Origin: a plasmid
Length of the DNA: 64,000 bases
Direction: 5' to 3' (one strand)
Sequence record: NZ_LC532224.1
Shown here: piece after piece, positions 1-64,000 of the stretch
Numbering within the stretch: the stretch's first letter is position 1
Layout of the letters: the number at the start of each line of letters is the position of its first letter
The notes under the pieces: model-generated
The model's input: only the letters and a program-made list of their open reading frames with translations
Told to the model about the DNA's origin: nothing
Database searches by the model: none
Translations under genes and position numbers: made by a program

Positions 1-1005
1 TACGACAGGTTCAACCTGAAACACATTTGTTGAATCTAAAATAGCTTCAATACCTGTGTTCTGTAGCGCGTTCGGTTCTGTTTGTGAGCTTTGATTAAAT
101 GATCTGGTAATAGATTCCAACCAGTCAGTAACCTTTTGCTCTCCTGAAATAATACGCTTTAACATTGAAGCATCACTCATGAAATAAAACCACTGCTGTA
201 ACACCGCAACGTCGCGAGGTTCAGAAATGGCACCTTTAGGTAAATTATTCATTATGTGTTTTATAGCTTCTGCAAGTACTGCCGCCTCTTTATGTATAAA
301 CATGAAGCTAATGATCTTATTTTGCATTTGCTTCAGTCGGTCAATAGTACTTGAGCGCAAATTATTATTTTTACTAATTTTTTCATAAACCCTCATTGCT
401 TCTTCTGCCAGATCTGTTATCAATTGTTCCTGATAGTAGTCCTGGGTTTCATCACCTTCAACGCTAATAGGCGTAAAAGGAATAAAGTGAGCAATATTAA
501 ATCTAAAGGATTTTATGAAATCATCTTTAGTTAATTTCAACTGATCAATCAAAGAAGACATTCTTGGGCTTCTATTTTTTTCAGCCTCAATATGCATCTC
601 ATAATTGTCTACAACGTTTTGAATACCTGCCTGAAACTCTCGTTCAATCTCTTGGGCCCCTTCCAGAAACTCTTCCATACTGGAAACTGGTAAAATCCAC
701 ATATTGCTATAGCGGATGCACAAGCGTGAGCAAAGGGTTGATATTCTGCTGGTAATCGTACTTTTGAAGCTAAGGGCTTTTATGTCAATCCAACGTACTT
801 CGCTTTTAGATACGCTTTTTTGATCCGTAATATCATCTCCATCATAAGACAAATCGATTTTATCGGTTCGACGCGATCCTTGACAGCCACTTATTTCAAT
901 TTTTGTTATAACTGCACCTTCCAGTAAATCTGGATATGATTTTGCAAAATTCTCAGAGATTTGTTTTGCAGATACTTTGTTAAGCATTGAAGTATTTAAA
1001 GTCAT
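1..1005 (-). CDS. hypothetical protein, C-terminal end lies beyond the window start (partial)
   Basis: Open minus-strand frame from ATG at 1005-1003 (GGAG about 7 nt upstream) to position 1 with no stop. It is absent from the ORF track because it is open-ended. A hairpin at 1007-1040 overlaps its RBS. Confidence 0.5.
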   Translation of the reverse strand, partial: MTLNTSMLNKVSAKQISENFAKSYPDLLEGAVITKIEISGCQGSRRTDKIDLSYDGDDITDQKSVSKSEVRWIDIKALSFKSTITSRISTLCSRLCIRYSNMWILPVSSMEEFLEGAQEIEREFQAGIQNVVDNYEMHIEAEKNRSPRMSSLIDQLKLTKDDFIKSFRFNIAHFIPFTPISVEGDETQDYYQEQLITDLAEEAMRVYEKISKNNNLRSSTIDRLKQMQNKIISFMFIHKEAAVLAEAIKHIMNNLPKGAISEPRDVAVLQQWFYFMSDASMLKRIISGEQKVTDWLESITRSFNQSSQTEPNALQNTGIEAILDSTNVFQVEPVV

Positions 1006-1373
1006 GGGTTTCTCCAAAAAAAAGGGGAAACCCTCCCCAACGGGAAAGATTTCCCGATAGGGTTGATATTAAAGCTTCTCTGGTGCAATTAAAAGAATAC
1101 CGGGAAACTCAGCGGCAACATCATCATTGCCCATTGCTCCCTGATACATATAACCTTTTAATTCCATTTCTTTAATTAGACCTTCCATATTTATTTTACC
1201 ATCATGATAAAACAATAAAGAATAGTCGTTATTCAGTTGCATAAGTCCAGTAAAATTAGTTCCGTTTTTTGCTATAGCAATGGTAGCAGCACCATCCGTA
1301 CTTAAAAACGCACTAAATTCAAGATGGGATAACTCTGAGATACAAATATCAGAGGTTTCATAACAAATCCCAT

Positions 1374-2432
1374 CTAACTCGACTTTTTTGCTGTGAAATA
1401 CTCCAGCGATTTATCCTTGTCTTCGCCAAGAGAAAGATCTATAGCTTGAAGAACAAGATCGACCACATGTAAAGGTAAAGCAGAAGCAAAAGCTATTTTG
1501 AAAGTGTCAAGAAGACTAAAGGTTTTTAACGTCATCGACGTGCCAACCCAAGCTACTAATTGACGAATATCCATCACACTGTCTTCTGTACCAGAGTCAT
1601 TTACTGCAATCGCTACTCTTACGAACTTCTCAATGACCTGAAAAGGCAAAGAGCTATATCGTTTAGTAAGCACATTGGTTAAAGCAACTTTGTCGGGCTT
1701 CTCCATTTCAACTATCAAGAACCGCTTTATAAAAGCTGCATCTTGACGTTGAGAAGAAACGAACCGGCGAGCGCCTCCACTCATGTTTGTGTTTGCAGTA
1801 CCAATAAATCGCGTGTAGCCATTAGCAGTTATAACCTCACCACCATTAGCACTGAGTGACCAGGGCTTACGTTCAATGGGCATGTGAAGTTTTGCTGCCG
1901 TATCAGGATCGATTTTGTCCACTTCATCCAGAAGAATGAGGTGACCATTACGAAATCCCGTTACCAAATCGCTGTGTACAAAACCTGTATTACCACCATT
2001 AAGACTGCGCTCACCTTCAAGCTCATCAACTCGAATATTGCTGTTGATCTGCTTAATTGTCAGCGGCCAATTCATCATGTGGCTAATGTACATTACCATT
2101 TCAGTCTTGCCAGAACCGGACTCACCTTTAAGACACACACTTAAATCTATATCCGGACTGATAAGCAGTTTAACCACTTGTTCAAGTATTCGGGGATTTG
2201 GTATGTAGTCTTTGTTCAGCGGAGCTCGATACGAGGTTTTAGTTTTGAAAACAGGCACAGCCATCTTTGGATCCATTTCTGGAATACCAAAAAGGTCCTT
2301 TGCTAGAACTAAAAGATACTCACCTTTATCCACATAATGTTTTAACTTTATAACATCCGGGGAAAGAAGAGCTTCTAATTTTTCATAAGCATCAGAAGAT
2401 GTTTCATTTAACTTCATAGCGGCATTAGACAT
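1374..2432 (-). CDS. AAA+ ATPase of the AAA_5 (MoxR/CobS/McrB-like) subfamily
   Basis: Walker A GESGSGKT and Walker B LILLDEVDK, with a downstream IGTANT sensor-like segment typical of AAA_5. There is no N-terminal DNA-binding extension. Confidence 0.7.
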   Translation of the reverse strand: MSNAAMKLNETSSDAYEKLEALLSPDVIKLKHYVDKGEYLLVLAKDLFGIPEMDPKMAVPVFKTKTSYRAPLNKDYIPNPRILEQVVKLLISPDIDLSVCLKGESGSGKTEMVMYISHMMNWPLTIKQINSNIRVDELEGERSLNGGNTGFVHSDLVTGFRNGHLILLDEVDKIDPDTAAKLHMPIERKPWSLSANGGEVITANGYTRFIGTANTNMSGGARRFVSSQRQDAAFIKRFLIVEMEKPDKVALTNVLTKRYSSLPFQVIEKFVRVAIAVNDSGTEDSVMDIRQLVAWVGTSMTLKTFSLLDTFKIAFASALPLHVVDLVLQAIDLSLGEDKDKSLEYFTAKKSS

Positions 2433-2489
2433 TTTTAACTCCGGTAAAATGCAAACACCGCCCTCTGGCAGATGTTTGCCAGTGGCATT

Positions 2490-3467
2490 TTATTTGAGAT
2501 TCATTTGGCAAATAGTTGCCATCAGTTTCCTGATTTGAGGCACATTATAACCAAGATGATTTCCCACTATTTCAAAAGCTTCAGACATGATCCATTCAAA
2601 ATGATTTTCGAATATTGGATTTATTTCTAACTTGCCAAAAGCGTTTCGTTTAGTTAACAGATCACATGAAACAAGCTCGTCAAACAACTCTAATGTGGAT
2701 TTAAAAGCTTTTATGTAAACATCCATAATTTCCCTGTCAGTCCATTTAACAGCCAGTTTTTTTTCTGACATTAAATAATCCTGATCAAAGAAGATGTCCC
2801 AGCCCATATCGTCATTGCAATCATGCAAAATGATTTCATCATCATTCCTGCATTCAGCTAATTTCGTGTTTTCACTAATCGAACGATGCGAATGATAATA
2901 GAGCCATGATTTTAATTCCGCTCTAAATTCACATGCATCAAGTCCATGAGATAAACAAGTGTATTCAAATGATTTTGACATATACCACCGTGTTTCAGCT
3001 TCTAAAAGTGGATTCACTGTGATATTACCATTGTCATCTTTGAAGAATAACTTTCTCCTCAACACTAGTTCTTTAATGATTTCCAAAGACTCTTCCATAG
3101 CGGATAGAAAAACAACATACACATCCTCAGGGGTCCATTCTATTACCAGACCACCCAAATCTGGGTTATATTCTTCAACCGAATATAGATAATCTGTTTC
3201 TGCTGCAAAATTAATTGTATGCAAAATCTGATTTTTAAGTAATTTGGATTTTTCATAAAGGTGATTTTCACGCCTTTCAGAATCATAATTTATCTCAGAA
3301 ATGTTACTTTCATCTGATTTAAAGTTTAATCCGGACGTGTATGCATCATTTAAATGCTCTTTGGGTGAATCAACTATTTGCGTTATTTCATCTTCATCTA
3401 TATCGAATATAGAAAAAAAACTAAGTTGATTACTACTTATTGCAGTAGCCCTAAATTTTTGTTTCAT
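2490..3467 (-). CDS. hypothetical acidic protein, likely partner of the adjacent AAA_5 ATPase
   Basis: 325-aa ORF lying 57 bp upstream of the ATPase on the same strand. No vWA or PD-(D/E)xK motif could be recognised by eye. Confidence 0.5.
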   Translation of the reverse strand: MKQKFRATAISSNQLSFFSIFDIDEDEITQIVDSPKEHLNDAYTSGLNFKSDESNISEINYDSERRENHLYEKSKLLKNQILHTINFAAETDYLYSVEEYNPDLGGLVIEWTPEDVYVVFLSAMEESLEIIKELVLRRKLFFKDDNGNITVNPLLEAETRWYMSKSFEYTCLSHGLDACEFRAELKSWLYYHSHRSISENTKLAECRNDDEIILHDCNDDMGWDIFFDQDYLMSEKKLAVKWTDREIMDVYIKAFKSTLELFDELVSCDLLTKRNAFGKLEINPIFENHFEWIMSEAFEIVGNHLGYNVPQIRKLMATICQMNLK

Positions 3468-3527
3468 GGGGACTCCAAAAGGAGAAATCCCATGAAGGGA
3501 TTTCTCCCCTTTAGGGTGGGTTTAATG

Positions 3528-3905
3528 TCAGATCTGATTAAAGCTACTTTGTCCAAAACCTTTTAGAGGTTTAGGTATGTGAGCCAACTTACTTGTTGCT
3601 ACCACTCTCATGTAGTCAAGAGGATGTTCTCTCCCTTCAATCATAATAGTATCGACAACAATATAACCGGAGACCATCAACTCATCACCCTGATTTATAC
3701 CAGTGAAACAGGTTGAATACATTTCAGGCGACACCTTGATTTGAACTGAAAATTCTCTCTCAGTGATTTCACCATCAACTTCTGTCTTCATCCTATTTTT
3801 GAGCTTTATTAACAAACCTATACTCTGGTCAGTCATTTTTTTCTCCACAGCACTGATAACTATCCCGGACACTTTTACTTCATTGATATATTCAAGATAT
3901 GACAT
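3528..3905 (-). CDS. small OB-fold protein, possibly SSB-like
   Basis: 125-aa ORF. Its N-terminal NEVKVSGIV...GLLIKL pattern and hydrophobic beta-rich layout resemble the SSB OB fold, but there is no canonical acidic tail. Confidence 0.35.
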   Translation of the reverse strand: MSYLEYINEVKVSGIVISAVEKKMTDQSIGLLIKLKNRMKTEVDGEITEREFSVQIKVSPEMYSTCFTGINQGDELMVSGYIVVDTIMIEGREHPLDYMRVVATSKLAHIPKPLKGFGQSSFNQI

Positions 3906-3962
3906 TTTCCGCTCCTCGATTTGTTCAAAGAGAAGCCCCGTTAGGGTTCCCCCTTAACAGGA

Positions 3963-4835
3963 TTAAATAAATTTATTAGTTACATACATGAACGTGCAGA
4001 CTACCAAACAGGCAATTCCGGCAATATGTAACCAATTTCTTGTTGGTTTAGTTGGTGCAATCGCTAAAGAGTTCTCCAACTTCTCTGTTACAAGACGTCG
4101 ATTCTCTGCTTTAGCCGCATCATCTAAATATTGAGTTTCACGCTTAGCGAGAGTCTCAATTTTCGATTTTATTGCATGGTCCCATCCTTTAGTTTCAAAA
4201 ACGCTTAACTCACTAAAGGTGTGCGTCATGAGATCTTCTGGGAAACCCAGTTTTTTCATTAACGGACGAATGGTATCATACATTTTTTCTACATTTTCGT
4301 AGTGGGCCTTTACTGCGACATCAAAACGCTTACGTAAAGTTAATTTTTCACGTTTGCAAATGATGTCCGAAACCCAATTTATTAACTGCTCATTTTTGAG
4401 TTCACTGGCTTTTTCAAGTGAGTAATCCAGATTATCCACGTCAAGAAATGAATTTAATCCGTATTTTTCAAACTCCTCAACAAGATATTTATCCAGTTCA
4501 GTTAAGCTTTTAAAAAGTGGTACATCTGGGGAAGCTTTAAGAAGCTTATAAGCTCCTTCGAAATCAATTTTCTTGACCACGAGCTCCACAACATCCACAT
4601 GATAATAGCTTGAATAAGCAGAAAGCTTTTCGGCCAACAAAGACACAGGCTTAAGAGACTTAAGTTCAATGATATTTGGGCCGTCCTCATTCAAAATAAC
4701 AATCAGTTCATTATCACGTTCTGTATATTTCATCAGAACTTCTAAGAGCTGTTTGTTTAGCGCCTTATCCATCTCTGGAATAATTTCACTAAAGGTTTGA
4801 TGAAGGGCTTTACTGCGAGCTTTATTTTTAGACAT
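3963..4835 (-). CDS. hypothetical tail-anchored membrane protein
   Basis: 290-aa ORF with a single C-terminal hydrophobic helix (WLHIAGIACLVVCTFMYV). It is tightly packed with neighbouring genes. Confidence 0.5.
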   Translation of the reverse strand: MSKNKARSKALHQTFSEIIPEMDKALNKQLLEVLMKYTERDNELIVILNEDGPNIIELKSLKPVSLLAEKLSAYSSYYHVDVVELVVKKIDFEGAYKLLKASPDVPLFKSLTELDKYLVEEFEKYGLNSFLDVDNLDYSLEKASELKNEQLINWVSDIICKREKLTLRKRFDVAVKAHYENVEKMYDTIRPLMKKLGFPEDLMTHTFSELSVFETKGWDHAIKSKIETLAKRETQYLDDAAKAENRRLVTEKLENSLAIAPTKPTRNWLHIAGIACLVVCTFMYVTNKFI

Positions 4836-5229
4836 TTGGGGTCACCTATATATAGTAAGAAGGAAGAAACAAATTTTTGTTTCAACACGAAGGCAAAGCC
4901 TGTCATTCATCTCCCGTAAGCTATGAACCGCCTGATTTATACTATCTGGCATTAGAAGTACGCAACAAAAATAGCCCCAGGAGGAGCTAAATTAGTTACG
5001 GTTTGGTAAATTCAGATTGCCTTTTGCAGGCATGGGAAGTGCACCAGCGACAAAGGTGACATTTTGCCGGTGGTGTCTTACAGCTTGTTTAAGCTGGCCG
5101 CTTTTCACGGCTAAATCAACGCTTAACGCGAAAGTAACTTTAAGCAAAGTTACTCAAATTTGGGAGCTGATATTTAAGCTCATTGTTTTTATACTATAGC
5201 TTTAAGCATAAGTAAATGCCCATATCGAA

Positions 5230-7014
5230 TTATTCTGTATAAAGTGGAGAAATTCGAATATTAGCTGCTTCTTTTATCTTTTCTTCACTGCATTCTCTTA
5301 AAAAGAAAGAAGGATCACCATACCACATTACAAAAAGTTGCTTTTCTGCACGCGTAAATCCAACATAAAGCAAACGTCTTTCTTCTTCTATTGCCTCCTC
5401 CCCAACTGATCTTTTACTTGGTATCTGATCCGCATTACAACTCATTATTATTACTTTATTCCACTCAAGACCCTTTGAACCATGCAAGGTTGATAGGACT
5501 ACTTTCTCTGGGCTGTATTCCTCGTCCTTCTTCCTAGGGCCTAATGACATTGCAGCAGCACGATTTATCATATTCATCCAACCAGTCTTTTCTGCCCACT
5601 GTTTACAAGTGTCTAAAGCAATTTTTGTTAAGGTTGCTGTACCTTTATTACTCCTCATCTTGATTGACGACGATTCCATCCATTTCGTAAGGTTGGCGAA
5701 ACGTTTTGCTATCTCAACTTTATCAGAACTTTCCTGGGTAAAGCGCACGAAGTTTGAATGTAATGTTTTTGTTTCGAGAGAACTGTCCTCCGGGATGGCA
5801 AGGTCGCCAAAAGTAACTTTTCTTCCTCTCATACTCAATGCCACTTCATCCAAAACTGATTCCTGTTCTCCAAACAATGCCAATACTCTCTTCATTAAGC
5901 GAGGATCATTTGATTGTCGGAAAAAGGCCATAAGGCTTAACACATCGCTTGTTTCTTTTTCATCCCAGAATGATTTACCTCCGTAACGAATTACTGGCTG
6001 TTCGATCAAACTTTCTAGCTCATCCAAGTGAGCATTATTGCGGCTTAGAATTGCCCATCCATGTGGATCCTGATTTATAAGGCTTAAAATACCCTGTATC
6101 TGTTCCTCCATATCTACATATGAACGAAAAGTGACCTTTCCCCCTCCCTTTTTTGCCGAGCGTAACTCTTTGGCATAACGGTAAACATTCTTTCCTATCA
6201 GTGCTCCGGCCACCTCTAAAATTTCAGGTTCACACCTAAAGCATGTGTTTAAGTAAAATATGTTAGGTCTGAAGTGTTTTTCAAACTGTTGAAATATTTT
6301 GACTCCTCCTGAGGATCTGAAGGAGTAGATGGCCTGATCATCGTCTCCAACTATACTCGTATAGACTCCAGCTCTTGTATGCAATGCTATCCATGAGAAT
6401 TGTATAGAGTCAGTATCCTGAACTTCGTCTACTATCAAATGTGTCAAATCTAACGTGCGCATTTTTCCCGAATGCATTTGACCGACAACAAATTTTGAAA
6501 GAGCATTGAGGTCCGCCACATGGTCTTTCTGGCATAACGCCTGATAGGTATTAAACAAATGGATCTGTTGTCTGTTATGCCGAACTGAAATCACATCCGT
6601 ATCCATTTCTCTGCCGATAGCATCAATAACGAATTCAGCTTCAGCAAACTTCATCGTTACACCGGATTCTTTCAAAGCCCGGTGAATGACAGATCTCTGT
6701 GCTGGCCCTATCAACATCTTTCCCGGCCAGCGAATCATGTCCAGTTGCTTCTTAACGAGTCCGTGAAAAGTATCCACCAGCACCCGGTCAAGATCCTTCT
6801 TGCTCAATCGCTTTTGTAACTTTGCTGCAAGTGCGTTTGTTGCAGCGCGAGTAAAGGTCACCATCCCGATTCTTGCATATGGATACTTTTTGAGAATCGA
6901 TATAACCGCTTCTATCATGGTGAACGATTTGCCTGATCCAGGCGCTGCTATCACCATATTGTTTGCGCTAGCATTCTCGATAACAGGTCTTTGCTCTTCT
7001 GTTGGCTTACCCAT
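5230..7014 (-). CDS. UvrD/Rep-family superfamily-1 DNA helicase
   Basis: Motif I AAPGSGKS, Ia TFTRAA, II LIVDEVQDTD, and C-terminal VGFTRA (motif VI-like). Length 594 aa. Confidence 0.8.
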   Translation of the reverse strand: MGKPTEEQRPVIENASANNMVIAAPGSGKSFTMIEAVISILKKYPYARIGMVTFTRAATNALAAKLQKRLSKKDLDRVLVDTFHGLVKKQLDMIRWPGKMLIGPAQRSVIHRALKESGVTMKFAEAEFVIDAIGREMDTDVISVRHNRQQIHLFNTYQALCQKDHVADLNALSKFVVGQMHSGKMRTLDLTHLIVDEVQDTDSIQFSWIALHTRAGVYTSIVGDDDQAIYSFRSSGGVKIFQQFEKHFRPNIFYLNTCFRCEPEILEVAGALIGKNVYRYAKELRSAKKGGGKVTFRSYVDMEEQIQGILSLINQDPHGWAILSRNNAHLDELESLIEQPVIRYGGKSFWDEKETSDVLSLMAFFRQSNDPRLMKRVLALFGEQESVLDEVALSMRGRKVTFGDLAIPEDSSLETKTLHSNFVRFTQESSDKVEIAKRFANLTKWMESSSIKMRSNKGTATLTKIALDTCKQWAEKTGWMNMINRAAAMSLGPRKKDEEYSPEKVVLSTLHGSKGLEWNKVIIMSCNADQIPSKRSVGEEAIEEERRLLYVGFTRAEKQLFVMWYGDPSFFLRECSEEKIKEAANIRISPLYTE

Positions 7015-7193
7015 TTCAACCTCATTACTTCGTTTTAATAATTATACATTTTTATAAAAGCGCTTTTCTTGTGTACTGCTGGTTCTACTGGAAATCACTT
7101 TTTTTCCTTTTTTATGCAATCAGGTTGTTTGTGAAACGCGTGACTATGGAATAATGGTTCCATCTCCAAAAGACATTACAAAAAGGGCTTTAA

Positions 7194-8066
7194 ATGAAAC
7201 TTTTACGTTTAGTATCTCTGGTCTCTTCTGTCGTCATTGGTTTTTCCCTATCGGGTTGTGCCGGTGACACCGGCACTACGCCAGGCACCGCTCTGAATGC
7301 GTACAGTCACGGCCAGTACTGGCATGCTAATGCAAATGATTCTGTCGCCAAGAATGCCTATTCGTTTGCTGGTTTCGACGTTAATTTTAAGGAGCAAGAG
7401 GTTACTCCTGGAGGGGATGCCGACAACTTTCTTTCTAAGTATCTCATCAATAGTTCGATGGGCTACGTAACAGGCGGTCTAAAAGGTTTTGGGATCATGA
7501 GCCTCAGCTCTTTGTACAGTTCTTCTGACGCCGAATACATCCAGGTCAATCAATACCTAGTGTTCGTCCCCAATCCAAAAAAATTGCCTTACAATGATGA
7601 AAGTTTGGTACGTGAGGGAGCTAAGTATGTTTTTGAGCATACAAAAGCAACTCAGGCCTCATTTGGATACAACCCTGAAAAACAGAAAGCAGCTCTGGCC
7701 ACATGTAAAATTGATATGGCAGTCGTCAATAAATGGAGTACCTGTGATCTGCCCTCTAAGCCTGATGCTGATGTTTTCCCTACAGATTCAATGTACAGCT
7801 TTCAGGCGATTCGCCCCGCAACAGGAACCGAAATTCCTGAGCTAAACCTTCCCGCTGGTGATTACGCTGTAATTCGTTATGTGTTCATCCCATTTAAAGG
7901 AAACGAAACAAGCGCTGATTTTTCGGGTATCATTTTCCGTTCTGATAGCCCAAATACAACAACTCCAGGGGGTGTTGCAGCCTCCATCAACGGAAAAGAT
8001 TATTACCTCTTTACCGGTGAATACGGTAAAAAAGGCTTCCCAGAAAAAACATTGAAAGCCAAGTAA
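7194..8066 (+). CDS. lipoprotein of unknown function
   Basis: Signal peptide with lipobox LSGC|AG. Convergent with trhN and separated from it by a bidirectional terminator. Confidence 0.6.
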   Translation: MKLLRLVSLVSSVVIGFSLSGCAGDTGTTPGTALNAYSHGQYWHANANDSVAKNAYSFAGFDVNFKEQEVTPGGDADNFLSKYLINSSMGYVTGGLKGFGIMSLSSLYSSSDAEYIQVNQYLVFVPNPKKLPYNDESLVREGAKYVFEHTKATQASFGYNPEKQKAALATCKIDMAVVNKWSTCDLPSKPDADVFPTDSMYSFQAIRPATGTEIPELNLPAGDYAVIRYVFIPFKGNETSADFSGIIFRSDSPNTTTPGGVAASINGKDYYLFTGEYGKKGFPEKTLKAK

Positions 8067-8070
8067 TTAA

Positions 8071-8095
8071 AAAAGGGGCCTAACGGCCCCTTCTT
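8071..8095. terminator. bidirectional rho-independent terminator between the lipoprotein gene and trhN
   Basis: GGGGCC-TAAC-GGCCCC hairpin flanked by A-run and T-run. Confidence 0.6.
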
Positions 8096-11000
8096 CAATA
8101 TTTCGGCAACTGCTTGCCCGTAACCGGATCCAGCGTAGTTGAACCTACCTCACATATGGCCGGTCGAGGTAAATAGCTACAATCTACATTTTCCTCTTTT
8201 ATAGCCTGAGCATTTTCTTGTCTGGCCTTTATCATATTTTCTTCACCGCCCATTGCTTCCTTGGTACGTTCTGATGGAAGTTGATAGTTCTCATTCTGGA
8301 ATGGTAAGTTTTCCACAATTGATTCTTCGGAGAATTTTGAATATTGATCAGGAACTTCTCCTACCTGAACTGCATCATTAATCCACTCCGTCAGATCAAT
8401 TTTATCGAAATCCAGTTGCTGTATTTGCTTTATTGATAGCCCCACGCAATTAGAGGCGACAGGGTCTATTCCTAATTGCGGATAAGCTTGTTGCATAATA
8501 ACGCGTGACAACATGGAATTATAACAGCACATGTCTGTTGCTTTTTTAACGCATTTCTTTGTGAAACCAACATTCAGATATTTGACGCATCGTTCCGTAT
8601 CTAATGTAAAACAGGATTTTTGATTCTTATGAATAGAAGCTTCCATCTCTTTCTGGTCGCATGCTACCAACATTTCTAAAAGCATTTTAGTGACCTGATA
8701 GGCTGTATAAATCCAACCGATCACGTTTAATGCAAGCATAAAGTTTTGAACCGCAGCCGAGAAGACAACCTCTCCTCCGGTAGTAGCAACGTTCTTAAAG
8801 ACAAAGTCACGAACTGTATCTGGTAGCAATTCGTAGGCTTTCTTCATTGCCATCTGCTTAAGCTGACCTATACCGAAGCTGGACATTGTTTCCTGTGCCA
8901 ACTGGCCAGCACCTCCTGCCCCTCCAGAAGTTGCGGAAGACCCAACTGCCCTGCTTAGATTACCAGCGACGTTTTCATATACGCTCGTTAAGGAGCTCGT
9001 GACGTTGTTCCACATTTGCCCTACTGTTTTACCAGCTGATGCAGTCCACTCTCCGACCGCATTAGACATAGAAGCCCATGTACCTGTATCACCGCCGGTC
9101 CATTTTATTAGCTGAGCATTAACTCTGGTCCAGTTTGTGTTTCTGATCATAGATCCGGCAAGCATGATACCTTCAAGTGCTCCTGCGGTTCCCTGTGGTG
9201 CTTCGCAGCAGTCCGTCTTTGCCAGGCCATTTACAAAGCCTACTGAACGACCACACCATTCAGGTTTTCCTTCAAAGACGGAACATGAATTGGCATCGTT
9301 AGGGTCTTCGCATTTGGCTTCGCCCTGCATGTACTGAACCATGTTTGAATAAGCCGCAACTTTTCCAAAATCGTTGTTCTCTTCCTTTGGCCCAGTTTCG
9401 CATGTTCCACCTGAACATGGGATCATGCCAACACAGGCATTTGTAGAAGATTCAACCTCCCGAACTACATCCTTCCCTCTGTCACAGGTGTATTTCTGTT
9501 CATACATGTAGCAACTGTTAGTGCCCTCATCGAACCAACCCTCTGCACATGTTTGTTTATCGAGTACACATGCTGCATCATTTTTATAAGCACTACATGC
9601 ATCAGGCATACTCTTTATTTCTTCATAGTTGTAACAGAGGTCCTTTCCATTAGCGTCTTTCATAATTTTTCCACTAGCGTCATAAGAGCAAATTTTGTCT
9701 TTGGCCAATGGATCACAAAAGTAGCCTTCAAGGTTTGTCTTCCAGGTAAGAAATCCTTTATCACCTTCATACAGAGGCTTTGCCAATGAAAGCACGCTTT
9801 CCGGAAGCCGTTTTGTGCCAACATCCATATCTTTAAACCGATCGAAACGGCAGAATGTATTCGGAGCTTGTACAGCATCGTAACAACCAGCTGGTTCCTG
9901 GACGTGCTTATCTTCGAGCTTCATATTTTCAAAAGTCAGCTCAACCTCAAAATACCCTTCACCCTTCCCACCAACCCATACTCTGGATGCCATTGTCACT
10001 TCTCGATCAGGCTCCTCATACACCGATTTTCTGACCTTATCAGTCACATCGTAAACCTTGTCGAGTTTCCACGATTTTTTTAACTCCCAAGATCCCTTAG
10101 GAGCCGGATAGTCACTTTCTCGATATGCACCATCTATGTGAGCAAAAATCTGCGTGCCATCAAGTGTTACCCGCATGTGGTCATCCCACTCCGCGTTAAC
10201 AATCTTTGCTGAGGCCAATTTTGCATCCGGATGGAATTTTAATGTCAGTTCGTTATCATATACCCCGTCACTCCAGTAGTTGTCATCACGGCGACCAAAC
10301 CATATACGCACACAATTATCGCCGCACATCGACATGTCTCCGTTTCCGCCTGAAATGTAAACAGGGACTGAAAAATCACGGGTTATCGTGCAGCTGCTGA
10401 AGTTATCTTGCTTAGGCGAGTTACAGTAGAACTCTTTGTAATCAGGATAGTGTGTGGTTACTGTTTTTTTAGAGGTCTCAACATTACAGTTCTGAAGCCA
10501 GTTTCCAGTACCAGCAACAGCATTTGTTATCTCATTTCTCCCCGCAGTAAACATGGGATCGTTAGGCTTTATAGATGATGCCGGGTTGTCCTTGTTAGCA
10601 TTTACGAGGGTGCGGTAGGCAACGCCATCATAACTTTGAGCATCAAATAACTGGCTTTTCCGATTCTTTATATCGTTTACAAAGCCATCCTCATCCCCAT
10701 AACGATCTGCGGCATTGAACTTAATATCGCTGTGCTTTTGCTCTGAGCTGAAAATCTCTCCGGTATTTGTTTTGGTTCCAGGAGTAGTATTGGGATTACT
10801 GCTTATACCAATGTTGCCATTAGCATCCCGAGAGAGCAGCTTTGCCCCTTCCTTGGTATAGTTTGAATTGATTGTCCCTCCAGACATACTCGGCAGTTGT
10901 ACGGCGCTACCAATGGACTTTCCATCGGATGCGGCATTTTTCATGACACTTTCATTTGAGTTCCCTGCCCCATACTTTCCAAGATTAAGATTAGCGGATT

Positions 11001-11283
11001 CGGCTTTACCCACGTATTTCTCGGTGATCTTCCCACTGACATTCTCGCCTGAATCCGCATTCTTGTACTTCTCAACAATGTCCTGAGCACTGGTTGTCGC
11101 ATTGCGATTTGCGTTAGGATTAGCAAGATTAAAGTTACTTTCGAGCTGGTCAAATATAGCGTCTGCCGCATAAATACGAGGAGTCATTACCATATTTATG
11201 AGAGAGATATAAAAAGCCCAACTCATAGTATTGGCAATCATTGATGCAATAATAGTTGAAGCTATCGTTTTTCTAAGTTTCAT
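8095..11283 (-). CDS. trhN: TraN-like mating-pair-stabilisation protein (long H-type, TrhN-like)
   Basis: 1062-aa ORF with an N-terminal signal/TM segment and an extremely Cys-rich C-terminal half. It sits directly downstream of the TraU homologue, matching the F-like order traW-traU-traN. Confidence 0.7.
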   Translation of the reverse strand: MKLRKTIASTIIASMIANTMSWAFYISLINMVMTPRIYAADAIFDQLESNFNLANPNANRNATTSAQDIVEKYKNADSGENVSGKITEKYVGKAESANLNLGKYGAGNSNESVMKNAASDGKSIGSAVQLPSMSGGTINSNYTKEGAKLLSRDANGNIGISSNPNTTPGTKTNTGEIFSSEQKHSDIKFNAADRYGDEDGFVNDIKNRKSQLFDAQSYDGVAYRTLVNANKDNPASSIKPNDPMFTAGRNEITNAVAGTGNWLQNCNVETSKKTVTTHYPDYKEFYCNSPKQDNFSSCTITRDFSVPVYISGGNGDMSMCGDNCVRIWFGRRDDNYWSDGVYDNELTLKFHPDAKLASAKIVNAEWDDHMRVTLDGTQIFAHIDGAYRESDYPAPKGSWELKKSWKLDKVYDVTDKVRKSVYEEPDREVTMASRVWVGGKGEGYFEVELTFENMKLEDKHVQEPAGCYDAVQAPNTFCRFDRFKDMDVGTKRLPESVLSLAKPLYEGDKGFLTWKTNLEGYFCDPLAKDKICSYDASGKIMKDANGKDLCYNYEEIKSMPDACSAYKNDAACVLDKQTCAEGWFDEGTNSCYMYEQKYTCDRGKDVVREVESSTNACVGMIPCSGGTCETGPKEENNDFGKVAAYSNMVQYMQGEAKCEDPNDANSCSVFEGKPEWCGRSVGFVNGLAKTDCCEAPQGTAGALEGIMLAGSMIRNTNWTRVNAQLIKWTGGDTGTWASMSNAVGEWTASAGKTVGQMWNNVTSSLTSVYENVAGNLSRAVGSSATSGGAGGAGQLAQETMSSFGIGQLKQMAMKKAYELLPDTVRDFVFKNVATTGGEVVFSAAVQNFMLALNVIGWIYTAYQVTKMLLEMLVACDQKEMEASIHKNQKSCFTLDTERCVKYLNVGFTKKCVKKATDMCCYNSMLSRVIMQQAYPQLGIDPVASNCVGLSIKQIQQLDFDKIDLTEWINDAVQVGEVPDQYSKFSEESIVENLPFQNENYQLPSERTKEAMGGEENMIKARQENAQAIKEENVDCSYLPRPAICEVGSTTLDPVTGKQLPKY

Positions 11284-11301
11284 TATTTTTACCCTTAGAA
11301 A

Positions 11302-12363
11302 TCAAGCGCCTGGTATATATCTGACGCAACAGTCATTGTAACGCCACAACATATAGACATAATTATCATTGCCTATTTTTTTGCGCCCACCTTTAAGGGT
11401 TGACCAGTCATGTACCGAATCACCAAGACGATGACAGCAATCCGGCCCTTTCGCCTCAGGAGTTGGGAAAAGCATTGAAAGCCGATACTGGGAACGAGGT
11501 GTAAAGTATTCCCACGTTTTCTCACACATTGCGTCTGCTCCCATCGTTCGCATCAGCATTCCCTGGCGATGTAGTTTAGTCAGAAGACGCTGGGTTATCA
11601 GTGAACTCGTCCTTACAGCGTCATCATTTGCGTAAATGTGGCCGGTTAATGGATAAAGGTTGCCATCGCATCCGGCACAAAAGTATGCAGCGAGATTATC
11701 CTTTCCTGCTGTTACTGCTACACAGTCAGCAGCGCACACCATTGAGGCAATTGGGTTTGCAAAAACTACTGCCTCTGGATTCAGGACGAGTGTAAGCAGA
11801 TCACTTTCCCACATAGGGTCCACTTCGCTTATATAGGTCAGGCTGGCATCTATATAGGGTTCAGCAGTGCACTCGCCAATAATCAGTAATTTGAGCATTG
11901 TCATGATTGGGAACTCCCAAAGATGAACATCGTAAAATCCGGCTTCAGTTGCTGTCATTGGCTGATTTGTGTTGCTTTTACCAATATCAAACTGCGATTT
12001 TTGAAGCATCGTGCCTTCAAGAAAGGGGCTGCACCAGGGGCTCTTTACAACTTCAACAATCTTCACCGGCTGAAAGAAGCTCAATTGCCAACCTATTTCC
12101 GGTACGCCGTTCTGATCTGTGCAGTAGCAACCCGGACGTGAAGGAGCAGCGCCTTCTGGAGCTGCCCCTATGCCCATTATCCTCATGGGAAAAATGCAGC
12201 TCCAACAGATATTCTTAATCAAGCCCTGCCACACTCCAGCTGACTGACACATAGCCCCAGGGACTCCAGCATCTGCTGCCATAGCCATACCCGGTATAGA
12301 AAGCGAAAGCATAACTGCTACAATGAACTCTAAAAGTAACTTTTTGAATTTTTTCACCATCAT
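11302..12363 (-). CDS. trhU: TraU-like pilus assembly protein (TrhU)
   Basis: Conserved TraU blocks ICWSCIFP, LNPEAVxFANPIA and KLHRQGM. The likely start is MMVKKFKK (signal peptide) rather than the longer track ORF. Confidence 0.85.
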   Translation of the reverse strand: MMVKKFKKLLLEFIVAVMLSLSIPGMAMAADAGVPGAMCQSAGVWQGLIKNICWSCIFPMRIMGIGAAPEGAAPSRPGCYCTDQNGVPEIGWQLSFFQPVKIVEVVKSPWCSPFLEGTMLQKSQFDIGKSNTNQPMTATEAGFYDVHLWEFPIMTMLKLLIIGECTAEPYIDASLTYISEVDPMWESDLLTLVLNPEAVVFANPIASMVCAADCVAVTAGKDNLAAYFCAGCDGNLYPLTGHIYANDDAVRTSSLITQRLLTKLHRQGMLMRTMGADAMCEKTWEYFTPRSQYRLSMLFPTPEAKGPDCCHRLGDSVHDWSTLKGGRKKIGNDNYVYMLWRYNDCCVRYIPGA

Positions 12364-12501
12364 GCTCACTTGGATGTAATAAATGTTGCAACACTTTCGA
12401 TATAGTCGACGGCTTTGGTAAAATAACTTCTCATCTGGTCCGGATAATTTAGCGTCAGCCATGTTGCAAAGAGAGCGCCTATAATAAATCCGAGTTTCAT
12501 C

Positions 12502-14025
12502 TTATTTTTCCTCTGAAAGATTTGGGGCTCCGATACCACGGACTTCTGCCTCGCTAAACAGGGTGATCCGGAATTTATCTTGGTCAGTAGTTATAAGCGC
12601 AGGTGTGTTTTTAATCTGAAAGCGTGAGATGATCTGTTCGTTAACTTTAAACACCTTACCGTTAAATTTTTCACGTAAATCATTTAGGTGATCCCATCCA
12701 TTATCTTTTTGGATACGGGTAAACATTGGCATTACTTTTCCACTACCCAGACGTTGTCGATACTGCTGCTCAGCCCATACCAGCTGGCCCGGATTGAGTG
12801 GATCGAAAATTATCATCGTCAGGTTTTGAGGAAATCTCGAAAGTGGATTAATCAACTCACCGGCGGAAGCTATTACACGGCCCTGCTTATCTTTTACGTC
12901 CTGAGTGACCCTCACTGTAGGGTCAATTAAAAATTCTTTGTGTTCCTGGGCAGGAGGGAGGTCGACCATCCATTGATTTTTCCATGTGTCAGAAACGGCC
13001 CTTTTTTTTGCACCTTCCCAGTCATATTTTTGTGCACGTTCTTCCAGTTCTTTAATGATGCTCTTTTCTTCAACGGGATAAGTGGTACCAGCAACCGGGA
13101 AAATATCCTGATCGGGTTTTTTAGCAAGTTCTCGCTGAAAAAACTCAACGTTGAAGGAGCCTACCATTTTTGCAAAACGAGCTTGCTCCCTAGAAATAAT
13201 TGTCGGTACTTGAGTTACTTGATACTGACTGAAGCTATCAGGATCAATTGTAATCAAAGGAGATTCAAATTTTCCTTTGACAATCATTTGGTTTATTGCT
13301 GCCTGTGTCTCTGGTAGCCGAGTAGTTCCTTTCTTTAGACCATTGAAAACTACACGAGCTTTATGCTCTGAGGCCGTACGTAGAAGGTCTTCCAGTACAT
13401 AATCCGGCAAGCTAAATGAAGCAAAGATCGTTATTCCATTTTCAGTTGATAGTGCTTCTTCACGTGTGCTATCCATTTTTCTTTCGAAGTCAGCAGCTGT
13501 GATGCCCGAGGAACCAAACAATTTTTCGATATTTTTAGATTGTCCTCGCATGACTTCCGGCTTATTTTCCACAGCTTTCAGAGCCGCTTCATTAAGGCTG
13601 GCGTTTTCTTGAATTTCATCACGTCTTCTAATTATATCGTTGACAGCTTCAGAGTTATTACTTTGGGCCCTGATAGCCTGGGTATGGTCTATAACTGCTT
13701 GAACACTATCCGCATTCATACCGGGGACGTAACCACGGTTTATTTGCTTGCTCAGGTCCTGGTTTTTTTGGAGTGCTTCAGCTTGCGCTATGTACTTCTG
13801 CACATCTGGTGATTTTAGCGTAGCATCAAGGCTAAGAGCCCCATCTGGCTGCTGTGCACCTTTAGCCTGTGCCCCAAGCCCTTTTGCTTGCTGAGCGATT
13901 AGGTCAGCATCATGTTGATACTCAGTGCTTGCATTTGTATTACTTAAAACTGCACATAACGCAAGTCCAGGAAGTATTGGTAAATATTTTTTATTTACAT
14001 TAAAAGATCGCATATGTTTTCCCAA
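12502..14025 (-). CDS. trhW: TraW/TrbC-like fusion protein (TrhW)
   Basis: Signal peptide. The C-terminal third aligns by eye with F TraW (GELINPL...NPGQLVWAEQQ). The 507-aa length is typical of H-type TrhW. Confidence 0.6.
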   Translation of the reverse strand: MGKHMRSFNVNKKYLPILPGLALCAVLSNTNASTEYQHDADLIAQQAKGLGAQAKGAQQPDGALSLDATLKSPDVQKYIAQAEALQKNQDLSKQINRGYVPGMNADSVQAVIDHTQAIRAQSNNSEAVNDIIRRRDEIQENASLNEAALKAVENKPEVMRGQSKNIEKLFGSSGITAADFERKMDSTREEALSTENGITIFASFSLPDYVLEDLLRTASEHKARVVFNGLKKGTTRLPETQAAINQMIVKGKFESPLITIDPDSFSQYQVTQVPTIISREQARFAKMVGSFNVEFFQRELAKKPDQDIFPVAGTTYPVEEKSIIKELEERAQKYDWEGAKKRAVSDTWKNQWMVDLPPAQEHKEFLIDPTVRVTQDVKDKQGRVIASAGELINPLSRFPQNLTMIIFDPLNPGQLVWAEQQYRQRLGSGKVMPMFTRIQKDNGWDHLNDLREKFNGKVFKVNEQIISRFQIKNTPALITTDQDKFRITLFSEAEVRGIGAPNLSEEK

Positions 14026-14512
14026 TTACTGAATTCAGCTTTACTGTTCCCCAAAAACGGGAATCCCATGAGTGATCGGTTTGCCCAATTAGGAAAACTT
14101 CGCCTTCAGGAATTATCAATTCTTTTTCAATCAAAATGGACGGAATATTGTATTTCTTCGAAATACGACGTGCATTAGCTTCAAAAAATTTGTCCCCGTT
14201 ATAAACCCCATCCATTGTTACTTTAAGTTTGTCACCGCCCACACCGGCAACAATTTTTATGACTCGTTCATTTTCTGGGATAAAACGTACCGATTTCGGC
14301 ATGTTAAATGCTATGAGTTCACCAGTTTTAATACTTTTATCCGAATGATCAATCATATAAAAATCAGCAGGCAGGCACCCATTCAATAAACCGTATCCAA
14401 ATGTATAACGGGTGAAAAAGACACACATAACGAGAATCAGCAATAAAATATTAAGGGGGACATACCAATCCAGTATAAGCAGCCCTCTCTTTTTAGGTAT
14501 GTAGTCGCTCAT
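14000..14512 (-). CDS. trhP: signal-peptidase-I (S26)-like conjugative peptidase (TraF of IncP / TrhP type)
   Basis: N-terminal TM segment, then an S26-like core (GDKL, DHSWDSRFWG) resembling LepB/TraF-RP4. Confidence 0.65.
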   Translation of the reverse strand: MSDYIPKKRGLLILDWYVPLNILLLILVMCVFFTRYTFGYGLLNGCLPADFYMIDHSDKSIKTGELIAFNMPKSVRFIPENERVIKIVAGVGGDKLKVTMDGVYNGDKFFEANARRISKKYNIPSILIEKELIIPEGEVFLIGQTDHSWDSRFWGTVKLNSVIGKTYAIF

Positions 14513-14744
14513 ATTTTTCTCACTGGCACTGAAGAATATTTTTACTAGGCAGATGCACCTCTATCCAAGTAACTATTATCCATGTTTTTCAACGCTCGGA
14601 AGTCTGCAAACTAACCTAATATTCACCTATAAGAATGTTAATTCCTCAGCATGTATACGCAGCTTTGTTAGCGGCCATGAAAGATGCCTTTGGAGCAAAG
14701 TTACTTTCCGACATTAATTTTTCAAAGGTCCAATTATTGGGTAT

Positions 14745-14775
14745 AAAAAAGCCGGGACATAATGTCCCGGCTTTA
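14745..14775 (-). terminator. rho-independent terminator downstream of the Big-domain protein gene
   Basis: Perfect palindrome GCCGGGACAT/ATGTCCCGGC followed by a T-run on the minus strand. Confidence 0.6.
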
Positions 14776-14789
14776 TATTTAAAAATTAA

Positions 14790-17700
14790 CTACTCACTGC
14801 TTGGTATTGATACAGTGTTTTCAGACTTACTTGCCTCTTCAGCCGGTCCGAAAACTGTCACGTGCTGTGTTGCAAAGTCTCCACTATCATCATAAGCAAT
14901 TACTTTTATGTCCTGCTTACCACGGTTAAGGTTTTTAGAAAGTGTTGCCGTACTACCGAAAACGTTCCTTAATTCGCCGTTGATGAACCATTCATATCTA
15001 ACCATTTTTCCATCAGTATCATCACATTTATTGGTAAAGCTCCAGCTTAGGTTGGTTTCCGTGTAGCTCAATGTACAATTAGGCACTGCGTTTTTAACGA
15101 CATCAAACTCAACAGATGCTGAACCTCTCTGTCCAAGTTTACTAACAACATCAATTGTAATCTCGTATTTCTTTTCTTTTAAACCCGAGATCAGTTGAGC
15201 CCAATAATTTTTGCCGCTGGGTATTACTTCACCGTTCACCTTGTATGTGACCGTATCTATCGAGTCCGCCGAATGAGATAGCTTGATGTTTGACCTTAAG
15301 GTTACATCGAGTGGAGCTCTCATATATTTGTTAGAGAACTTGGGTGTCATCTCAACGTTCATTGGCGTTTGTTCATCGACAACAAAGGTATTTTCGATAC
15401 GCTGTTCATTGTTTCGGTTATCTTTGAAAACAACCATCAATGTATATTTGCCAGGATTTTCAATTGTAAATTCTTTGGTGTCACCTTCATCTTTAGTGAT
15501 TACCAGATTCTCTTTGTCGTAGATCCATTCACGGGAATAAGTAACACCAGGATAGTCTCCATCCTTAATACCGCTCAACGCAACGCGTAGGGTGGTCGGT
15601 GCCATGTCGTATTTAAGTTTGGAGCTTATTTTCATCTCGGGAAATTTATAAACCCACGATTTGACAGAAACTCTACGGGTAGAAACCGTATTCTCCTTAT
15701 TGTCCGCTAACCATGCACTGTATTCAAAAGCAGCATATCCCTGTTTATCCAACATTTGCTCAGTAAGGGTAACAGACAGTGAAGAGCCCTTAAATGTCTG
15801 GCCATCCGGTGTTTTCCATTCTTCAACTACGTTATTACCATTCTGGTACTTACTGTTAGGGTTCGTGAACTTACCTTCCAAAGTAACTTTTTGACCAACC
15901 TCTACCTTTGAAACCCCCGTTACCGAGACAGAAAGGCGCTTGGGTTTTGCGGCTGCCAACCGAGCAGACGTTTCCTTCCATGAAGACTCCTCTGCCAGTT
16001 CATCGGAATCAAGGTAACGCATCCGGGCATAAATCGTAGACGGTAGGGTATCAGCTGAAGCCACAGTGTAAGTTGTATCTCCCTGCACCCAGTTGACTTT
16101 ATCCTCTGACCAGAGAACCTCAGCGGTGCCTGCTGGTATAGGTTCATCGTTATCAAGCAGGGTTACAGGTATATCTGAGCCCTGAAGAATGTCTGTAACA
16201 TCTATACTGAGCTTAGGCTGCTTGTAGGTAACTACCGTTAAGGCATCTGTGTAGGAAATCTTGGATGTGAATTTATTAGTCATTTTTGCCCTATAAAGCC
16301 ACTTTCCTACTTCTGTCTTTTTGATACTTACACTTCTCTTTCCGGTCATGTCGGAAAGCATGGTCCAGGTTTGACCATTATCAGAGGACTGCTGCCATTC
16401 GGTGGGGGCGAGTGCATCAGAGTTAGCCGTACTGGCAGATTTGAAGCTTACCAGAGTACTAAGTGGGATCCTTCCGATAATAAGGCTTTTCGACAGGTTA
16501 CCCTCCAGTTCCTCACCTTTATAGATTCGAATGCCTACAGCACTGGTCTCACGTTTCATTTCAAAATCAGAGAATGGCGATCTGACCTTAGCCACACCAA
16601 CCAGACGCATATTACCCAGATCCATATTTTCAATTTTAATCTTGGTTTCGACAATGCCCGCATCATTGACCGGCAATGCTTCAGTCAGCGCAGTTCTTTC
16701 GTATGTAGTTTTATAACGGCCTGTTTCTGGATCTTTGCCGTATACACTTTTTTGAGAGTATATCGTGACGTCCCATTCTCCCATTGTTTTACGGTCAAAT
16801 GCACTTTTACGTGTGGAGTTGTTATAACGCCCCACTGTTACCTTTAAGGGCACTTCAAGAGATGTGGCTGTTTTTTTGTCATCCACTTCCATCGATGCTC
16901 GAATATTGAAATCAGGCACCGTATATACGTTGAGGGTGTCTGTAGTTCTTAATTCTGGATCCTTTGAGTATTCTACAGCTATGTCAAAGACGTTCTTTGT
17001 CCACAATGGTGCAGCAGCAACCTTGACCCTTTGTACAAAGGTCGTTGCATCGTTGTTTGAGGAACGATTTTTAAATGACGTTTTGACAGCCTCAGAGCCG
17101 TTTTGAGAGACGATCATCGTAACGTCAGCTGGTACCACCTTCGCTAATATTCGAGCGGCCTCCCCCCCGGTCGTATAAGCCAGAGCAGTGTTCGGATTGA
17201 TGCCTGCTATGACTTTATTCTTTTTGTAAGAGATGATCGGGTTGTATGGTAATTGTGTGGTCAGAGTACGGCGATTCCTTGCGGAAACCGCTTTAGAGCC
17301 CTTCCCGTTAATCATATAGACTTGATAGTCGAGCAGATTCTCACCTGTTTTATTAAAGAATCCAGTTAGACCCGGGGTACGTCCTTTAAAATAGAACTCC
17401 AACCCATCAGGGACATTGTTCCACTGAGGGTAGCATGCTGTAACATCTGATTTTTCCCCATACCAGGCGAGGTAAGCATTCGCATTTTCCTCTGTGGTAA
17501 ACAGAGTGCATTTATCACCAGCTGTTTGACTAAGCAGGTCCGTATACTGACGTACGCGCGAGTAAAGAGTTACGTTTTTTTCCAGATTCTTAAGAGTGAA
17601 TCCAGTAGGTTGATAAGTGAACACGGTACTGAAATTTACGTTTTTTCCATAAAGGTTTTCAGCCACCACAGTAATCTCGTGATCCGAATTAACTGCTAAA

Positions 17701-19094
17701 TCGTCTCCAACCGGCAGGTAGTAAATACCTTTATAATTTGTAGGTGTTAACGAAACTACTTTGTTGTCTATTGTTACTGATTTTATGTCAGCAACCCCAG
17801 CCTGCCCCTGGAAAGCTGCAACGATAATCTCGTTCAGGAAGTATACGGGTGCTCGTTTAGTTAATACCTGCCCATCTTTGAGAACCATAAGCGTTGGGTT
17901 ATCAGACAGCATCAGTTTGCTTTCAGGCTCAGTGTACGTAGAAGAGTTTTTGCTCGTATTTTCTACTGTAAAAGTCGCTGCGTAGGACCCGTTTATAAGA
18001 TCCGTTAAGTCAAAGATATAGAGGTACTCATCACCGACTTTTTGAGGTCCACTTACCGGCTGTAAAGTTCTACGTAAAGGGGTTGCCCAGGACTGTTTGA
18101 AATCAATCTCAGTGCCATCATCTAAAGTCACTTTAGTCGTCGGCTTAAACACGCCATCCGGAGTCATAGTGAGCGACATAGCTGTTGGGAGCCACCATTC
18201 ACCTTCTGTTTCTTGCTGGGGTACCTTAACGGCCACAGCAACGGTTTTGGCTCCGGTATAGATGTCCTGGCCACCTACTTTGATTGTTTTAGCCTCATCG
18301 GTAAAATTCCAAAGTGTATGGTCTACTACAGGAGGCCGATAATCCCAGTTAACAACAAGCTTTTTGGATTCAGGAGGTGCGAAATAATTATTCTTAGAGT
18401 TTGCTGTAATTGTGATATCACGTGAACCCAAAAGTTCATCTGTATCACTGGCCTTAATGCTTCCAACTTCAATGGTACAGGAAGTTCCGCCAATAGGTAC
18501 TTCACAGGCGGAGCCTGAACCTATTGAGATGTATTGAATATAATTGCGGGGTTCAACAGAAACAGCGATATCTTTGATCGCTTCATCCTTTAAATACGAT
18601 TTGAAAGAAAAGCCGTCATAGACTAATCCGTTCAGGGATGATTTAAGACCGGTGATAGTTGGTTTTACCGGTGCCACACTTTTGATTGAATATTCACCTT
18701 TTACTATTTCAACTTTTTTCCGTTCAGAACCAGAGAAGTAAGAAATCTTGTAAGGTAGTTTTAAATCACCGGTGGTGTTGGGAACGCCTGAAAGAGTGAA
18801 GCCGTTAGAAGTTAATCCCAAGGTATTGGGTAACCACTCAAAAAAACAAACGAGGTTATCAACAGAGGAAGTCGCTCGATCATCAACCGTTACATTACAG
18901 GCTGTGCCTGCACCTGAGGCAGTGATAGTGTTAGAATTAACGTATGCAACAAAGTCGCCCGGCCCCGGGTCAAAGGATACGGCTGGCAAATCAGCCTGTA
19001 GCTTTCCTGAAATCATAATCGCTTCAGCATAGACCGCTTTAATCGGAGCAATTAAAGAAAACAACAGGGCTAAACCTAAACCTGATTTTCTCAT
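14790..19094 (-). CDS. very large secreted bacterial Ig-like (Big) domain protein, RSP-like
   Basis: 1434 aa with a signal peptide (LFSLIAPIKAVYA). It has a repetitive beta-rich, Thr/Ser/Val-rich composition typical of tandem Ig-like domains. It sits adjacent to T4SS genes, as the RSP protein does on IncHI plasmids. Confidence 0.55.
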   Translation of the reverse strand: MRKSGLGLALLFSLIAPIKAVYAEAIMISGKLQADLPAVSFDPGPGDFVAYVNSNTITASGAGTACNVTVDDRATSSVDNLVCFFEWLPNTLGLTSNGFTLSGVPNTTGDLKLPYKISYFSGSERKKVEIVKGEYSIKSVAPVKPTITGLKSSLNGLVYDGFSFKSYLKDEAIKDIAVSVEPRNYIQYISIGSGSACEVPIGGTSCTIEVGSIKASDTDELLGSRDITITANSKNNYFAPPESKKLVVNWDYRPPVVDHTLWNFTDEAKTIKVGGQDIYTGAKTVAVAVKVPQQETEGEWWLPTAMSLTMTPDGVFKPTTKVTLDDGTEIDFKQSWATPLRRTLQPVSGPQKVGDEYLYIFDLTDLINGSYAATFTVENTSKNSSTYTEPESKLMLSDNPTLMVLKDGQVLTKRAPVYFLNEIIVAAFQGQAGVADIKSVTIDNKVVSLTPTNYKGIYYLPVGDDLAVNSDHEITVVAENLYGKNVNFSTVFTYQPTGFTLKNLEKNVTLYSRVRQYTDLLSQTAGDKCTLFTTEENANAYLAWYGEKSDVTACYPQWNNVPDGLEFYFKGRTPGLTGFFNKTGENLLDYQVYMINGKGSKAVSARNRRTLTTQLPYNPIISYKKNKVIAGINPNTALAYTTGGEAARILAKVVPADVTMIVSQNGSEAVKTSFKNRSSNNDATTFVQRVKVAAAPLWTKNVFDIAVEYSKDPELRTTDTLNVYTVPDFNIRASMEVDDKKTATSLEVPLKVTVGRYNNSTRKSAFDRKTMGEWDVTIYSQKSVYGKDPETGRYKTTYERTALTEALPVNDAGIVETKIKIENMDLGNMRLVGVAKVRSPFSDFEMKRETSAVGIRIYKGEELEGNLSKSLIIGRIPLSTLVSFKSASTANSDALAPTEWQQSSDNGQTWTMLSDMTGKRSVSIKKTEVGKWLYRAKMTNKFTSKISYTDALTVVTYKQPKLSIDVTDILQGSDIPVTLLDNDEPIPAGTAEVLWSEDKVNWVQGDTTYTVASADTLPSTIYARMRYLDSDELAEESSWKETSARLAAAKPKRLSVSVTGVSKVEVGQKVTLEGKFTNPNSKYQNGNNVVEEWKTPDGQTFKGSSLSVTLTEQMLDKQGYAAFEYSAWLADNKENTVSTRRVSVKSWVYKFPEMKISSKLKYDMAPTTLRVALSGIKDGDYPGVTYSREWIYDKENLVITKDEGDTKEFTIENPGKYTLMVVFKDNRNNEQRIENTFVVDEQTPMNVEMTPKFSNKYMRAPLDVTLRSNIKLSHSADSIDTVTYKVNGEVIPSGKNYWAQLISGLKEKKYEITIDVVSKLGQRGSASVEFDVVKNAVPNCTLSYTETNLSWSFTNKCDDTDGKMVRYEWFINGELRNVFGSTATLSKNLNRGKQDIKVIAYDDSGDFATQHVTVFGPAEEASKSENTVSIPSSE

Positions 19095-19189
19095 GACGAA
19101 TACCTGTTTTTCTGAGCAAAATTAAACTCACTTTACGATGAAAAACAGAAATATCCGTTCGTATAACATTTAAAAAAACCTGTATTTTT

Positions 19190-20532
<1,343 letters not shown>

Positions 20533-20894
20533 CTAGACTTAACGATGTTAAAATTTTGGTTGTATTAAAATCCTCCTGCGAAAGTGAAATCATCCATGTA
20601 TTATCTTTATGATAGTCGGTGATATAAATAAAATGAGATGTAAAAGGCGTTGAGTGATTGAACTCTCCTAAGTTCCATCCATACTGTCTCACTGTATTTG
20701 AGCTAAGTTCTTTGTCGGTAATGTTCATAATTCATACCTTTCGATAAAGTCTGTAATGATAATTAGCTATCTCAAAGGCCCAGAACAACTCTTGAAATAA
20801 CCTCACTCGAAGAATTTATCATATTGAACACCCCTACCTAATAACCTTGCCGACTTAATAAATCACAATAGCCCTCCCCTGTCATTTTAAAACG

Positions 20895-21386
20895 CTACTT
20901 GAATTTTTGATAGCTTATAGTTGTTTTACGTTCTTTGTGATACTCATATGTCATCTTCTCTTTCCAGTACCAATCTTGTAAATCCTGCAAGTCTAGCCCA
21001 TTTTTCTCACGTATGCTTTCGTGTAATTCGCTAAGCGCGAGTTTATCATTAGGTTTATAAATGGCTAATTTTTCTTCAAATAAATCCAGCCAACGTTTCC
21101 CCATCTTTCGACGCAAAACAAACACCATCGTGATAATTGTACTGAAATGCACAGCAATTAGTTCCAACTTATGCGATTGCTGACCAGATAAAATTACTAT
21201 TGTAACAACAGGGATGGCCGTATATAAAGCAATCAAAGCGACCATAAGTTGATATGGTTTTTCCCGTATTACCATGTCCATGGGTAAACCAGAGGACGCT
21301 ACTGCTTGCCAAAATCTTAAATACCTTCCGATGGACTTAAACCTTTTCCCGTTTTTATGCATAAACCTGTTTTTATTTACTATCAT
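20895..21386 (-). CDS. hypothetical membrane protein (2 TM)
   Basis: 163-aa ORF with two hydrophobic helices. Confidence 0.45.
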   Translation of the reverse strand: MIVNKNRFMHKNGKRFKSIGRYLRFWQAVASSGLPMDMVIREKPYQLMVALIALYTAIPVVTIVILSGQQSHKLELIAVHFSTIITMVFVLRRKMGKRWLDLFEEKLAIYKPNDKLALSELHESIREKNGLDLQDLQDWYWKEKMTYEYHKERKTTISYQKFK

Positions 21387-21470
21387 GTTAGACCTCTATT
21401 TTTCTGTAATTCTAGAAGAATGTTACCTTAACCCTTAACAGGGATAACACCGCATGTATTATCTCCATAA

Positions 21471-21986
21471 TCAAAGCGCAGGGCCGGTAATAAAAAGTAC
21501 CATACCATCGATGTGTAGTTCGTTCAGTGCATCCCTGTCCGTGGATAGCTTTCTAATGTTGTCAGGAGTTGCATCAATCGGGTATAAATCTTGCGTCAGT
21601 TTGACGAGATTCTTCTCAGTGCAGGTAAGACCGCCTTCAGCGAGAGTGCGCAGGTAATCACTAAACACGACTTCTTTTTCATCAGAGGTAAGTCGCTCGA
21701 AGTACCCCATATGTTCGGACGTGAAATTCTCATCTGCAATACTTCTCACTACTGAGATGATATCCGACCTTATGACCAACTCCCGCACCGCAGCATAAAA
21801 AATCCTGCCGTAATGTCCTGACACGTTTTCCTTTGCGAGCCACCAGCGCTCATCCGTGGTAACGGGTACTGTGGTCGGGGATGCCAGTAGCAGAACGGGG
21901 CTTAAACCGGATCGCGATAACCCTTCAGCAAAAGCTTCTTCAGGAAGACTGCTAACAGGCTTGCCTTGATAACGTGCTTCTACCAT
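21471..21986 (-). CDS. hypothetical protein
   Basis: 171-aa ORF in a co-directional string with the 1111-aa gene. Confidence 0.45.
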   Translation of the reverse strand: MVEARYQGKPVSSLPEEAFAEGLSRSGLSPVLLLASPTTVPVTTDERWWLAKENVSGHYGRIFYAAVRELVIRSDIISVVRSIADENFTSEHMGYFERLTSDEKEVVFSDYLRTLAEGGLTCTEKNLVKLTQDLYPIDATPDNIRKLSTDRDALNELHIDGMVLFITGPAL

Positions 21987-22093
21987 CTATGCTTCTCCTT
22001 TCTGATGTAGGCATGACTGCCTTCTATTTAAGCAATCAGTAAACCGGATTGAGCTGAGCAACGTTATCCTTCTCCCATCATTGCTTGCCACTT

Positions 22094-22405
22094 TTACCAT
22101 AAGCGCCAAACAATTAGCCCCATTATTCCGGTTGTAAACTGAACCTTAACACTAACCAGTATGAATCGGTCATCTGGGGCAAAGTGTCCACCGGGTTGAA
22201 GTAGCCAGGTTGTTAGCGGCGGATGGAAAGCCAGTACGAATCCGTAAACTATAAAAGCCAAGCTCAGTAAAAGAAGGAGCATGCGCCCAATACGTTTGAG
22301 TTGATAAGATAAACTCGCGCTAGTTTTTCGTGGGGGTACGATATGGTCTTTCAACACTGTCTCCTTGCCAGCAAATGCCGAAGCGCTGGCATAAAGATTA
22401 AACAA
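22094..22405 (-). CDS. hypothetical small membrane protein
   Basis: 103-aa ORF with a central TM segment (MLLLLLSLAFIVYGFVLAF). Confidence 0.4.
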   Translation of the reverse strand: MFNLYASASAFAGKETVLKDHIVPPRKTSASLSYQLKRIGRMLLLLLSLAFIVYGFVLAFHPPLTTWLLQPGGHFAPDDRFILVSVKVQFTTGIMGLIVWRLW

Positions 22406-22550
22406 TTTTTATGCCAGTTACTCCGGCGAGATGGGTGATAATCCTCGTTGCCATCATAAAGCCTTATCTCTTTCAAATTTGAGCGATAAGGGGTCTTTGA
22501 GCCTGTAATGGCTTTTTGTTTGATGTTTTGATGGCACCTGCCCCCGCGTT

Positions 22551-25500
22551 TTACCATGACCGAAGTACATAGCGGCTCACACCTTCTGCTGGCTGTTGCC
22601 ACTCGCTATTCTCCGTTGACGGTCTGAGGCGCGTCGAGCCCCGGGAGATGTTTTTCATCGCCTGCTCAAGAGTGTCCATCCTGTAGGTTTTGATGTTCAC
22701 CCCTTCTTCAGAAATAGGCCCCAGCAGTTCCGTAACCTCACGCTCACCCTGATAAATATCGACCCACTGTGTAATATTCACCTTATCACCATTCGCATCA
22801 ATGCCACGTCGGTTAAAGTGGTCAATTTCAAACTCACACACGGTTACCGGTACCAGCCCCTCCGGGCGCGGATACCCGAGTATTTCATCAAAACCAGGTT
22901 CCCCTTCATCAGTGACCAGATCAGGCGTCAAATAGAGTTTTCCGTTACGGGAAAAATGCGCAACATGGCAGGACCACTGGTCATTTAACATCGTTGGCAT
23001 GCTTGTGAACATTCCTGAATACCACCGTCTGGCATTATCAACTGATTTGGTGACGAGGATTTCATCTGGTACTTCCCCGTTGTCCATGGTGTAAAAACTG
23101 AGAGACAGAGCGGTATTTCTGCGTGAAAGTAGCTTTTCTTTATTGACCTCTTTATTTTCAAATTTGGACAGGTATTCCTCAAGGAACAGCGCCTGCAACT
23201 CGGGTGTCGGCGCTTTCTGATAAAACCAGTCGGCCAGGTCTTTAGTGCCAATATAGATGAGGCTGGCTTTACCTTTTTCGCTCTTGACCGCAACAGGAGC
23301 CATTAGGCTTACTTGCTGTACGTACTCACTGGTTTCATTGATACTTTCATAGGCCTCAATCCACTGGCCAAGCAGATTGGTGTAAATCACCGGATCGTTC
23401 AGCTTTAAAAACTGCTTAAGAGCCTGAGCGCCACGGGAGCATGTATCAAAATAACGCTGCTTCTCTTCGAAGCTTTTGAAAGCAGTCTTTTTGCCCGACC
23501 ATGTGGCCACCAGCTGTTCATCTTCGAACAGGGTGTTTTCAGCTGGTAAGAAGTGTTTCATTTTCGCAAAACGTTGATGAGTGACGTTTAAGACATTTCG
23601 GGATGTAGCAAGTACCATTCGATGAACCCAGGCATGCCCTTCCATCCGGTTGTCGCATTCAAAATTTGCTGGTGCGGCATATGCAACAAGTTTCCCTGAA
23701 GCATTTACCGATAACCTGACCAGCTCATAGCCTTTGCTGCTAATAAAATTACGAACCCCGGGAAGATGTTTGAGCCCCACATCAGCGAGCATATAGAGCT
23801 GGTTCAGGAGCTCTTTGGAGCCCTTCTCTGTACTCATGGCAGCTTCCAGCGTCGCCCCCCTGTTATCAGCTCGCCAGGCTACAATGCATCGATCTATCAA
23901 CTCTGATCTCAGATTAGGCTGGCCAATATTTCCATCGGCCAGAGCCTGGCTCAGCATCTGCCGGTAAGGTTCTTCTGCCTCACGCTCGGCACGAATATAA
24001 TTTAAAGCCATCTTGAAGAAGCGAATGTAAAACAGGTGATTAGACCTGAATTTACGTCTGTGAATGTACCATTCGAGCTCCTCCGCTTTAATGGTATCCA
24101 TGCACAGGAAACCCAGTTCAGCATCATTCCTGCTGGACTCCTTAAATAAAGACAAATTCACCTTACAATTGAAATCTCGATCCGTTGAGTATCTGTTTAC
24201 TGTTGCGTTGACACAGATATCGTCTCCCTGACGGAATGCAATAACCGGCTCATAGTTTTTATGGGTTCTCCCAAGCCATTTATAGCCAGAGTAGCTGTTG
24301 TCTTCCTGAACTGCTCCTGGTGCTGTCACTGGGTTCATCAACGAATCCCAGTTGCACATTACCCGGGATCCGGACTGAAGGCATGAGTTTGCCTGTTCAA
24401 GATAACTTTGCAGAGACGGCCGTGTCTCAGCCATACCCAAAAGGCCAGAACCGTCTTTGTCGTGCAGAAATTGGAAGTACCGTTCCTGGAACTCAAGGCT
24501 CAGAAAACTGTAAGGGGTATTGGTATCATAGAAATCACCAAATAGTTTGAGCCGGTGATCGAGGCCGCAGATAAGGATCAGGAAACGACGGTAGTGAAGT
24601 GCCATAAGATCATGCTGCTTCAGTCGGTCGGTATAACTGACGTCCTCAAACTTTATGGTGCTGCCATCAATCCCCTGGAAATGTGCTTCCTGTTCGCTGG
24701 CGGAAGGGAATAGCTGCGAAGCCCCAAGATGGCTTTCTACCGAAGAGTAAACCTGATGAATATTTTGACCGTCCCGGACCAGAAGGAATACAACCCGGTT
24801 CCTGTCATTGCGGACATGATTTTCCCAGGGATCGCGGTAATCGATATAACGTCGTGTTGTGGCCATACATACGATGGAACGTTCGGACGGAAAAATCTGC
24901 TCCACCAGCCCGGGGCTGGTTCGTAAAGTTTCATGAAATTTTTCCATATCAGAGAAGTCGAACCAGCTATCGAGATCGCACCATACGGCCAGCTCTTCAT
25001 CCACCATCAGCTTTGCCTGAACGACCTGGAGCGGGAGGTGTGATGGAGCGGATTCACCCTTCACGATATTCACTACCTCAACGTCTTTGCCGGTATACAG
25101 TTCCAGACTGCCAACGCCATCGTGGATTTTCTTCACATATTCCATGGCTTCTTCTGTAGTGGCCAGACTTGCCGCTGCAACTTCCTCGAAATAGGGCAGC
25201 ATTCTTTTGCTGGCATTAGCGATTGCCTGCGTTCGTTGTGTGATGATTTTGCTGATGGCTGTGCTGATCTGCCCTTCTTTTAAGGCCGCTTCTCTGATTT
25301 GTTCAATGCGGGTATCTGAAATACCAGAGGACAGAGCATTTTGAACTGATCCAATCGCCAGTGAGGTTACCGCCTGCTGCTCTTGTGGGGGCACTAACGC
25401 AACGCTAAGGCCCGTCACAGGGTTTTCACGGTCATCTGTACCTAATTGCTCAATCGCAAGGTCACGGAACCCCTGAGCATCGCTCACGAGGGCTGTAAGC

Positions 25501-25886
25501 GATGCCTGTAGGCTATTCACTTCTTCCTGAGCTTGTCTGAGTTCAGCATCCCGGATTACCTTATGGTCGGGTTCAAATACAAAACTGGACAGAAAATCCT
25601 TAACCAGGAAGCGATGCTCTCGCATTTCTTTGCCACGTTCCCTACGGTTGCCGCTGCTGTCTTCAGTGACAATAGCTACAGTCTGACCGTAAACGCGGGG
25701 ATGGGCGCGTAGAATCACTGTGTGCAGCTTATCTTCAACGTAACGCAAAGACGTAATGAGCAGCGTATCCCCTGCCACAATACCCTCTTCAGGGATGCTG
25801 TCAGTGGACGTCCAGTACTGACCCGCCAGCAAAGAATGAAATCGCTCTAAACGGTCAATGTTATTTTTGCTGACCAGGTCACCCAT
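22551..25886 (-). CDS. large cytoplasmic protein of unknown function (1111 aa)
   Basis: Long uninterrupted ORF with good coding composition. No Walker, nuclease or other catalytic motif recognised by eye. Confidence 0.6.
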   Translation of the reverse strand: MGDLVSKNNIDRLERFHSLLAGQYWTSTDSIPEEGIVAGDTLLITSLRYVEDKLHTVILRAHPRVYGQTVAIVTEDSSGNRRERGKEMREHRFLVKDFLSSFVFEPDHKVIRDAELRQAQEEVNSLQASLTALVSDAQGFRDLAIEQLGTDDRENPVTGLSVALVPPQEQQAVTSLAIGSVQNALSSGISDTRIEQIREAALKEGQISTAISKIITQRTQAIANASKRMLPYFEEVAAASLATTEEAMEYVKKIHDGVGSLELYTGKDVEVVNIVKGESAPSHLPLQVVQAKLMVDEELAVWCDLDSWFDFSDMEKFHETLRTSPGLVEQIFPSERSIVCMATTRRYIDYRDPWENHVRNDRNRVVFLLVRDGQNIHQVYSSVESHLGASQLFPSASEQEAHFQGIDGSTIKFEDVSYTDRLKQHDLMALHYRRFLILICGLDHRLKLFGDFYDTNTPYSFLSLEFQERYFQFLHDKDGSGLLGMAETRPSLQSYLEQANSCLQSGSRVMCNWDSLMNPVTAPGAVQEDNSYSGYKWLGRTHKNYEPVIAFRQGDDICVNATVNRYSTDRDFNCKVNLSLFKESSRNDAELGFLCMDTIKAEELEWYIHRRKFRSNHLFYIRFFKMALNYIRAEREAEEPYRQMLSQALADGNIGQPNLRSELIDRCIVAWRADNRGATLEAAMSTEKGSKELLNQLYMLADVGLKHLPGVRNFISSKGYELVRLSVNASGKLVAYAAPANFECDNRMEGHAWVHRMVLATSRNVLNVTHQRFAKMKHFLPAENTLFEDEQLVATWSGKKTAFKSFEEKQRYFDTCSRGAQALKQFLKLNDPVIYTNLLGQWIEAYESINETSEYVQQVSLMAPVAVKSEKGKASLIYIGTKDLADWFYQKAPTPELQALFLEEYLSKFENKEVNKEKLLSRRNTALSLSFYTMDNGEVPDEILVTKSVDNARRWYSGMFTSMPTMLNDQWSCHVAHFSRNGKLYLTPDLVTDEGEPGFDEILGYPRPEGLVPVTVCEFEIDHFNRRGIDANGDKVNITQWVDIYQGEREVTELLGPISEEGVNIKTYRMDTLEQAMKNISRGSTRLRPSTENSEWQQPAEGVSRYVLRSW

Positions 25887-26108
25887 ATACCTTTCCTTCC
25901 AGATTCGTATGTTAGGTGAATCATACCAGATTGCACTTACCGTCTAATAACTCAAAAAACACCAACTTCGGCATTCACTAGAAATGAATCCGTCCACTAT
26001 TATTCATTAATTAAATAGATTCTTAGATATGAATAGCGCATTGCTTTTAAAGCAGGTTTCGCAAAGGGTTAAAAAAGGCTTCTTAAGTGAAGCCTTTAAT
26101 AATAAATG

Positions 26109-26462
26109 CTACTTATCTTCAGAGGGATACATTTCCCAGTATTTATTACGTACATTAACAAGGCAATGGTCTGCTGTTTCTGAAGCGCCTTTGTCGCGGT
26201 TTACAAAGGCTTCTGCAACTTCATCCAACTTATCCGGTACCGTATTTAATGGTAATGCCTGCTTCAGGTTGGTGGTTACCAGTTCCTTTGCTTTATCATG
26301 ATTAAGTTCAGTTCGGATGCTTGCATCTTTACAAATATCATCAACCTTACCATCAAGAATAATGTTTGGGATAGGTTCGTTTTCAACTTTATGTGTAGTA
26401 TTAGCAGAGGAGCCAAAAGCGACTGACATCATCGCACACAGCAGAATATTTTTTAATTTCAT
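26109..26462 (-). CDS. small secreted protein of unknown function
   Basis: 117-aa ORF with signal peptide MKLKNILLCAMMSVAFGSSA. Confidence 0.5.
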   Translation of the reverse strand: MKLKNILLCAMMSVAFGSSANTTHKVENEPIPNIILDGKVDDICKDASIRTELNHDKAKELVTTNLKQALPLNTVPDKLDEVAEAFVNRDKGASETADHCLVNVRNKYWEMYPSEDK

Positions 26463-26804
26463 AGTTCACTCCATTATGACTATTGATATCTACTTATGAA
26501 GTATTAGTTATATCATGTTTGCCGTCAAAACATAGAACCCACTGTTTTGACTTTAAACATATCATGCTACAACGTTTTTTTGCACGTGACTTTAGTAGGC
26601 ATGATTTATGAGGTTTCAGCAGGACGTCAGATTGTTGTCGATCCAGTATTGATGCAAGCCTACCGTCCATTTCTTCGATAAGGCCGAAAGTAAAAGCGCT
26701 AAACCACAGCAGTTACCAGGAGTAAAAATTCGTATGGGATCTGGAGAACCGACTTTAACACTCATAATGAACTCCAGAATGTTGCCATGGGTAATGACTC
26801 CAAC

Positions 26805-27308
26805 TTATTGATAGTGTTTTATGTTCAGATAATGCCCGATGACTTTGTCATGCAGCTCCACCGATTTTGAGAACGACAGCGACTTCCGTCCCAGCCGTGC
26901 CAGGTGCTGCCTCAGATTCAGGTTATGCCGCTCAATTCGCTGCGTATATCGCTTGCTGATTACGTGCAGCTTTCCCTTCAGGCGGGATTCATACAGCGGC
27001 CAGCCATCCGTCATCCATATCACCACGTCAAAGGGTGACAGCAGGCTCATAAGACGCCCCAGCGTCGCCATCGTGCGTTCACCGAATACGTGCGCAACAA
27101 CCGTCTTCCGGAGCCTGTCATACGCGTAAAACAGCCAGCGCTGGCGCGATTTAGCCCCGACGTATCCCCACTGTTCGTCCATTTCCGCGCAGACGATGAC
27201 GTCACTGCCCGGCTGTATGCGCGAGGTTACCGACTGCGGCCTGAGTTTTTTAAATGGCGGAAAATCGTGTTGAGGCCAACGCCCATAATGCGGGCGGTTG
27301 CCCGGCAT
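26805..27308 (-). CDS. insB: IS1 InsB (made as InsAB' by frameshift)
   Basis: [50 protein letters not shown]... matches InsB. Confidence 0.95.
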
Positions 27309-27502
27309 CCAACGCCATTCATGGCCATATCAATGATTTTCTGGTGCGTACCGGGTTGAGAAGCGGTGTAAGTGAACTGCAGTTGCCATGTTTTACGGCA
27401 GTGAGAGCAGAGATAGCGCTGATGTCCGGCAGTGCTTTTGCCGTTACGCACCACCCCGTCAGTAGCTGAACAGGAGGGACAGCTGATAGAAACAGAAGCC
27501 AC
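27227..27502 (-). CDS. insA: IS1 InsA
   Basis: [43 protein letters not shown]... matches InsA. Confidence 0.95.
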
Positions 27503-27558
27503 TGGAGCACCTCAAAAACACCATCATACACTAAATCAGTAAGTTGGCAGCATCACCT

Positions 27559-28371
27559 GAAATGACTACCCTGCTGTCGCCTGATGAGCGTACGGCAATG
27601 CGTCAGGGGGTCATCAGCCAGCGAACTGCATGGATACGTGAACAAGCGAAATACTACATCGAAGCAGGGATCCCTCTGGAGATTAAAGTGGTCTGGCATA
27701 ACCGACCCTTTGAAGCCATCATCCAGGAAGTCATCAGTGCCAGGCATGATCTGGTCCTCAAGATGGCGCACCAACACGACCGCCTCGAAGCCGTAATATT
27801 TACACCAACCGACTGGCATTTATTGCGTAAATGTCCAAGTCCGGTATGGATGGTGAAAGACCAGCCATGGCCTGAAGGGGGTAAAGCACTGGTTGCCGTA
27901 AACCTCGCCAGTGAAGAGGCTTATCACAACGCGCTCAATGAAAAACTGGTCAAAGAGACGCTACAGCTTGCAGAACAGGTTAACCATACCGAAGTGCATC
28001 TGGTTGGCGCCTACCCTGTCACACCAATCAACATCGCGATTGAACTGCCTGAATTTGATCCCAGCGTTTATAACGACGCAATCCGTGGACAGCATCTGCT
28101 GGCCATGAAGGCGCTACGCCAGAAATTCAGTATTGATGAGAAAGTGACGCACGTTGAAAAAGGCTTACCTGAAGAGGTCATTCCTGATTTAGCCGAGCAC
28201 TTGCAGGCGGGTATTGTGGTATTGGGGACCGTCGGACGTACCGGTATTTCTGCTGCGTTTCTTGGTAATACCGCGGAACAGGTTATCGATCATCTACGCT
28301 GTGACCTGCTGGTCATCAAGCCGGATGAATATCAGACGCCAGTTGAACTGGACGACGAAGAAGACGATTAA
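27559..28371 (+). pseudogene. uspE: universal stress protein E, 5'-truncated by IS1
   Basis: Product from [25 protein letters not shown] to the [21 protein letters not shown]-terminus matches enterobacterial UspE, minus about the first 40 codons. The apparent start codon lies inside the IS1 end. Confidence 0.85.
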
Positions 28372-28419
28372 CCACACAATGAAATGCCGGATGGCGATAT
28401 CATCCGGCATTTTAAACGC

Positions 28420-28680
28420 CTAGTGTTGCTCCTCACCGCCGAGGAAATAGATACCAAGCGGGATAGCCAACAGAATCGTAAACACCATGCTGTAGACACA
28501 AATCATTGCAGATTGAATGGCGTACATTGAAGCGGTCCAGTCGGATAGCGGAATGTCATACTGTTCAATAACGCCACCGATCGTCGCTCGCGTCACGACC
28601 GACGCTGCGATAATAAACACTCCAAGCAGGCACAACAGAAACTTCCGTCCCTTCGCTGTTTTCAGCTTAGCCATGATCAT
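28420..28680 (-). CDS. ynaJ: YnaJ-like small inner-membrane protein (DUF2534)
   Basis: 86-aa product MIMAKLKTAKGRKFLLCLLGVFIIAAS... Conserved chromosomal synteny uspE-ynaJ-ynaI. Confidence 0.8.
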   Translation of the reverse strand: MIMAKLKTAKGRKFLLCLLGVFIIAASVVTRATIGGVIEQYDIPLSDWTASMYAIQSAMICVYSMVFTILLAIPLGIYFLGGEEQH

Positions 28681-28924
28681 AGTACTGTCCTTTTGCAGAT
28701 GAAAACCTTGTTACTTTGCGCTAACAATACCATGACATCAACTGACTGTCTGCTACATAAACCGCATACAGGGTTGACGTCAGCGTTATTTCGCTGAGAA
28801 TAGCGCTGATTGCATTATTTATCTCTCCTTTTGATTAATGATCTGACCGCCTTAACTGAGTAAAATATCTGGGGATTAGGATGTCAGATGATATTTAGCT
28901 AACACGGAGTTGCCAGGAAGAATC

Positions 28925-29956
28925 ATGATCGCTGAACTGTTTATGAATAATGCGTTTAATTTGACGGTAATTCTTAGCTGCTGTGCCGCGCTGGTCCTGA
29001 TGAGCGTCTGGTATCATCGTGGGGAGCGTCGCTGCAAAGGATTCATATTTCATGCCGCACAATTTTTTGTCTATGCCATTATCATTGGGACGTTTGGCAG
29101 CATTGCTAATAACGTTATCGAAAGTTACAGCCTGAAATTTATCTCCCCCAGCGTGGTCGACTTTATCTGCACCTCGTTGATTGCGTTGATCCTGACCATC
29201 AAACTTTTTCTGGTGATTAATCAGTTTGAAAAGACGCAGATTAATAAAGGCAGAGATATCACCAGCGCGAGGATCCTGTCGCGTATCATCAAGATCACCA
29301 TCGTGGTTGCCATCATTTTACTGTATGGCGAACACTTCGGTATGAGCTTATCCGGCCTGTTAACCTTTGGCGGTATTGGCGGTATCGCAGTGGGTATGGC
29401 GGGGAAAGATATTCTGAGCAACTTTTTCTCAGGCATTATGCTCTATTTCGACAGACCGTTTAGCATAGGCGATTGGATCCGCTCCCCGGACCGCAATATT
29501 GAAGGCACGGTAGCAGAAATTGGCTGGCGAATGACTAAAATAAACACCTTCGACCATCGTCCGTTGTATGTGCCAAACTCGATTTTCTCCTCCATCAGCG
29601 TAGAAAACCCAGGGCGCATGACCAACCGGCGAATTAAAACGGTGATCGGGTTACGATATGAGGATGCCGATAAAGTCGGTGCCGTTGTCGAGTCGGTCAG
29701 AGAAATGCTGCAAAACCATCCAGGAATAGACCAGAAACAAACTCTGTTGGTCTATTTTAATGAATTTGCCGATTCATCGTTGAATATCATGGTGTATTGC
29801 TTCACGAAAACCACCGTCTGGAAGGATTGGCTCGCGGTACAGCAAGACGTTTATTTAAAGATTATCACGATAGTCCAGGCAAACGGTGCCGACTTTGCAT
29901 TCCCCAGCCAGACGCTGTATATGGATAATCCTGAAGCATCGCCATCGACACACTAA
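28925..29956 (+). CDS. ynaI: MscS-family low-conductance mechanosensitive channel YnaI
   Basis: Product [17 protein letters not shown]... includes the MscS beta-domain motifs. A rho-independent terminator follows directly. Confidence 0.85.
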
Positions 29957-29962
29957 CAAAAG

Positions 29963-29991
29963 AAAAGACGCGGAAATCCGCGTCTTTTTTG
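29963..29991 (+). terminator. rho-independent terminator of ynaI
   Basis: AAAAGACGCGGAAATCCGCGTCTTTTTTG hairpin plus T-run. Confidence 0.8.
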
Positions 29992-30093
29992 TACTTATTT
30001 CAATGAAGCAATATCAATTACAAAGCGGTATTTCACATCGCTTTTCAACATCCGCTGCCAGGCACGATTAATATCCTGGGTAATGACTCCAAC

Positions 30094-30597
30094 TTATTGA
30101 TAGTGTTTTATGTTCAGATAATGCCCGATGACTTTGTCATGCAGCTCCACCGATTTTGAGAACGACAGCGACTTCCGTCCCAGCCGTGCCAGGTGCTGCC
30201 TCAGATTCAGGTTATGCCGCTCAATTCGCTGCGTATATCGCTTGCTGATTACGTGCAGCTTTCCCTTCAGGCGGGATTCATACAGCGGCCAGCCATCCGT
30301 CATCCATATCACCACGTCAAAGGGTGACAGCAGGCTCATAAGACGCCCCAGCGTCGCCATCGTGCGTTCACCGAATACGTGCGCAACAACCGTCTTCCGG
30401 AGCCTGTCATACGCGTAAAACAGCCAGCGCTGGCGCGATTTAGCCCCGACGTATCCCCACTGTTCGTCCATTTCCGCGCAGACGATGACGTCACTGCCCG
30501 GCTGTATGCGCGAGGTTACCGACTGCGGCCTGAGTTTTTTAAATGGCGGAAAATCGTGTTGAGGCCAACGCCCATAATGCGGGCGGTTGCCCGGCAT
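30094..30597 (-). CDS. insB: IS1 InsB
   Basis: Identical to 26805..27308. Confidence 0.95.
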
Positions 30598-30791
30598 CCA
30601 ACGCCATTCATGGCCATATCAATGATTTTCTGGTGCGTACCGGGTTGAGAAGCGGTGTAAGTGAACTGCAGTTGCCATGTTTTACGGCAGTGAGAGCAGA
30701 GATAGCGCTGATGTCCGGCAGTGCTTTTGCCGTTACGCACCACCCCGTCAGTAGCTGAACAGGAGGGACAGCTGATAGAAACAGAAGCCAC
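30516..30791 (-). CDS. insA: IS1 InsA
   Basis: Identical to 27227..27502. Confidence 0.95.
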
Positions 30792-31077
30792 TGGAGCACC
30801 TCAAAAACACCATCATACACTAAATCAGTAAGTTGGCAGCATCACCACCTCGCTGAACCTTGCCATATAAGCATCGTACTCAGCCTGGTCTTCAGGAGAT
30901 AAAAAATTTGGTGGGAGGAGCATCAGAATCCTTTCATCCTAGCTTGTATACCTTCTTCGTAGGCCAGCTCGCCATTATCGGTAAAAGATGGTTTTTGATG
31001 TTTATGATAAAGCTTAATTTTTCGTCAGGCTTGATAGCGTTACCGGAGAGATTTGATCTTTTCTCTTCAACTCGCAA

Positions 31078-31097
31078 TACTGTTTATACATACAGTA
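31078..31097 (+). promoter_or_regulatory. LexA (SOS) box upstream of the umuD-like gene
   Basis: TACTGTTTATACATACAGTA fits the consensus TACTG-N10-CAGTA. It lies 20 bp upstream of the ATG at 31117. Confidence 0.85.
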
Positions 31098-31116
31098 CAA
31101 GAATTCGAGTGTAGCT

Positions 31117-31551
31117 ATGTCTGTTATCCTTGAGCACATTAGCAACAAGCCTTACGAAATGGCACCTTTTTTCAGTGATTTACTAAGCTGTGGAGTGATG
31201 AGTCCGTGCGCCGGGCATGAAGATAATGAATTAAATTTGCATGAATATGTAGTCCGCAACCGCCCCTCAACCTTCTTTGTCAGGGCGGCGGGCCTCAGTA
31301 TGATCAATGCCGGTATCAATGATGGAGCAATACTGGTTGTGGATCGGTCTTTAACAGCACGACACGGCTCTATCGTCGTTGCGCTGGTGGATGGAGAGTT
31401 TACGGTAAAGATCTTACACACGTATCCTGAGCTGCTTTTGATGCCTTCTAATCCAGCCTATAAGCCGATACGTGTAAATCCTGAATCCCTTGAGATATGG
31501 GGCGTCGTCACCTTTGCACTGAATCAGTTCAGCCATGTACATGCACGTTGA
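31117..31551 (+). CDS. umuD: UmuD/MucA-like SOS mutagenesis protein (LexA-like S24 peptidase)
   Basis: Conserved ...AGLSMINAGINDGAILVVD... and ...VDGEFTVK... S24 core. Confidence 0.85.
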   Translation: MSVILEHISNKPYEMAPFFSDLLSCGVMSPCAGHEDNELNLHEYVVRNRPSTFFVRAAGLSMINAGINDGAILVVDRSLTARHGSIVVALVDGEFTVKILHTYPELLLMPSNPAYKPIRVNPESLEIWGVVTFALNQFSHVHAR

Positions 31552-32794
31552 TATTAACGGAGCCTATGCGGCATTTGAGTGTGCGATGGATCCCAAGCTG
31601 TCAAAAAAGCCGCTCATCATAGCCAGCAATAACGATTCGTCCGTCATTGCAATGAATAAACTGGCTAAAAGCGTTGGTATTAAGCGTGGGACCCCAATTT
31701 TTAAGTGCAGGGATTTGATTCAGCAACACCGGATCGAAGTCCGGAGCTCTAACTTTACTTTGTATGAAGACTACTCAAATCGCTTCCATGAAACGCTGGA
31801 AAGCTTCGCGCCTCAATCGAGTCGATATAGCATAGATGAAAATTTCATGTTATTGAAAAACATGAACAAGATAATAGATTATGAAGATTACGGCCGGTTG
31901 ATCAGAAGTACACTTCTTCATAATCTGTCCCTTACCTGTGGTGTGGGTTGTTCAAGCACCAAAACCCTCGCTAAATTATGCACCTATGCGAGCAAACGAT
32001 GGGCAGCTACAGGCGGGGTTGTAGTTTTGACTGATCAGGCCAGGATCAGGAAGCTCCTGAGCCTGATCAGTACCAGAGAAATATGGGGTATTGGTCGAAA
32101 GATTAGTGAACGCCTGTCGGCTTTCGGGATCATCACTGCCGGTGATTTTTATAATAGCGACGTTCGCTTTTTACGTAAAAGCTTTGGCGTTGAAATCGAG
32201 CGTACCTGGCGGGAACTGCATGGCGAACCATGTTTCCGGCTGCACGAGTCTCCTCCTGTCAGGCAACAGATTATCGTTTCCAGAAGTTTTGGTCAGCGCC
32301 TTAATGAGATAGGCAAGCTACATGAGGCAGTTTCATTTTTTACCGCCCGGGCGGCAGAGCAGCTGCGCAAGGATGGCTCGTGGACCCGTCAAATCACAGT
32401 CTTCATTCAGAGTAGCAATTATGCGCAAGGTGAAAACCGCTACAGCAATTGTGGTATCGAGCCGCTTACCGCTACACAGGACACCCGCGATCTGGTTGAT
32501 GCAGCCATGACCATCCTGAACCGCATTTACAGACCCGGGATAGCGTATGCGAAAGCAGGGGTAATGCTCTCCGCTATGACTGACGGCACAGAGCAACTCA
32601 GCCTGTTTGATACTCGCCCGGCCAGGCCTGGCAGTCAGGCACTGATGAAAGTTATGGACCGGTTCAATAAAGAAAAGCGCGGAGCTCTGTTTTTACTGGG
32701 GGAAGGCATTCAACAGGATTTTCGTATGAAGCAGGCCATGCTATCACCGAGATATACGACCCGCTGGGATGAATTACTCGTTGTAAAAGCGTAG
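31535..32794 (+). CDS. umuC: UmuC/MucB-like Y-family DNA polymerase V catalytic subunit
   Basis: N-terminal (V)DINGAYA(A)FE palm motif. Strong similarity to UmuC through ...SIDEAF... and the ...AMLSPRYTTRWDELLVVKA C-terminus. Overlaps umuD by 17 nt, as is typical. Confidence 0.9.
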   Translation: MYMHVDINGAYAAFECAMDPKLSKKPLIIASNNDSSVIAMNKLAKSVGIKRGTPIFKCRDLIQQHRIEVRSSNFTLYEDYSNRFHETLESFAPQSSRYSIDENFMLLKNMNKIIDYEDYGRLIRSTLLHNLSLTCGVGCSSTKTLAKLCTYASKRWAATGGVVVLTDQARIRKLLSLISTREIWGIGRKISERLSAFGIITAGDFYNSDVRFLRKSFGVEIERTWRELHGEPCFRLHESPPVRQQIIVSRSFGQRLNEIGKLHEAVSFFTARAAEQLRKDGSWTRQITVFIQSSNYAQGENRYSNCGIEPLTATQDTRDLVDAAMTILNRIYRPGIAYAKAGVMLSAMTDGTEQLSLFDTRPARPGSQALMKVMDRFNKEKRGALFLLGEGIQQDFRMKQAMLSPRYTTRWDELLVVKA

Positions 32795-32839
32795 CGGCCA
32801 TGACCGGCATGGCCGTACTCATCAAATGTGAAAGTAACT

Positions 32840-33649
32840 TTAGGCCCCGCGAGCTTTTTCGATTGCGCCCTGCAAAGTTGCTGCGTCCATAGCCCCGGGG
32901 ATAAATGTGGTAGTCGCCGCATTCGGCTTTTTCATATTCATAATGATGAAACCGGGTGTGCCGGTGATCCCGAGCGCTTCGCCCAGCTGCATATTGCCGG
33001 AGATCACGTTTTCATACCGGTTTTTTTCCCTGTCAGAAAACGTGCTGTTAAACCCTGACTTTTCCACCACAGTATTAAAGTCAGTGAGTTCGAATTTGCG
33101 TTGAGAGGTCATGAAGGTATGAGCCACAGCCATCAGGTTGTTGTGGTACTTACGATAGGCTTCAGCACCGAAATTCTGATAGACGTGCAGACCCGTAGCG
33201 GCCCCCATGGCAGATACAGGTTTTGAACCGGCAAAAATCGGGAATTCTTTAAAGAAGAATTTTACATCTTTGCTCTGATTCATTACCGATTCAACAACAG
33301 GTGTAACCCGCATGCAGTAAATACACTGATAGTCGAAGAACTCGATTACCGCGACGTCGGCGTCATCAGGGCCGATGTTTGGCGTCTCCTTGGTATCCAG
33401 CAGAGCTGGCGCATATGGAATTATTCGTTCCACTGAGGCACTCACGTTCTGATTTTCCAGCGCCTTACCTGCTTCCACTAAATAATGGGGATTTTTTACC
33501 AGGTAAGTAGCGGCAATTTTGCCAATTTCTTCCTCACTGAGCACCTTCGGTTTAAAATAAGTTGCCGTGATTAACGCCGAGGCAGCGGTAGCAATAACCG
33601 CAGAAATTAAAATCGTGGCCATCGGTTTTAAATAAAATTCTTTAGACAT
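32840..33649 (-). CDS. membrane-anchored DsbA-like thioredoxin-fold oxidoreductase
   Basis: N-terminal TM helix, then a thioredoxin domain with CXXC (FFDYQCIYCMR). Confidence 0.65.
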   Translation of the reverse strand: MSKEFYLKPMATILISAVIATAASALITATYFKPKVLSEEEIGKIAATYLVKNPHYLVEAGKALENQNVSASVERIIPYAPALLDTKETPNIGPDDADVAVIEFFDYQCIYCMRVTPVVESVMNQSKDVKFFFKEFPIFAGSKPVSAMGAATGLHVYQNFGAEAYRKYHNNLMAVAHTFMTSQRKFELTDFNTVVEKSGFNSTFSDREKNRYENVISGNMQLGEALGITGTPGFIIMNMKKPNAATTTFIPGAMDAATLQGAIEKARGA

Positions 33650-33755
33650 AGCTACCTTTATGCTTTTCAGCCTGTTAGTTATTAACCTGCGATGGATTAT
33701 ACTGGCCCGGTAAATCGGAATTATTCGTGAAACAATGCTTTTTGGAGATTAAAGG

Positions 33756-34367
33756 ATGATTAGGCAGGGCTTTATACTCACAACCGCAATGCTTTTGAGT
33801 GGATGCGGATATCATTTCGCAAACCAGGTAGATGCGTACGATCTAATGCCTCGTCCTGTTACAAATAAAAGGTTTCAGATAGTCCCTCCGGACGAAAGTA
33901 TTCAGTCCAGAATGTTTTCAGGCCGTTTTGCTGATGGATTAGCAAAAAAAGGAGTCATTATTTCCACTCACCAGCCAGATTATGTGCTCAGGTTCCGAAT
34001 CAGCAGCTCACAGGAGAACATGCAGTATAGCGAGCAGCTTCTTACTGGGGTGACAGGCTACGTTGTAGATAAAAAGACAACGAGAACTGACAAGCATGGC
34101 GAATTGCATACTGACTATGACTACAAGCCAGTCGATGGGGTAATAGGCACTGAGACGATGTCGCAGATGCACTATATGCGACAGCTGGATGTCGAGGTAT
34201 ACCCGTCAGCGAAAGGAGCAAAGCAGGTTCTGAAAGTGAGTATGCAAAGCAATGCACCTGTGCCGTCAGACAGCATTGCTTATTCAGCAATGATCGACGC
34301 CTTTACTGATAAATTTGATGCGCCGCTGCGTTCCGGAAATTATGTTGCAGTGATCCCCTGGAACTGA
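33756..34367 (+). CDS. lipoprotein of unknown function
   Basis: Lipobox LLSGC|GYH after a signal peptide. Confidence 0.55.
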   Translation: MIRQGFILTTAMLLSGCGYHFANQVDAYDLMPRPVTNKRFQIVPPDESIQSRMFSGRFADGLAKKGVIISTHQPDYVLRFRISSSQENMQYSEQLLTGVTGYVVDKKTTRTDKHGELHTDYDYKPVDGVIGTETMSQMHYMRQLDVEVYPSAKGAKQVLKVSMQSNAPVPSDSIAYSAMIDAFTDKFDAPLRSGNYVAVIPWN

Positions 34368-34426
34368 AAGCAGACGGCGGGAAGAGAATGTTCAAAAGTG
34401 ACTTTTGGACACGCACATTAACGTGG

Positions 34427-34849
34427 CTATCGCCCTCCCCCATTAAAATCATAAAGTCGGTAAAGATCGCCCATCGTGATGGAATTGGGCTTATTAATGA
34501 ACAGATACTGTAACTGTTCTTTATGTTGAGTACTGGCAGCTGCATTCATAAGCACTTCCAGGTAGAACTTGTAGCCTATGCTTCGCTCTGAATACATATA
34601 CTGGAACTGCATCAGTAAAATGCCTGACATAACATACAACAGCAGCAGACTGAGTAATACAGTGCTATCAGGCTGTTCCAGTGCCATACTGACATACCCT
34701 GAACCCAGAATGCACAGAAGCCACCCCGTCATTAGAGCAGGCACCCTACGACTCAGACGTTTATAACAACGTTTTATTACGGGATCCCGGAGATACTTTT
34801 TGTCAGGTATCCCCGTTGCTCTGATGACGAAGCTACTGAGTATCGACAT
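34427..34849 (-). CDS. hypothetical inner-membrane protein (3 TM)
   Basis: 140-aa ORF with three hydrophobic helices. Confidence 0.4.
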   Translation of the reverse strand: MSILSSFVIRATGIPDKKYLRDPVIKRCYKRLSRRVPALMTGWLLCILGSGYVSMALEQPDSTVLLSLLLLYVMSGILLMQFQYMYSERSIGYKFYLEVLMNAAASTQHKEQLQYLFINKPNSITMGDLYRLYDFNGGGR

Positions 34850-34882
34850 CTTTTTTCCTTCTGGACGCTCTCAGTCAATAAA

Positions 34883-35281
34883 TCAGGCCAGGCGCTCATT
34901 GAAAGCTACCACGAGCTGCGAATCGGGATTTTTTACCAGTTCGGGCCGGATAACTTTTAGTTGCCTCGTTGGGGCGAGCTCATCTGTAGGCCTGATGGTG
35001 GTATTACCCGGCCCCTTGCGGGTACTGTCGGTGTTTACCTTGAGCTTTTTATTTCCCAGGTAGCTTTCCATCTTTTTAGAGATGGTGTCACCTGTGGTCG
35101 CAACACCAGAGAGTTCCTTTAGATGTTCACCTTTATCCATTTGTACCGATGACATCAGAAATCCGATTCCGGGATCGTTTTCCGTTCCACAGGCTCCGTA
35201 CTGACATTGTGCAGCGAAAACGGGCTGTACACCTACAGCAACCAGCATTAACGTACTCAGTAAAGTAGATTTCATACACAC
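34883..35281 (-). CDS. secreted protein of unknown function
   Basis: Signal peptide MCMKSTLLSTLMLVAVGVQPVFA. Confidence 0.45.
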   Translation of the reverse strand: MCMKSTLLSTLMLVAVGVQPVFAAQCQYGACGTENDPGIGFLMSSVQMDKGEHLKELSGVATTGDTISKKMESYLGNKKLKVNTDSTRKGPGNTTIRPTDELAPTRQLKVIRPELVKNPDSQLVVAFNERLA

Positions 35282-35299
35282 CTCTTACAGTCGGAAAAG

Positions 35300-36049
35300 T
35301 TACTTTTGCGCAGCGCCCATTTGGGTCACCAGGTTTTCCGGGCTCAGCCACCCCGTAAATAACTGCGGTTTGCCGCTTAGTGTCACCATGGTAGGAGTAC
35401 CTTGCAGCGGGATTGTTGAGGCCACCTGGAAATGCGATTTGATAATGTTTAAGCAAGCCTCATCAGGACGTCCTTCCGGGATAGTTGAAACCGGATTCAT
35501 CGCTGCATCCAGAGCTTCGTTTGGCTTTGCTGAACACCAGATTTTGGCCATGTTCCCGGCTACTACCGAGTTCAGTCCTGCACGTGGGAATGCAAGAAAC
35601 TTAATCGAAATACCGGCATCAAGATAAGACTTCAGATCATGATGCAGTTTTTGGCAGTATCCACAGGTTATATCGGTAAAGATAGCAAGCCGGTATTTTT
35701 CGTTTGGTGATTTGTAGTCGATGGATTTTGTTTTGGATGCGAATTCCCGGACGCCCATTAAAATGGCCTGCTCAGTGGTGTTTACCACATCTTTACCTTT
35801 CACGTGGAATAAGCTTCCGGTAAAAATGTAATCTCCGTCTTTGCTCACGTAACTTACCCCCTCCCTGGAAATCACCGTAAAAATATCTTTTACTGGCGAG
35901 GGTTCGACGTGCTCGATTGAAAGCCCAATGGCTTTGAGCTTATCCCGGGCTGCATCTGGCAGTACCATTGTATTAACCGGCTCGGCATTCATCGTGAAGG
36001 CGGTACTTAATGAAAGAAGTAATACCGATGCCTTAATAATTTTTTTCAT
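35300..36049 (-). CDS. dsbC: DsbC-like periplasmic thiol:disulfide isomerase
   Basis: Signal peptide, dimerisation-like N-terminus, and a thioredoxin domain with the DsbC-type CGYC active site. Confidence 0.75.
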   Translation of the reverse strand: MKKIIKASVLLLSLSTAFTMNAEPVNTMVLPDAARDKLKAIGLSIEHVEPSPVKDIFTVISREGVSYVSKDGDYIFTGSLFHVKGKDVVNTTEQAILMGVREFASKTKSIDYKSPNEKYRLAIFTDITCGYCQKLHHDLKSYLDAGISIKFLAFPRAGLNSVVAGNMAKIWCSAKPNEALDAAMNPVSTIPEGRPDEACLNIIKSHFQVASTIPLQGTPTMVTLSGKPQLFTGWLSPENLVTQMGAAQK

Positions 36050-36196
36050 TTCCGCTCCTTAAATCGAGCACTAATATTATCACGCCCCAAAATTCCAGAA
36101 TTTTGCTTAAACGCTTAAATCAACGGGTAAAGCCGAAAGAAAGTCGATAGATATATGGGAGAATAGATAAAACGTAGATTCAGTGGAGAAATCGTT

Positions 36197-36736
36197 GTGT
36201 TTACACCACCAGCAGATGATGTGAAACCTATTCCCGTTCCTGATGAGATTTACACTCAGTGCATTACGGATGCCGCCCGCTACTTCGGAATTGATGCTGA
36301 ACTGGTTTTTACGTTGTTTGACAATGAAGGCGGTAAGGTTGGTACTTTCAGCAGGAATACTAACGGCACTTATGATATTGGCCCAATGCAGATCAACTCA
36401 TCCAATCTACCTGAAATAAAAAAGCATTTCCCGACGGTAACGTGGCGGGTTCTGGCTTACGATGCTTGCGCAAGTTTCTGGGTTGGAACATGGTGGCTCT
36501 ATAGAAAAATTGTTGATCGCAAGGGCAATGTGTTTGAAGGGATTGCAGATTACAACAGCAAAACCCCAAAGGTACGTGCAAAGTACATATTTAACTTCAT
36601 GGTAAAGTACAATCGCCGGATCCAGCAGCGTAACGGGATGGGTGAGCTTTATCAATGGACCCAGCAACCTCCTCGATACAATGGCCATATAGCTAAAAAT
36701 GTCCCGGAGCAAAACCCGACTCCTGTTGTTAAATAA
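36197..36736 (+). CDS. lytic transglycosylase (P19/ORF169/VirB1-like)
   Basis: GTG start. Conserved motifs ...FDNEGG..., ...DIGPMQIN... and ...ACASF..., as in conjugation-associated muramidases. Confidence 0.7.
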   Translation: MFTPPADDVKPIPVPDEIYTQCITDAARYFGIDAELVFTLFDNEGGKVGTFSRNTNGTYDIGPMQINSSNLPEIKKHFPTVTWRVLAYDACASFWVGTWWLYRKIVDRKGNVFEGIADYNSKTPKVRAKYIFNFMVKYNRRIQQRNGMGELYQWTQQPPRYNGHIAKNVPEQNPTPVVK

Positions 36737-36818
36737 ATACAACCCGATATTACAGAAGATCATCGAGTGGCTTGGGTAAACCACCACAAATATTTCACAC
36801 TGACTCAGGAGTAATATA

Positions 36819-37376
36819 TTGTCTTCTTCTGCAAGAAATTTATTTAAGATTCTCTCTTCTTTCTTGATCCAGAAAAACCCTCATCATGAAGAAGTATGTG
36901 TTCATGAAGAAACAACAGCTGGTTTATGGGCCCCTCTCCCTGATTCGCATGTCGTGCTTTTCTTAGATTTCGATGGGGTTTGCCACAGGTGTAAAAATGA
37001 AACCTTTGAGCGAATGCCACTGTTAGAGAAATTGCTGGATAACTGCCCTGCCATGGTGATTGTTATCTCCAGCTCATGGCGTGAGTGCGCTAATACAAGT
37101 TATCTGAAATCTCTGTTCCGGGTGCCTTATAGAGACAAAATCATAGGTGCAACCGGTTCGGTATATTTAAAACACGGACAGACTGGTGTGCGGGCTGCCG
37201 AGTGTGAGGACTTTGTCTTTTCACATCGAGTTAAAGCATTTATCTGCCTTGATGACGACGAATCATTATTTCCGGCCGGTTATCCGCATTTGCACAAAAC
37301 CGATTATTACACGGGCCTCACCGAATCTGACCTTGCAGCTCTTAACGCAAGGTACCATCAGCTCATGGGACGCTGA
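36819..37376 (+). CDS. HAD-superfamily phosphatase-like protein
   Basis: HAD motif I VLFLDFDGV, motif II VIVISSSW, motif IV FICLDDDES. The 185-aa size resembles the phosphatase domain of polynucleotide kinase-phosphatases. Confidence 0.5.
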   Translation: MSSSARNLFKILSSFLIQKNPHHEEVCVHEETTAGLWAPLPDSHVVLFLDFDGVCHRCKNETFERMPLLEKLLDNCPAMVIVISSSWRECANTSYLKSLFRVPYRDKIIGATGSVYLKHGQTGVRAAECEDFVFSHRVKAFICLDDDESLFPAGYPHLHKTDYYTGLTESDLAALNARYHQLMGR

Positions 37377-37499
37377 TGAACAAAGTAACTTTCCTTTTAC
37401 CCTGTCACTGCTGATCTCGTACGCCCATCCACTTTAGGATTGATTGTTTTATACCATACGCAATAATGTCTCATATGAATTCGACAAGAAAGGGACATT

Positions 37500-38561
37500 A
37501 TGCTGCATCACTGTCAGGCTAAGTCACTGGATGACATATACCTTGAGGATATTCCCCACATCATACATCCGGCCACGGCGGTACATGACCTCGAAGATAC
37601 CGCCCTGCCAAACCGGATTATTCAGGAATGGAATTTACCGCAGGGATATACACAGTTTGTCAGCCGGTATCACCAGTTCCACCATCAACGCCCCTGGCTC
37701 GCTTACCGCGATACGCTTGACGACATCAGATACGGTAAGATCGTTCTGCTTAGAAAAGACATAACCGGCAATGCCGGGCCGGGGGTTATATCAAATGGCA
37801 ACCTACGCAATGACCTGCCCCTGTCCCTCTTTACCCGTCTGCGCGATATCATCTCTCGTCAGTTGAAACGCCCGGGGTATTACGTTCGATCAACGACACC
37901 AGCACAGCACGCCCAATCAACAAAAACCATTAATTCCAAAGCGGCTGGTCGTCTTCTCGCAGCTGGCGGGCTTTATAATGGAAATGTGGAGGGATTTCGA
38001 CATACGGCTGAACAACTTGGCGGCGAAGCTGTTGAAGGCTATGACCAGGTATTGAACGAAACAACTTCAGGTATGCTGGTTGCAGCGGCTTCACTTCTGG
38101 TTATCCGAAATCCAAGGTCTGCGGATGAATTGACAAGTTATCTCGGCAAGTACAAAAAAGCACACGTTTTGCTCGATGATATGAATGTTAGCGAATTGAA
38201 CTACATGCGCCGAGACAGAGCTGAATATTTAGCTCTCCGTGGACAATTCAACAATACTGTACGCCCTAACTTCCTTAAATCACTTTCAGACCACCCAGAT
38301 GCCCTGGCTACGTTTGAACCTAACGATTTGATGAAACTTGCAACAGGCAAGGTCCCCTCTGGGTGGCAGGTTCACCACAAGATCCCTCTTGATGATGGTG
38401 GCACAAACGCTATAGACAACCTGGTACTTATTCAGAATTCACCATACCATTCAGCACTGTCGAAAGCACAATCCATCATTACGAAGGATCTACCGTATAA
38501 TTCAAGCACCAAAGTTCTATGGCCATCGCCGAACGGTGTTATCTACCCGGTAGGAAAGTAA
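37500..38561 (+). CDS. toxin-like protein with C-terminal colicin/pyocin-type HNH DNase domain
   Basis: C-terminus ...ATGKVPSGWQVHHKIPLDDGGTNAIDNLVLIQNSPYHS... closely parallels the colicin E9/E7 HNH motif (...[33 protein letters not shown]). Good RBS AAGGGA upstream. Confidence 0.7.
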   Translation: MLHHCQAKSLDDIYLEDIPHIIHPATAVHDLEDTALPNRIIQEWNLPQGYTQFVSRYHQFHHQRPWLAYRDTLDDIRYGKIVLLRKDITGNAGPGVISNGNLRNDLPLSLFTRLRDIISRQLKRPGYYVRSTTPAQHAQSTKTINSKAAGRLLAAGGLYNGNVEGFRHTAEQLGGEAVEGYDQVLNETTSGMLVAAASLLVIRNPRSADELTSYLGKYKKAHVLLDDMNVSELNYMRRDRAEYLALRGQFNNTVRPNFLKSLSDHPDALATFEPNDLMKLATGKVPSGWQVHHKIPLDDGGTNAIDNLVLIQNSPYHSALSKAQSIITKDLPYNSSTKVLWPSPNGVIYPVGK

Positions 38562-38570
38562 GAGGCGCTC

Positions 38571-39077
38571 ATGAAAGATTTAACTCAACTACTCAGCAGC
38601 TTAAAGAGGTTGATGGTTGCAGATCACTACCCTTTAGCCAGCCCGGTAGCCCCGGAAGTCTTGAAAGACTTAATCTGCAATCCGCCTCCAGTGGAGTGGG
38701 CAGATCACAAAAAGAGCGCCTATATAGATATACAGAAACTCATTAAAACCAGGCTTGATTATGCCCAAGTGTTTAATGCTATGGATGGTTTTGAGTACAA
38801 CGGACTTACGTTTTATAACCTTGTTCAGGCAGAGAACGAAAATCTATTGTGGTCAAATATTTACATACGCAACTTTGAAGCACGAGACAATGAAATCTAC
38901 GTTGACCCAAATCTCACTGATAAGGTGTTAATCGGAGAAGATGGCATGTCACTTTTCGCTTATAGTTTTGCAGACGACTGCTTTCAGATAAGAGACAAAG
39001 CATCTACTGATTATGTTATTGAATCTCATACAGAGTTTGATAGATTTTTGTCTTCACTGATTCAAACCGTCAGTTGA
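38571..39077 (+). CDS. SUKH (SMI1/KNR4)-like putative immunity protein
   Basis: Starts 10 bp after the toxin stop. SUKH-like signatures (W..LP.dY..f...nGfeynGl; vLIGEDGmslfaysfaDD...DYVIEsHtEF). Confidence 0.55.
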   Translation: MKDLTQLLSSLKRLMVADHYPLASPVAPEVLKDLICNPPPVEWADHKKSAYIDIQKLIKTRLDYAQVFNAMDGFEYNGLTFYNLVQAENENLLWSNIYIRNFEARDNEIYVDPNLTDKVLIGEDGMSLFAYSFADDCFQIRDKASTDYVIESHTEFDRFLSSLIQTVS

Positions 39078-39102
39078 ATGTTCCGCAAGAGCGGTACTTC
39101 TG

Positions 39103-39140
39103 AAAAAAAGGCCGCAAACACATACTTTGCGGCCTTAATT
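39103..39140. terminator. bidirectional terminator between the immunity gene and trhG
   Basis: Perfect 11-bp stem AAGGCCGCAAA/TTTGCGGCCTT with a 7-nt loop, preceded by an A-run. Confidence 0.75.
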
Positions 39141-39199
39141 GTTTAGCAGTAATTTACAATCTATTGATAGTCATTTCAGGAGGTTATATTCAACCTCCC

Positions 39200-42100
39200 T
39201 TATTTTTTATTTTCATTAAGCCACTGATCCGCTTTATCGACACGTGACTGGTAAGGCTCATTTGTGTTGCTCAGCTCTGACTTCATGTACTGAATGAATT
39301 CATCTGCTTTCTGAGGCCCAAAGCGTGGGTCATCCGTCAATTGCTGCCGGATAGCCCTTTCAGAGTTCTGCGCTGCATTCGCATAAGTCGAAACGCCGTC
39401 GCTGCTAATACTCTGATACCGGTCACTTACAGCTGCGACGCCATCAGACATCTGCATGTGATTAAGGACTTTACCCTGGAGAGAATCAGGCATATTTGCA
39501 GGGTTAGAGGCATCATTTGCTATCGATGTCTGGGTTTGAAGGATGCCCGCTCCCGTAAGCATCTCATTTACCGGTTTCGCCCCAACGCTGGTTAGCGTAT
39601 CCGAAACAAATTGCTGGCCCCCGAGTAGCGCACCAGAAATCGCGCCCCGCTCAGTGTTGGCCTCTATCTTTTCCCCAACCAAGCGATCTGTGACGGTCTG
39701 AGTGCGGTTACCAACGAGACCACCGCCCGACCCACCTTCTCCCAGGTTTGCCCGTACGACTGACTCAAGTGAACCATCAGCTCTGTTATGAGTGTTGAAA
39801 CTGCTATGGATGCTCTTAACGTCATTCATACTCCAGTTAACGTTATAGTTACCCAGTTCATTAAGGATCTTCTGGGTATCCGCTTTGAGCTGCTCTCTTT
39901 CGGCACCGGTAGCCATGGTGCTGGCACCATAGGTAAAGACAGCTTGCTGTGCCAATTCAGCTCGCTTATCGTCCCGGCTTAAGTTCGGGTTGTTGGCAAC
40001 ACGACTAAAGTAGTTATCAGTGTTATTAGATAAGCCACGAACTTGCCCGCTCTGATACATACTGTTCAAAGCAGTGGCTCGTTGATCCATTCCATCACCA
40101 ACCACCCGACCTCCAACCTTTTCCAGATCGTTAAATGTGCCTTCTGCATTTCTGACATCCTGACCCGAATTGACGACTTTCTCTACACCCTGATTATTCA
40201 GTACAGGTCCATTCTTTTCGAGAGAATTAAGCACATTCCTTTCTTCATCAGAATAAGTGCGGCCCACGTTGTTGTTATGTATTCCCTGAATATCGCCTTT
40301 GCCCGCGTTATCAAGGTTATACGGAGTAAAGCCAGCTTCACTTTTTCCAGGGACATGCTGTGTCGCGTCCTGAGCGTTGGAGGAAAGACCGAGTTTAGCC
40401 TGCGAATCTACACTTCCACCCAGTTCCCCTACGCGTGACGCACTCATCACGCCAGACGTATTTACGCTGTCAGGAGTTCTATCCTGTGCCTGAGTGATAG
40501 TATTAATTCCTGACCCGTCACCTGAAATTCTGTCGAGCTGATTGGTGATAGGTAGCAGCTGCTGTGCATTACCACCGAAGTCGGAAACCAGACTTTTAAG
40601 CAGGCTGGAGGTTTCACGGAGATCCTGTTTATTACTTTCGGCCGTCTCTCCCCGGGCGGTATCAATCGCAATTTTTTGCTCACTGAAATCTCGGGTTGCA
40701 GCCACAAGCGCGTCAGTACGTTGAAGCTGCGATCCAAGCTGATTACTGGCCTTGAAGGTATCGTTATAGGAGTTGAATTTCTCCATAAACGCATTCTCAT
40801 CCAGCCCATTCTTACGAGCAAAATTCCTTACATCATCATCACTGAAGTTTTTGTTGCGAATAGAATCGGAGAACCTGTCCAGGTTAATGCTTTGTTTAGA
40901 ATCAAGGCTCATTCCACTATTGGAGCTTGCGTTAGTCGAAACCGATGTAGAAATATTTTGCGCCATCGTCTGTGTCGCCTGGTTCATTTTCGACGATGCT
41001 TCTTTAAACGCATTAGTATTGGATATCTGATCGCTGCTTACCTGAGACGCCGCTTTACTGAACTGGTCAGTTAACGCAGAATCCTGGCTAAGCTGATTCG
41101 TGATTGCTTTTGAAAGGTCATTTGAAAGCGAGTCACTGCCTGTATTGGTCTTAGATGCACCGCTACTCAATTGCCCTGCTACAGCCGCTTTCAGCCCGGC
41201 TCCATTGCCAGTTCCAACACCTCCATTAAGCCCAGCGTTGAGAATAACATTTGAAGCAATGCTGGCCATCTGAGACGCACTCACCCCATGTTTCGTTGCA
41301 ATACCTTCTGCTACAGAGGCACCAATCTTATCCGAGATCTGCTTCATTGTTTGCAGGTTGGTTGAGAACTGCTGGCTCGACTGTCCTGACCTTCCAATTT
41401 CGCTCATCTGACTGTAACCAGCCTGGAATGAATTACTTGCCGCACTCATAACTGATGAGGTTACAGCTGATCCTTGTCCCTGGCTGTTAGCGATACTTGA
41501 ACCAGCATTCCACATTCCAAGACGGAAATTACTTGAATCAACTGCGCCGCCATCGCTGTATCCCTGACCGGTACTGGTTAAGGCGGTTCGTGTCACGTCA
41601 CCAAATGAAGATTTACCGCTGTTAGGGCCATCCCATACTTTGGGCGTTACATGACCAGTATCCACCGGCGCATCGGGGGTCACTCCCTTAACCGCATTCA
41701 TCATCGGGTGAATCGACTGTGTCATCAGGAATAATGTGAGTACCGGAATCAGAGCATAGAGGGCGGAAGCAACAGACAGGTATGAACTGTATGTTTCCGC
41801 AAGCCCTGGGAGTCCCATCCACGTGACGGCATTATTCTGGCTGTTGAGGGTGCTCCAGGTATCCAAGTCGGCCGTCGCGACTTTCTTCACATACGCGTTG
41901 ACCATTACTGCCGTAAGCGGCCACATATTCACGAAGAGGATAAGTTGCAAATATTTCGCCGCAGCGGCAACACCATTACCACCTAACGCCAGCAGCATAA
42001 GCAAAGCAAATGGAGCAACCATATAAGCAAACATTTCAAGGAATGCGATTGCTGCTCCCGACAGTTGTAACCACAACTGGCCCTGTGAAGCCATTGTGTT

Positions 42101-43150
42101 GGTTCGCTTCAGAGAAGCCTCAAACAACTGCATATCGGAAGCCAGACCGAGTGGGGTCTTATATTTGCTTGCGCCATTTCTGAGCTCATTCATAATGAAC
42201 AGGTTCAGGGTGGCGTCATACGAACCAATAGCCTTACCGTACATACCATTTGCTGACGCCATAACATCAGTAAAGCTTGCGCCGGTAGGTGCACCATTTG
42301 CTTCGTCTGGAGTAAGGATGCCGTTTGTCTGTCCTATAAGGGAAATAGTCTGGCGAGCTTCAGCTGTACTGGTAACCTGTTTCACAGTTGACCAGACCTC
42401 ATCACACGTACCAGATTTTGAACCGTTAGCGCCAACAATACTGGCAGAGGCATTCTTCAGTGCGCCTTTCATCGCCTGATTAATCCGGTCCATGCTATCT
42501 GCCAGATTAGCTGAGAAAATATCGTTAAAAATAGTTTCTTTACCGGCAATATTTGCGCTTGAGTTTTGGGTAGCCTTCAGGCAGTTGTATGCAAGAGACT
42601 GAACGGTAGCACATACGTTCATTGGCCCTAGCCCGCTGGCCGGTTCAGGAAATGCGGAACAGTAGCCCTGGCTATCGCCGCCCCATTGCAAAAACTTCAC
42701 GAATCGGATCATCGGACCGAGGGTGATGTCATCGTCCAGAGTTGTTGCAGACAGGTCCACCGGAGAAAGCGGATCAAACGCTGTTTTATAATCCTTCAGC
42801 AAACCCTGGCTTAAGTTAGTGGTGACGGTTGCCATCGCAGCAATAAAAATTGGAATTCCGTCGACGTTTCTGACCTCTCCCGACTTTACAGATTCAATAG
42901 TTACATCCACTCGAACCATTGCCATCATGAAAAGGATCAACCCCAAAAACCAGGAGAAAAACGGTAATTCATTTTTGGTCGGAGCCTGAAGCCATAGCCA
43001 CGTTTTATAGAATAGGCTCACACCTGCTACAACGGCGGCCGTGGTCAGGAACTCTTTTACACCAGTATATTGAGAAAAGATCAGGGCAATACCGGTAAAA
43101 GCCGACCAGACAAAATCAATATCACCCAGGGTATATATGTTGTAATCCAT
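39200..43150 (-). CDS. trhG: TraG-like mating-pair stabilisation / entry-exclusion-determinant protein (TrhG)
   Basis: 1316 aa. Polytopic TraG_N-like N-terminus and a long Ser/Gly/Asn/Gln-rich periplasmic C-terminus. Downstream of the traF/traH homologues, as in F-like systems. Confidence 0.75.
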   Translation of the reverse strand: MDYNIYTLGDIDFVWSAFTGIALIFSQYTGVKEFLTTAAVVAGVSLFYKTWLWLQAPTKNELPFFSWFLGLILFMMAMVRVDVTIESVKSGEVRNVDGIPIFIAAMATVTTNLSQGLLKDYKTAFDPLSPVDLSATTLDDDITLGPMIRFVKFLQWGGDSQGYCSAFPEPASGLGPMNVCATVQSLAYNCLKATQNSSANIAGKETIFNDIFSANLADSMDRINQAMKGALKNASASIVGANGSKSGTCDEVWSTVKQVTSTAEARQTISLIGQTNGILTPDEANGAPTGASFTDVMASANGMYGKAIGSYDATLNLFIMNELRNGASKYKTPLGLASDMQLFEASLKRTNTMASQGQLWLQLSGAAIAFLEMFAYMVAPFALLMLLALGGNGVAAAAKYLQLILFVNMWPLTAVMVNAYVKKVATADLDTWSTLNSQNNAVTWMGLPGLAETYSSYLSVASALYALIPVLTLFLMTQSIHPMMNAVKGVTPDAPVDTGHVTPKVWDGPNSGKSSFGDVTRTALTSTGQGYSDGGAVDSSNFRLGMWNAGSSIANSQGQGSAVTSSVMSAASNSFQAGYSQMSEIGRSGQSSQQFSTNLQTMKQISDKIGASVAEGIATKHGVSASQMASIASNVILNAGLNGGVGTGNGAGLKAAVAGQLSSGASKTNTGSDSLSNDLSKAITNQLSQDSALTDQFSKAASQVSSDQISNTNAFKEASSKMNQATQTMAQNISTSVSTNASSNSGMSLDSKQSINLDRFSDSIRNKNFSDDDVRNFARKNGLDENAFMEKFNSYNDTFKASNQLGSQLQRTDALVAATRDFSEQKIAIDTARGETAESNKQDLRETSSLLKSLVSDFGGNAQQLLPITNQLDRISGDGSGINTITQAQDRTPDSVNTSGVMSASRVGELGGSVDSQAKLGLSSNAQDATQHVPGKSEAGFTPYNLDNAGKGDIQGIHNNNVGRTYSDEERNVLNSLEKNGPVLNNQGVEKVVNSGQDVRNAEGTFNDLEKVGGRVVGDGMDQRATALNSMYQSGQVRGLSNNTDNYFSRVANNPNLSRDDKRAELAQQAVFTYGASTMATGAEREQLKADTQKILNELGNYNVNWSMNDVKSIHSSFNTHNRADGSLESVVRANLGEGGSGGGLVGNRTQTVTDRLVGEKIEANTERGAISGALLGGQQFVSDTLTSVGAKPVNEMLTGAGILQTQTSIANDASNPANMPDSLQGKVLNHMQMSDGVAAVSDRYQSISSDGVSTYANAAQNSERAIRQQLTDDPRFGPQKADEFIQYMKSELSNTNEPYQSRVDKADQWLNENKK

Positions 43151-43158
43151 GTCAGACC

Positions 43159-44574
43159 TCAGTTACGTGTGCCACGAATACTTTCAGTGAAAGCCTTCCG
43201 TTGCAGGCGACGGTTATCCCAGGTTGAAATGACGTCCGAGCTGGTACCGACCTGGCTGTGCGATAGCTCATAGGCGGCTTTAACCTGTTTTGAGAGATTG
43301 TCTGTTAATCGGTTGAGATCATCCCTTTTACCCGACAGCGACTCACTCGGTATGCTCATGGTTGAAATTTTGGCCTCAACCTGGCGCAACATGTTGATTA
43401 CGAGGCTCGTCGCAGCAATAGTGCTGATGTCCTGAATGTATGCGTACCCTTCCGGTGCTTCGAATGTTTGCAAAGAGTCGATAATGGTCGGGATGCCGAT
43501 ATAGGAGATAATGCGTAATTCATCATCTGAAACACGAACGTCGTTGATGATTTTTTTCTGTACGTTTAAAAGAAGATCAGAAATGGTATCCTTCAATCCC
43601 TTAAAACCACCGTCATTAACTTCTGACATGACAAGGCACTGAGCCTTTCGTGGGGATGATGGATCTGGTGCCGGAGAACACTTGAGCATTTTAATTGATC
43701 CGCCAGCTGGTGGCCCCATGATGTAATCCGTGACAGTCATGGTAGACGGGCGGACTTCCATTCCCGCTTTTTCGCCTTTGCTATCCCAGTTGATAATGAC
43801 AGTACCTACGAGAGACATAAGTTGTTCTGCCAGTTTATAACCGGATAACTCCGTTACCCCTCCGATGTTCATCGTTCCCTTATCAATATCCATGAACGAC
43901 ATATAGAAGAGGTTACCACTGAATTTTTCAGCGAACTCTTCGGGATCCTTTGCTTTAACCTGAGAAGTGACAGCTTCAGGTGACTTTGTCATCGATGAGC
44001 CAAAATCAGGAATAAGACCATTAATCGATCCCAGAATTGAGGCTGGTCCAGAGCTAACTGAGTTAGCGAACTGGCTTGGCGTACCCACGTTTTCAGAAAG
44101 GAAAGAGTAAGTTGCATTGCATGAATCTTTCGCAAATTTATTTAGCGCTTGCAGTTTGTTTTGGATGTCATTAATCGTTGCAGCACAGTCAGCACAAATA
44201 GCTGAAACAGCAACGTTAAAAGCATAGATAGCCGCACCCTGGGCAATACCACGGGCCACCTGCACAAGCTGGTCCCCGTTGATCATGCTGAAGGACCCAA
44301 GAAAAACGTCAATACCGTTACAACCGACAGAAGCTTTTGGAAACGACATGGAAACAAGGTTGGTATTAACGTTTGTTGTTCGGTAAGACATTGACCCGCC
44401 AACTATGCCTGTACGGGTTGCTGTGGAAAAGGTGGCCGGGCTGGTAGACGTCATCATGCCATTGAAAATGTTACGCATTGCGTTGTCTGCATTTGCAGTC
44501 GGGGCTAAAATTGCAGCACAAACAGAAAGAGACAAAAGTAACTTTTTGAAGTTGAAAACGGCATTACTGCGCAT
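43159..44574 (-). CDS. trhH: TraH-like pilus assembly protein (TrhH)
   Basis: Signal peptide, then a conserved TraH block ...SVGCNGIDVFLGSFSMINGDQLVQVARGIAQGAAIYAFNVA... The start is set at MRSNAVF... Confidence 0.8.
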   Translation of the reverse strand: MRSNAVFNFKKLLLSLSVCAAILAPTANADNAMRNIFNGMMTSTSPATFSTATRTGIVGGSMSYRTTNVNTNLVSMSFPKASVGCNGIDVFLGSFSMINGDQLVQVARGIAQGAAIYAFNVAVSAICADCAATINDIQNKLQALNKFAKDSCNATYSFLSENVGTPSQFANSVSSGPASILGSINGLIPDFGSSMTKSPEAVTSQVKAKDPEEFAEKFSGNLFYMSFMDIDKGTMNIGGVTELSGYKLAEQLMSLVGTVIINWDSKGEKAGMEVRPSTMTVTDYIMGPPAGGSIKMLKCSPAPDPSSPRKAQCLVMSEVNDGGFKGLKDTISDLLLNVQKKIINDVRVSDDELRIISYIGIPTIIDSLQTFEAPEGYAYIQDISTIAATSLVINMLRQVEAKISTMSIPSESLSGKRDDLNRLTDNLSKQVKAAYELSHSQVGTSSDVISTWDNRRLQRKAFTESIRGTRN

Positions 44575-45610
44575 AAGTGCCTCCAAAACTGCCGCCAGCA
44601 TTGAGATAATTGACCGGATCGGCCGTAGGCATGTCATAGCCTTCGAGTTTTTGGTCCATTATTTTTTGAAGTAGGAATGGGTCTGATTCCATTTCGGATT
44701 TATTAACGGTAATAACGCCATCATCGCCGATGGTATATTGCCTTTTAATATCTAGAGTTGACTGGAACGAAGCGTCATCGATCAGATTCATGCCCTTCGC
44801 GGCAAGTATAATAGTGTTCTTTAATTCATCAGCGGAGATCATGCCTTCACTAATGCGCTGAGCTGATGTCCCATCCTTTGAAACCAGGAAAATTGTAGGT
44901 ACCTCTCGAATTTTAAATTGATCAATAATTTGTGCGTTGGGGATGTTAAAATCCTGAAAAAGGCCATTATGCAATGGCCTTCCATCCATACTGATTGGAA
45001 GAATATCTACCGAATAATAGTTCTGCATAAATTGAAGTATTTGGCTTTCTTCGTGGCAAAACTGGCAAGTACTCTGGAAAAAGAAAAATAAACCTGACTT
45101 AGTAAAGATATCTTTCATTACCGTTTGCTGATTTTTTTCAACAACAGTGCGGTGAGCATCCAGTGCCACCTTTTCCACTGGTTGCCTGCGTTTTTCAGAC
45201 ATCATCGGGTTTTTAAGAAAATAATCTTTTGATTTGTCAGAAAAACGCGTACTGATATCCAGCATTAACCTTTGCGCCGTGTAATAACGTGATAGATTTT
45301 CTGCGGTAGGGTTATCCATTGCCTGCGTTAACAGTCGAGGCATATTCTCTTTTAGCCATTTTGAATTTAAATCTACCATTTCCTCTTTTGAAGGCGAGCT
45401 AGCAGCACCGGTTGGTGGCAAAACCTCTTCTTCTTCAGCTTCGCTTTTTTTAGCAGGATCGTCATACCAGAAGAAACCCTTCTTATAAGCCTGGCCAGAT
45501 ACAAAGGGCGTATCTTTTATTAGGGGTTGCTCAGGGCTGGCGTGGGCACCAGTAATTACCAAAGACATAAGCAAAACCATCTTTGAAGGCGCTAATGCAA
45601 TACGAGTCAT
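44564..45610 (-). CDS. trhF: TraF-like thioredoxin-fold pilus assembly protein with CXXC (TrhF)
   Basis: Signal peptide. C-terminal thioredoxin-like domain with CQFC. Position upstream of traH. Confidence 0.65.
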   Translation of the reverse strand: MTRIALAPSKMVLLMSLVITGAHASPEQPLIKDTPFVSGQAYKKGFFWYDDPAKKSEAEEEEVLPPTGAASSPSKEEMVDLNSKWLKENMPRLLTQAMDNPTAENLSRYYTAQRLMLDISTRFSDKSKDYFLKNPMMSEKRRQPVEKVALDAHRTVVEKNQQTVMKDIFTKSGLFFFFQSTCQFCHEESQILQFMQNYYSVDILPISMDGRPLHNGLFQDFNIPNAQIIDQFKIREVPTIFLVSKDGTSAQRISEGMISADELKNTIILAAKGMNLIDDASFQSTLDIKRQYTIGDDGVITVNKSEMESDPFLLQKIMDQKLEGYDMPTADPVNYLNAGGSFGGTYAQ

Positions 45611-46201
45611 AGACCGTTCTCCTTTTCTGATGCGGTTATGATGGCATACAAAAAAAAGGTTAGAGCTCGTATAGCATGGTCGTTTTTATGTTGAAAAGGA
45701 CGGAAAAGGAGTGCTGACTAAGAAGATAGTCTCGGTGATGGAAAGATCATCCATCTTGCACGTTGTCAAAAATCCGGTGTAACAAAAACATGGTTTTATC
45801 GAATATCTAAAAGCAAATATTGCTTTGAAAACAGGTGTATTTAGAGCTGAAAAAAATCATCACAAGTAATGCTGTTTCTATATTTCAAAAAAGGAATAGC
45901 TAAGGATCAAAGAAGCGAACTTAGACAAGAATATAAAATATATTAATTGAAAGCGATTAAGAAGTCGTCATGCATAGAAGGTTTTGAGAACCTAAGTAGT
46001 TTTACGTTTTCAACAGAAAAAAAGGTGCACATTTTTGGAACGAAGAAAAACTGAATAAAGAAAAATCAAATTATATCTTTACTTGTCAAGAGTTGATATT
46101 TAAGTTGTAACTAATATTTGATTGTAAAGCAAACAACAGAATTTGACTTAAGTCAATATTTAGATTCAGACAAGGCAAGTTTCGCGATATCTTTTTTAAA
46201 T

Positions 46202-46714
46202 TTAATCTAATTCTTCTTGAGAATACCTCTCTATGGCTGAAGCAGTTGAAGATAATCTGCAACGTGGACAGTGAGCATCATTTGTCACTGGCACAATGTA
46301 TGGGCGTTTACATTTTTCGCAGGCACCTAGTTCTTCAATTTCTTTCATAGAAGTAAGGATTTCTATTATTTTATTAACTTCCGGTGCGCATACAAAGTAT
46401 CCCAGATTATGAAGGACACTCATTATTCGGTTGAAGTCAATTTGCCGAAAACTCGCTTCCGGATTTATTGGATCAAAACCAAAATAGTTAACTGCGACAT
46501 CAATAACAGCAGAAAAGGCTCGGCGGTTATCTGTGCGTTTGCTCCAGCCCCGGATACCTTTTTTGAGTTTTGTTTTTGCACCAGGCTCAAAATCGATATT
46601 TTCAGCAACATGATTACCGTACAAAATTCGTATTGTATTTTTATTTGCCCCAAGCGACATAGTTCTTGCTGCTCGCAATAGAGCATTAGCTTTTGTTTGA
46701 TCGACCTTTGCCAT
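46202..46714 (-). CDS. hypothetical protein with C-terminal zinc-ribbon (CxxC...CxxC). This may be a regulator of the trhF operon (TrhY-position).
   Basis: 170-aa ORF with CEKCKRP...CPRCR. It immediately follows the 266-aa ORF and sits upstream of the AT-rich trhF promoter region. Confidence 0.45.
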   Translation of the reverse strand: MAKVDQTKANALLRAARTMSLGANKNTIRILYGNHVAENIDFEPGAKTKLKKGIRGWSKRTDNRRAFSAVIDVAVNYFGFDPINPEASFRQIDFNRIMSVLHNLGYFVCAPEVNKIIEILTSMKEIEELGACEKCKRPYIVPVTNDAHCPRCRLSSTASAIERYSQEELD

Positions 46715-46715
46715 A

Positions 46716-47516
46716 TCAATAATCCTTTAACATAACTTTATTTGTTAAAGTGTTGAACACATCCTGACGGTGACTGGTGAACATAGTGTCATAACGTAAT
46801 AGTTCCATCAAATCATCACTAACTTTTCCTAACCGGATGTCAGCAGACAATTCATAAGCCCAGGCAAAAACTTTCGTTTTAAGTGAAACACTCTCTTCAA
46901 TATGCCCTTGTGAGAAAGCAATTGTACGTGGGAAAAGAACGACATCGTTAATTGTTTTTAACGATGAATAACCAATGTCTTTAATAGCATCAGCTGTAGT
47001 TGGTTTTAAACCAAAGAAAATACTTACAAACTCTGGTGCGAGCATTGAGATAAAGAACACCTGCATAAAGTAGTCATTCTGTATATCAACACATTTAGAA
47101 CGCAACTCATGAATCTTCTTGGGATTATAGATATCCACTGTACCATTCAGAAAAGTCACTTTTTCACCGGCATCGTAAATACCATAGTCAATATCATTTG
47201 TATCATATTCACGAATTACATTGGAATCACCGTCCAAGACCGCAGAAAAAAACCTCTCCCATGTAATTTCCTTTCCGAGTGTACGCGGAACCAAAAAACT
47301 ACCTGGACGTGTTTCCACTTCAAAAGCTAAATCAGCGGCTGTACTAAATCCTTTCCCAAATAGGCGACGCTGGAGAAGAGGAGTCCCAGTTTGATATGCA
47401 GAAGATCCATGCACAGGCAATAACATTAAAAATGCACGGTAACTACGAATAAGCGAAATCTCAGTGCGGAAAAGTTTACCGAGTAAGCTACGAGTTAAAT
47501 TATCAGATTCTGACAT
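46716..47516 (-). CDS. hypothetical protein. This may be a transfer regulator (TrhR-position).
   Basis: 266-aa ORF divergent from the relaxase operon across the oriT-like region. Confidence 0.45.
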   Translation of the reverse strand: MSESDNLTRSLLGKLFRTEISLIRSYRAFLMLLPVHGSSAYQTGTPLLQRRLFGKGFSTAADLAFEVETRPGSFLVPRTLGKEITWERFFSAVLDGDSNVIREYDTNDIDYGIYDAGEKVTFLNGTVDIYNPKKIHELRSKCVDIQNDYFMQVFFISMLAPEFVSIFFGLKPTTADAIKDIGYSSLKTINDVVLFPRTIAFSQGHIEESVSLKTKVFAWAYELSADIRLGKVSDDLMELLRYDTMFTSHRQDVFNTLTNKVMLKDY

Positions 47517-47844
47517 GTGCTGATTGTCCTTGCGCCATTACAATTGTTCAAATCTTCAACATGGATTTTTTGTTAGGTGTTCGGTAGGGTGAAAAGTAAC
47601 TTTTAGTATTTTCTTAAGGCTTGAATAAGCCTTAAATCTATCCCTTCAACCACACCGCTTACTTGTAACACTTTTTAACCAAACTAACCAGAATTTTATC
47701 AAAAATTCCTGCGCATGCTAACGAAATGTGAAGCGATTAAAAAAAAACCTAAATCCAGCCCCTCCCAACGTTGGATTAGAATAACGACGTCTTTCACTGA
47801 CCGTCATAAACTGACATTTTTACTTTTCATCAACCTCATGCTTA

Positions 47845-48008
47845 CATAGGATCACTAAACAAAGAAAAGTGACCCTATGAATGCCTCACATAGGGTCACT
47901 TATGTTTGAAAAGTGACCCTATGTAATGTCGTCATAGGGTCACTTTTTATAAAAGTGTCACTATGGACAAAGTTCCATAGGGTCATTTTTTTTGGAAAAG
48001 TGGCACTA
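47845..48008. promoter_or_regulatory. candidate oriT / iterated operator: three tandem units of about 43 bp, each an inverted repeat GTGACCCTATG-N9-CATAGGGTCAC
   Basis: IR1 47869-47899, IR2 47913-47943, degenerate IR3 47955-47986. Extra half-sites at 47845-47855 and 47999-48008. Located between divergent transfer operons, upstream of the relaxase operon. Confidence 0.55.
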
Positions 48009-48275
48009 GATATATGTATAACTTTAATAGAGCAATGCACATTATCAAAAGCAATAATCCACAATGGTCATTCTGTCAAAAGTAACTTTAGGGGGTAGCG
48101 ATGGAAGTGAGGCTAAACTCGCTGTTACTGTTTCTGAAGGCCCCTCCCGAATGGGGGAAACAGCGAGTGCATTACATCTGTTCAATTCCCTCATCAAAGA
48201 GCATTCAAAAATCTTCTGTTCGTGAAAAAAAACGGAAATTTCCTCCGGTATAGTAATTTCACATCAGGAGGCGTC

Positions 48276-48761
48276 ATGAGTAATTCAAATCTTATAAGTT
48301 CTATAGAGCTAACACGTAAAAATTTACGTGCTCAGATTGAAGGTTTGCGTGTTGAGGCTGAAGATCTCATTACAAAATACTGGATCAAGTGGAAGGAACG
48401 AAACCACCAAGAGATTAACCTTACCCGACATAGCAAAGTTCCAAAGAGGGAGTACCTGGGTTCTTACGCACCAAAAGTTGAGCTAATTGGTAATGCCAGA
48501 AAAGTAACGATCACTTGGCATCAGTTCAGCCCTTATAAAACAAGAGCGCCTAGCCACATGTCAAAACGGGTGCAACCAATGAAAAGTGGAAAATATTCTA
48601 AGAACTGTTTTGTAAACCATGCCAGCTGGGAATACGAAATGATTTCTGAAACGGAAGCATTGCTGGAGCCTTACAGAGAAATGCTTGAGCTCTATCATTC
48701 AGCATATATCGAACTTGGACGAAAAATCCGTCAATACTCAAAAACTAAGGTGGCACAATGA
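48276..48761 (+). CDS. small protein, first gene of relaxase operon (putative relaxosome accessory, TraH-position of H-type Tra1)
   Basis: ATG at 48276 preceded by AGGAGG. The track ORF starts earlier at 48222. Coiled-coil-like N-terminus. Confidence 0.45.
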   Translation: MSNSNLISSIELTRKNLRAQIEGLRVEAEDLITKYWIKWKERNHQEINLTRHSKVPKREYLGSYAPKVELIGNARKVTITWHQFSPYKTRAPSHMSKRVQPMKSGKYSKNCFVNHASWEYEMISETEALLEPYREMLELYHSAYIELGRKIRQYSKTKVAQ

Positions 48762-49495
48762 ACGACGCAATTATCACGGACAATGAGCGTATTAACATTG
48801 AACCAAAAGATGTAATGGTAAAAGGTTCAAATAAAAAGCAAGGCGTAAACGCTCAAACTTCTACTCAACGTAGACCAGAGCACCAGGGTATGGCCAAAGT
48901 TATTATTAACCCCGGCACCCCAGACTTTAACCGGTTTTTAACTGCCAGAAATGGAGCAGTCATCAGAGGTTTTGATGATGTGAGTATCGCTATTTCCTCT
49001 CTCTTTAAAACGGTTGATGCAGTTAAACATCCTGACCTTGTTCAGGCTATTCAGGATTGGTTCAACGAGCTGCATGAAGAAAACAATAAGATGAAAGAAA
49101 ATCTTGTTGCTTATATTAAGTCAATTGAGTTCGACAAGAATGACTCATTCATGTCATCAACTCAGTTTGTACCTTTCAGTTTTGAACCAGTACAACTCAA
49201 CTTCAATAACCACAACACCATGAGGTTTTACAAGTACATCTTCGAGATGAACCAGCTCATGAACACAATGTATGAGTACAACTCATTGGGTTTACTGGCT
49301 GTAAGCGACTATCCGGTTATGTCTCACAACATTATAAAGAGTATTAATTTATATGTTGAGAATGTGAAAAAGACTCTGAATGTTTCTCGCCGTAAGGATG
49401 GGCCATACAGTCCAGCAGAGTTCATCACCAAAGTAATGCAATATAAAAGTGTGCAGGCATACATTGCAGCCGAACTGTCAGGCAAACGTCGATAA
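48758..49495 (+). CDS. hypothetical protein (putative relaxosome accessory / MobI-like position)
   Basis: 245-aa ORF, translationally coupled (ATGA overlap) with the upstream gene and followed 4 bp later by the relaxase. Confidence 0.45.
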   Translation: MNDAIITDNERINIEPKDVMVKGSNKKQGVNAQTSTQRRPEHQGMAKVIINPGTPDFNRFLTARNGAVIRGFDDVSIAISSLFKTVDAVKHPDLVQAIQDWFNELHEENNKMKENLVAYIKSIEFDKNDSFMSSTQFVPFSFEPVQLNFNNHNTMRFYKYIFEMNQLMNTMYEYNSLGLLAVSDYPVMSHNIIKSINLYVENVKKTLNVSRRKDGPYSPAEFITKVMQYKSVQAYIAAELSGKRR

Positions 49496-49498
49496 GGT

Positions 49499-52400
49499 AT
49501 GATGATGAATTTCAGGGCGCTGTATTTATGTATTAAACGGATTTTGGGGATATTCTCATCTCAGGAGAATGATGCAACCTCTGTAATGATTGAGGATATA
49601 TCAAGCCTCTCTCCTTTTGCGCAGATTCTAGGAGATCAGAAGTACACTGTTCCTGATCATCCAAATCCAGAAGTCCTGAAATTCATCGAGTATCCAACTC
49701 GTCCGACGGGCATACAGACATTTAATGAACAGTCAATCCTGTCTCTGTATCGGGAAAAGCTGCACTCAATTTCAATGATGTTAGCTATCAGCGATAGCGA
49801 CATCAGGGACGATGCATATACATTTACTAATTTAGTTTTAAAGCCCTTGGTTGAATATGTTCGCTGGATACATCTTTTGCCAGCTTCCGAAAATCATCAT
49901 CATAATGGTATTGGTGGGTTACTTTCTCACAGCCTGGAAGTGGCCATACTCTCTTTAAAAAATGCGCATCACTCAGAACTGAGACCAATCGGATATCAAG
50001 ATGAAGAAGTAGTCCGTAGAAAAGTATATCTCTATGCTGCGTTTATCTGTGGTTTAGTCCATGATGCCGGAAAGGTTTACGATCTCGACATTGTAAGCCT
50101 GAATTTAGCTAGTCCGATCATTTGGACGCCAAGCTCACAAAGTCTTCTTGACTGGGCACGTGAAAATGACGTGGTTGAATACGAAATCCACTGGCGAAAG
50201 CGTATTCATAATCAACATAATATCTGGTCCAGCGTTTTCCTTGAGCGAATCCTAAACCCGGTATGTCTTGCATTTTTGGATCGGGTAAATAAAGAACGTG
50301 TTTATTCAAAAATGATCACCGCCCTAAACGTTTATACTGATGGGAATGACTTTTTGTCTAAATGCGTGAGGACCGCTGATTTCTATTCTACTGGTACAGA
50401 CCTTAATGTTTTACGTGACCCTATCATGGGTCTGCGTTCTAATGATGCAGCAGCAAGGGCCATTAGTACCATCAAGCACAACTTTACCAGTATCAATATC
50501 AACAATTACAATGCTAAGCCTATGCACATCATTATCGTAAATGGTGAGGTATACCTTAACGAGAACGCATTCCTTGATTTTGTTCTCAATGATTTCGAAT
50601 TACATAAATATAACTTCCCTCAGGGAGAGGCTGGTAAGACCGTATTGGTAGAATCCCTAGTTCAACGTGGTTACGTCGAGCCCTATGATGATGAGCGTGT
50701 CGTTCACTACTTCATTCCGGGTATCTATTCGGAAAACGAAATATCAAACATCTTTAGAAATGGGATAGGGAAACTAGAATTCTATAACCTTCTTAAGCTA
50801 AGGTGGATTGGTTTAATCTTTGATTCCTATAAAATCCCTGACTCAGTGCCGGGTCTTTTTAGCGTTAATGCCAATAAAGACTTTATTTACATTGACGAGC
50901 AAAAAACAGTTACTGAATACAGAAGACCAGTGCCCGGTCGGGACGTTATAACTAAAATTACTGATACTGTTGAGACGGCTGTTCTTAAGGTTAATGATTT
51001 AGGCCGCTCCTCTGCCTCTATTGATGTTGATATACATTCTAAGAAAAATGAAGGCTCATCCGACGATTTTGAGAAGAAAGCCGAAAGTGATAATGAAATT
51101 GATAATGACACGCAGATAGTTAAATCTGAGGGTGAGGAAGCAGCTGATCCTGTCATTCCTGATATAGAAGAAAGTGAAGATGAATCGGCAAAGGACACGG
51201 AATCCCATGTCCTGGTCAACCAACTTCATGAACTCCTTTTAAGCGCTCCACTTTCCAATGACTATATAGTGTGTGTTGATGCTGTCCCCTACCTCAACAT
51301 AGATACCACTATGGCATTGCTGCCGGGATTAGATGAAAAAGCATTCAGTGAAGAGCCCTATTTCCAACTGACATTCAGAGAAGGCTCTCTCGATGGAATG
51401 TGGATAGTAAGGGACATTGACGATCTGCGTTTAGTCCAGCTCGGCGATAACTGCGCCGGGTTCCAGCTCACCTATCATGAGCCAAGAAGGCCAACAACTT
51501 TAAAGTCACTTTTCAATACTTCTATGTATCAGGCATTAGTGATTAATGATGAGTCTTCTGTTGAAAACTCTGCCCCACGTCCAAAGCAAACGCTTGAGCT
51601 GCCTCCCCCACGTGTAAATGCAGTCGAAGAACATTCTGGCGACGTGGAATATCATGGAACCGATAGTGCATCCGCGACTGGTCCGCTGAAAACTGAGGCT
51701 GTGGAATATGAACATTATCAACATCTTTTTGAGAAAGAAGATGAAGAGCATGAGATCATTGATTATACCGATTTCTCACAGCTTAGTGTTTCTCGGCCAG
51801 AAGTCGGTAGTTGTGCAACAAGCTCTTCGGTCCATAATGAAAAGCTTCTCTCCGAGCCGTCAGAATTACCAGAACTTAACCGAGAACAGAACGCTGATCC
51901 CCAGGGTACGAATGAACGCTCTATGGATGTTTCTGTAGGACAAGAAAACTCAGAACCAGATACTGAGGGTAACTGCCCACCACCAGCTGAAGTTGTGTAT
52001 TCCCAGACCGAAGCAGCCGCAACCAGTGTGATGGCAAGTGAAGAGCCCGCCTTACCTCCTGTACTTGAAGAATCAAATGGAGAGCATGCGCCCACAGACG
52101 CTAAGGGGCATCATCTTTCGCCAGCACTGGCCAGACTGTTCGCCCCAACAGCACCGGTAGAAAAACAAAATCCCAAGCGCAACCGGAATAAATCATCGGA
52201 CAAAGCAGAAGTACAAAAACCAGCATCACCTGTTTCTGGTCACAATCTGAACAGTAAAGTCTTTGCATCTACTGAATCAGACCAAAATGGTGAATTCTCG
52301 CTTATAAGCGAAGGTGACGTTACAGAGCTTGAATTTGTAGAAATTGCGTTAGTACTGCATCAAATTCTGTCCAAAATGGAGGTGGCGTTTAAAAGAAAGC

Positions 52401-52651
52401 GCAAAAACAGATTTATGGTAAGTACTCCTAATACTCTCTATCTGACCCAATCTTGCGTGGAAAAATTTGGGTCGCAGTTAGAGGCTCAAGATCTTTTCAA
52501 TAAGCTTCCTCAGTACCTCGTTAATTCTGGTGCTGTGATCAATACAAAATGCCATGCATTTAACATGCCTACTTTGCTGGCCGCATCAGACCGGGCGAAA
52601 GTGGACATTGAACGAATTATCAATAACCTGAAAGAGGCTGGGAACCTATAA
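49499..52651 (+). CDS. traI: MOB_H-family conjugative relaxase with HD-hydrolase motif (TraI of IncHI/SXT type)
   Basis: HD-domain signature ...LLSHSLEVAILSL...GLVHDAGKVYDLDIV... A long acidic low-complexity C-terminal region. Immediately upstream of the coupling protein gene. Confidence 0.7.
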   Translation: MMMNFRALYLCIKRILGIFSSQENDATSVMIEDISSLSPFAQILGDQKYTVPDHPNPEVLKFIEYPTRPTGIQTFNEQSILSLYREKLHSISMMLAISDSDIRDDAYTFTNLVLKPLVEYVRWIHLLPASENHHHNGIGGLLSHSLEVAILSLKNAHHSELRPIGYQDEEVVRRKVYLYAAFICGLVHDAGKVYDLDIVSLNLASPIIWTPSSQSLLDWARENDVVEYEIHWRKRIHNQHNIWSSVFLERILNPVCLAFLDRVNKERVYSKMITALNVYTDGNDFLSKCVRTADFYSTGTDLNVLRDPIMGLRSNDAAARAISTIKHNFTSININNYNAKPMHIIIVNGEVYLNENAFLDFVLNDFELHKYNFPQGEAGKTVLVESLVQRGYVEPYDDERVVHYFIPGIYSENEISNIFRNGIGKLEFYNLLKLRWIGLIFDSYKIPDSVPGLFSVNANKDFIYIDEQKTVTEYRRPVPGRDVITKITDTVETAVLKVNDLGRSSASIDVDIHSKKNEGSSDDFEKKAESDNEIDNDTQIVKSEGEEAADPVIPDIEESEDESAKDTESHVLVNQLHELLLSAPLSNDYIVCVDAVPYLNIDTTMALLPGLDEKAFSEEPYFQLTFREGSLDGMWIVRDIDDLRLVQLGDNCAGFQLTYHEPRRPTTLKSLFNTSMYQALVINDESSVENSAPRPKQTLELPPPRVNAVEEHSGDVEYHGTDSASATGPLKTEAVEYEHYQHLFEKEDEEHEIIDYTDFSQLSVSRPEVGSCATSSSVHNEKLLSEPSELPELNREQNADPQGTNERSMDVSVGQENSEPDTEGNCPPPAEVVYSQTEAAATSVMASEEPALPPVLEESNGEHAPTDAKGHHLSPALARLFAPTAPVEKQNPKRNRNKSSDKAEVQKPASPVSGHNLNSKVFASTESDQNGEFSLISEGDVTELEFVEIALVLHQILSKMEVAFKRKRKNRFMVSTPNTLYLTQSCVEKFGSQLEAQDLFNKLPQYLVNSGAVINTKCHAFNMPTLLAASDRAKVDIERIINNLKEAGNL

Positions 52652-54735
52652 TGTCAGATTCGAAGAGGACTAACCTCCATGCACAAGAGAATTTTTATCG
52701 GCCTATTCTTGAGTATCGTAGTGCCTCAATACTTTTGATTTGTTCGGTTTCTATGCTTTATATGGGACTTTCTTCAGACGGACTGGACATCGCCCCAATA
52801 GTTCTGTTCACCTCAATATTGCTTTTTTTGCTGTGCCTTTATCGTTGCAAAACAGCAGCGCCATTTTTGATGGCTCATTGGCGTGTATTCAAGCGACATT
52901 TCATGTTCGTTAGTCTTGATTCACTGCGTGTAATTAACAAAAGTAACTTTTTCTCCAATGAGCGAAAGTATCGTCAACTGGTTCAGGATTATCAAAATAA
53001 AAATAAGGATATACCCGAGCGAAAGTCCTATTTTTGTGATGGGTTTGAGTGGGGTCCGGAACATGCGGATCGGGCATATCAAATAGCTAACCTCTCCAGT
53101 GATAAACGTGAGATCGAGTTGCCATTCGTCTTCAACCCAATTAAGAGACATTTTGACGCAATGGCTCGTAAGATGGGCGGCAGCAATGCAATTTTTGCTG
53201 TGGAACGTAGGGAACCCATATTTGTAACTGAAGACAATTGGTTTGGTCATACTCTGATAACCGGAAACGTGGGTACCGGGAAAACGGTGCTACAGCGTTT
53301 ACTAAGCATTAGCATGCTTCATCTTGGTCATGTTGTTGTTGTCATAGATCCAAAGAACGATGCAGAGTGGCGAGAATCTCTAATGGAAGAGGCTAAGACC
53401 CTCGGTCTTCCTTTCTATAAATTTCATCCTGGCCAGCCAGCATCTTCGGTCTGTATTGATGTCTGCAACACCTATACTAATGTTTCTGACCTAACATCTC
53501 GTCTTTTGAGCTTGGTGACAGTTCCCGGTGAGGTTAACCCATTCGTTCAGTATGCCAAGGCTCTCGTTTCCAATGTGATTTCCGGGCTTTCTTACATAGA
53601 GAAAAAGCCTTCTATTTATCTGATTCACAAGAACATGAAAAGCCACATGTCTATTGTGAATCTTACAGTCAAGGTAATGGAGTCATGTTACGCGAGATAT
53701 TATGGTTACGATGTCTGGACCGAAAAAGTTAAGTACGTCGCTAACGATACCTTGCCGGTACGTTTCAAGCGTCTCGCTGAATGGTTTACGGCTCATTTCA
53801 TGAATTACGAGGGGTCCGAACAAATAGACTGGTTAGATACTGTTTCCCAGCTTATTGATTACTCAATGTCCGACCCAGAGCATATGGCTAAAATGACCGC
53901 AGGTATTATGCCTGTTTTCGATATGCTCATTGAAAAACCTTTAAATGAGCTTTTATCTCCTAACCCGAACTCAGTATCATCAAGAGAAATTGTAACAAGC
54001 GAAGGGATGTTCAGCACTGGCGGGGTGCTATACATTTCGCTTGATGGCCTTTCAAACCCCGATACAGCAGCTGCTATTTCTCAATTAATAATGTCAGATC
54101 TGACCTCCTGTGCCGGTAGTCGCTACAACGCTCAAGATGGTGATATGTCAGCTAATTCCAGGATAAGTATTTTTGTTGATGAGGCACACTCAGCCATTAA
54201 CAACCCTATGATTAACCTTCTGGCGCAGGGTCGTGCAGCGAAAATTGCACTGTTTATTTGCACCCAAACCATCTCCGACTTTATTGCTGCGGCAAGTGTT
54301 GAAACTGCCAATCGAATTACGGGGCTCTGCAACAATTATATAAGCTTGCGAGTCAACGATACTCCTACTCAGACGCTTGTTGTAGAGAACTTTGGTAAGA
54401 GTGCGATAAGCACAAATATGGTCACTTATACGACCGGTTCAGAAACATCTTTGCCGCATAATAACTTCTCAGGTTCAATCTCAGAAAGAAAGCAGACAAC
54501 TTTAGAAGAGAGTATTCCAAAGGATCTCTTGGGTCAGGTCCCTATGTTTCACATAGTTGCCAGGCTTCAAGATGGCAGGAAGGTTGTAGGCCAAATCCCT
54601 ATTGCTGTTGCTGAGAAACAAATGAAGCCAAACACAACTCTGTCGGAAATGCTTTTCAAGAAGGCCGGAAAAGTTACTTTGCGTCAAAATCTCGATATCA
54701 AAAATCTTAATAAATTTCTAAGGAAGTTGCATTGA
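52651..54735 (+). CDS. traG: type IV coupling protein (VirD4/TraD/TraG family)
   Basis: Two N-terminal TM helices. Walker A GNVGTGKT and Walker B-like IFVDEAH. 694 aa. Confidence 0.85.
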   Translation: MSDSKRTNLHAQENFYRPILEYRSASILLICSVSMLYMGLSSDGLDIAPIVLFTSILLFLLCLYRCKTAAPFLMAHWRVFKRHFMFVSLDSLRVINKSNFFSNERKYRQLVQDYQNKNKDIPERKSYFCDGFEWGPEHADRAYQIANLSSDKREIELPFVFNPIKRHFDAMARKMGGSNAIFAVERREPIFVTEDNWFGHTLITGNVGTGKTVLQRLLSISMLHLGHVVVVIDPKNDAEWRESLMEEAKTLGLPFYKFHPGQPASSVCIDVCNTYTNVSDLTSRLLSLVTVPGEVNPFVQYAKALVSNVISGLSYIEKKPSIYLIHKNMKSHMSIVNLTVKVMESCYARYYGYDVWTEKVKYVANDTLPVRFKRLAEWFTAHFMNYEGSEQIDWLDTVSQLIDYSMSDPEHMAKMTAGIMPVFDMLIEKPLNELLSPNPNSVSSREIVTSEGMFSTGGVLYISLDGLSNPDTAAAISQLIMSDLTSCAGSRYNAQDGDMSANSRISIFVDEAHSAINNPMINLLAQGRAAKIALFICTQTISDFIAAASVETANRITGLCNNYISLRVNDTPTQTLVVENFGKSAISTNMVTYTTGSETSLPHNNFSGSISERKQTTLEESIPKDLLGQVPMFHIVARLQDGRKVVGQIPIAVAEKQMKPNTTLSEMLFKKAGKVTLRQNLDIKNLNKFLRKLH

Positions 54736-55844
54736 TGGATGAAAAAATTGTCCTGACGCGCCAGCAAATTTTAAGCTCTGCACTAAAAGTCAGCAAATGT
54801 CGCTCGCTCGTAAAAAGGCGCTTTCAGTCTTTGGGTTTAAAGTACGCAGATTCTCAGGAAGTTCGAGATCGGCTAACTATGATAGAAAAAAACGCGTTTC
54901 ATCATTTGGGAAAATTTTGTCAGAGCAACGATATCGATTCCCTATTCTCCATGGCAAATACCCTGTCTGAGCTTTTCCTTTTAAAGGGAGAGTTGATCAC
55001 GACTGATCCCTTTGGGGACCGTGAAACCAGCTACTGGTCGGTACCACAAGGATCATGCCATGAATGGATTCAATCACTGACCACCAGCGAAGGTCCTGAA
55101 CGTAAATTCGTTAGTTTCCGTATTTCTTTCGATAACAATGACGTACGGTGTGATCTTGTAAAAAAGAATGCCCGTATGCTTGGTTGTTATCTTTTGCCTT
55201 ATTTCGTCGATTTAACACGCACGGTGGGCGCATTCATTAATTTGCCAGGTAGTGTCTCTTTTAAACAAGTACAGCGCATCAAACCCCAGATTCATCCAGA
55301 AACAACACATAGTCATATAGTTACTATTGAGGACTCTCCCTTTCTTTCTCGGTTAAAATTTAAAATCATTACTGCCATAGATCAGCTTCCTGACCCTAAT
55401 GGCCTTTATACAAACACCTTTAACAGCATTATTGACCGTGCACTGCTGACTCATCTCAAAACCGAACAGGAAAAAATAGATAGTCCAAGAGTCTGCAAAA
55501 ATGTGATTTCGGCTTTTGCCGACTCAACTCTTTCTCTGCCGGTGTTTAACATCGGCCTAAACGAGCAGTACAGATACTGGACGCCGTGGGGCATCAACTT
55601 TATAGAATTTTCCCGCCAGGCCGCAAAAGCAAGGACCGCTGTATTTGTTCCTGATGTGGGACAGATCGAGTGGAAAAGCGCAGAGCATAAAGAACTGGCG
55701 GAGTTAAGCCTCATCGACCAAATCATACCTAAACAGTACCACTGGCTCCTGGGTATCCCGACGATGTGGCGTAACAACTATTGCAATCACGATCAGAGGC
55801 TAGCTCTTTTTCGTGAATGGAGGGAAAGCAATGGCTGCGGATAA
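54732..55844 (+). CDS. hypothetical protein in relaxase operon
   Basis: 370-aa ORF overlapping the traG stop (ATGA). Confidence 0.5.
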   Translation: MMDEKIVLTRQQILSSALKVSKCRSLVKRRFQSLGLKYADSQEVRDRLTMIEKNAFHHLGKFCQSNDIDSLFSMANTLSELFLLKGELITTDPFGDRETSYWSVPQGSCHEWIQSLTTSEGPERKFVSFRISFDNNDVRCDLVKKNARMLGCYLLPYFVDLTRTVGAFINLPGSVSFKQVQRIKPQIHPETTHSHIVTIEDSPFLSRLKFKIITAIDQLPDPNGLYTNTFNSIIDRALLTHLKTEQEKIDSPRVCKNVISAFADSTLSLPVFNIGLNEQYRYWTPWGINFIEFSRQAAKARTAVFVPDVGQIEWKSAEHKELAELSLIDQIIPKQYHWLLGIPTMWRNNYCNHDQRLALFREWRESNGCG

Positions 55845-56493
55845 TACAAGCAGGGCAGCAGTGCTCAGAACAATGCTTTTTTTTGGCATGGTCATTTATT
55901 TTGGTTACAGCTTGGCTTTCCAGAATACTGAGGAGCTCAAATATCAGATTACTCAGGAGGTTAATGCAAGCCGGTCCATCATATCAAATGACCGTTGGAA
56001 GTCTGTCATTGCAAATAGTGAAGCGACTTTAAATTGGTTGGTACATGACTATAAGTTAATTGACTATCTGAATACTATTCTGATCCCTGACACCAAAAAA
56101 CCAGCCAGAGGTATTAACATTGTTGCTGAAAAATTTACCTCTATTAATTACACTATGGCCAAAAACATACCCCTCTTACTTTATCAGTCCATTTTCCGGT
56201 GGAACTTAATCCTGGGGTGGCTAATCGTTTTTCTGCCCTATCTATTTGCCATGCTAGCAGATGGAATGTACCAGTGGAAATTGAAGAGGTACGTATTTGG
56301 TAAGGTTACAGTTCAGTTTTATCGTATTTGGTTTCGAGCATTTTGGGTGATCAGTGCTTTAACGATGGTCTACCTGGTCATGCCAAATATGTCACTATTT
56401 AACAATATCGCTCAACTTTTCCCACCAGTCGCTTTATTGATACTGGGAATTGCATTGAATCGCTTGTGGTCTAACTTTCAAAAACTCATGTAA
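55813..56493 (+). CDS. traJ: 4-TM inner-membrane protein (TraJ-like of H-type plasmids)
   Basis: 226 aa with four hydrophobic helices. Position after the T4CP. Confidence 0.5.
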   Translation: MNGGKAMAADNTSRAAVLRTMLFFGMVIYFGYSLAFQNTEELKYQITQEVNASRSIISNDRWKSVIANSEATLNWLVHDYKLIDYLNTILIPDTKKPARGINIVAEKFTSINYTMAKNIPLLLYQSIFRWNLILGWLIVFLPYLFAMLADGMYQWKLKRYVFGKVTVQFYRIWFRAFWVISALTMVYLVMPNMSLFNNIAQLFPPVALLILGIALNRLWSNFQKLM

Positions 56494-56503
56494 AGGTGGT
56501 CAG

Positions 56504-57685
56504 ATGTTAAGCAGTAAAAAAAGGAAGTCCCCTACAAATATCAAAGAATCGCTCAATGATAACGCTGACCGTTTTTATAAGATGTTTCGCATTCATACCA
56601 CGGCAAAAGTTGCTATGTCGCTAATTGCCATGACCGCTGTAGGGTTTTCTTTCTACAATCTTTACGAACAATGGCAGGACGCTGAAGGGAAGAAAGACCA
56701 TATAGCTGTAATACGGATTTCTGGCGAGATGGGTACCGGCTCGGAAACGGGCGATGGAACAGTGATCGCAACAGCTCTTGCCAAAGCTTACAATAATCCC
56801 CATGCCAAAGCAGTTATTATCGAGGCAGAGTCAGGTGGTGGTGGTCCCTCTGACGCCATCATTATTTACCGCCAGATAAACGCGCTTAAAAACCACCAGC
56901 CACAGATTGAACGCGTATCAGATGCCGGTGGCTCTCTTTCATCTGTAGCCGCTGACAAGAGTAACAAAACCGGGAGCACAGAACGTGGCGATGAAGCACG
57001 GTCGAAGCAAAACTCCCTCGAAGTACTCTCCAGCGGTACCGGTCGTTTTTTCTCTGATATCGCAGACTCATATAAACCAATCATCGTTAGTGTGAAAGGC
57101 ATATGCGCATCCGCATGCTATTACGCGGTATCGCCCGCTGATGCAATTTATGCCGACAGTAATGCCCTGATCGGTTCTATCGGTGTGCGTATGGACCACT
57201 GGAATCTGTCAGAGATCATGAGCACAGTAAGCGTCAAGAATGAGCCCCTTACGGCCGGTGAGTTCAAAGATGCTCTTGACCCCTTCCACCCATTGTCCGA
57301 TTCAACGAGGGAGTTCATGCAGAAGGAGATCCTGAACACGATGCATGAAAAATTTATAACTGATGTTGAACTTGGACGGGGTAAAAAGCTTCTCTCGCGT
57401 CATGATGCCGATGCTGTTTCTCTCTATTCAGGCCGTGTATGGCCAACACCTCAGGCAGTTAAGTACGGCCTGGTGGATGGAGATCTTACGTCAGTAGAGA
57501 TCCGTACACGTCTTTCAAAAATGTACTCCACTGACACGTTCAAAAACTACAATGAGCCTCATCGTAATCTCCGTTCTGCACTCGGCATGCTGATGAGCCT
57601 GTCTTCAAATATTGAGAGCCTTACCGGTACCACTACCCGCTTAGTAGAATCTGTTAATGCCACCAGCTACCCCTCTGTGAGGTAA
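56504..57685 (+). CDS. membrane-anchored S49-family (SppA-like) serine peptidase
   Basis: N-terminal TM. S49 blocks AVIIEAESGGGGPSDA and PIIVSVKGICASACYYAVSPADAIYADSNALIGSIGV, with an inserted Ser/Gly-rich loop. Confidence 0.6.
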   Translation: MLSSKKRKSPTNIKESLNDNADRFYKMFRIHTTAKVAMSLIAMTAVGFSFYNLYEQWQDAEGKKDHIAVIRISGEMGTGSETGDGTVIATALAKAYNNPHAKAVIIEAESGGGGPSDAIIIYRQINALKNHQPQIERVSDAGGSLSSVAADKSNKTGSTERGDEARSKQNSLEVLSSGTGRFFSDIADSYKPIIVSVKGICASACYYAVSPADAIYADSNALIGSIGVRMDHWNLSEIMSTVSVKNEPLTAGEFKDALDPFHPLSDSTREFMQKEILNTMHEKFITDVELGRGKKLLSRHDADAVSLYSGRVWPTPQAVKYGLVDGDLTSVEIRTRLSKMYSTDTFKNYNEPHRNLRSALGMLMSLSSNIESLTGTTTRLVESVNATSYPSVR

Positions 57686-57686
57686 C

Positions 57687-58418
57687 ATGGATGCTTTCAA
57701 TCTGCTGTGGAGCATTACGGGGGTAGCTTTCATTATCCTTATTTTCGTCGTGTTGCTGTGTCTGTTGGGATTTATGACCTCTGCCATAGCGGAACGGCGG
57801 ACTGCAAAGGCAATTGAATCTGGGCTTCCTGAAGAAGCTCAGGGGCTACTTAGTGATCTCACCTTTCAGTTGTCGGCTCATAGCACTACGCAGGTTGATC
57901 ACATTCTCGTAGCCCCACATGGTATATACGTCATAGAGCAGAAAAACTACGTAGGCAAGCTCTACGGTACTCTGGAGGAAAGCCACTGGCGGAAATGGAC
58001 TCAGTCCCGAACCCTCAAGTTGCAGAACCCGTTTAAGCAAAACCAGGGGCACATCAGGGCTATTCAGTCTGCTCTTAAGGCTAGAGAACTGGAATGTATC
58101 AATGTCGTCATCATAAACGGACGTTGTAAGTTTGATGGCATCAAGCCGGAATGGTTATGTATGGGGATGGACGATTTTATCCATAAAGTCAAACAACGAC
58201 GAGGGCTACGGTTGTTCACACCGGAGTCTGTTCAGCACATCTGTTCGGTGTTGAAGTCAACAAGGAAGTCGCCAGGGCTCTATACGGACCTTACTCATAT
58301 TCATAACATAACGACAAAGTACAAAGCCCCGATGAAATTCGAGCAACGAGTAACATACATTCTGCTCAACTTTATCCATTATCTGTGGGCAAGTCTGTTC
58401 ACTAAGCAGAAGCCTTAG
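57687..58418 (+). CDS. membrane-anchored NERD (nuclease-related) domain protein
   Basis: N-terminal TM, then a NERD signature ...DHILVAPHGIYVIEQKNYVGKLYG... Confidence 0.6.
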   Translation: MDAFNLLWSITGVAFIILIFVVLLCLLGFMTSAIAERRTAKAIESGLPEEAQGLLSDLTFQLSAHSTTQVDHILVAPHGIYVIEQKNYVGKLYGTLEESHWRKWTQSRTLKLQNPFKQNQGHIRAIQSALKARELECINVVIINGRCKFDGIKPEWLCMGMDDFIHKVKQRRGLRLFTPESVQHICSVLKSTRKSPGLYTDLTHIHNITTKYKAPMKFEQRVTYILLNFIHYLWASLFTKQKP

Positions 58419-58451
58419 CGCTCTATCATTGGTAAGGCTGTAAAATGTCTG

Positions 58452-58490
58452 CAAAAGGCCCCATCGGTAAATTGTTGGGGCTTTTTCTTT
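58452..58490 (+). terminator. terminator of the relaxase/coupling-protein operon
   Basis: GGCCCCA...TGGGGC hairpin followed by CTTTTTCTTT. Confidence 0.5.
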
Positions 58491-58704
58491 GCGTAGTTCT
58501 GATACGGTTTATCCTGTGGAGCATTATGGCCACCAGCCAGCTGGTGACTGGCCAACGCTTTGTATGACGTAGCCTACTCAGGGCAGGCTATTTTAGAGGG
58601 ACCGATTTTTATCCGGGCTAATTTAGAAAGAGATAATTTGAACTTAGGCGGGCTGACCACCAGCAGAGAGGTAAATCACTAGCCGGTGATATTGACAGAA
58701 GTCG

Positions 58705-59067
58705 TCAGGGGTTTAACGCCGGAATATTTTGCCAGGCCTCCTGCAAGGTCTGCAAGACTTCTACAAGTGATAGTGACGGCCACAGGACTGTTTCCGTCAT
58801 TATCACTCCAGGTGGCTCGCACTCTACTGGTACCAGAATTAAAACAACACGAGTTCCTTTTACCTGGTAGGCAAGGTTTACTGCCGGTTGGCGGTAGGAG
58901 GCCAGTACACCCTCACCATATTGAGCAGGGTTACTTGCCCAGTTCCGCACCATTGCATACACCTGAGGCATATACCGACTATCCAGATCCCCTTTGGGCC
59001 GTCTGAACGGCACGATTTCTTCTGAGCGGTAGGTGGTCGTTGTTGTATTGGTTGTCATCTTTGTCAC
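58705..59067 (-). CDS. hypothetical protein (Thr-rich N-terminus)
   Basis: 120-aa ORF. Confidence 0.35.
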   Translation of the reverse strand: MTKMTTNTTTTTYRSEEIVPFRRPKGDLDSRYMPQVYAMVRNWASNPAQYGEGVLASYRQPAVNLAYQVKGTRVVLILVPVECEPPGVIMTETVLWPSLSLVEVLQTLQEAWQNIPALNP

Positions 59068-59123
59068 CTCCCCTGTTCGTCCATTTAGAGTTTTAAGCTG
59101 CTTTACACATCACACTCAACTGA

Positions 59124-59408
59124 TTATTTAAGCTGGTCATCGTCTCTGGCCAGCATAGCCCAACCATTCGCCTGGTTTTCGCGGGAGTAAGGATTCATTT
59201 CAAAATAACTATCTACCGCGTCGCTGTCCGCAACAGAACTGTTGTTAGCTCTCTTTGAACCCTGAACCACTACAGCATCAACCTCTGCGGCTTTCCCGTT
59301 GCGCTGTACCAGGATTTTAACCGTATTGGGCTTACGTCTTGCGAGCAGTTTGTTGGCGATAAAAAGCACAACAATCCAGGCCAAAAGCACGTATAAAAAT
59401 GTATTCAT
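59124..59408 (-). CDS. small single-pass membrane protein
   Basis: 94-aa ORF with an N-terminal TM helix. Confidence 0.4.
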   Translation of the reverse strand: MNTFLYVLLAWIVVLFIANKLLARRKPNTVKILVQRNGKAAEVDAVVVQGSKRANNSSVADSDAVDSYFEMNPYSRENQANGWAMLARDDDQLK

Positions 59409-59764
59409 AATGCCCTCCTTTGTATGTGATTATTATACCTGCTTCCATTGCAGGCCAAACAGGTTCGGTGCATGAAAAATAGACTTCTCTCCGGCGTATA
59501 GCAATCTACTTACTGATCTGTTTTCGTATCAAACTGTATGGCATAACCGAGGGGCGTACGTGGTGAGTCAGAAAGTTACTTTTCCGTAATAGTTAATTTC
59601 AGATCCTTCTTCCAGTTACGCTTCAGTATAAAACCGATACCCTCTAATTCAGCATCCTTCACGTTTAATACGCTTCACTTTAAGGCAGGGCTTTTCGGTT
59701 GAAATGAATTCTTTTTCCGGTTGCTGGACATGGGTTTCATCCTGATAGTTAAAGTTGCAGGCTA

Positions 59765-60064
59765 TCAGTCACCACCACCACCTCCGTCACCTCCTCCACC
59801 GCCACCATCACAACCACCAGCTATGCTATTTTCACCATTACAATCACCTCCGAGGGGGTTCAAATGGCTGCTCCCCTGTAGATGGTGTCCTTGCCAGATC
59901 GAACCCGAACCAGCGCCTCCTGAGCGTCTTTGCTTGCCCTGAGGCAATTGTGCAGGCTCACCAGCACCGGCGGTACCAAAAATGTCCCGGGCAATTTTAT
60001 AAAGAAGGTAAAAAGGTACGCCCAGCATCATAAAAAAGATTACTGAAAATATTACACGTTCCAT
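59765..60064 (-). CDS. small membrane protein with Gly-rich C-terminal tail
   Basis: N-terminal TM. The C-terminal GGGGGGDGGGGGD tail is encoded by an imperfect GGT/GGA-type simple repeat at 59768-59830. Confidence 0.35.
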   Translation of the reverse strand: MERVIFSVIFFMMLGVPFYLLYKIARDIFGTAGAGEPAQLPQGKQRRSGGAGSGSIWQGHHLQGSSHLNPLGGDCNGENSIAGGCDGGGGGGDGGGGGD

Positions 60065-60496
60065 TGATGATCTCCTGTCTTGTGAGAGACCAGTTATATC
60101 AGGGTGATTCAGTATTTCCGTTTAGAAAAGAGTACTAATTTGGCCCTGTTCGCTCTTAATTTGCCATCCGGGAAAAAGTCATAGGGATAGGCCTGCCAGA
60201 GTCAATAACTTCCAGTGATCTGGAGGAGACCCCGGCTCTCTGAGCCCTCATGGATGGTACGGCTTTACCCCTTGTAAACAGATTCACGTTCCGCAGGACA
60301 AACATCGACTACTGACGTCTCATATTTGCTGACGCTAATCCGACGTCTCATTGCCGTCTGCTTGTTTTCTTTAAAGGGTGTATTAGACGAATATCAAATC
60401 GGAATGGTAGGGGATGTGTGGGCACCATGCCCGGCCCTCTTTGAGCATCTGAGAGATTGGAGACCTAGCCGGGTAAGATAGCTACTTTCTTACGGG

Positions 60497-60865
60497 TTAC
60501 CCTTCAAATCCAAAGACGAAACGGACGCTGCCGTTCTCCACGTGGAGACGCTTTACTTCTTCGACAAATTCCTGGATCACCTCTCCGGCGTTATCGGGTG
60601 GTATGGCTGACAAAATTTCTTCCGAAGTCAGCCATGAGTATGAATGTTCACCGAATAAATCATCATCTTCGGACGGTATATCATCAGGTAATCCGCGTAA
60701 TGCGTGGATAAAAACTGCTGATGTGCTCGCCCTTTCACGATCTACATCAAATCCGAGCCAGGCAAAGTGGAGATATGATCGGTCCCCTTTATAATTGCTT
60801 GATAAATTAATCCATTTACCAGGCTTTTCTTCCCTTTGAAATCGCCAGCAGATATCAACGCCCAT
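60497..60865 (-). CDS. hypothetical protein
   Basis: 122-aa ORF. Confidence 0.4.
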   Translation of the reverse strand: MGVDICWRFQREEKPGKWINLSSNYKGDRSYLHFAWLGFDVDRERASTSAVFIHALRGLPDDIPSEDDDLFGEHSYSWLTSEEILSAIPPDNAGEVIQEFVEEVKRLHVENGSVRFVFGFEG

Positions 60866-61090
60866 TAAGAAACTCCATTACTATCGTTCGTATGAGATAA
60901 CTATCATTTCAGAATACTATGACTTCTTCCCGTATAGAACTAATCGCTCACGCCATTTAGCTACTTACTTTTTTTACGTACGCTTGCAGCGCAGTACCTT
61001 GAGAGAAGTAAGTAAGACTGGGCGAAGCCAACCGGTTCCGCCACCTCGCTCACCGGCTTTTAGGCGTAAGCACTGAAGTCAGCCTCCATG

Positions 61091-61633
61091 CTAACTGGCG
61101 AGCCTGCGAAAGTCAGACTCGTTGTTATAAAGCGGCATATCGTAAGCAGTGTCTGAAATGAACATTCGGATCTGCTCAAGCGTCATGCCACAATGAAAAC
61201 GGGTTACGCTCACATTGGCCCGGGGGAAGTCAGCACAAAATGCATTCAAAACATTCTCATGGACAATACCAATGTTGATTAACGCAGCTGGCCCGTTGTC
61301 ACGGAAAGATACGACACGGAATCCCCCATACCAGCCTGACTGGGAGAAAAATGAAAATGCACTCGTTGCCAGACCATTAGACAGGTCATAGCGCAATTTC
61401 CCGCTCAGAGACTGGCTGTCTCTGCTGTACACGCGATTAATGAAAATGCCGGGACCAACTTCTACCGGCTGCTTGTTGCTTGCTAAACACGGAAAGCCCA
61501 CCAGCGAAACCTCCCTTTCTCCTAACCAGTTTACCTGATACCCGGCAGTGAGAAAGTCAGTCAGTTCTACGCCAGAAAGAGCATTAATGGCCGCAATATC
61601 GGTATCCAAAATATTTACGTTTTTCATATTCAT
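61091..61633 (-). CDS. hypothetical protein
   Basis: 180-aa ORF. Confidence 0.45.
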   Translation of the reverse strand: MNMKNVNILDTDIAAINALSGVELTDFLTAGYQVNWLGEREVSLVGFPCLASNKQPVEVGPGIFINRVYSRDSQSLSGKLRYDLSNGLATSAFSFFSQSGWYGGFRVVSFRDNGPAALINIGIVHENVLNAFCADFPRANVSVTRFHCGMTLEQIRMFISDTAYDMPLYNNESDFRRLAS

Positions 61634-61694
61634 CTCATCTATATTCTAAAGTGCGTTTTTTGTCTATCAGCCCGAGGATTGAAAATTTGAATAT

Positions 61695-62132
61695 TTAATG
61701 TGACAGAAAAATACCTGTCACCTTTTCAAAAACTGCCTGCAATTGAATATCGAGAGAGTCCATTTTAAAATCCACCAGCTCAGCTTTATTATCGCAAACC
61801 GAATAAAAATAGGAGTCAAATGCGTCTGTATCTTCATCTTTAAAAATACGGAAGGAATTAATTTTATTATGCCCTTCAAATTCGGCATGAATACCATAGC
61901 GAACCGAGCCGTCATCGAACTGAACAACCCGTCGTACAGAATTAATCCGGACGTACTGTTTTAAGGCCCTCGCGAAATCGGCATTTAACGCCAACGCTCG
62001 TAAGATTGAATCAGCGGTTTCATTCTGCTTTTTACGATCATATTCAAACATCCCACAGCCGGTGTTACGAAAGACCGGCTGAAGAGCATTAACCAGGTTG
62101 AAGGAATCCACGTTTCTGTCGTTTCTGTACAT
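61695..62132 (-). CDS. hypothetical protein
   Basis: 145-aa ORF. Confidence 0.45.
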   Translation of the reverse strand: MYRNDRNVDSFNLVNALQPVFRNTGCGMFEYDRKKQNETADSILRALALNADFARALKQYVRINSVRRVVQFDDGSVRYGIHAEFEGHNKINSFRIFKDEDTDAFDSYFYSVCDNKAELVDFKMDSLDIQLQAVFEKVTGIFLSH

Positions 62133-62176
62133 GAGATATCTCCTGCCCCTCCGCTATACGAAGGGGCTTGATAGGG

Positions 62177-62473
62177 TTACTGCCAGGCTGCGATCACTTC
62201 TTCGCACTGGAAATGAGATAAGCACTGCTGGAGTAAAAGGGCCAGCACCGCTGTGTTAGGGACGCGATTGTTACACCACGCGTTGAATAGCAGCTGCCAT
62301 GGACCGGCATAATACCCGGCCAGTTTCTTTTTTTGTTTATCTGTGCAGCAGCTGGAAATGGCCTGCTGATAAAGGCTTTCATTCTCGGCACCAGAGCGTT
62401 GTTGCAGTGCCTGATAAATATAGGAGTAGACAGAATCGGAGCAATTAGATGCATAGGCCAGATTGGTTTTCAT
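62177..62473 (-). CDS. hypothetical Cys-containing small protein
   Basis: 98-aa ORF. Confidence 0.35.
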   Translation of the reverse strand: MKTNLAYASNCSDSVYSYIYQALQQRSGAENESLYQQAISSCCTDKQKKKLAGYYAGPWQLLFNAWCNNRVPNTAVLALLLQQCLSHFQCEEVIAAWQ

Positions 62474-62607
62474 AATACCTCCTGTGTTTTTGGGTATTAT
62501 ATAAAACTCCGACCTACTGGCTAATAACCCACACTGTAATTTCTTTTAAAAACACAATAAATTTTCAAAATTGGACCAGTGTGGATTTAAGCGAGCAGTT
62601 TAAATCT

Positions 62608-63168
62608 TTATGAACTAGCTTTCAAAGAGGTTGGTTTTTCGGGAAGTTTTTTGCCAGACCAGCATGTTGGTTTTTTTTCTGTAGTGCAGATTAGCTGGTA
62701 CCTGCCCCTTCTTACCTCTTTGAGCAATGACTGTTTGAAATATGGTAAGCCCAGTTCAAAAACCCAGTAACGACCGTCTGCAAAAACGACTGAATTTTCA
62801 ACGCCATCCGAAGCCACCAAGGATGCATCATTAAGTAGACGTTCTTCATAATGAAATGGTAATGAAAATGTCAGATATAACGCACAAAGTACAAAGATTC
62901 CTGTGAGACTAACTGCCAGTGAACCACAATAACCAGAATAAACATTTAAATTTCTTTTGATAAATTTCTCATGCAAGATTACAAGCAGACAGAATACACA
63001 AGCTACCAGCCCAAATCCTACATGCAGATAAAACTGTCTTATTTCATCATTCCAGACGATGTTGTCCCATTTCGTGCTTAAGATTGAACCCAACAAGGAG
63101 ATAATAAAAGCGGCAATTTGAGAACTGATAAAGTAGGAGAAAGCTGACTTTGAAGTTATTTTTTTCAT
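62608..63168 (-). CDS. hypothetical polytopic membrane protein
   Basis: 186-aa ORF with at least four hydrophobic helices. Its start lies 44 bp from the IS903 end. Confidence 0.45.
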   Translation of the reverse strand: MKKITSKSAFSYFISSQIAAFIISLLGSILSTKWDNIVWNDEIRQFYLHVGFGLVACVFCLLVILHEKFIKRNLNVYSGYCGSLAVSLTGIFVLCALYLTFSLPFHYEERLLNDASLVASDGVENSVVFADGRYWVFELGLPYFKQSLLKEVRRGRYQLICTTEKKPTCWSGKKLPEKPTSLKASS

Positions 63169-63211
63169 AGAAACAGGAACCTCTTTACCTCGTTCCTGAT
63201 CAGAGAAAAGA

Positions 63212-64000
63212 GGCTTTGTTGAATAAATCAGATTTCGGGTAAGTCTCCCCCGTAGCGGGTTGTGTTTTCAGGCAATACGCACGCTTTCAGGCATACCTGC
63301 TTTCGTCATTTTGTTCAGCGCTCGTACCAGGGCCATAGCCTCCGCAACCTGACCATCGTAGTCACGCAGCGTCAGTGAACCCCCGAACAGCTGTTTTACC
63401 CGGTACATCGCCGTTTCCGCTATCGAGCGACGGTTGTAATCTGTTGTCCATTTCCACCGCGCATTACTCCCGGTCATTCGCTGATTAGCCACTGCACGGT
63501 TACGGTCTGCATATTCACCGGGCCAGTAACCCGCACCTTTTCGGGGAGGGATAAGCGCGCTGATTTTCTTACGCCGCAGTTCATCGTGACATAGCCGGGT
63601 ATCGTAAGCGCCATCGGCGGCGGCTGACCTGATTTTCCGGTGGGTTTGCCGGATTAACCCGGGGAAGGCCTCTGAGTCCGTAACGTTGTTCAGCGACAGG
63701 TCAGCGCAGATGATTTCATGTGTTTTACTGTCAACGGCGAGATGCAGCTTACGCCAGATACGGCGGCGTTCCTGGCCATGCTTTTTGACTTTCCACTCGC
63801 CTTCACCGAAGACCTTCAGCCCGGTGGAATCAATTACCAGGTGTGCGATTTCACCCCGGGTGGGCGTTTTGAAACTGACATTAACCGACTTTGCCCGCCT
63901 GCTGACACAGCTGTAATCCGGGCAGCGTAGCGGAACGTTCATCAGAGAAAAAATGGAATCAATAAAGCCCTGCGCAGCGCGCAGGGTCAGCCTGAATACG
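63212..64000 (-). mobile_element. IS903-like (IS5 family) element, partial and continuing past the window end
   Basis: Terminal IR GGCTTTGTTGAATAAATC at 63212-63229. Contains the transposase C-terminus. Confidence 0.85.
63268..64000 (-). CDS. IS903-family transposase, N-terminus beyond window
   Basis: ...DSTGLKVFGEGEWKVKKHGQERRRIWRKLHLAVD...MTKAGMPESVRIA matches the IS903 Tnp. The frame stays open to position 64000. Confidence 0.85.
   Translation of the reverse strand, partial: VFRLTLRAAQGFIDSIFSLMNVPLRCPDYSCVSRRAKSVNVSFKTPTRGEIAHLVIDSTGLKVFGEGEWKVKKHGQERRRIWRKLHLAVDSKTHEIICADLSLNNVTDSEAFPGLIRQTHRKIRSAAADGAYDTRLCHDELRRKKISALIPPRKGAGYWPGEYADRNRAVANQRMTGSNARWKWTTDYNRRSIAETAMYRVKQLFGGSLTLRDYDGQVAEAMALVRALNKMTKAGMPESVRIA

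Follow-up and report, generated by a model that had tools for sequence, protein, structure and literature searches.

The 64,000-nucleotide stretch of DNA analysed here (the window; sequence record NZ_LC532224.1) is part of an IncHI2 plasmid and covers Tra1 and part of Tra2. A first-pass annotation had drawn attention to a dispersed palindrome, AAAGTWACTTT, and likened it to the KorB operator network of IncP plasmids. Is the motif real, how far does it extend, and which protein, if any, recognises it?

An over-represented palindrome in the window

The motif has an 11-bp core, AAAGTnACTTT, with a weak extension to gAAAAGTnACTTTTc, and a 7-1-7 layout (gAAAAGT-n-ACTTTTc) in which the centre base is free. 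All 13 sites of the first-pass annotation are present at their coordinates, as are its G-centre variant at 34395 and its near-match AATGTTACTTT at 3300, but two W-centre copies (5810-5820 and 11131-11141) had been overlooked, and the whole window holds 15 perfect AAAGTWACTTT sites. Four more sites have C or G at the centre, those with C (18124, 47152 and 51502) also being additions, which brings the total to 19 AAAGTNACTTT sites. The annotation's estimate that far less than one site would be expected by chance in 64 kb is borne out, at 0.05 W-centre sites in dinucleotide shuffles (maximum of 2 in 100 shuffles) and 0.14-0.47 N-centre sites under Markov models of orders 1-5. There are 19 perfect cores, 10 with one mismatch and 57 with two, against expectations of 0.21, 4.8 and 51, and therefore the enrichment is all-or-none, being limited to perfect cores. 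The sites exist and are more than 70-fold enriched; the original observation is confirmed and is stronger than first stated.

Site positions and their counterparts in R27

Nine of the 19 sites are intergenic, three are no more than about 60 nt from a gene end, and seven are deep within genes (trhI, trhN, two in rsp, trhR, mobH/traI and traG). The earlier description of the sites as mostly intergenic or at gene boundaries fits the 13 then known (11 of 13) but not the full set, with its seven deep intragenic members. No strand is assigned to these palindromes. Among the intragenic sites, AAAGTAACTTT at 5810-5820 (nt 1199 of 1785 in trhI) is matched at the same codon position of R27 trhI, and the copies at 15880-15890 (nt 3209 of 4305 in rsp) and 52940-52950 (nt 294 of the coupling-protein gene traD/traG) are likewise kept in place in R27. 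The C-centre form AAAGTCACTTT is found at 18124-18134 (nt 965 of rsp) and 47152-47162 (nt 359 of trhR), where the orthologous R27 sites have an A/T centre, and at 51502-51512, deep in the mobH/traI relaxase gene. The AAAGTTACTTT site in trhN (11131-11141, 147 nt from the start) is not conserved in R27, in which trhN has a site at nt 445 instead, and comparison of the two points to site turnover.

The same AAAGTAACTTT sequence marks the 5' ends of trhU (12333-12343, 19 nt from the annotated start) and trhH (44535-44545, 34 nt from the start); both sites have R27 counterparts at the same position, and the latter is also present in a Klebsiella relative (TraH 5' end). A AAAGTTACTTT site at 54670-54680, 61 nt ahead of the traG stop and 60 bp from the next gene downstream, is in the same position in R27. 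Between genes, the conserved site at 5131-5141 (trhI stop 94 bp before, next gene 301 bp after) is the left arm of a 9-bp/4-nt hairpin, and a second copy, which has 2 mismatches, lies at 5146-5156; the longer hairpin noted previously, AGTAACTTT-AAGC-AAAGTTACT, is found at 5133-5154. The site at 14697-14707 (AAAGTTACTTT) occupies the rsp-trhF(trhP) spacer, 88 bp past the stop of rsp and with trhF starting 190 bp further on, and this spacer has promoter activity in R27 (PMC7366339). Further sites are located between the convergent 3' ends of umuC and dsbA (32831-32841, conserved in R27), between two convergent small genes (34395-34405, G-centre, AAAGTGACTTT), across the stop of a thioredoxin-fold (DsbC-like) gene with the next gene 26 bp downstream (35296-35306, AAAGTTACTTT, kept in R27 apart from its centre base), and 11 bp after the stop of a HAD-domain gene and 113 bp before an HNH gene (37382-37392, with an R27 counterpart 7 bp from the HAD gene end). 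Two sites flank oriT: that on the left (47593-47603) is 82 bp 5' of the trhR start in the leader/promoter region of the R operon (81 bp in R27), and that on the right (48079-48089) is 192 bp 5' of mobI (traH; H operon), as in R27. In the oriT repeats (47860-47990), the arms (GAAAAGTGACCCTATG) have GAAAAGTGAC in common with the motif, as had been remarked. The last site (59572-59582, AAAGTTACTTT) is intergenic, 169 bp 5' of a small hypothetical gene (59124..59408, minus), and R27 has a site at the same distance from the orthologous gene. The 5131, 32831, 37382, 47593 and 48079 sites all read AAAGTAACTTT.

The first-pass annotation had placed the sites in backbone DNA only, and indeed IS1, the IS1-flanked chromosomal segment and the terminal IS903B (63212-64000) contain no perfect site; 18134-32831, which comprises the first two and some backbone, is likewise devoid of perfect sites.

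A plasmid-wide motif under purifying selection

The count was extended to complete plasmids, with 54 sites in R478 (0.5-0.7 expected) and 46 in R27 (0.3-0.4 expected); no other palindrome comes near the motif in either plasmid, the runners-up having 8 and 4 copies. The sites are restricted to the backbone, with 51 in 173 kb of R478 backbone versus 3 in 102 kb of accessory DNA (p = 7e-8). They are about 5-fold enriched between genes (p = 1.6e-9 in R478 and 2.9e-5 in R27), and 24-25 sites per plasmid are intragenic, with every reading frame represented. Since conservation ends at +/-7 bp, the sites do not belong to some longer repeat; a single repeated element was one of the outcomes that would have told against the annotation's proposal. 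Replication, maintenance, methylase, Ig-like-protein and unknown-function genes around the whole plasmid have sites too, and a transfer regulon is rejected on this ground.

Of the 24 R478 sites alignable to R27, 22 have a perfect 10-bp core amid flanks that are 69% identical, compared with a local background conservation of 5.9%; the centre base varies freely between the two plasmids, and 15 of 20 one-mismatch sites have diverged. The alignments indicate strong purifying selection at the DNA level, on the intragenic sites as well. In Klebsiella IncHI1B/FIB plasmids, where 41 kb hold 17 sites, the motif again ranks first among palindromes even though their TrhR is only 28% identical; it does so too in Leclercia pLec-476cz, in Pseudocitrobacter, Buttiauxella and K. 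grimontii contigs, and in further metagenomic relatives. Judged by these sequences, the sites are conserved across the IncHI superfamily.

A site cluster upstream of an orphan ParB-family gene

About 1.0-2.2 kb past the right end of the window lies the gene for an orphan ParB-family protein of 394 aa (R27 ORF R0104; WP_001272971 in IncHI2). Eight loci were examined; at seven of them the start of the R0104-type gene has a perfect site 96-130 bp upstream, and the copy found upstream at the eighth, an outgroup (L021), has one mismatch. The number of upstream sites ranges from two (R478, R27, Buttiauxella) through three (pLec, Pseudocitrobacter) and five (K. grimontii) to six within 750 bp (K. pneumoniae pHN111RT-1), and no other gene is preceded by a pair of sites in R27 as well as in R478. 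The sites thus co-occur and cluster with the ParB-like gene, and the most parsimonious reading of a cluster near -100 in lineages down to 35% identity would be autoregulation.

The N-domain of the protein is ParB/sulfiredoxin-like and bears an invariant G-x-C-R-x-R-A patch; the other parts are a ParB-type HTH, a disordered linker and a helical C-terminal domain, which is conserved. It matches Pfam HTH_ParB above the gathering score, and its HTH can be aligned to that of Caulobacter ParB. The AlphaFold model is confident over residues 15-255, and Foldseek retrieves RK2 KorB (8qa9) as the best match (E = 2.6e-8, TM 0.66 on target), followed by ParB-CTP and Noc clamps; the predicted fold is ParB/KorB-like. 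CTP binding is putative, being suggested only by this predicted fold and a degenerate arginine patch. FNTR, RQGxCRxR and H184/R186 of the recognition helix are invariant down to 35% identity, the level that separates the IncHI2 and Klebsiella proteins. Several points count against the protein as binder: the motif is invariant across both lineages despite this low identity, the helix as a whole is conserved solely at S/T-x-x-H-[LIV]-R, and P0107, a more distant relative with a similar helix, sits in an element that has no such motif. Nor was a KorA-like or ParA partner found among the neighbours of the R0104-type gene.

Alternative explanations

An unrecognised plasmid or host Enterobacterales protein might bind the sites, with the ParB-like gene just one of its targets. 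Several regulator families have operators similar to the GT-n-AC core. The Pfam scan covered 24 proteins, and no function is known for about two thirds of the proteins of the IncHI backbone (PMC4853401). Nevertheless, accessory DNA of the same plasmids and hosts is almost free of the motif, no published host regulator or plasmid operator with its sequence was found, and autoregulation explains the -100 cluster most parsimoniously, so that we regard such a factor as rather unlikely. Somewhat less credible still is R0042 of R27, an orphan ParB-HTH paralogue of 385-387 aa adjoining dam, as binder either alone or together with R0104. It has the R0104 architecture, a Pfam HTH_ParB match, 32% identity to R0104 over the N-domain and HTH, and high expression; its type occurs in all the plasmid lineages (in two places per record), and in two metagenomic ones its gene is preceded by a site at a distance of 43 or 130 bp, so that R0042 may act as the binder or as an additional one. 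However, no site is found within about 1.9 kb of the R0042-type gene in R27 and R478, the conserved multi-site cluster precedes R0104 instead, and the putative recognition helix varies by lineage (SPTTISS, SNTTIAA, SEQNIRS, SAVTVTN, QVSSIRQ) while the motif is invariant. The first-pass annotation had named the products of 46202..46714 and 46716..47516 as candidate binders. These are the transfer activators TrhY and TrhR; that the sites are their operators, perhaps with HtdA counteracting them, now appears improbable. Sites do lie upstream of trhR (82 bp) and mobI/traH (192 bp), either side of oriT, and upstream of trhA, htdT and trhP, and the TrhY C-terminal CxxC...CxxC zinc ribbon could bind DNA; moreover, 139 of the 181 R27 genes that are expressed become derepressed when htdA is mutated, most non-transfer genes included (PMC7366339), so that the TrhR/TrhY/HtdA circuit has a plasmid-wide reach. 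Yet neither protein has a detectable ParB/HTH domain or any DNA-binding domain in Pfam (the structure model of TrhR, with a pLDDT of 37, is uninformative), the F-operon promoter spacer that serves as the standard reporter of this circuit (window 45611-46201; R27 110222-110834) has no site even with one mismatch allowed, the htdA promoter region has none, and the cluster is at the ParB-like gene and not at trhRY. Nor should a heteromeric activator require a perfect 7-1-7 palindrome, or conserved sites by the dozen within genes.

A dispersed parS-like centromere, on which the ParB-like protein would work with the Par1 ParA in partition or compaction, is more doubtful again. The predicted ParB fold, palindromes as strictly conserved as parS, the very large size (180-480 kb) and low copy number of the plasmids, and an invariant S-L-R...E peptide at the N-terminus, perhaps a motif for interaction with a partner, would suit it, but the sites are spread over the whole backbone and not clustered near the par locus, no ParA gene adjoins the ParB-like gene, and R27 Del7, which lacks R0104, is as stable as the wild type. 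The Par1 system has a P1-type ParB of its own, with a separate array of tandem repeats (TAAGGGGGT-containing), and the trhC-parA gap that holds this array is free of the motif; this classical partition ParB is not supported as binder. Least probable is a REP/MITE-like remnant, an RNA or terminator hairpin, or a restriction/modification target in place of a protein site. It can draw on the hairpin at 5131 and on several sites directly after stop codons, but a 5-bp stem with a 1-nt loop is unable to fold, and strict palindromes of 11-15 bp are not known as methylase or restriction specificities. The +/-7 bp limit of conservation, the location of nearly half of the sites within genes in all three frames, and the strong selection on both arms around a free centre base essentially refute it.

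A candidate control network

We therefore incline, at slightly better than even odds, to the reading that the motif is the specific site of a dimeric plasmid-encoded DNA-binding protein, with the R0104 type as candidate, in a plasmid-wide network. The R0104-type protein is, we infer, the most likely binder, its link to the sites being associative. Dimers would recognise each palindrome via two HTH motifs, and the cluster before the protein's own gene would give autoregulation. About 50 further sites would make up the network, roughly half of them preceding operon starts by 60-300 bp (among these the transfer promoters R, H, AC and trhP and the parM, methylase and Ig-like-protein genes) and the remainder at gene ends or in gene interiors. 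KorB is a CTP-dependent sliding clamp and repressor, and VirB a CTP-dependent anti-silencer of H-NS; by analogy with either, the R0104-type protein may modulate transcription from the sites, with a nucleotide switch and a direction of effect that are both presumptive. The site flanks are not markedly AT-rich relative to background, which lends no special support to an H-NS link.

The likeness to the IncP KorB network comprises a strict odd palindrome, plasmid-wide but backbone-only sites, purifying selection and a cluster at an orphan ParB gene. As a ParB-family gene whose modelled product best matches RK2 KorB has sites upstream, the analogy first proposed is supported in kind, that is, as dispersed operator-like sites of a ParB/KorB-like protein, but not in its named binders or its transfer-regulon scope. 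No published description of the motif was found. If the reading is right, clinically important IncHI-type multidrug-resistance plasmids would have an undescribed global control network, run by a previously unstudied relative of the ParB/KorB DNA clamps. Unlike KorB, R0104 is dispensable for viability and stability in R27: the published deletion Del7 removes R0104 and its upstream sites and is viable and as stable as the wild type through seven subcultures, and therefore R0104 is neither an essential repressor of lethal genes, as KorB is, nor the main partition factor. Expression of R0104 is equal at 25 and 37 °C, at about 2,200 units.

A selected palindrome dispersed over the IncHI backbone

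All 13 copies of the 11-bp palindrome AAAGTWACTTT (a W-centre site, with A or T as its middle base) reported in the first-pass annotation are present in the window, but that list was incomplete, as perfect sites at 5810 and 11131 had been missed. The window holds 15 W-centre sites as against 0.05 expected from shuffles, and four further copies carry C or G at the centre (18124, 34395, 47152 and 51502). With any middle base allowed, 19 sites are observed against 0.14-0.47 expected under Markov models of order 1 to 5. This enrichment is all-or-none: sequences with 0, 1 and 2 mismatches to the 10 arm bases (the core) number 19, 10 and 57, against 0.21, 4.8 and 51 expected, respectively. Both complete reference plasmids are likewise far above expectation when the whole replicon is counted against background, the IncHI2 plasmid R478 (274.8 kb) with 47 W-centre and 7 C/G-centre sites (expected 0.5-0.7) and the IncHI1 plasmid R27 (180.5 kb) with 42 and 4 (expected 0.3-0.4). 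In each of them the motif is by far the commonest 5-n-5 palindrome, the runners-up having 8 and 4 copies.

A position count over all sites of the two complete plasmids revealed a weak extension of the motif to the 15-bp palindrome gAAAAGTnACTTTTc and no conservation outside +/-7 bp. The sites are thus not pieces of a longer repeat; they are dispersed, as first proposed, and not confined to one repeated element. In R478, 51 sites lie in the backbone (173 kb) as against 3 in the resistance and transposon islands (102 kb; p = 7e-8), and in R478 and R27 the density of sites is about 5-fold higher in intergenic DNA (0.59/kb against 0.11-0.17/kb; p = 1.6e-9 and 2.9e-5, respectively). Annotated genes hold 24-25 sites per plasmid, amounting to 44-52% of all sites, and the three reading frames are all used.

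Conservation of sites between R478 and R27

Many intergenic sites are found at equal distances ahead of orthologous genes in R478 and R27, the distances being 82 and 81 bp for trhR, 192 bp in both plasmids for mobI/traH, 190 and 189 bp for trhF/trhP, and 95 bp in both for htdT; sites also precede trhA (247 and 287 bp) and the cytosine methylase gene (234 and 242 bp). The rsp-trhP spacer of R27, which carries one site, has promoter activity (PMC7366339). Over the 110 kb of R478 that could be aligned to R27 at 75% identity, the perfect 10-bp core is kept in R27 at 22 of the 24 aligned R478 sites, as against 69% identity in the +/-60-bp flanks and a background of 5.9% of random 10-of-11 windows conserved within 300 bp of the sites. 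Conserved sites are also located deep in genes, at nt 1199 of trhI, nt 965 and 3209 of rsp, nt 294 and 2024 of traG, nt 1104 of the VWA gene and nt ~500 of tus. At orthologous sites the centre base interchanges among A, T, G and C, and therefore the centre is unconstrained and recognition truly two-fold symmetric. The site in trhN is at nt 147 in IncHI2 (window position 11131) and at nt 445 in IncHI1 (R27 position 7708), R27 having AAAACAATTTT where the IncHI2 site stands; this turnover suggests selection for some site in the region and not at a fixed codon. One R27 site has decayed by a single base in R478. We conclude that the motif is a true binding site for a protein, under strong selection and shared across the plasmid family, for which the ParB-family protein R0104 is the best-supported candidate binder.

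Five of the 10 one-mismatch copies in the window (1681, 3540, 5334, 16295 and 23126) share the same symmetric transition, T to C at position 5 or A to G at the mirror position 7, and this bias is seen across R478 too (12 of 32 copies). Fifteen of 20 one-mismatch sites have diverged in R27 and four have an identical core, two of these being in the shared Tn10. Since they are not conserved in R27, the recurrent variants AAAGCnACTTT and AAAGTnGCTTT look like decayed or chance sites and were left out of the site count.

An orphan ParB-family protein as candidate binder

Pfam identifies a ParB-type helix-turn-helix (HTH) in two paralogous backbone proteins, the 394-aa R0104 and the 387-aa R0042. 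Apart from the R0104-type gene (R478 216013-217197), annotated as "DNA-binding protein" in some records, no gene has two sites upstream in R27 as well as in R478. In plasmids sharing the window's IS903B junction, the R0104-type gene is located 1.0-2.2 kb past the window end (NZ_AP025916.1, H74 and H128). In seven of eight loci its start is preceded, at 96-130 bp, by a perfect site; the eighth, the outgroup locus L021, has just a one-mismatch copy at about -100. The upstream region carries two sites each in R478, R27 and Buttiauxella, three sites with 117-118 bp spacing in Leclercia pLec-476cz and Pseudocitrobacter, five in K. grimontii and six within 750 bp in K. pneumoniae pHN111RT-1. The genes next to it are small and hypothetical, give no Pfam hit and include neither a ParA nor a KorA-like gene; the Pfam searches covered the 93-aa and 131-aa genes downstream and eight hypothetical neighbours, and turned up no KorA- or ParA-like protein.

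At the sequence level, R0104 is similar to solved ParBs over the HTH only, which aligns with that of Caulobacter ParB (PDB identifiers 6s6h and 6t1f). Its AlphaFold model, based on 20 homologues, is confident over residues 15-255, disordered over residues 256-323 and helical at the C-terminus. The best Foldseek match of the model in the PDB is RK2 KorB (PDB identifier 8qa9) with an E-value of 2.6e-8 and a TM score of 0.66 on the target, the next being ParB-CTP complexes, Noc and Spo0J, and the match to KorB, ParB-CTP and Noc spans about 230 residues. Invariant down to 35% identity are FNTR (residues 47-50), R-Q-G-x-C-R-x-R (97-104), H184 and R186 of the putative recognition helix, and a C-terminal block; the second of these seems to resemble the GERRxRA arginine patch of ParB. 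With its invariant GxCRxRA patch and conserved C-terminal domain, R0104 fits the KorB-type layout of an N-terminal ParB/Srx (CTPase) domain, an HTH DNA-binding domain and a C-terminal dimerisation domain by Pfam, model and conservation. An exhaustive HMMER search found only three full-length R0104-type clusters at 50% identity, along with about 230 more distant ParB-like relatives, and R0104 belongs to a separate small clade.

R27 microarrays show R0104 to be well expressed independently of temperature (2196 units at 25 °C and 2155 at 37 °C). The R27 deletion Del7 (90,001-96,150), which takes out R0104 together with the sites ahead of it, could be made and is stable, and only Del16 lowered R27 stability (PMC4853401). 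R0104 is therefore dispensable for maintenance under laboratory conditions, which speaks against its being the main partition factor or keeping lethal functions in check as KorB does. The promoter sites and the predicted fold make this orphan KorB/ParB-like protein the best-supported candidate binder. We hypothesize that R0104 would be autoregulated and would serve a plasmid-wide network of operators or loading sites, acting like KorB on OB or VirB on virS.

The paralogous R0042 (R478 268858-270021, R27 45191-46348), likewise a ParB-HTH protein by Pfam, is always encoded divergently from a dam methylase gene, with a DUF4942 gene following. R27 and R478 have no site closer to R0042 than about 1.9 kb; two metagenomic lineages have a site 43-130 bp upstream of their R0042-type gene, and the recognition helix of these paralogues varies between lineages. 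R0042 ranks with the most strongly expressed genes of R27 (6132 units at 25 °C), conditions that permit conjugation induce it, and R27 Del1, which lacks it, was also obtained (PMC4853401).

Alternative explanations for the motif

The first-pass annotation had put forward the products of window 46716..47516 and 46202..46714, identified here as TrhR and TrhY, as binders, and the motif could accordingly be the operator of the TrhR/TrhY/HtdA transfer circuit, which like the proposed network places the same transfer operons under plasmid-encoded control. Plasmid-wide derepression and transcriptional effects upon htdA mutation leave this explanation a small probability. However, the F-operon promoter spacer, the standard reporter of the circuit, has zero sites in the window and in R27, and TrhR and TrhY are without a ParB/HTH signature; Pfam searches at E-values up to 10 with TrhR, TrhY, HtdA and HtdF found nothing meaningful except a weak zinc-ribbon match in TrhY, and the AlphaFold2 model of TrhR is unusable (pLDDT 37). 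With no recognisable DNA-binding domain beyond that zinc ribbon and with the F-operon spacer siteless, the original assignment is not supported. Regulation confined to transfer genes is also at odds with the distribution of the sites, which are plasmid-wide and lie mostly outside the transfer regions. No published operator for the circuit was found. The zinc ribbon itself is a four-cysteine C-E-K-C...(16 aa)...C-P-R-C motif at the C-terminus of the transfer activator subunit TrhY (window 46202-46714, minus strand; Pfam E = 0.017, weak). It brings to mind FlhC, AcaC and SetC, which are subunits of heteromeric master activators in related MOBH elements.

A parS partition centromere is unlikely, as the sites are spread over the whole backbone and not clustered at parAB, and no parA adjoins the ParB-like gene; a partition role is further disfavoured by the stability of Del7, though redundancy with Par1 and Par2 may bear on this (PMC4853401). 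The Par1 system has its own P1-type ParB by Pfam, and the motif is absent from the trhC-parA gap. This 3-4-kb non-coding gap is filled by separate TAAGGGGGT tandem arrays (longer unit about CGATTAAGGGGGTTAAAT), with 8 copies at a period of ~249 bp in R478 (12.5-15.0 kb) and 18 copies at a period of 52-54 bp in R27 (25.6-27.7 kb), where the array word is the second most enriched. The array probably serves as the Par1 centromere or as a determinant of incompatibility. REP/BIME/MITE-like repeats do not account for sites with nothing conserved past +/-7 bp and about half of their number in genes. The plasmid Tus homologue, considered because Ter sites contain GTAAC, was set aside as an unlikely binder, as a symmetric site present 50 times would block forks both ways and Ter sites are asymmetric.

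Comparison with known operator and loading-site systems

KorB of RK2 (IncP-1) is a ParB-family, CTP-dependent sliding clamp and global repressor with 12 OB operators (TTTAGCSGCTAAA), and RK2 is not known to tolerate loss of korB. The likeness to a KorB network noted in the first-pass annotation holds in part. The IncHI sites are perfectly conserved odd palindromes with a free or degenerate centre, dispersed near promoters (80-300 bp upstream) or distant and intragenic; they cover transfer, replication and maintenance functions and occur at the promoter of the candidate protein, which is plasmid-encoded, of the ParB family and predicted to be closest in structure to KorB. In contrast to the KorB system, deletion of the R0104 region is tolerated in R27 (PMC4853401), R0104 is an orphan without incC/ParA and without a recognisable KorA or TrbA partner nearby, and the site shows no similarity to OB. 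The IncHI sites also number about 50 as against 12, on plasmids 3-8 times larger.

VirB of the Shigella virulence plasmid is an orphan ParB-like, CTP-dependent anti-silencer of H-NS that is not known to act at more than a handful of promoters, and its virS site has a 7-1-7 inverted-repeat geometry. R0104, too, is a ParB-like orphan that lacks a ParA and is encoded on a large enterobacterial plasmid, and the IncHI motif, with inverted-repeat sites upstream of promoters, would share the 7-1-7 form of virS. IncHI plasmids are known H-NS/Hha targets with temperature-controlled gene expression (PMC7366339, PMC10770331). Unlike VirB, there are about 50 sites, their flanks are not unusually AT-rich (GC 0-2.5 points under background) and R0104 expression does not respond to temperature. 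The proposed IncHI network belongs to neither KorB-OB nor VirB-virS, because site sequence, gene context and dispensability differ.

Chromosomal ParB-parS, Noc-NBS, MatP-matS and SlmA-SBS organise or segregate chromosomes, and their sites are not promoter-enriched. Like these, the IncHI motif consists of dozens of strict palindromes, genic and intergenic, that would mark DNA for one dedicated protein, and ParB and Noc are both among the top fold matches of the R0104 model; unlike them, the IncHI sites are enriched in intergenic DNA and stand at conserved distances upstream of operon starts. We entertain, as a rather unlikely possibility, that the ~50 genic and intergenic sites mark the whole IncHI-superfamily backbone for an orphan nucleotide-switch ParB clamp, neither a partition protein nor a simple repressor, which loads at the palindromes, slides and sets the H-NS/Hha silencing balance as a plasmid-wide chromatin organiser. 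Such an organiser, if real, could be linked to the plasmid-wide derepression of htdA mutants and to thermosensitive conjugation, and would provide one code for IncHI1, IncHI2 and Klebsiella IncHI1B/FIB virulence-resistance plasmids, so that co-resident plasmids could cross-regulate.

Breadth across relatives and significance

The motif also ranks first among palindromes in a Klebsiella plasmid typed IncFIB/MOBH (17 sites in 40.7 kb), which has a TrhR of only 28% identity and a relative, pHN111RT-1, that types as IncFIB/IncHI1B, in Leclercia pLec-476cz (17 sites in 40.8 kb), in Pseudocitrobacter, Buttiauxella and K. grimontii contigs, and in further metagenomic relatives. It is retained in the outgroup loci L021-L023 and L025 from the exhaustive HMMER search, which yielded no informative specificity switch in which diverged homologues co-vary with an altered palindrome; a word-based search from the Klebsiella protein found close relatives only. 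An IncC plasmid region with a weak ParB-like homologue has zero sites in 12.5 kb, and a metagenomic element encoding the more distant ParB-like protein P0107 (L026/L027) lacks the motif or any candidate site. The sole repeated palindrome of that element is a GC-rich hairpin, AACCCGCnnnnGCGGGTT in form and present in 3-5 copies, which is probably a terminator or REP-like element and bears no relation to the IncHI motif.

In the searchable literature we found no description of the motif and nothing on it relevant to plasmids, though a passing mention in the original R27/R478 sequence papers is possible; we likewise found no description of R0104 function or of IncHI with a KorB, ParB or ParB-like protein, and repeats, palindromes and ParB all go unmentioned in an IncHI comparative-genomics preprint. 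Multidrug resistance (typhoid fever, mcr-9, NDM) and hypervirulence hybrids have major vehicles in IncHI1, IncHI2 and Klebsiella IncHI1B/FIB(Mar)-type plasmids. How these plasmids control their temperature-sensitive transfer is understood only in part, and about two thirds of IncHI backbone genes have no assigned function (PMC4853401). A family-wide network of ~50 sites tied to R0104 would offer a concrete and cheap handle on global regulation, fitness cost and transfer and, if true, would be the third plasmid case, after KorB and VirB, of gene control by a ParB fold, far larger in scale than these and with numerous sites inside genes. The motif would also make it simple to recognise IncHI-superfamily backbone DNA in assemblies from sequence.

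Layout of the window and local features

The window derives from an IncHI2 conjugative plasmid, and long stretches of it match many IncHI2A plasmids of Enterobacter, Salmonella and Klebsiella at 100% identity. Part of Tra2 (trhI, trhN, trhU, trhW, trhF/trhP and rsp) occupies 1-19189, followed by IS elements, an IS1-flanked chromosomal segment and some backbone (~19.2-31 kb) and by backbone with Tra1 (31-59.6 kb; umuDC, dsbA, trhG, trhH, trhX, trhY, trhR, oriT, mobI, mobH/traI and traG). An ORF at 19133-19780 (minus strand) appears to be the counterpart of the R478 transfer protein HtdK (R478 23801-24355), which has a weak Pfam match to the Whirly ssDNA-binding fold (E = 1.2e-4, 22.4 bits against a cut-off of 23). 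At ~26800-30820, a segment is bracketed by two identical copies of IS1, whose ORFs (26805-27308 and 30094-30597) follow one pattern. Matching plasmids have a mechanosensitive channel, uspE and APH(3')-I annotated in this segment, which is accessory DNA and has zero motif sites. At 63212-64000, an IS903B (IS5-family) copy breaks a 233-aa hypothetical backbone gene (WP_000237191 type), a junction also found in a set of Japanese Enterobacter hormaechei/cloacae IncHI2 plasmids (AP019386, AP0259xx).

The oriT region (47860-47990) contains at least three hairpin-type inverted repeats with arms GAAAAGTGACCCTATG / CATAGGGTCACTTTT. The half-site said to be common to these arms and the palindrome is borne out, as the outer 10 nt of the arms (GAAAAGTGAC) equal one motif half-site, the centre and 2 nt of the palindrome. 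The sequence GACCCTATG is nearly restricted to the oriT repeats, which account for five of its six copies in the window and five of eight in R478.

Follow-up and report, generated by a model that had tools for sequence, protein, structure and literature searches.

The two genes at positions 37500-39077 of plasmid record NZ_LC532224.1 probably represent an orphan T6SS cargo effector and the cognate immunity gene, which together form an accessory cassette of IncHI2 plasmids of the R478 lineage. The window (the whole 64,000-nt stretch analysed) comes from an IncHI2 plasmid of the R478 type and covers its Tra1 region. Because the N-terminus of the first product is the published PIX domain, and the exact protein is already listed in the PIX dataset, the resistance plasmid would be carrying a known kind of weapon. 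The locus shows the traits of the PIX family (a PIX N-terminus, polymorphic C-termini, an orphan location and a candidate immunity gene less than 25 bp downstream). A sequence-only reading of the same DNA had proposed a polymorphic toxin-immunity pair, which our analysis upholds, and export by a T4SS, which it does not; its term "colicin-type" was imprecise and its term "SUKH" had no HMM support.

The cassette and its place in the transfer region

Both open reading frames of that reading are real (353 aa and 168 aa, plus strand, with 9 nt between them), and the flanks that it named (lytic transglycosylase and DsbC genes on one side, trhG on the other) were found as described. A HAD gene that it had passed over lies directly upstream. 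The features are as follows.

35300-36049, DsbC-like gene, flanking the cassette
36197-36736, SLT gene, flanking the cassette
36819-37376, HAD_SAK_2 gene, flanking the cassette
37377..39103, plus strand, lineage-specific cassette of 1.73 kb (123-bp leader, toxin gene and immunity gene), delimited by homology with the sister IncHI2 lineage
37440..37467, plus strand, candidate sigma-70 promoter TTGATT-16-AATAAT, weak, in the cassette-specific leader (consensus scan, 9/12 matches)
37500..38561, plus strand, PIX-HNH toxin gene, 353 aa, product identical to WP_000902297.1 and to an annotated CDS of pMS7884A
37500..37919, plus strand, PIX delivery domain, aa 1-140 (BLASTP, Dataset S1 listing, AF2)
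37920..38105, plus strand, conserved linker, aa ~141-202, common to Hcp- and VgrG-fused nuclease toxins
38106..38558, plus strand, HNH DNase toxin domain of the YhhZ/Hcp-ET1 clan, aa ~203-353 (Pfam HNH, YhhZ homology, fold matches)
38370-38450, plus strand, HNH catalytic core, aa 291-317, motif VHHKIPLDDGGTNAIDNLVLIQNSPYH
38571..39077, plus strand, putative immunity gene of the YrhA family, 168 aa, product identical to WP_000654195.1, starting 9 nt after the toxin stop
39108..39136, both strands, bidirectional hairpin terminator separating the cassette from the convergent trhG (11-bp stem, 6 GC pairs, T-runs on both strands)
39200-43150, trhG, convergent with the cassette

In the sister IncHI2 lineage (L002) homology stops at ~37376, the stop of the HAD gene, and restarts at ~39104, at the common terminator hairpin, which that lineage has also kept. 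Each of the two genes is preceded by a Shine-Dalgarno-like sequence, and the hairpin lies 3' of the pair; the promoter is a candidate only, because such sites are not enriched relative to shuffled sequence. Among the window ORFs scanned against Pfam and NCBIfam none matched a T6SS family (the genes around the pair being of the T4SS, Dsb, SLT and HAD types), and with PADLOC neither the two products of the pair nor the HAD protein gave a defence-system match.

The two-gene cassette occurs in ~45% of IncHI2 records, an unrelated gene occupying the same slot in the remainder. In the sister lineage this slot holds a 429-aa gene with an HNH_2 domain and no immunity gene. The idea that it encodes a further PIX toxin, prompted in part by P0225 being equally long, was rejected when BLASTP showed no similarity to either protein.

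A PIX delivery domain and a modular toxin

In Dataset S1 of Carobbi et al. (bioRxiv 10.1101/2023.07.16.549128; Cell Rep 2024;43:114015), the study of Pse3/Psi3, Pse4/Psi4 and Pse5 of Pantoea agglomerans, WP_000902297.1 is assigned a PIX domain at residues 1-139 (E = 1.24e-87) and accounts for at least 149 entries, with the same HAD, YrhA, SLT and TrhG neighbours. The ~260-aa N-terminal region, previously thought to lack an obvious family, is therefore accounted for, residues 1-140 forming the PIX domain of the published family and residues 122-353 being homologous to YhhZ. The suggestion that this region sets the delivery route holds, since its N-terminal domain is PIX. Over residues 1-199 the toxin is 66-72% identical (BLASTP) to 348-aa Pantoea Pse3-like and Colicin-D PIX proteins, and it further resembles the Pantoea effectors in its linker, its orphan location and a downstream gene at 9 nt; the intact form of Pse5 has the same PIX-HNH architecture. 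A PIX HMM was built from BLAST-defined PIX sequences.

The AF2 model of the PIX domain is a compact alpha/beta fold (pLDDT ~90), for which a fold search found no solved structural analogue. As the domain replaces Hcp at the same junction, a degenerate Hcp was considered as the N-terminus and rejected, the toxin having no T6SS_HCP match and a predicted fold other than the Hcp beta-barrel.

According to the accessible part of bioRxiv 10.1101/2023.07.16.549128, PIX is both required and enough for T6SS-dependent secretion and also binds VgrG, as shown in Pantoea with Pse3 and Pse4 and with one Pantoea VgrG; Pse3/Psi3 and Pse4/Psi4 are effector-immunity pairs, and the linker is dispensable for secretion of both effectors. 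The same source reports that a T6SS is present in 92.4% of genomes with PIX, that every PIX gene is an orphan, and that ~95% have a downstream gene at most 25 bp away. The plasmid toxin differs from these Pantoea effectors in lying inside Tra1 of a broad-host-range conjugative IncHI2 resistance plasmid, a setting of which we found no discussion in the accessible text of that preprint. Plasmid-borne orphan T6SS effectors are on record for Pantoea; our literature search found no paper tying IncHI2 to T6SS effectors or treating the function of this pair.

The polymorphic character of the toxin is evident from its modules. Residues 1-199 are common to proteins with other toxins, and residues 131-353 to Hcp-fused HNH proteins. 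Elsewhere the PIX N-terminus is joined to HNH, Colicin D, DUF3289, GH19-like, DUF6883 or unknown C-termini, and a small gene follows each of these alternative fusions. Between the carrier and the nuclease lies the linker (16 invariant columns in an alignment of 64 sequences; low pLDDT and predicted helical by AF2), which matches what follows Hcp in many Hcp-fused proteins and is seen only before nuclease toxins, after PIX, Hcp or VgrG carriers. It may, speculatively, help nuclease domains into the target cytoplasm.

In the reading that we favour, a plasmid-bearing cell would make the 353-aa protein and keep it harmless with the co-expressed YrhA-family protein. PIX would load the toxin onto a VgrG spike of the T6SS encoded by the host chromosome, as it does in Pantoea, and the firing apparatus would inject it into neighbouring Enterobacterales, where the HNH domain would degrade DNA, while yrhA would protect plasmid carriers. 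Secretion, VgrG binding, DNase activity and YrhA protection we infer for this protein from its relatives.

A toxin that is exported to recipients through the conjugative T4SS of IncHI or in parallel with it, as a conjugation-coupled killer or to enforce plasmid uptake through rescue by immunity, appears very improbable, even though the cassette sits within Tra1, with the SLT/DsbC genes on one side and trhG on the other, co-oriented with the SLT and HAD genes, and a related HNH-yrhA pair occurs in E. coli on an integrative element whose TraI is of the MOBH type. The delivery domain is experimentally T6SS/VgrG-specific in Pantoea and has no known T4SS substrate signal. Furthermore, orthologues do not keep the transfer-gene neighbourhood, trhG included, and IncHI2 plasmids free of the cassette (about half), the sister lineage with its unrelated slot gene among them, are still typed conjugative. 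The position beside trhG looks incidental, and the site is probably a permissive insertion slot in the backbone, functionally independent of conjugation.

The HNH nuclease and its YrhA-family partner

The C-terminal domain matches Pfam HNH (PF01844, residues 288-311, E = 4.6e-6, over the gathering score), and K-12 YhhZ is 47% identical to the toxin over residues 122-353 (E = 2e-67). It is 72-85% identical to the C-termini of 370-383-aa Enterobacterales proteins whose N-termini have precomputed PF26362/DUF8093 or T6SS_HCP matches. K-12 yhhZ itself is too diverged to be recovered when E. coli genomes are searched at the DNA level. The catalytic motif had been correctly recognised but wrongly spaced: in place of HH-x-P-x3-GG-x3-DN-x6-P-x2-H the toxin has HH-x2-P-x3-GG-x4-DN-x7-P-x-H. 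H292, H293, N307 and H317 are invariant, and the core is unchanged across 15 relatives.

A functional precedent is the experimentally supported HNH-DNase Hcp-ET1 (Ma et al. 2017), described in the accessible parts of PMC6099711 and PMC6730261 as degrading target DNA after T6SS-dependent delivery and as having a cognate immunity protein. Both E. coli YhhZ-YrhA and Hcp-ET1/ETi1 share with the plasmid pair a homologous linker and HNH domain and a YrhA-type gene downstream. Hcp-ET1 is carried by a fused Hcp tube subunit, whereas the plasmid toxin has PIX and would travel as VgrG-loaded cargo. At 47-85% identity and with an intact core, the plasmid nuclease would be expected to degrade DNA likewise.

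The Foldseek matches of the domain are pyocin AP41/S2, Serratia Rhs2-CT, Cas8-HNH and colicin E7, the colicin and pyocin DNases scoring at probability 0.98-0.99 with 26-28% identity over 70-88 columns. The model thus suggests the beta-beta-alpha-metal HNH fold of E7, E9 and S2, with the HH...N...H core common to colicin E7/E9 and pyocin S2/AP41. At the family level, the C-terminus, expected to match HNH or Colicin-DNase profiles, matched only the former; no Colicin-DNase profile matched at E <= 1, and the PDB sequence match to pyocin AP41 reached only E = 0.098. (A profile of the mixed alignment A1 was also compared with the PDB, its C-terminal columns being confounded by Colicin D sequences.) A classification of His-Me fingers likewise keeps the YhhZ/Hcp-ET1 HNH clan (group 32) separate from colicins and pyocins (group 18). 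"Colicin-type" therefore fits the nearest solved folds but not the clan.

A colicin-like bacteriocin, set free by cell lysis and entering its target by way of an outer-membrane receptor, could be imagined from this HNH core, the adjacent immunity gene and the plasmid location. We regard it as improbable in the extreme, as the pair lacks everything else that marks colicin and pyocin DNases, namely receptor and translocation domains, Im-type immunity, SOS control and a lysis gene. The absence of such domains, of a lysis gene and of an SOS box, already noted from the sequence, was confirmed by domain search and by a LexA-box scan upstream; the sole perfect LexA box nearby is at 31080, ahead of umuD. 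The T6SS HNH toxin Rhs2-CT of Serratia marcescens with RhsI2 (PDB 9t38) differs in its delivery from a PAAR-Rhs cage tip and in having another immunity protein.

The downstream protein belongs to the YrhA family (NCBIfam NF038335, E = 2e-36) and shows homology with the YrhA fragment of K-12 (E = 5e-14), whose gene directly follows yhhZ in the same order as on the plasmid. In all loci examined, a YrhA-type gene lies 3' of the HNH toxins of the YhhZ/Hcp-ET1 clan. The SUKH/SMI1-KNR4 signatures attributed to it could not be substantiated, neither the immunity protein nor any of 34 family members matching a Pfam SUKH/SMI1 profile at E <= 10, and a YrhA-family profile run against PDB sequences returned nothing relevant. 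The top Foldseek PDB match of its model is indeed an SMI1/KNR4 protein, 3d5p, albeit a weak one (E = 0.062, probability 0.82, TM 0.45) obtained with a mediocre model (mean pLDDT 68.5, residues 74-112 mostly <50); Syd (3ffv) ranks 14th. A SUKH-like nature of the immunity protein is thus unproven.

Distribution, alternative roles and meaning

IncHI2 is the main plasmid carrier, contributing 426 of the 442 PIX-positive plasmid records; ~500 plasmids are cassette-negative. In 414 plasmid records PIX is 99%-100% identical, and most members of a 283-member cluster are 353 aa long. Full-length orthologues accompanied by yrhA are found on at least three plasmid backbones: beyond IncHI2, the cassette adjoins repA and a TacAT (TacA/TacT) module on a Kosakonia IncFII-type plasmid and lies amid par/rep/hha genes on a Pantoea plasmid, while in Pluralibacter it is chromosomal, flanked by housekeeping genes. 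Relatives of the toxin lie in islands without T6SS genes.

This association with plasmids and with maintenance genes such as TacA/TacT, repA and par/rep, together with the dominance of IncHI2, would suit plasmid addiction, in which an intracellular toxin kills plasmid-free cells as the immunity protein decays and so stabilises the plasmid independently of secretion. The same could be said of IS elements, as none of four insertions at the cassette region hits the toxin or disrupts immunity. We nevertheless consider addiction unlikely, because a complete PIX secretion domain, needless for intracellular killing, is kept across orthologues (62-83% identity), the same cassette has chromosomal copies, the toxin is truncated on some plasmids, about half of IncHI2 lacks the cassette, and nothing points to an unstable immunity protein. 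An addiction role would be compatible with T6SS delivery. As natural knockouts the four insertions (two in the HAD gene, two at the very 3' end of yrhA or downstream of it) are uninformative, the toxin being unhit and immunity undisrupted in 4/4.

Some natural toxin copies are truncated, lacking PIX or HNH, so the toxin is not under selection everywhere. Such copies would be in keeping with a mainly defensive role, with yrhA selected against the YhhZ, Hcp-ET1 or PIX-HNH effectors of neighbours and the toxin a passenger, often inactive in its host; YrhA-family genes are very common in Klebsiella, Enterobacter, Salmonella and E. coli, and the acquisition of orphan immunity genes has been recognised (as reviewed). 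This too seems quite improbable given that the toxin is intact, with invariant catalytic residues, in most copies (the 414 near-identical records and the 353-aa majority of the 283-member cluster). Cross-protection is uncertain, as even the closest YrhA proteins encoded on chromosomes share just 60-70% identity with the plasmid one.

Overall, the anti-competitor role already entertained in the sequence-only reading is the best one, exercised by a probable T6SS cargo effector. One observation sits awkwardly with it: killing plasmid-free neighbours would be strange behaviour for a plasmid that spreads by conjugation, T6SS arming being in tension with conjugation because possible recipients are removed. 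IncHI2 plasmids have many hosts (Enterobacter, Salmonella, Klebsiella, E. coli and Citrobacter). A bolder view, which we offer tentatively and with more doubt than conviction, is that the R478 lineage arms any Enterobacterales host with a T6SS nuclease and its immunity, so that carriers kill plasmid-free neighbours and segregants (a population-level addiction via the host T6SS), and that the linker might be a module moving nucleases across the target inner membrane.

The gene family, the delivery domain and the exact accession are already published, so this is no new gene-family finding. It does amend the annotation of several hundred clinical IncHI2 plasmids, on which an "HNH endonuclease" and a "YrhA family protein" would be better described as a PIX-type T6SS effector-immunity pair. 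In ecological terms, an epidemic resistance plasmid might benefit from arming the T6SS of its hosts, a gain to be set against its need for live recipients.

The toxin gene and its YrhA-family partner

The toxin-YrhA pair is a real feature of this plasmid, and both open reading frames lie where the sequence-only reading had placed them:

37500-38561, plus strand: toxin gene, an ORF of 353 aa
38571-39077, plus strand: putative immunity gene, an ORF of 168 aa
39108-39136: hairpin at the end of the pair (11-bp stem, T-runs on both strands); trhG converges on it

The genes are 9 nt apart, each preceded by a Shine-Dalgarno-like sequence (AAGGGA and AAGAGG). The claimed lack of an SOS box holds: there is no LexA box upstream of the pair, and the sole perfect consensus nearby (CTGTTTATACATACAG, 31080-31095) lies 22 nt ahead of a umuD homologue of the plasmid (31117-31551), in keeping with SOS regulation of umuDC.

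Both products are identical to WP_000902297.1 and WP_000654195.1, named by PGAP in pMS7884A "HNH endonuclease" and "YrhA family protein". Many large conjugative plasmids typed IncHI2A/MOBH/MPF_F, pMS7884A among them, match the segment 36700-39200 at 100% identity, and the identical toxin gene is also found in the prototype R478 (NC_005211.1). Elsewhere in the window, TraN-, TrbC-, TraH- and TraI_2-like proteins, a coupling protein and UmuDC are encoded, a gene content that fits IncHI2 transfer regions, as expected. Two large ORFs on the minus strand, 14790-19094 (1434 aa) and 22551-25886 (1111 aa), gave no match to Pfam at E <= 1e-5 or to NCBIfam at E <= 1e-3.

The generic Pfam HNH family scores beyond its gathering threshold at toxin residues 288-311 (E = 4.6e-6); a Colicin-DNase family match was not detected in Pfam at E <= 1. 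The HNH motif discerned by eye is indeed present (VHHKIPLDDGGTNAIDNLVLIQNSPYH, residues 291-317), with a spacing slightly other than originally written. The 168-aa protein belongs to the NCBIfam family NF038335, "YrhA family" (E = 2e-36), widespread in Klebsiella, Enterobacter, Salmonella, E. coli and Pantoea, and at every locus inspected the YrhA gene follows an HNH toxin of the YhhZ/Hcp-ET1 clan. The SUKH/SMI1 signatures ascribed to this protein were not recovered, neither it nor 34 family members producing a Pfam SUKH/SMI1 match at E <= 10. Its AlphaFold2 model is mediocre (pLDDT 68.5), and the top PDB fold match, SMI1/KNR4 protein 3d5p (E = 0.06, TM 0.45), is a hint, not a demonstration, of a SUKH-like fold. 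Homologues fused to DUF4926 (P0260, P0290, P0320, P0331 and P0332; 227-228 aa) occur in Salmonella and Citrobacter, frequently in the former.

PIX domain, linker and nuclease

PIX domains are rare and restricted to Enterobacterales, where they occur in orphan proteins with polymorphic C-termini and a small gene downstream. The profile of the window toxin family agrees with these traits, and on sequence grounds the N-terminal domain of the toxin is PIX.

Carobbi et al. report in their preprint (10.1101/2023.07.16.549128; per citing sources, published as Cell Rep 2024;43:114015) that residues 1-140 bind VgrG and are both required and sufficient for secretion by the T6SS, while deletion of residues 141-200 leaves secretion unaffected. 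Their survey covers 224 PIX proteins in 1,571 genomes (92.4% with a T6SS), all encoded by orphan genes, about 95% of which are followed by another gene within 25 bp. The Pantoea representatives are Pse3 (348-350 aa, toxin of unknown type), Pse4 (PIX and Colicin D) and Pse5, which, like the window toxin, combines PIX with HNH; Pse3/Psi3 and Pse4/Psi4 act as effector-immunity pairs in competitions. In Supplementary Dataset S1 of this preprint, WP_000902297.1 appears at least 149 times (PIX at 1-139, E = 1.24e-87), with WP_001371950.1 (HAD_SAK_2), WP_000654195.1 (168 aa, 9 bp downstream), WP_000494968.1 (LT_IagB-like) and WP_000386160.1 as neighbours. Since this is exactly the window locus, the toxin has already been catalogued as a PIX effector. 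A colicin-like released bacteriocin, fourth in a rough order of plausibility among the alternatives, is contradicted by the domain evidence.

Homologue searches resolve the toxin into three modules. Residues 1 to ~140 (1-199 with the linker) share 63-73% identity with the N-termini of 325-354-aa Enterobacterales proteins that end in Colicin D, in DUF6883 or in unknown domains, with DUF3289 or a GH19-like domain in more distant members. A second group consists of 370-383-aa proteins whose C-terminal two-thirds share 72-85% identity with residues ~131-353 and whose N-termini have precomputed PF26362 (DUF8093) matches or match Pfam T6SS_HCP (PF05638). As the two groups overlap, a linker (residues ~141-202) is common to both. 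Kosakonia, Pantoea, Mangrovibacter and Pluralibacter have orthologues of the full length, at 62-83% identity. AlphaFold2 predicts confident domains at 1-125 and ~227-353 (pLDDT ~90), with a helical linker of low confidence between them. In this model the N-terminal domain is alpha/beta rather than an Hcp barrel.

The linker (window 37920-38105) is the most conserved part of the family, with 16 invariant columns in 64 sequences. Among 245 collected toxin homologues, an HMM built from residues 141-202 detected it in 72 proteins with PIX and in 138 without, the latter mostly Hcp-fused; 25 PIX matches were without it. PIX proteins having the linker carry small C-terminal toxins of 119-156 aa (HNH, Colicin D, DUF6883 or Pse3 type), and the seven full-size PIX representatives in which it is missing have large domains instead (DUF3289, GH19-like or unknown). 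Behind Hcp or a VgrG-like spike, it precedes HNH, Tox-HNH-EHHH, Endonuclease_NS_2 or EndoU, so that, with Colicin D, all identifiable toxins following it are nucleases. Because the linker is dispensable for secretion, it can reasonably be hypothesised to help nucleases reach the target cytoplasm; it may possibly also serve as a recombination handle in toxin swapping.

Natural truncated alleles within the 90% cluster of the toxin (P0371, P0373 and P0377) reside on large contigs of IncHI2 size. A 232-aa allele (13 contigs) retains only residues 122-353, PIX being gone, and 221-230-aa alleles have lost the HNH domain by frameshift after ~217-228; the toxin is thus decaying in some plasmids.

A variable slot in the transfer region

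The whole segment is present in about 425 of 949 matching plasmid records (416 at >= 99% identity), and in about 507 the match (~90%) is confined to the SLT and HAD genes. In this sister lineage (locus L002) the slot is filled differently:

L002:7794-9083, minus strand: slot gene of 429 aa, occupying the equivalent of window 37377-39103

Its product, unrelated to the window toxin, has a C-terminal HNH_2 domain (PF13391, E = 1.5e-10), a weak PADLOC "HNH" match and an N-terminus of ~320 aa without a family match. It is the sole gene between the HAD gene and trhG, oriented opposite to the toxin and lacking an adjacent immunity gene. One backbone site alternates between two unrelated HNH genes in the IncHI2 lineages. 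In pairwise alignment, homology breaks at the HAD stop codon (~37376) and at the shared terminator hairpin (~39104), which defines the lineage-specific insert as a clean 1.73-kb two-gene cassette; its own leader is 123 bp with one weak sigma-70-like site. The HAD_SAK_2 gene itself (36819-37376, plus strand) is kept at ~90% identity in both lineages and is disrupted by two natural IS insertions.

The position in the transfer region is probably not meaningful. The cassette is missing from half of the IncHI2 plasmids, which are still typed conjugative, and PIX relatives occur in genomic islands as two-gene modules, with a Colicin_immun gene following the Colicin D version. The Pluralibacter orthologue and its 170-aa partner are flanked by housekeeping genes on both sides; the Kosakonia one, on an IncFII-RepA plasmid, has a TacA/TacT module on one side and repA on the other, and that of Pantoea is on a ParAB/Rep3 plasmid among hha genes. 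Another mobile-element context is the E. coli C5 chromosome (L010:8545-10171), where a 370-aa HNH and YrhA pair, 68% identical in DNA to the C-terminal half of the window toxin and the immunity gene, adjoins UvrD-helicase, TraI-domain and integrase genes in an integrative element at tRNA-Phe.

Delivery and meaning for the plasmid

The sequence-only reading was right that this is a polymorphic toxin-immunity pair and that the N-terminus determines the route, but the route is probably the T6SS rather than conjugation: T4SS delivery, third among the alternatives in plausibility, is contradicted by the domain evidence. The PIX domain, as shown in Pantoea, would load the toxin onto the VgrG of the host T6SS for injection into neighbours, where HNH would degrade the target's DNA, as shown for Hcp-ET1 and suggested here by homology and an intact active site. 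YrhA would neutralise the toxin in the producer cell, as synteny and the Hcp-ET1/ETi1 precedent suggest, and yrhA carriers would be protected. A mainly defensive role of yrhA ranks second among the alternatives; a role in plasmid addiction, ranking first, is compatible with T6SS delivery.

Plasmid-borne orphan T6SS effectors have a documented precedent in Pantoea. A PIX match occurs in 442 PLSDB plasmids, and 426 of them have it at >= 90% identity to the window copy, which makes IncHI2 the main plasmid vehicle of PIX, a role not discussed in the available preprint text (10.1101/2023.07.16.549128); no paper that connects IncHI2 with T6SS effectors emerged from the literature search. By host, 249 of the 255 IncHI2 records from Enterobacter in the plasmid collection have the cassette, against 57 of 247 from Salmonella and 31 of 323 from Escherichia, a strong skew that may simply reflect plasmid sublineage epidemiology, or T6SS compatibility. 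The PIX family is already published, with this exact toxin in its dataset.

Follow-up and report, generated by a model that had tools for sequence, protein, structure and literature searches.

Alternating half-site array upstream of mobI/traH as a likely relaxosome-assembly module of the IncHI2 oriT

Introduction

Mobile elements with MobI-dependent MOBH1 relaxases carry their oriT upstream of mobI, as described for IncA/C plasmids (PMC5587640), SXT and Rts1 (PMC10838148) and islands mobilized by IncC plasmids (PMC13635750). MobI of IncC plasmids self-associates, binds the C-terminal domain of the relaxase TraI and yields a single ChIP-exo peak, at oriT/mobI; TraH of plasmid R27 has been named as the MobI-like factor of MOBH11 relaxases (PMC13635750). 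The R27 oriT is placed next to traH/mobI (PMC10838148). MOBH2 relaxases appear to need no MobI homologue (PMC13635750), and the TraI of the gonococcal genetic island is the only MOBH relaxase studied biochemically (PMC6736028). No nick has been mapped for any MOBH1 element, and attempts with IncA/C, both biochemical and in vivo, failed (PMC5587640). The introduction of the same paper describes accessory-protein sites at oriT as assisting relaxase recruitment.

Here we examine the corresponding IncHI2 locus in 64,000 nucleotides of plasmid DNA (sequence record NZ_LC532224.1), called the window, whose coordinates are used throughout unless another sequence is named. IncHI2 plasmids play a major part in carrying mcr-9, mcr-1, ESBL and heavy-metal resistance genes and, to our knowledge, their oriT has so far been inferred only through similarity to R27. 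For R27, Lawley et al. reportedly cloned the traH-trhR intergenic region in 2002 and had it mobilized by R27, an experiment that, as far as is known, resolved only the whole region. A first-pass annotation of the window had proposed a candidate oriT/nic region in tandem palindromic repeats upstream of the relaxase operon. We describe these repeats as part of an array that represents, in IncHI2, a kind of element already known, and we put the probability that it is the relaxosome-assembly module of the IncHI2 oriT at roughly 0.6.

An array of eight half-sites between divergent transfer operons

The locus is 100% identical to that of the IncHI2 reference plasmid R478, and likewise to hundreds of IncHI2 plasmids. 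As first annotated, the repeats lie between divergent transfer operons, in a gap of 759 bp bounded by the ATG of trhR (47516, minus strand) and that of mobI, the traH homologue (48276). They also sit upstream of the relaxase operon as had been described: the array spans 268-431 bp ahead of the mobI ATG and ends 268 bp from it, or 214 bp from an alternative GTG at 48222. The relaxase belongs to the MOBH class that had been named, both by its Pfam domain and by MOB-suite, which types R478 as MOBH/MPF_F. The genes and conserved blocks around the array are these:

46202-47516, minus strand: divergent R operon with the transfer activators trhR (46716-47516) and trhY (46202-46714)
47640-47753, minus strand: left conserved block, holding a sigma-70-like match to a trhR promoter
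48207-48275, plus strand: mobI-proximal conserved block, with an A-tract, TATAGT (48249-48254) and AGGAGG (48267-48272)
48276-48761, plus strand: mobI, traH homologue, 161 aa, Pfam MobI PF19456 (E 3.5e-22); proposed binder of the array
48758-49495, plus strand: 245-aa ORF of the same operon, without Pfam or NCBIfam family
49499-52651, plus strand: TraI, MOBH relaxase, Pfam TraI_2 (E 1e-32)
52651-54735, plus strand: type IV coupling protein of the TraG/TraD type, with T4CP domains

TrhR and TrhY activate transfer genes in R27 (PMC7366339); like the 245-aa ORF, neither had a match in NCBIfam or Pfam. The 245-aa ORF keeps its position in all IncHI-like lineages and is a candidate relaxosome component. 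Its R27 counterpart, R0121, is induced about 8-fold at 25 °C (8.3-fold, PMC7366339).

The window is colinear with R478 only over about 31.1-59.9 kb, the parts at 1-31000 and 59900-64000 being non-colinear. Its first 20 kb hold part of the Tra2 region (rsp, trhN, trhI) and are best matched by other IncHI2 plasmids, for example AP022134.1, so that Tra2 and Tra1 genes lie much closer together in the window than in R478.

By sequence reading, a repeat finder, a motif search and a lineage-aware scan, we found eight half-sites of 15 nt within 47845-48010, alternating in orientation and with the consensus AAAAGTGACCCTATG. They start at 47845(-), 47865(+), 47889(-), 47909(+), 47933(-), 47951(+), 47976(-) and 47996(+), giving start-to-start steps of 20/24/20/24/18/25/20 nt, so that a half-site takes up about 22 bp and a palindrome 44 bp. 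The half-sites pair into three head-to-head palindromes with centres of 9-10 nt, leaving one unpaired half-site at either end; T- and A-tracts form the tail-to-tail joints between palindrome units. The exact 11-mers GTGACCCTATG and CATAGGGTCAC, at 47869(+), 47889(-), 47913(+) and 47933(-), make up two palindromes with 9-nt centres. From left to right, the array and the element beside it read:

47845-47859, minus strand: half-site 1 (CATAGGATCACTAAA), unpaired left end, degenerate in IncHI2 and perfect in R27
47865-47903, unstranded: palindrome unit 1, AAAAGTGACCCTATG-N9-CATAGGGTCACTTAT, with one mismatch between the arms
47909-47947, unstranded: palindrome unit 2, with perfect arms of 15+15 nt and a 9-nt centre
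47951-47990, unstranded: palindrome unit 3, degenerate, AAAAGTGTCACTATG-N10-CATAGGGTCATTTTT, with three arm mismatches
47996-48010, plus strand: half-site 8 (AAAAGTGGCACTAGA), unpaired terminus, invariant among IncHI1/HI2 relatives
48013-48022, unstranded: TATGTATAA(C) box, abutting half-site 8; the 9-bp box itself occupies 48013-48021

The three tandem palindromic units of the first-pass annotation are thus real, as the repeat finder and motif search agree, but they undercount an array of eight half-sites. Its description of the third unit as degenerate was accurate, as was its mention of additional half-sites on each side, which we place at 47845-47859 and 47996-48010. The AAAAGT...ACTTTT flanks that it noted also exist and form part of the 15-nt half-site itself. 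Each half-site joins an unchanging core, AAAAGTnAC, to an extension that differs by lineage and reads CCTATG in the window plasmid.

We searched the complete 274,762-bp sequence of R478, joined from six pieces, for further copies. The 15-mer with up to two mismatches matched six times and the exact 11-mer four times, and every one of these matches falls inside the array, which excludes a chance origin.

Other kinds of repeat element fit the locus poorly. The array does not have the setting or layout of an iteron cluster or partition centromere: it is flanked by transfer genes, rep and par of R478 lie elsewhere, and the repeats are inverted rather than direct. An Rfam scan returned sub-threshold matches only, to hairpin (microRNA precursor) models. 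Short ORFs over the array (47900-48064, minus strand; 47913-48098, plus strand) were dismissed because they cross the unconserved centres. In the searchable literature we found neither the IncHI half-site array nor its lineage variants nor the conserved box described; this is weak evidence, since papers behind subscription, among them those reporting the R27 and R478 sequences, fall outside its scope.

Half-sites are conserved selectively and vary by lineage

The gap is homologous to the trhR-traH gap of the IncHI1 plasmid R27, at about 76% identity, and the R27 oriT is its direct homologue. R27 has the same flanking genes, a gap of 757 versus 759 bp, a box with one substitution (GATGTATAA) and both of the mini-palindromes described below. 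The comparison with the R27 oriT suggested at first pass holds up, since the trhR-traH gap aligns with all eight half-sites in register. The two loci differ in the state of half-site 1, and divergence has also affected the palindrome centres as well as 47754-47844 and 48031-48215.

The locus also shares the make-up of MobI-dependent MOBH1 oriTs. A mobI-family gene (PF19456) follows downstream, with the array 268-431 bp ahead of it; a cognate MOBH relaxase (TraI_2) and a coupling protein with T4CP domains are encoded next to it; and the gap is homologous to a mapped oriT, that of R27, whose mapping is taken from the literature.

To locate conservation within the gap, we aligned whole-length trhR-mobI gaps from the window, R27 and two IncHI1B-typed plasmids. 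Across these four IncHI1/HI2 sequences, 109 of 120 half-site columns are invariant (half-sites 91-93% invariant). Of the columns separating half-sites only 12 of 46 are invariant, and of those in the palindrome centres only 7 of 28 (spacers about 25%); for the surrounding segments, 47754-47844 and 48031-48215, the invariant share is 25-31%. Judged from this alignment, selection is focused on the half-sites.

More distant relatives retain the gene order and the alternating geometry, with steps of 20 and 24-25 nt, but carry half-site variants such as GTnACACTATG, AAGTACTAATGA and GGTACCAATGG. By lineage, they compare with the window as follows:

Photorhabdus plasmid (L013), MobI identity 86%: half-site unchanged, one unit fewer
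Metagenomic contigs (L014, L015), MobI identity 54%: half-site AAAAGTnACACTATG
Klebsiella-type IncHI-like plasmids (L006/L010), MobI identity 38-40%: half-site AAAAAGTACTAATGA
Klebsiella-type IncHI-like plasmids (L007/L011), MobI identity 38-40%: half-site AAAAGGTACCAATGG
Klebsiella-type IncHI-like plasmids (L008/L012), MobI identity 38-40%: half-site AAAAGTCACCAATGG

The half-site thus combines a constant core with a lineage-specific extension, a pattern that marks the co-evolution of a binding site and the protein it binds. This co-variation cannot single out MobI, because every neighbouring protein diverges along with the half-sites. A profile search of genome contigs with the MobI alignment recovered four loci only, all of them near loci already compared. 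Arms that are kept, centres that are free, half-sites that are lineage-specific and a locus that is unique together make the pattern that accessory-protein sites would show. Lineage-specific half-sites would in turn explain oriT specificity, and hence which IncHI-like plasmids mobilize each other.

Conserved inverted repeats might instead act as DNA structures. The palindromes would then be single-strand hairpins or cruciforms read by the relaxase itself, and the array would hold the nick region. TraI of the gonococcal genetic island requires, around nic, 3 nt on the 5' side and 47 nt on the 3' side; these include a hairpin in which structure counts rather than sequence and the loop is irrelevant (PMC6736028). 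Compared by its published description, this MOBH2 system resembles the IncHI2 units in having a hairpin of about 40 nt, the same size, with a free loop beside nic; it differs in having a single inverted repeat. Every unit of the array is likewise a hairpin of 15+9+15 nt, the loops vary freely and the arms shift in concert between lineages. Unit 2 is fully complementary in R478, R27 and the relatives L003 and L004, and its central counterpart in L014 is perfect with a half-site sequence of its own. The single strand folds with z = -7.5, although any palindrome array would fold well.

Several features of the array exceed or escape what a hairpin would demand. Its arm sequence is conserved well past pairing needs, and the flanking units carry 1-5 uncompensated mismatches. 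Those of unit 3 are themselves conserved, its asymmetry at arm positions 8 and 10 being kept in R27, L003, L004 and L013. One hairpin would be enough, yet the array has three units and two unpaired half-sites, and neither unit 1 nor unit 2 is preceded on its 5' side by a conserved sequence resembling a nick site. Natural variants also exist without both perfect hairpins. Since the arm deviations are uncompensated and the unit-3 asymmetry is conserved across lineages, we favour protein sites over hairpin maintenance. Recognition of hairpins by the relaxase is compatible with a relaxosome-assembly module, but we regard it as unlikely to account for the array.

The natural variants are two IncHI2 plasmids, NZ_CP122769.1 (L027) and OW968343.1 (L028). 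Both lack 86-90 bp, aligned to 47862-47950 and including both perfect palindromes, while keeping half-site 1, unit 3, half-site 8 and the conserved box. Because they are typed conjugative in silico, units 1-2 at least may be dispensable. The loss has the form of a deletion between repeats, and could represent assembly collapse or real variants with altered transfer.

A related fragment occurs outside IncHI plasmids. An unrelated IncFII/IncR plasmid (NZ_CP103723.1, positions 1501-2664) carries a piece of an IncHI1 oriT region beside IS1. This piece holds the right-hand portion of the array and a mobI that does not differ from the R27 gene, followed downstream by a truncated ORF. It may be a cointegrate remnant or a captured mobilization module.

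Probable promoters and the left conserved block lie outside the array

A site between divergent operons could instead be the operator through which transcription of the R operon (trhR-trhY) and the H operon (traH-traI) is controlled, with no direct role in DNA processing and with TrhR/TrhY, HtdA or an autoregulating relaxosome protein as its binder. Its position suits such control, as does the autoregulation that is common among oriT-bound accessory proteins of other plasmids. In R27, moreover, traH and the next gene downstream are among the most temperature-induced, at 12.5- and 8.3-fold (PMC7366339).

The distribution of promoters and motifs points elsewhere. A trhR promoter match (TTAGCA-17-TAAAAT with an extended -10 TG; 47721-47693, minus strand) falls where the left block is most conserved. 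The mobI-proximal block at 48207-48275, read from its sequence elements, is a probable traH/mobI promoter with ribosome-binding site. Both lie outside the array, and a promoter scan found no plus-strand sigma-70 site at or near it. An operator for TrhR, TrhY or HtdA would be expected to recur at other tra operons, but no half-site with up to two mismatches occurs upstream of trhF (45611-46201) or elsewhere on R478. This absence upstream of the F operon and across R478 makes a transfer-regulon-wide regulator an unlikely binder. The R operon is, in addition, reportedly not HtdA-regulated (PMC7366339). We therefore find a purely regulatory role for the array improbable.

The promoter match at 47693-47721 is likely that of trhR, and hence of the R operon; its 5' leader would be about 170 nt and would include a mini-palindrome.

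The same left block bears on where the functional core of oriT lies. A published oriTfinder prediction for IncHI2 (PMC13055346) maps by arithmetic to 47502-47753 of the window, in the left block and off the array. The oriT core could then be the left block (~47640-47753), with the array serving another cis function, such as copy anchoring or pairing, or acting as a dispensable enhancer. Within the block, the interval 47667-47696 is 90% invariant in the IncHI1/HI2 alignment, and some plasmids have lost array units. However, a good trhR promoter match lies inside the block and explains its conservation. By eye, the Klebsiella-type lineages show no counterpart of the block, whereas they do have the array and the TATGTATAA box, and the oriTfinder match is probably just the longest or best BLAST segment against the R27 entry. 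Placement of the oriT core in the left block thus seems very unlikely to us, and we retain the array as the probable relaxosome-assembly module.

MobI/TraH is the probable array-binding protein

The nearest well-studied systems that use a MobI protein are IncA/C plasmids and SXT/R391 elements (MOBH12). They share with the IncHI2 locus an oriT upstream of an essential mobI, and IncC MobI binds a single oriT locus and recruits TraI. MOBH12 oriTs are also AT-rich; their repeats (CCAGATAGATAG type) occur in both orientations, and a distinct tandem element comes after them, beside mobI; we found CCAGATAGATAG-type alternating repeats upstream of mobI in R55, an Edwardsiella plasmid and a pAQU1-like Vibrio plasmid. 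MobI is barely alignable between the groups (BLASTP E 0.044), the repeat sequences are unrelated and less regular, and the C-terminal domains of MOBH11 and MOBH12 relaxases differ (PMC13635750). In IncA/C the essential core lies directly against mobI and extends over its promoters (PMC5587640), whereas the IncHI2 array lies 268-431 bp from the mobI ATG.

Looking further afield, the array resembles the TraM sites sbmA-C of F and the TraJ and TrwA sites of RP4 and R388, all of which are multiple, phased, inverted-repeat sites for accessory proteins. Those sites lie between nic and a transfer-gene promoter and help to recruit the relaxase. The proteins are unrelated, and the likeness is an analogy of mechanism only.

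We modelled the MobI of the window with AlphaFold (pLDDT 84.5) and obtained a long helix, three strands and a second long helix, a predicted fold that agrees with what has been published on IncC MobI. A Foldseek search of this model against the PDB gave coiled-coil look-alikes only, none better than E 0.07, so no DNA-binding fold is assigned to the protein. Domain and structure searches found no ribbon-helix-helix or TraM domain in it.

By analogy with IncC, the array is probably bound by dimeric MobI/TraH, which recruits TraI. We propose that the eight half-sites, switching orientation about every two helical turns and joined by T/A tracts, would be bound cooperatively on double-stranded DNA by a dimeric accessory factor, most likely the MobI/TraH encoded 268 bp downstream. 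The bound factor would bend or open the region and recruit the MOBH relaxase TraI, which would nick nearby. The anatomy of the array supplies reagents for work on this scheme, in the form of defined half-sites for TraH/MobI binding tests and natural two-unit deletion variants.

A conserved box beside the array is the best nick candidate

The first-pass annotation had regarded the repeats as a candidate oriT/nic region. Homology to an oriT region and accessory-site-like conservation support the oriT part of this claim. Nothing places the nick in the array, and the palindrome centres make poor nick candidates because they are unconserved.

Just outside the interval first annotated (47845-48008), the TATGTATAA box is the sole non-repeat element conserved in every lineage. 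It is exact in eight of the ten sequences compared, which cover all lineages, with MobI identity down to 38%; the exceptions are R27, with its single substitution, and L014, which has TATGTAATT. In relatives the box lies at about 2729-2737 (L006), 2717-2725 (L007) and 2730-2738 (L014). From this conservation pattern, the box is our best candidate for the nick or relaxase-recognition element, and TraI would preferentially cut in or beside it (48013-48021).

If TraI follows the gonococcal geometry, in which the nick is on the 5' side of a hairpin, it would cut the minus strand within TTATACATA; the unit-3 hairpin would then be on the 3' side of the nick, and the recipient would receive the relaxase operon last. 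Conservation of the box at only 38% MobI identity offers a concrete handle on the MOBH1 nick and, if the box is the nick site, predicts the transferred strand and the direction of transfer.

Other readings of the box were considered and set aside. TATAAC within it was rejected as a -10 element because the final T is missing, and a comparison with Tus Ter sites fails at the GTTGTAAC core, which the box does not match. The box and TTATGTATAAGGG of Klebsiella-type IncHI plasmids loosely resemble TTATGTGGATAGG in the essential core oriT of IncC, a likeness too short to evaluate.

A 13-bp palindrome is dispersed over the IncHI backbone

The array half-sites share their core with a 13-bp palindrome whose extended consensus is aAAAGTWACTTTt. 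Counted as AAAGTNACTTT, this motif occurs 19 times in the window against 0.13 expected, with starts at 5131, 5810, 11131, 12333, 14697, 15880, 18124, 32831, 34395, 35296, 37382, 44535, 47152, 47593, 48079, 51502, 52940, 54670 and 59572. R478 has 54 copies against about 0.45-0.5 expected, compared with a maximum of 3 in 200 shuffles and with 8 copies of the runner-up palindrome of the same form. Two copies flank the array:

47592-47604, unstranded: mini-palindrome AAAAGTAACTTTT, 77 nt upstream of the trhR ATG, one copy of the plasmid-wide motif
48078-48090, unstranded: mini-palindrome AAAAGTAACTTTA, between the array and mobI, where every lineage has 1-2 copies

Every IncHI-like relative has the palindrome, and the IncC oriT locus lacks it. 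Neither it nor the half-site sequences turned up in a relevant paper in the searchable full text. According to the annotation tables of R478, copies are enriched between genes: 31 of the 54 are intergenic and another four come to within 15 nt of a gene boundary, though the intergenic count may be too high because the tables are incomplete. Copies in R478 are restricted to the backbone, and none falls in the stretches at 80-110 kb and 120-140 kb, where the IS26-flanked, mer, sil and pco modules are located.

The 13-bp palindrome is probably the operator of a plasmid-wide DNA-binding protein. A more tentative idea, which we consider possible but doubtful, is that IncHI plasmids carry a backbone-wide protein-DNA network with a KorB-like global operator, and that the oriT array evolved from this network or is coupled to it. 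Such a network, if it exists, could link the global gene control reported for HtdA and TrhRY to the start of transfer. KorB operators (OB) are 13-bp palindromes with a free central base, found in promoters and inside genes across the IncP-1 backbone. The IncHI palindrome has the same length, the same free central base and a similar scatter over the backbone, although the two sequences are unrelated.
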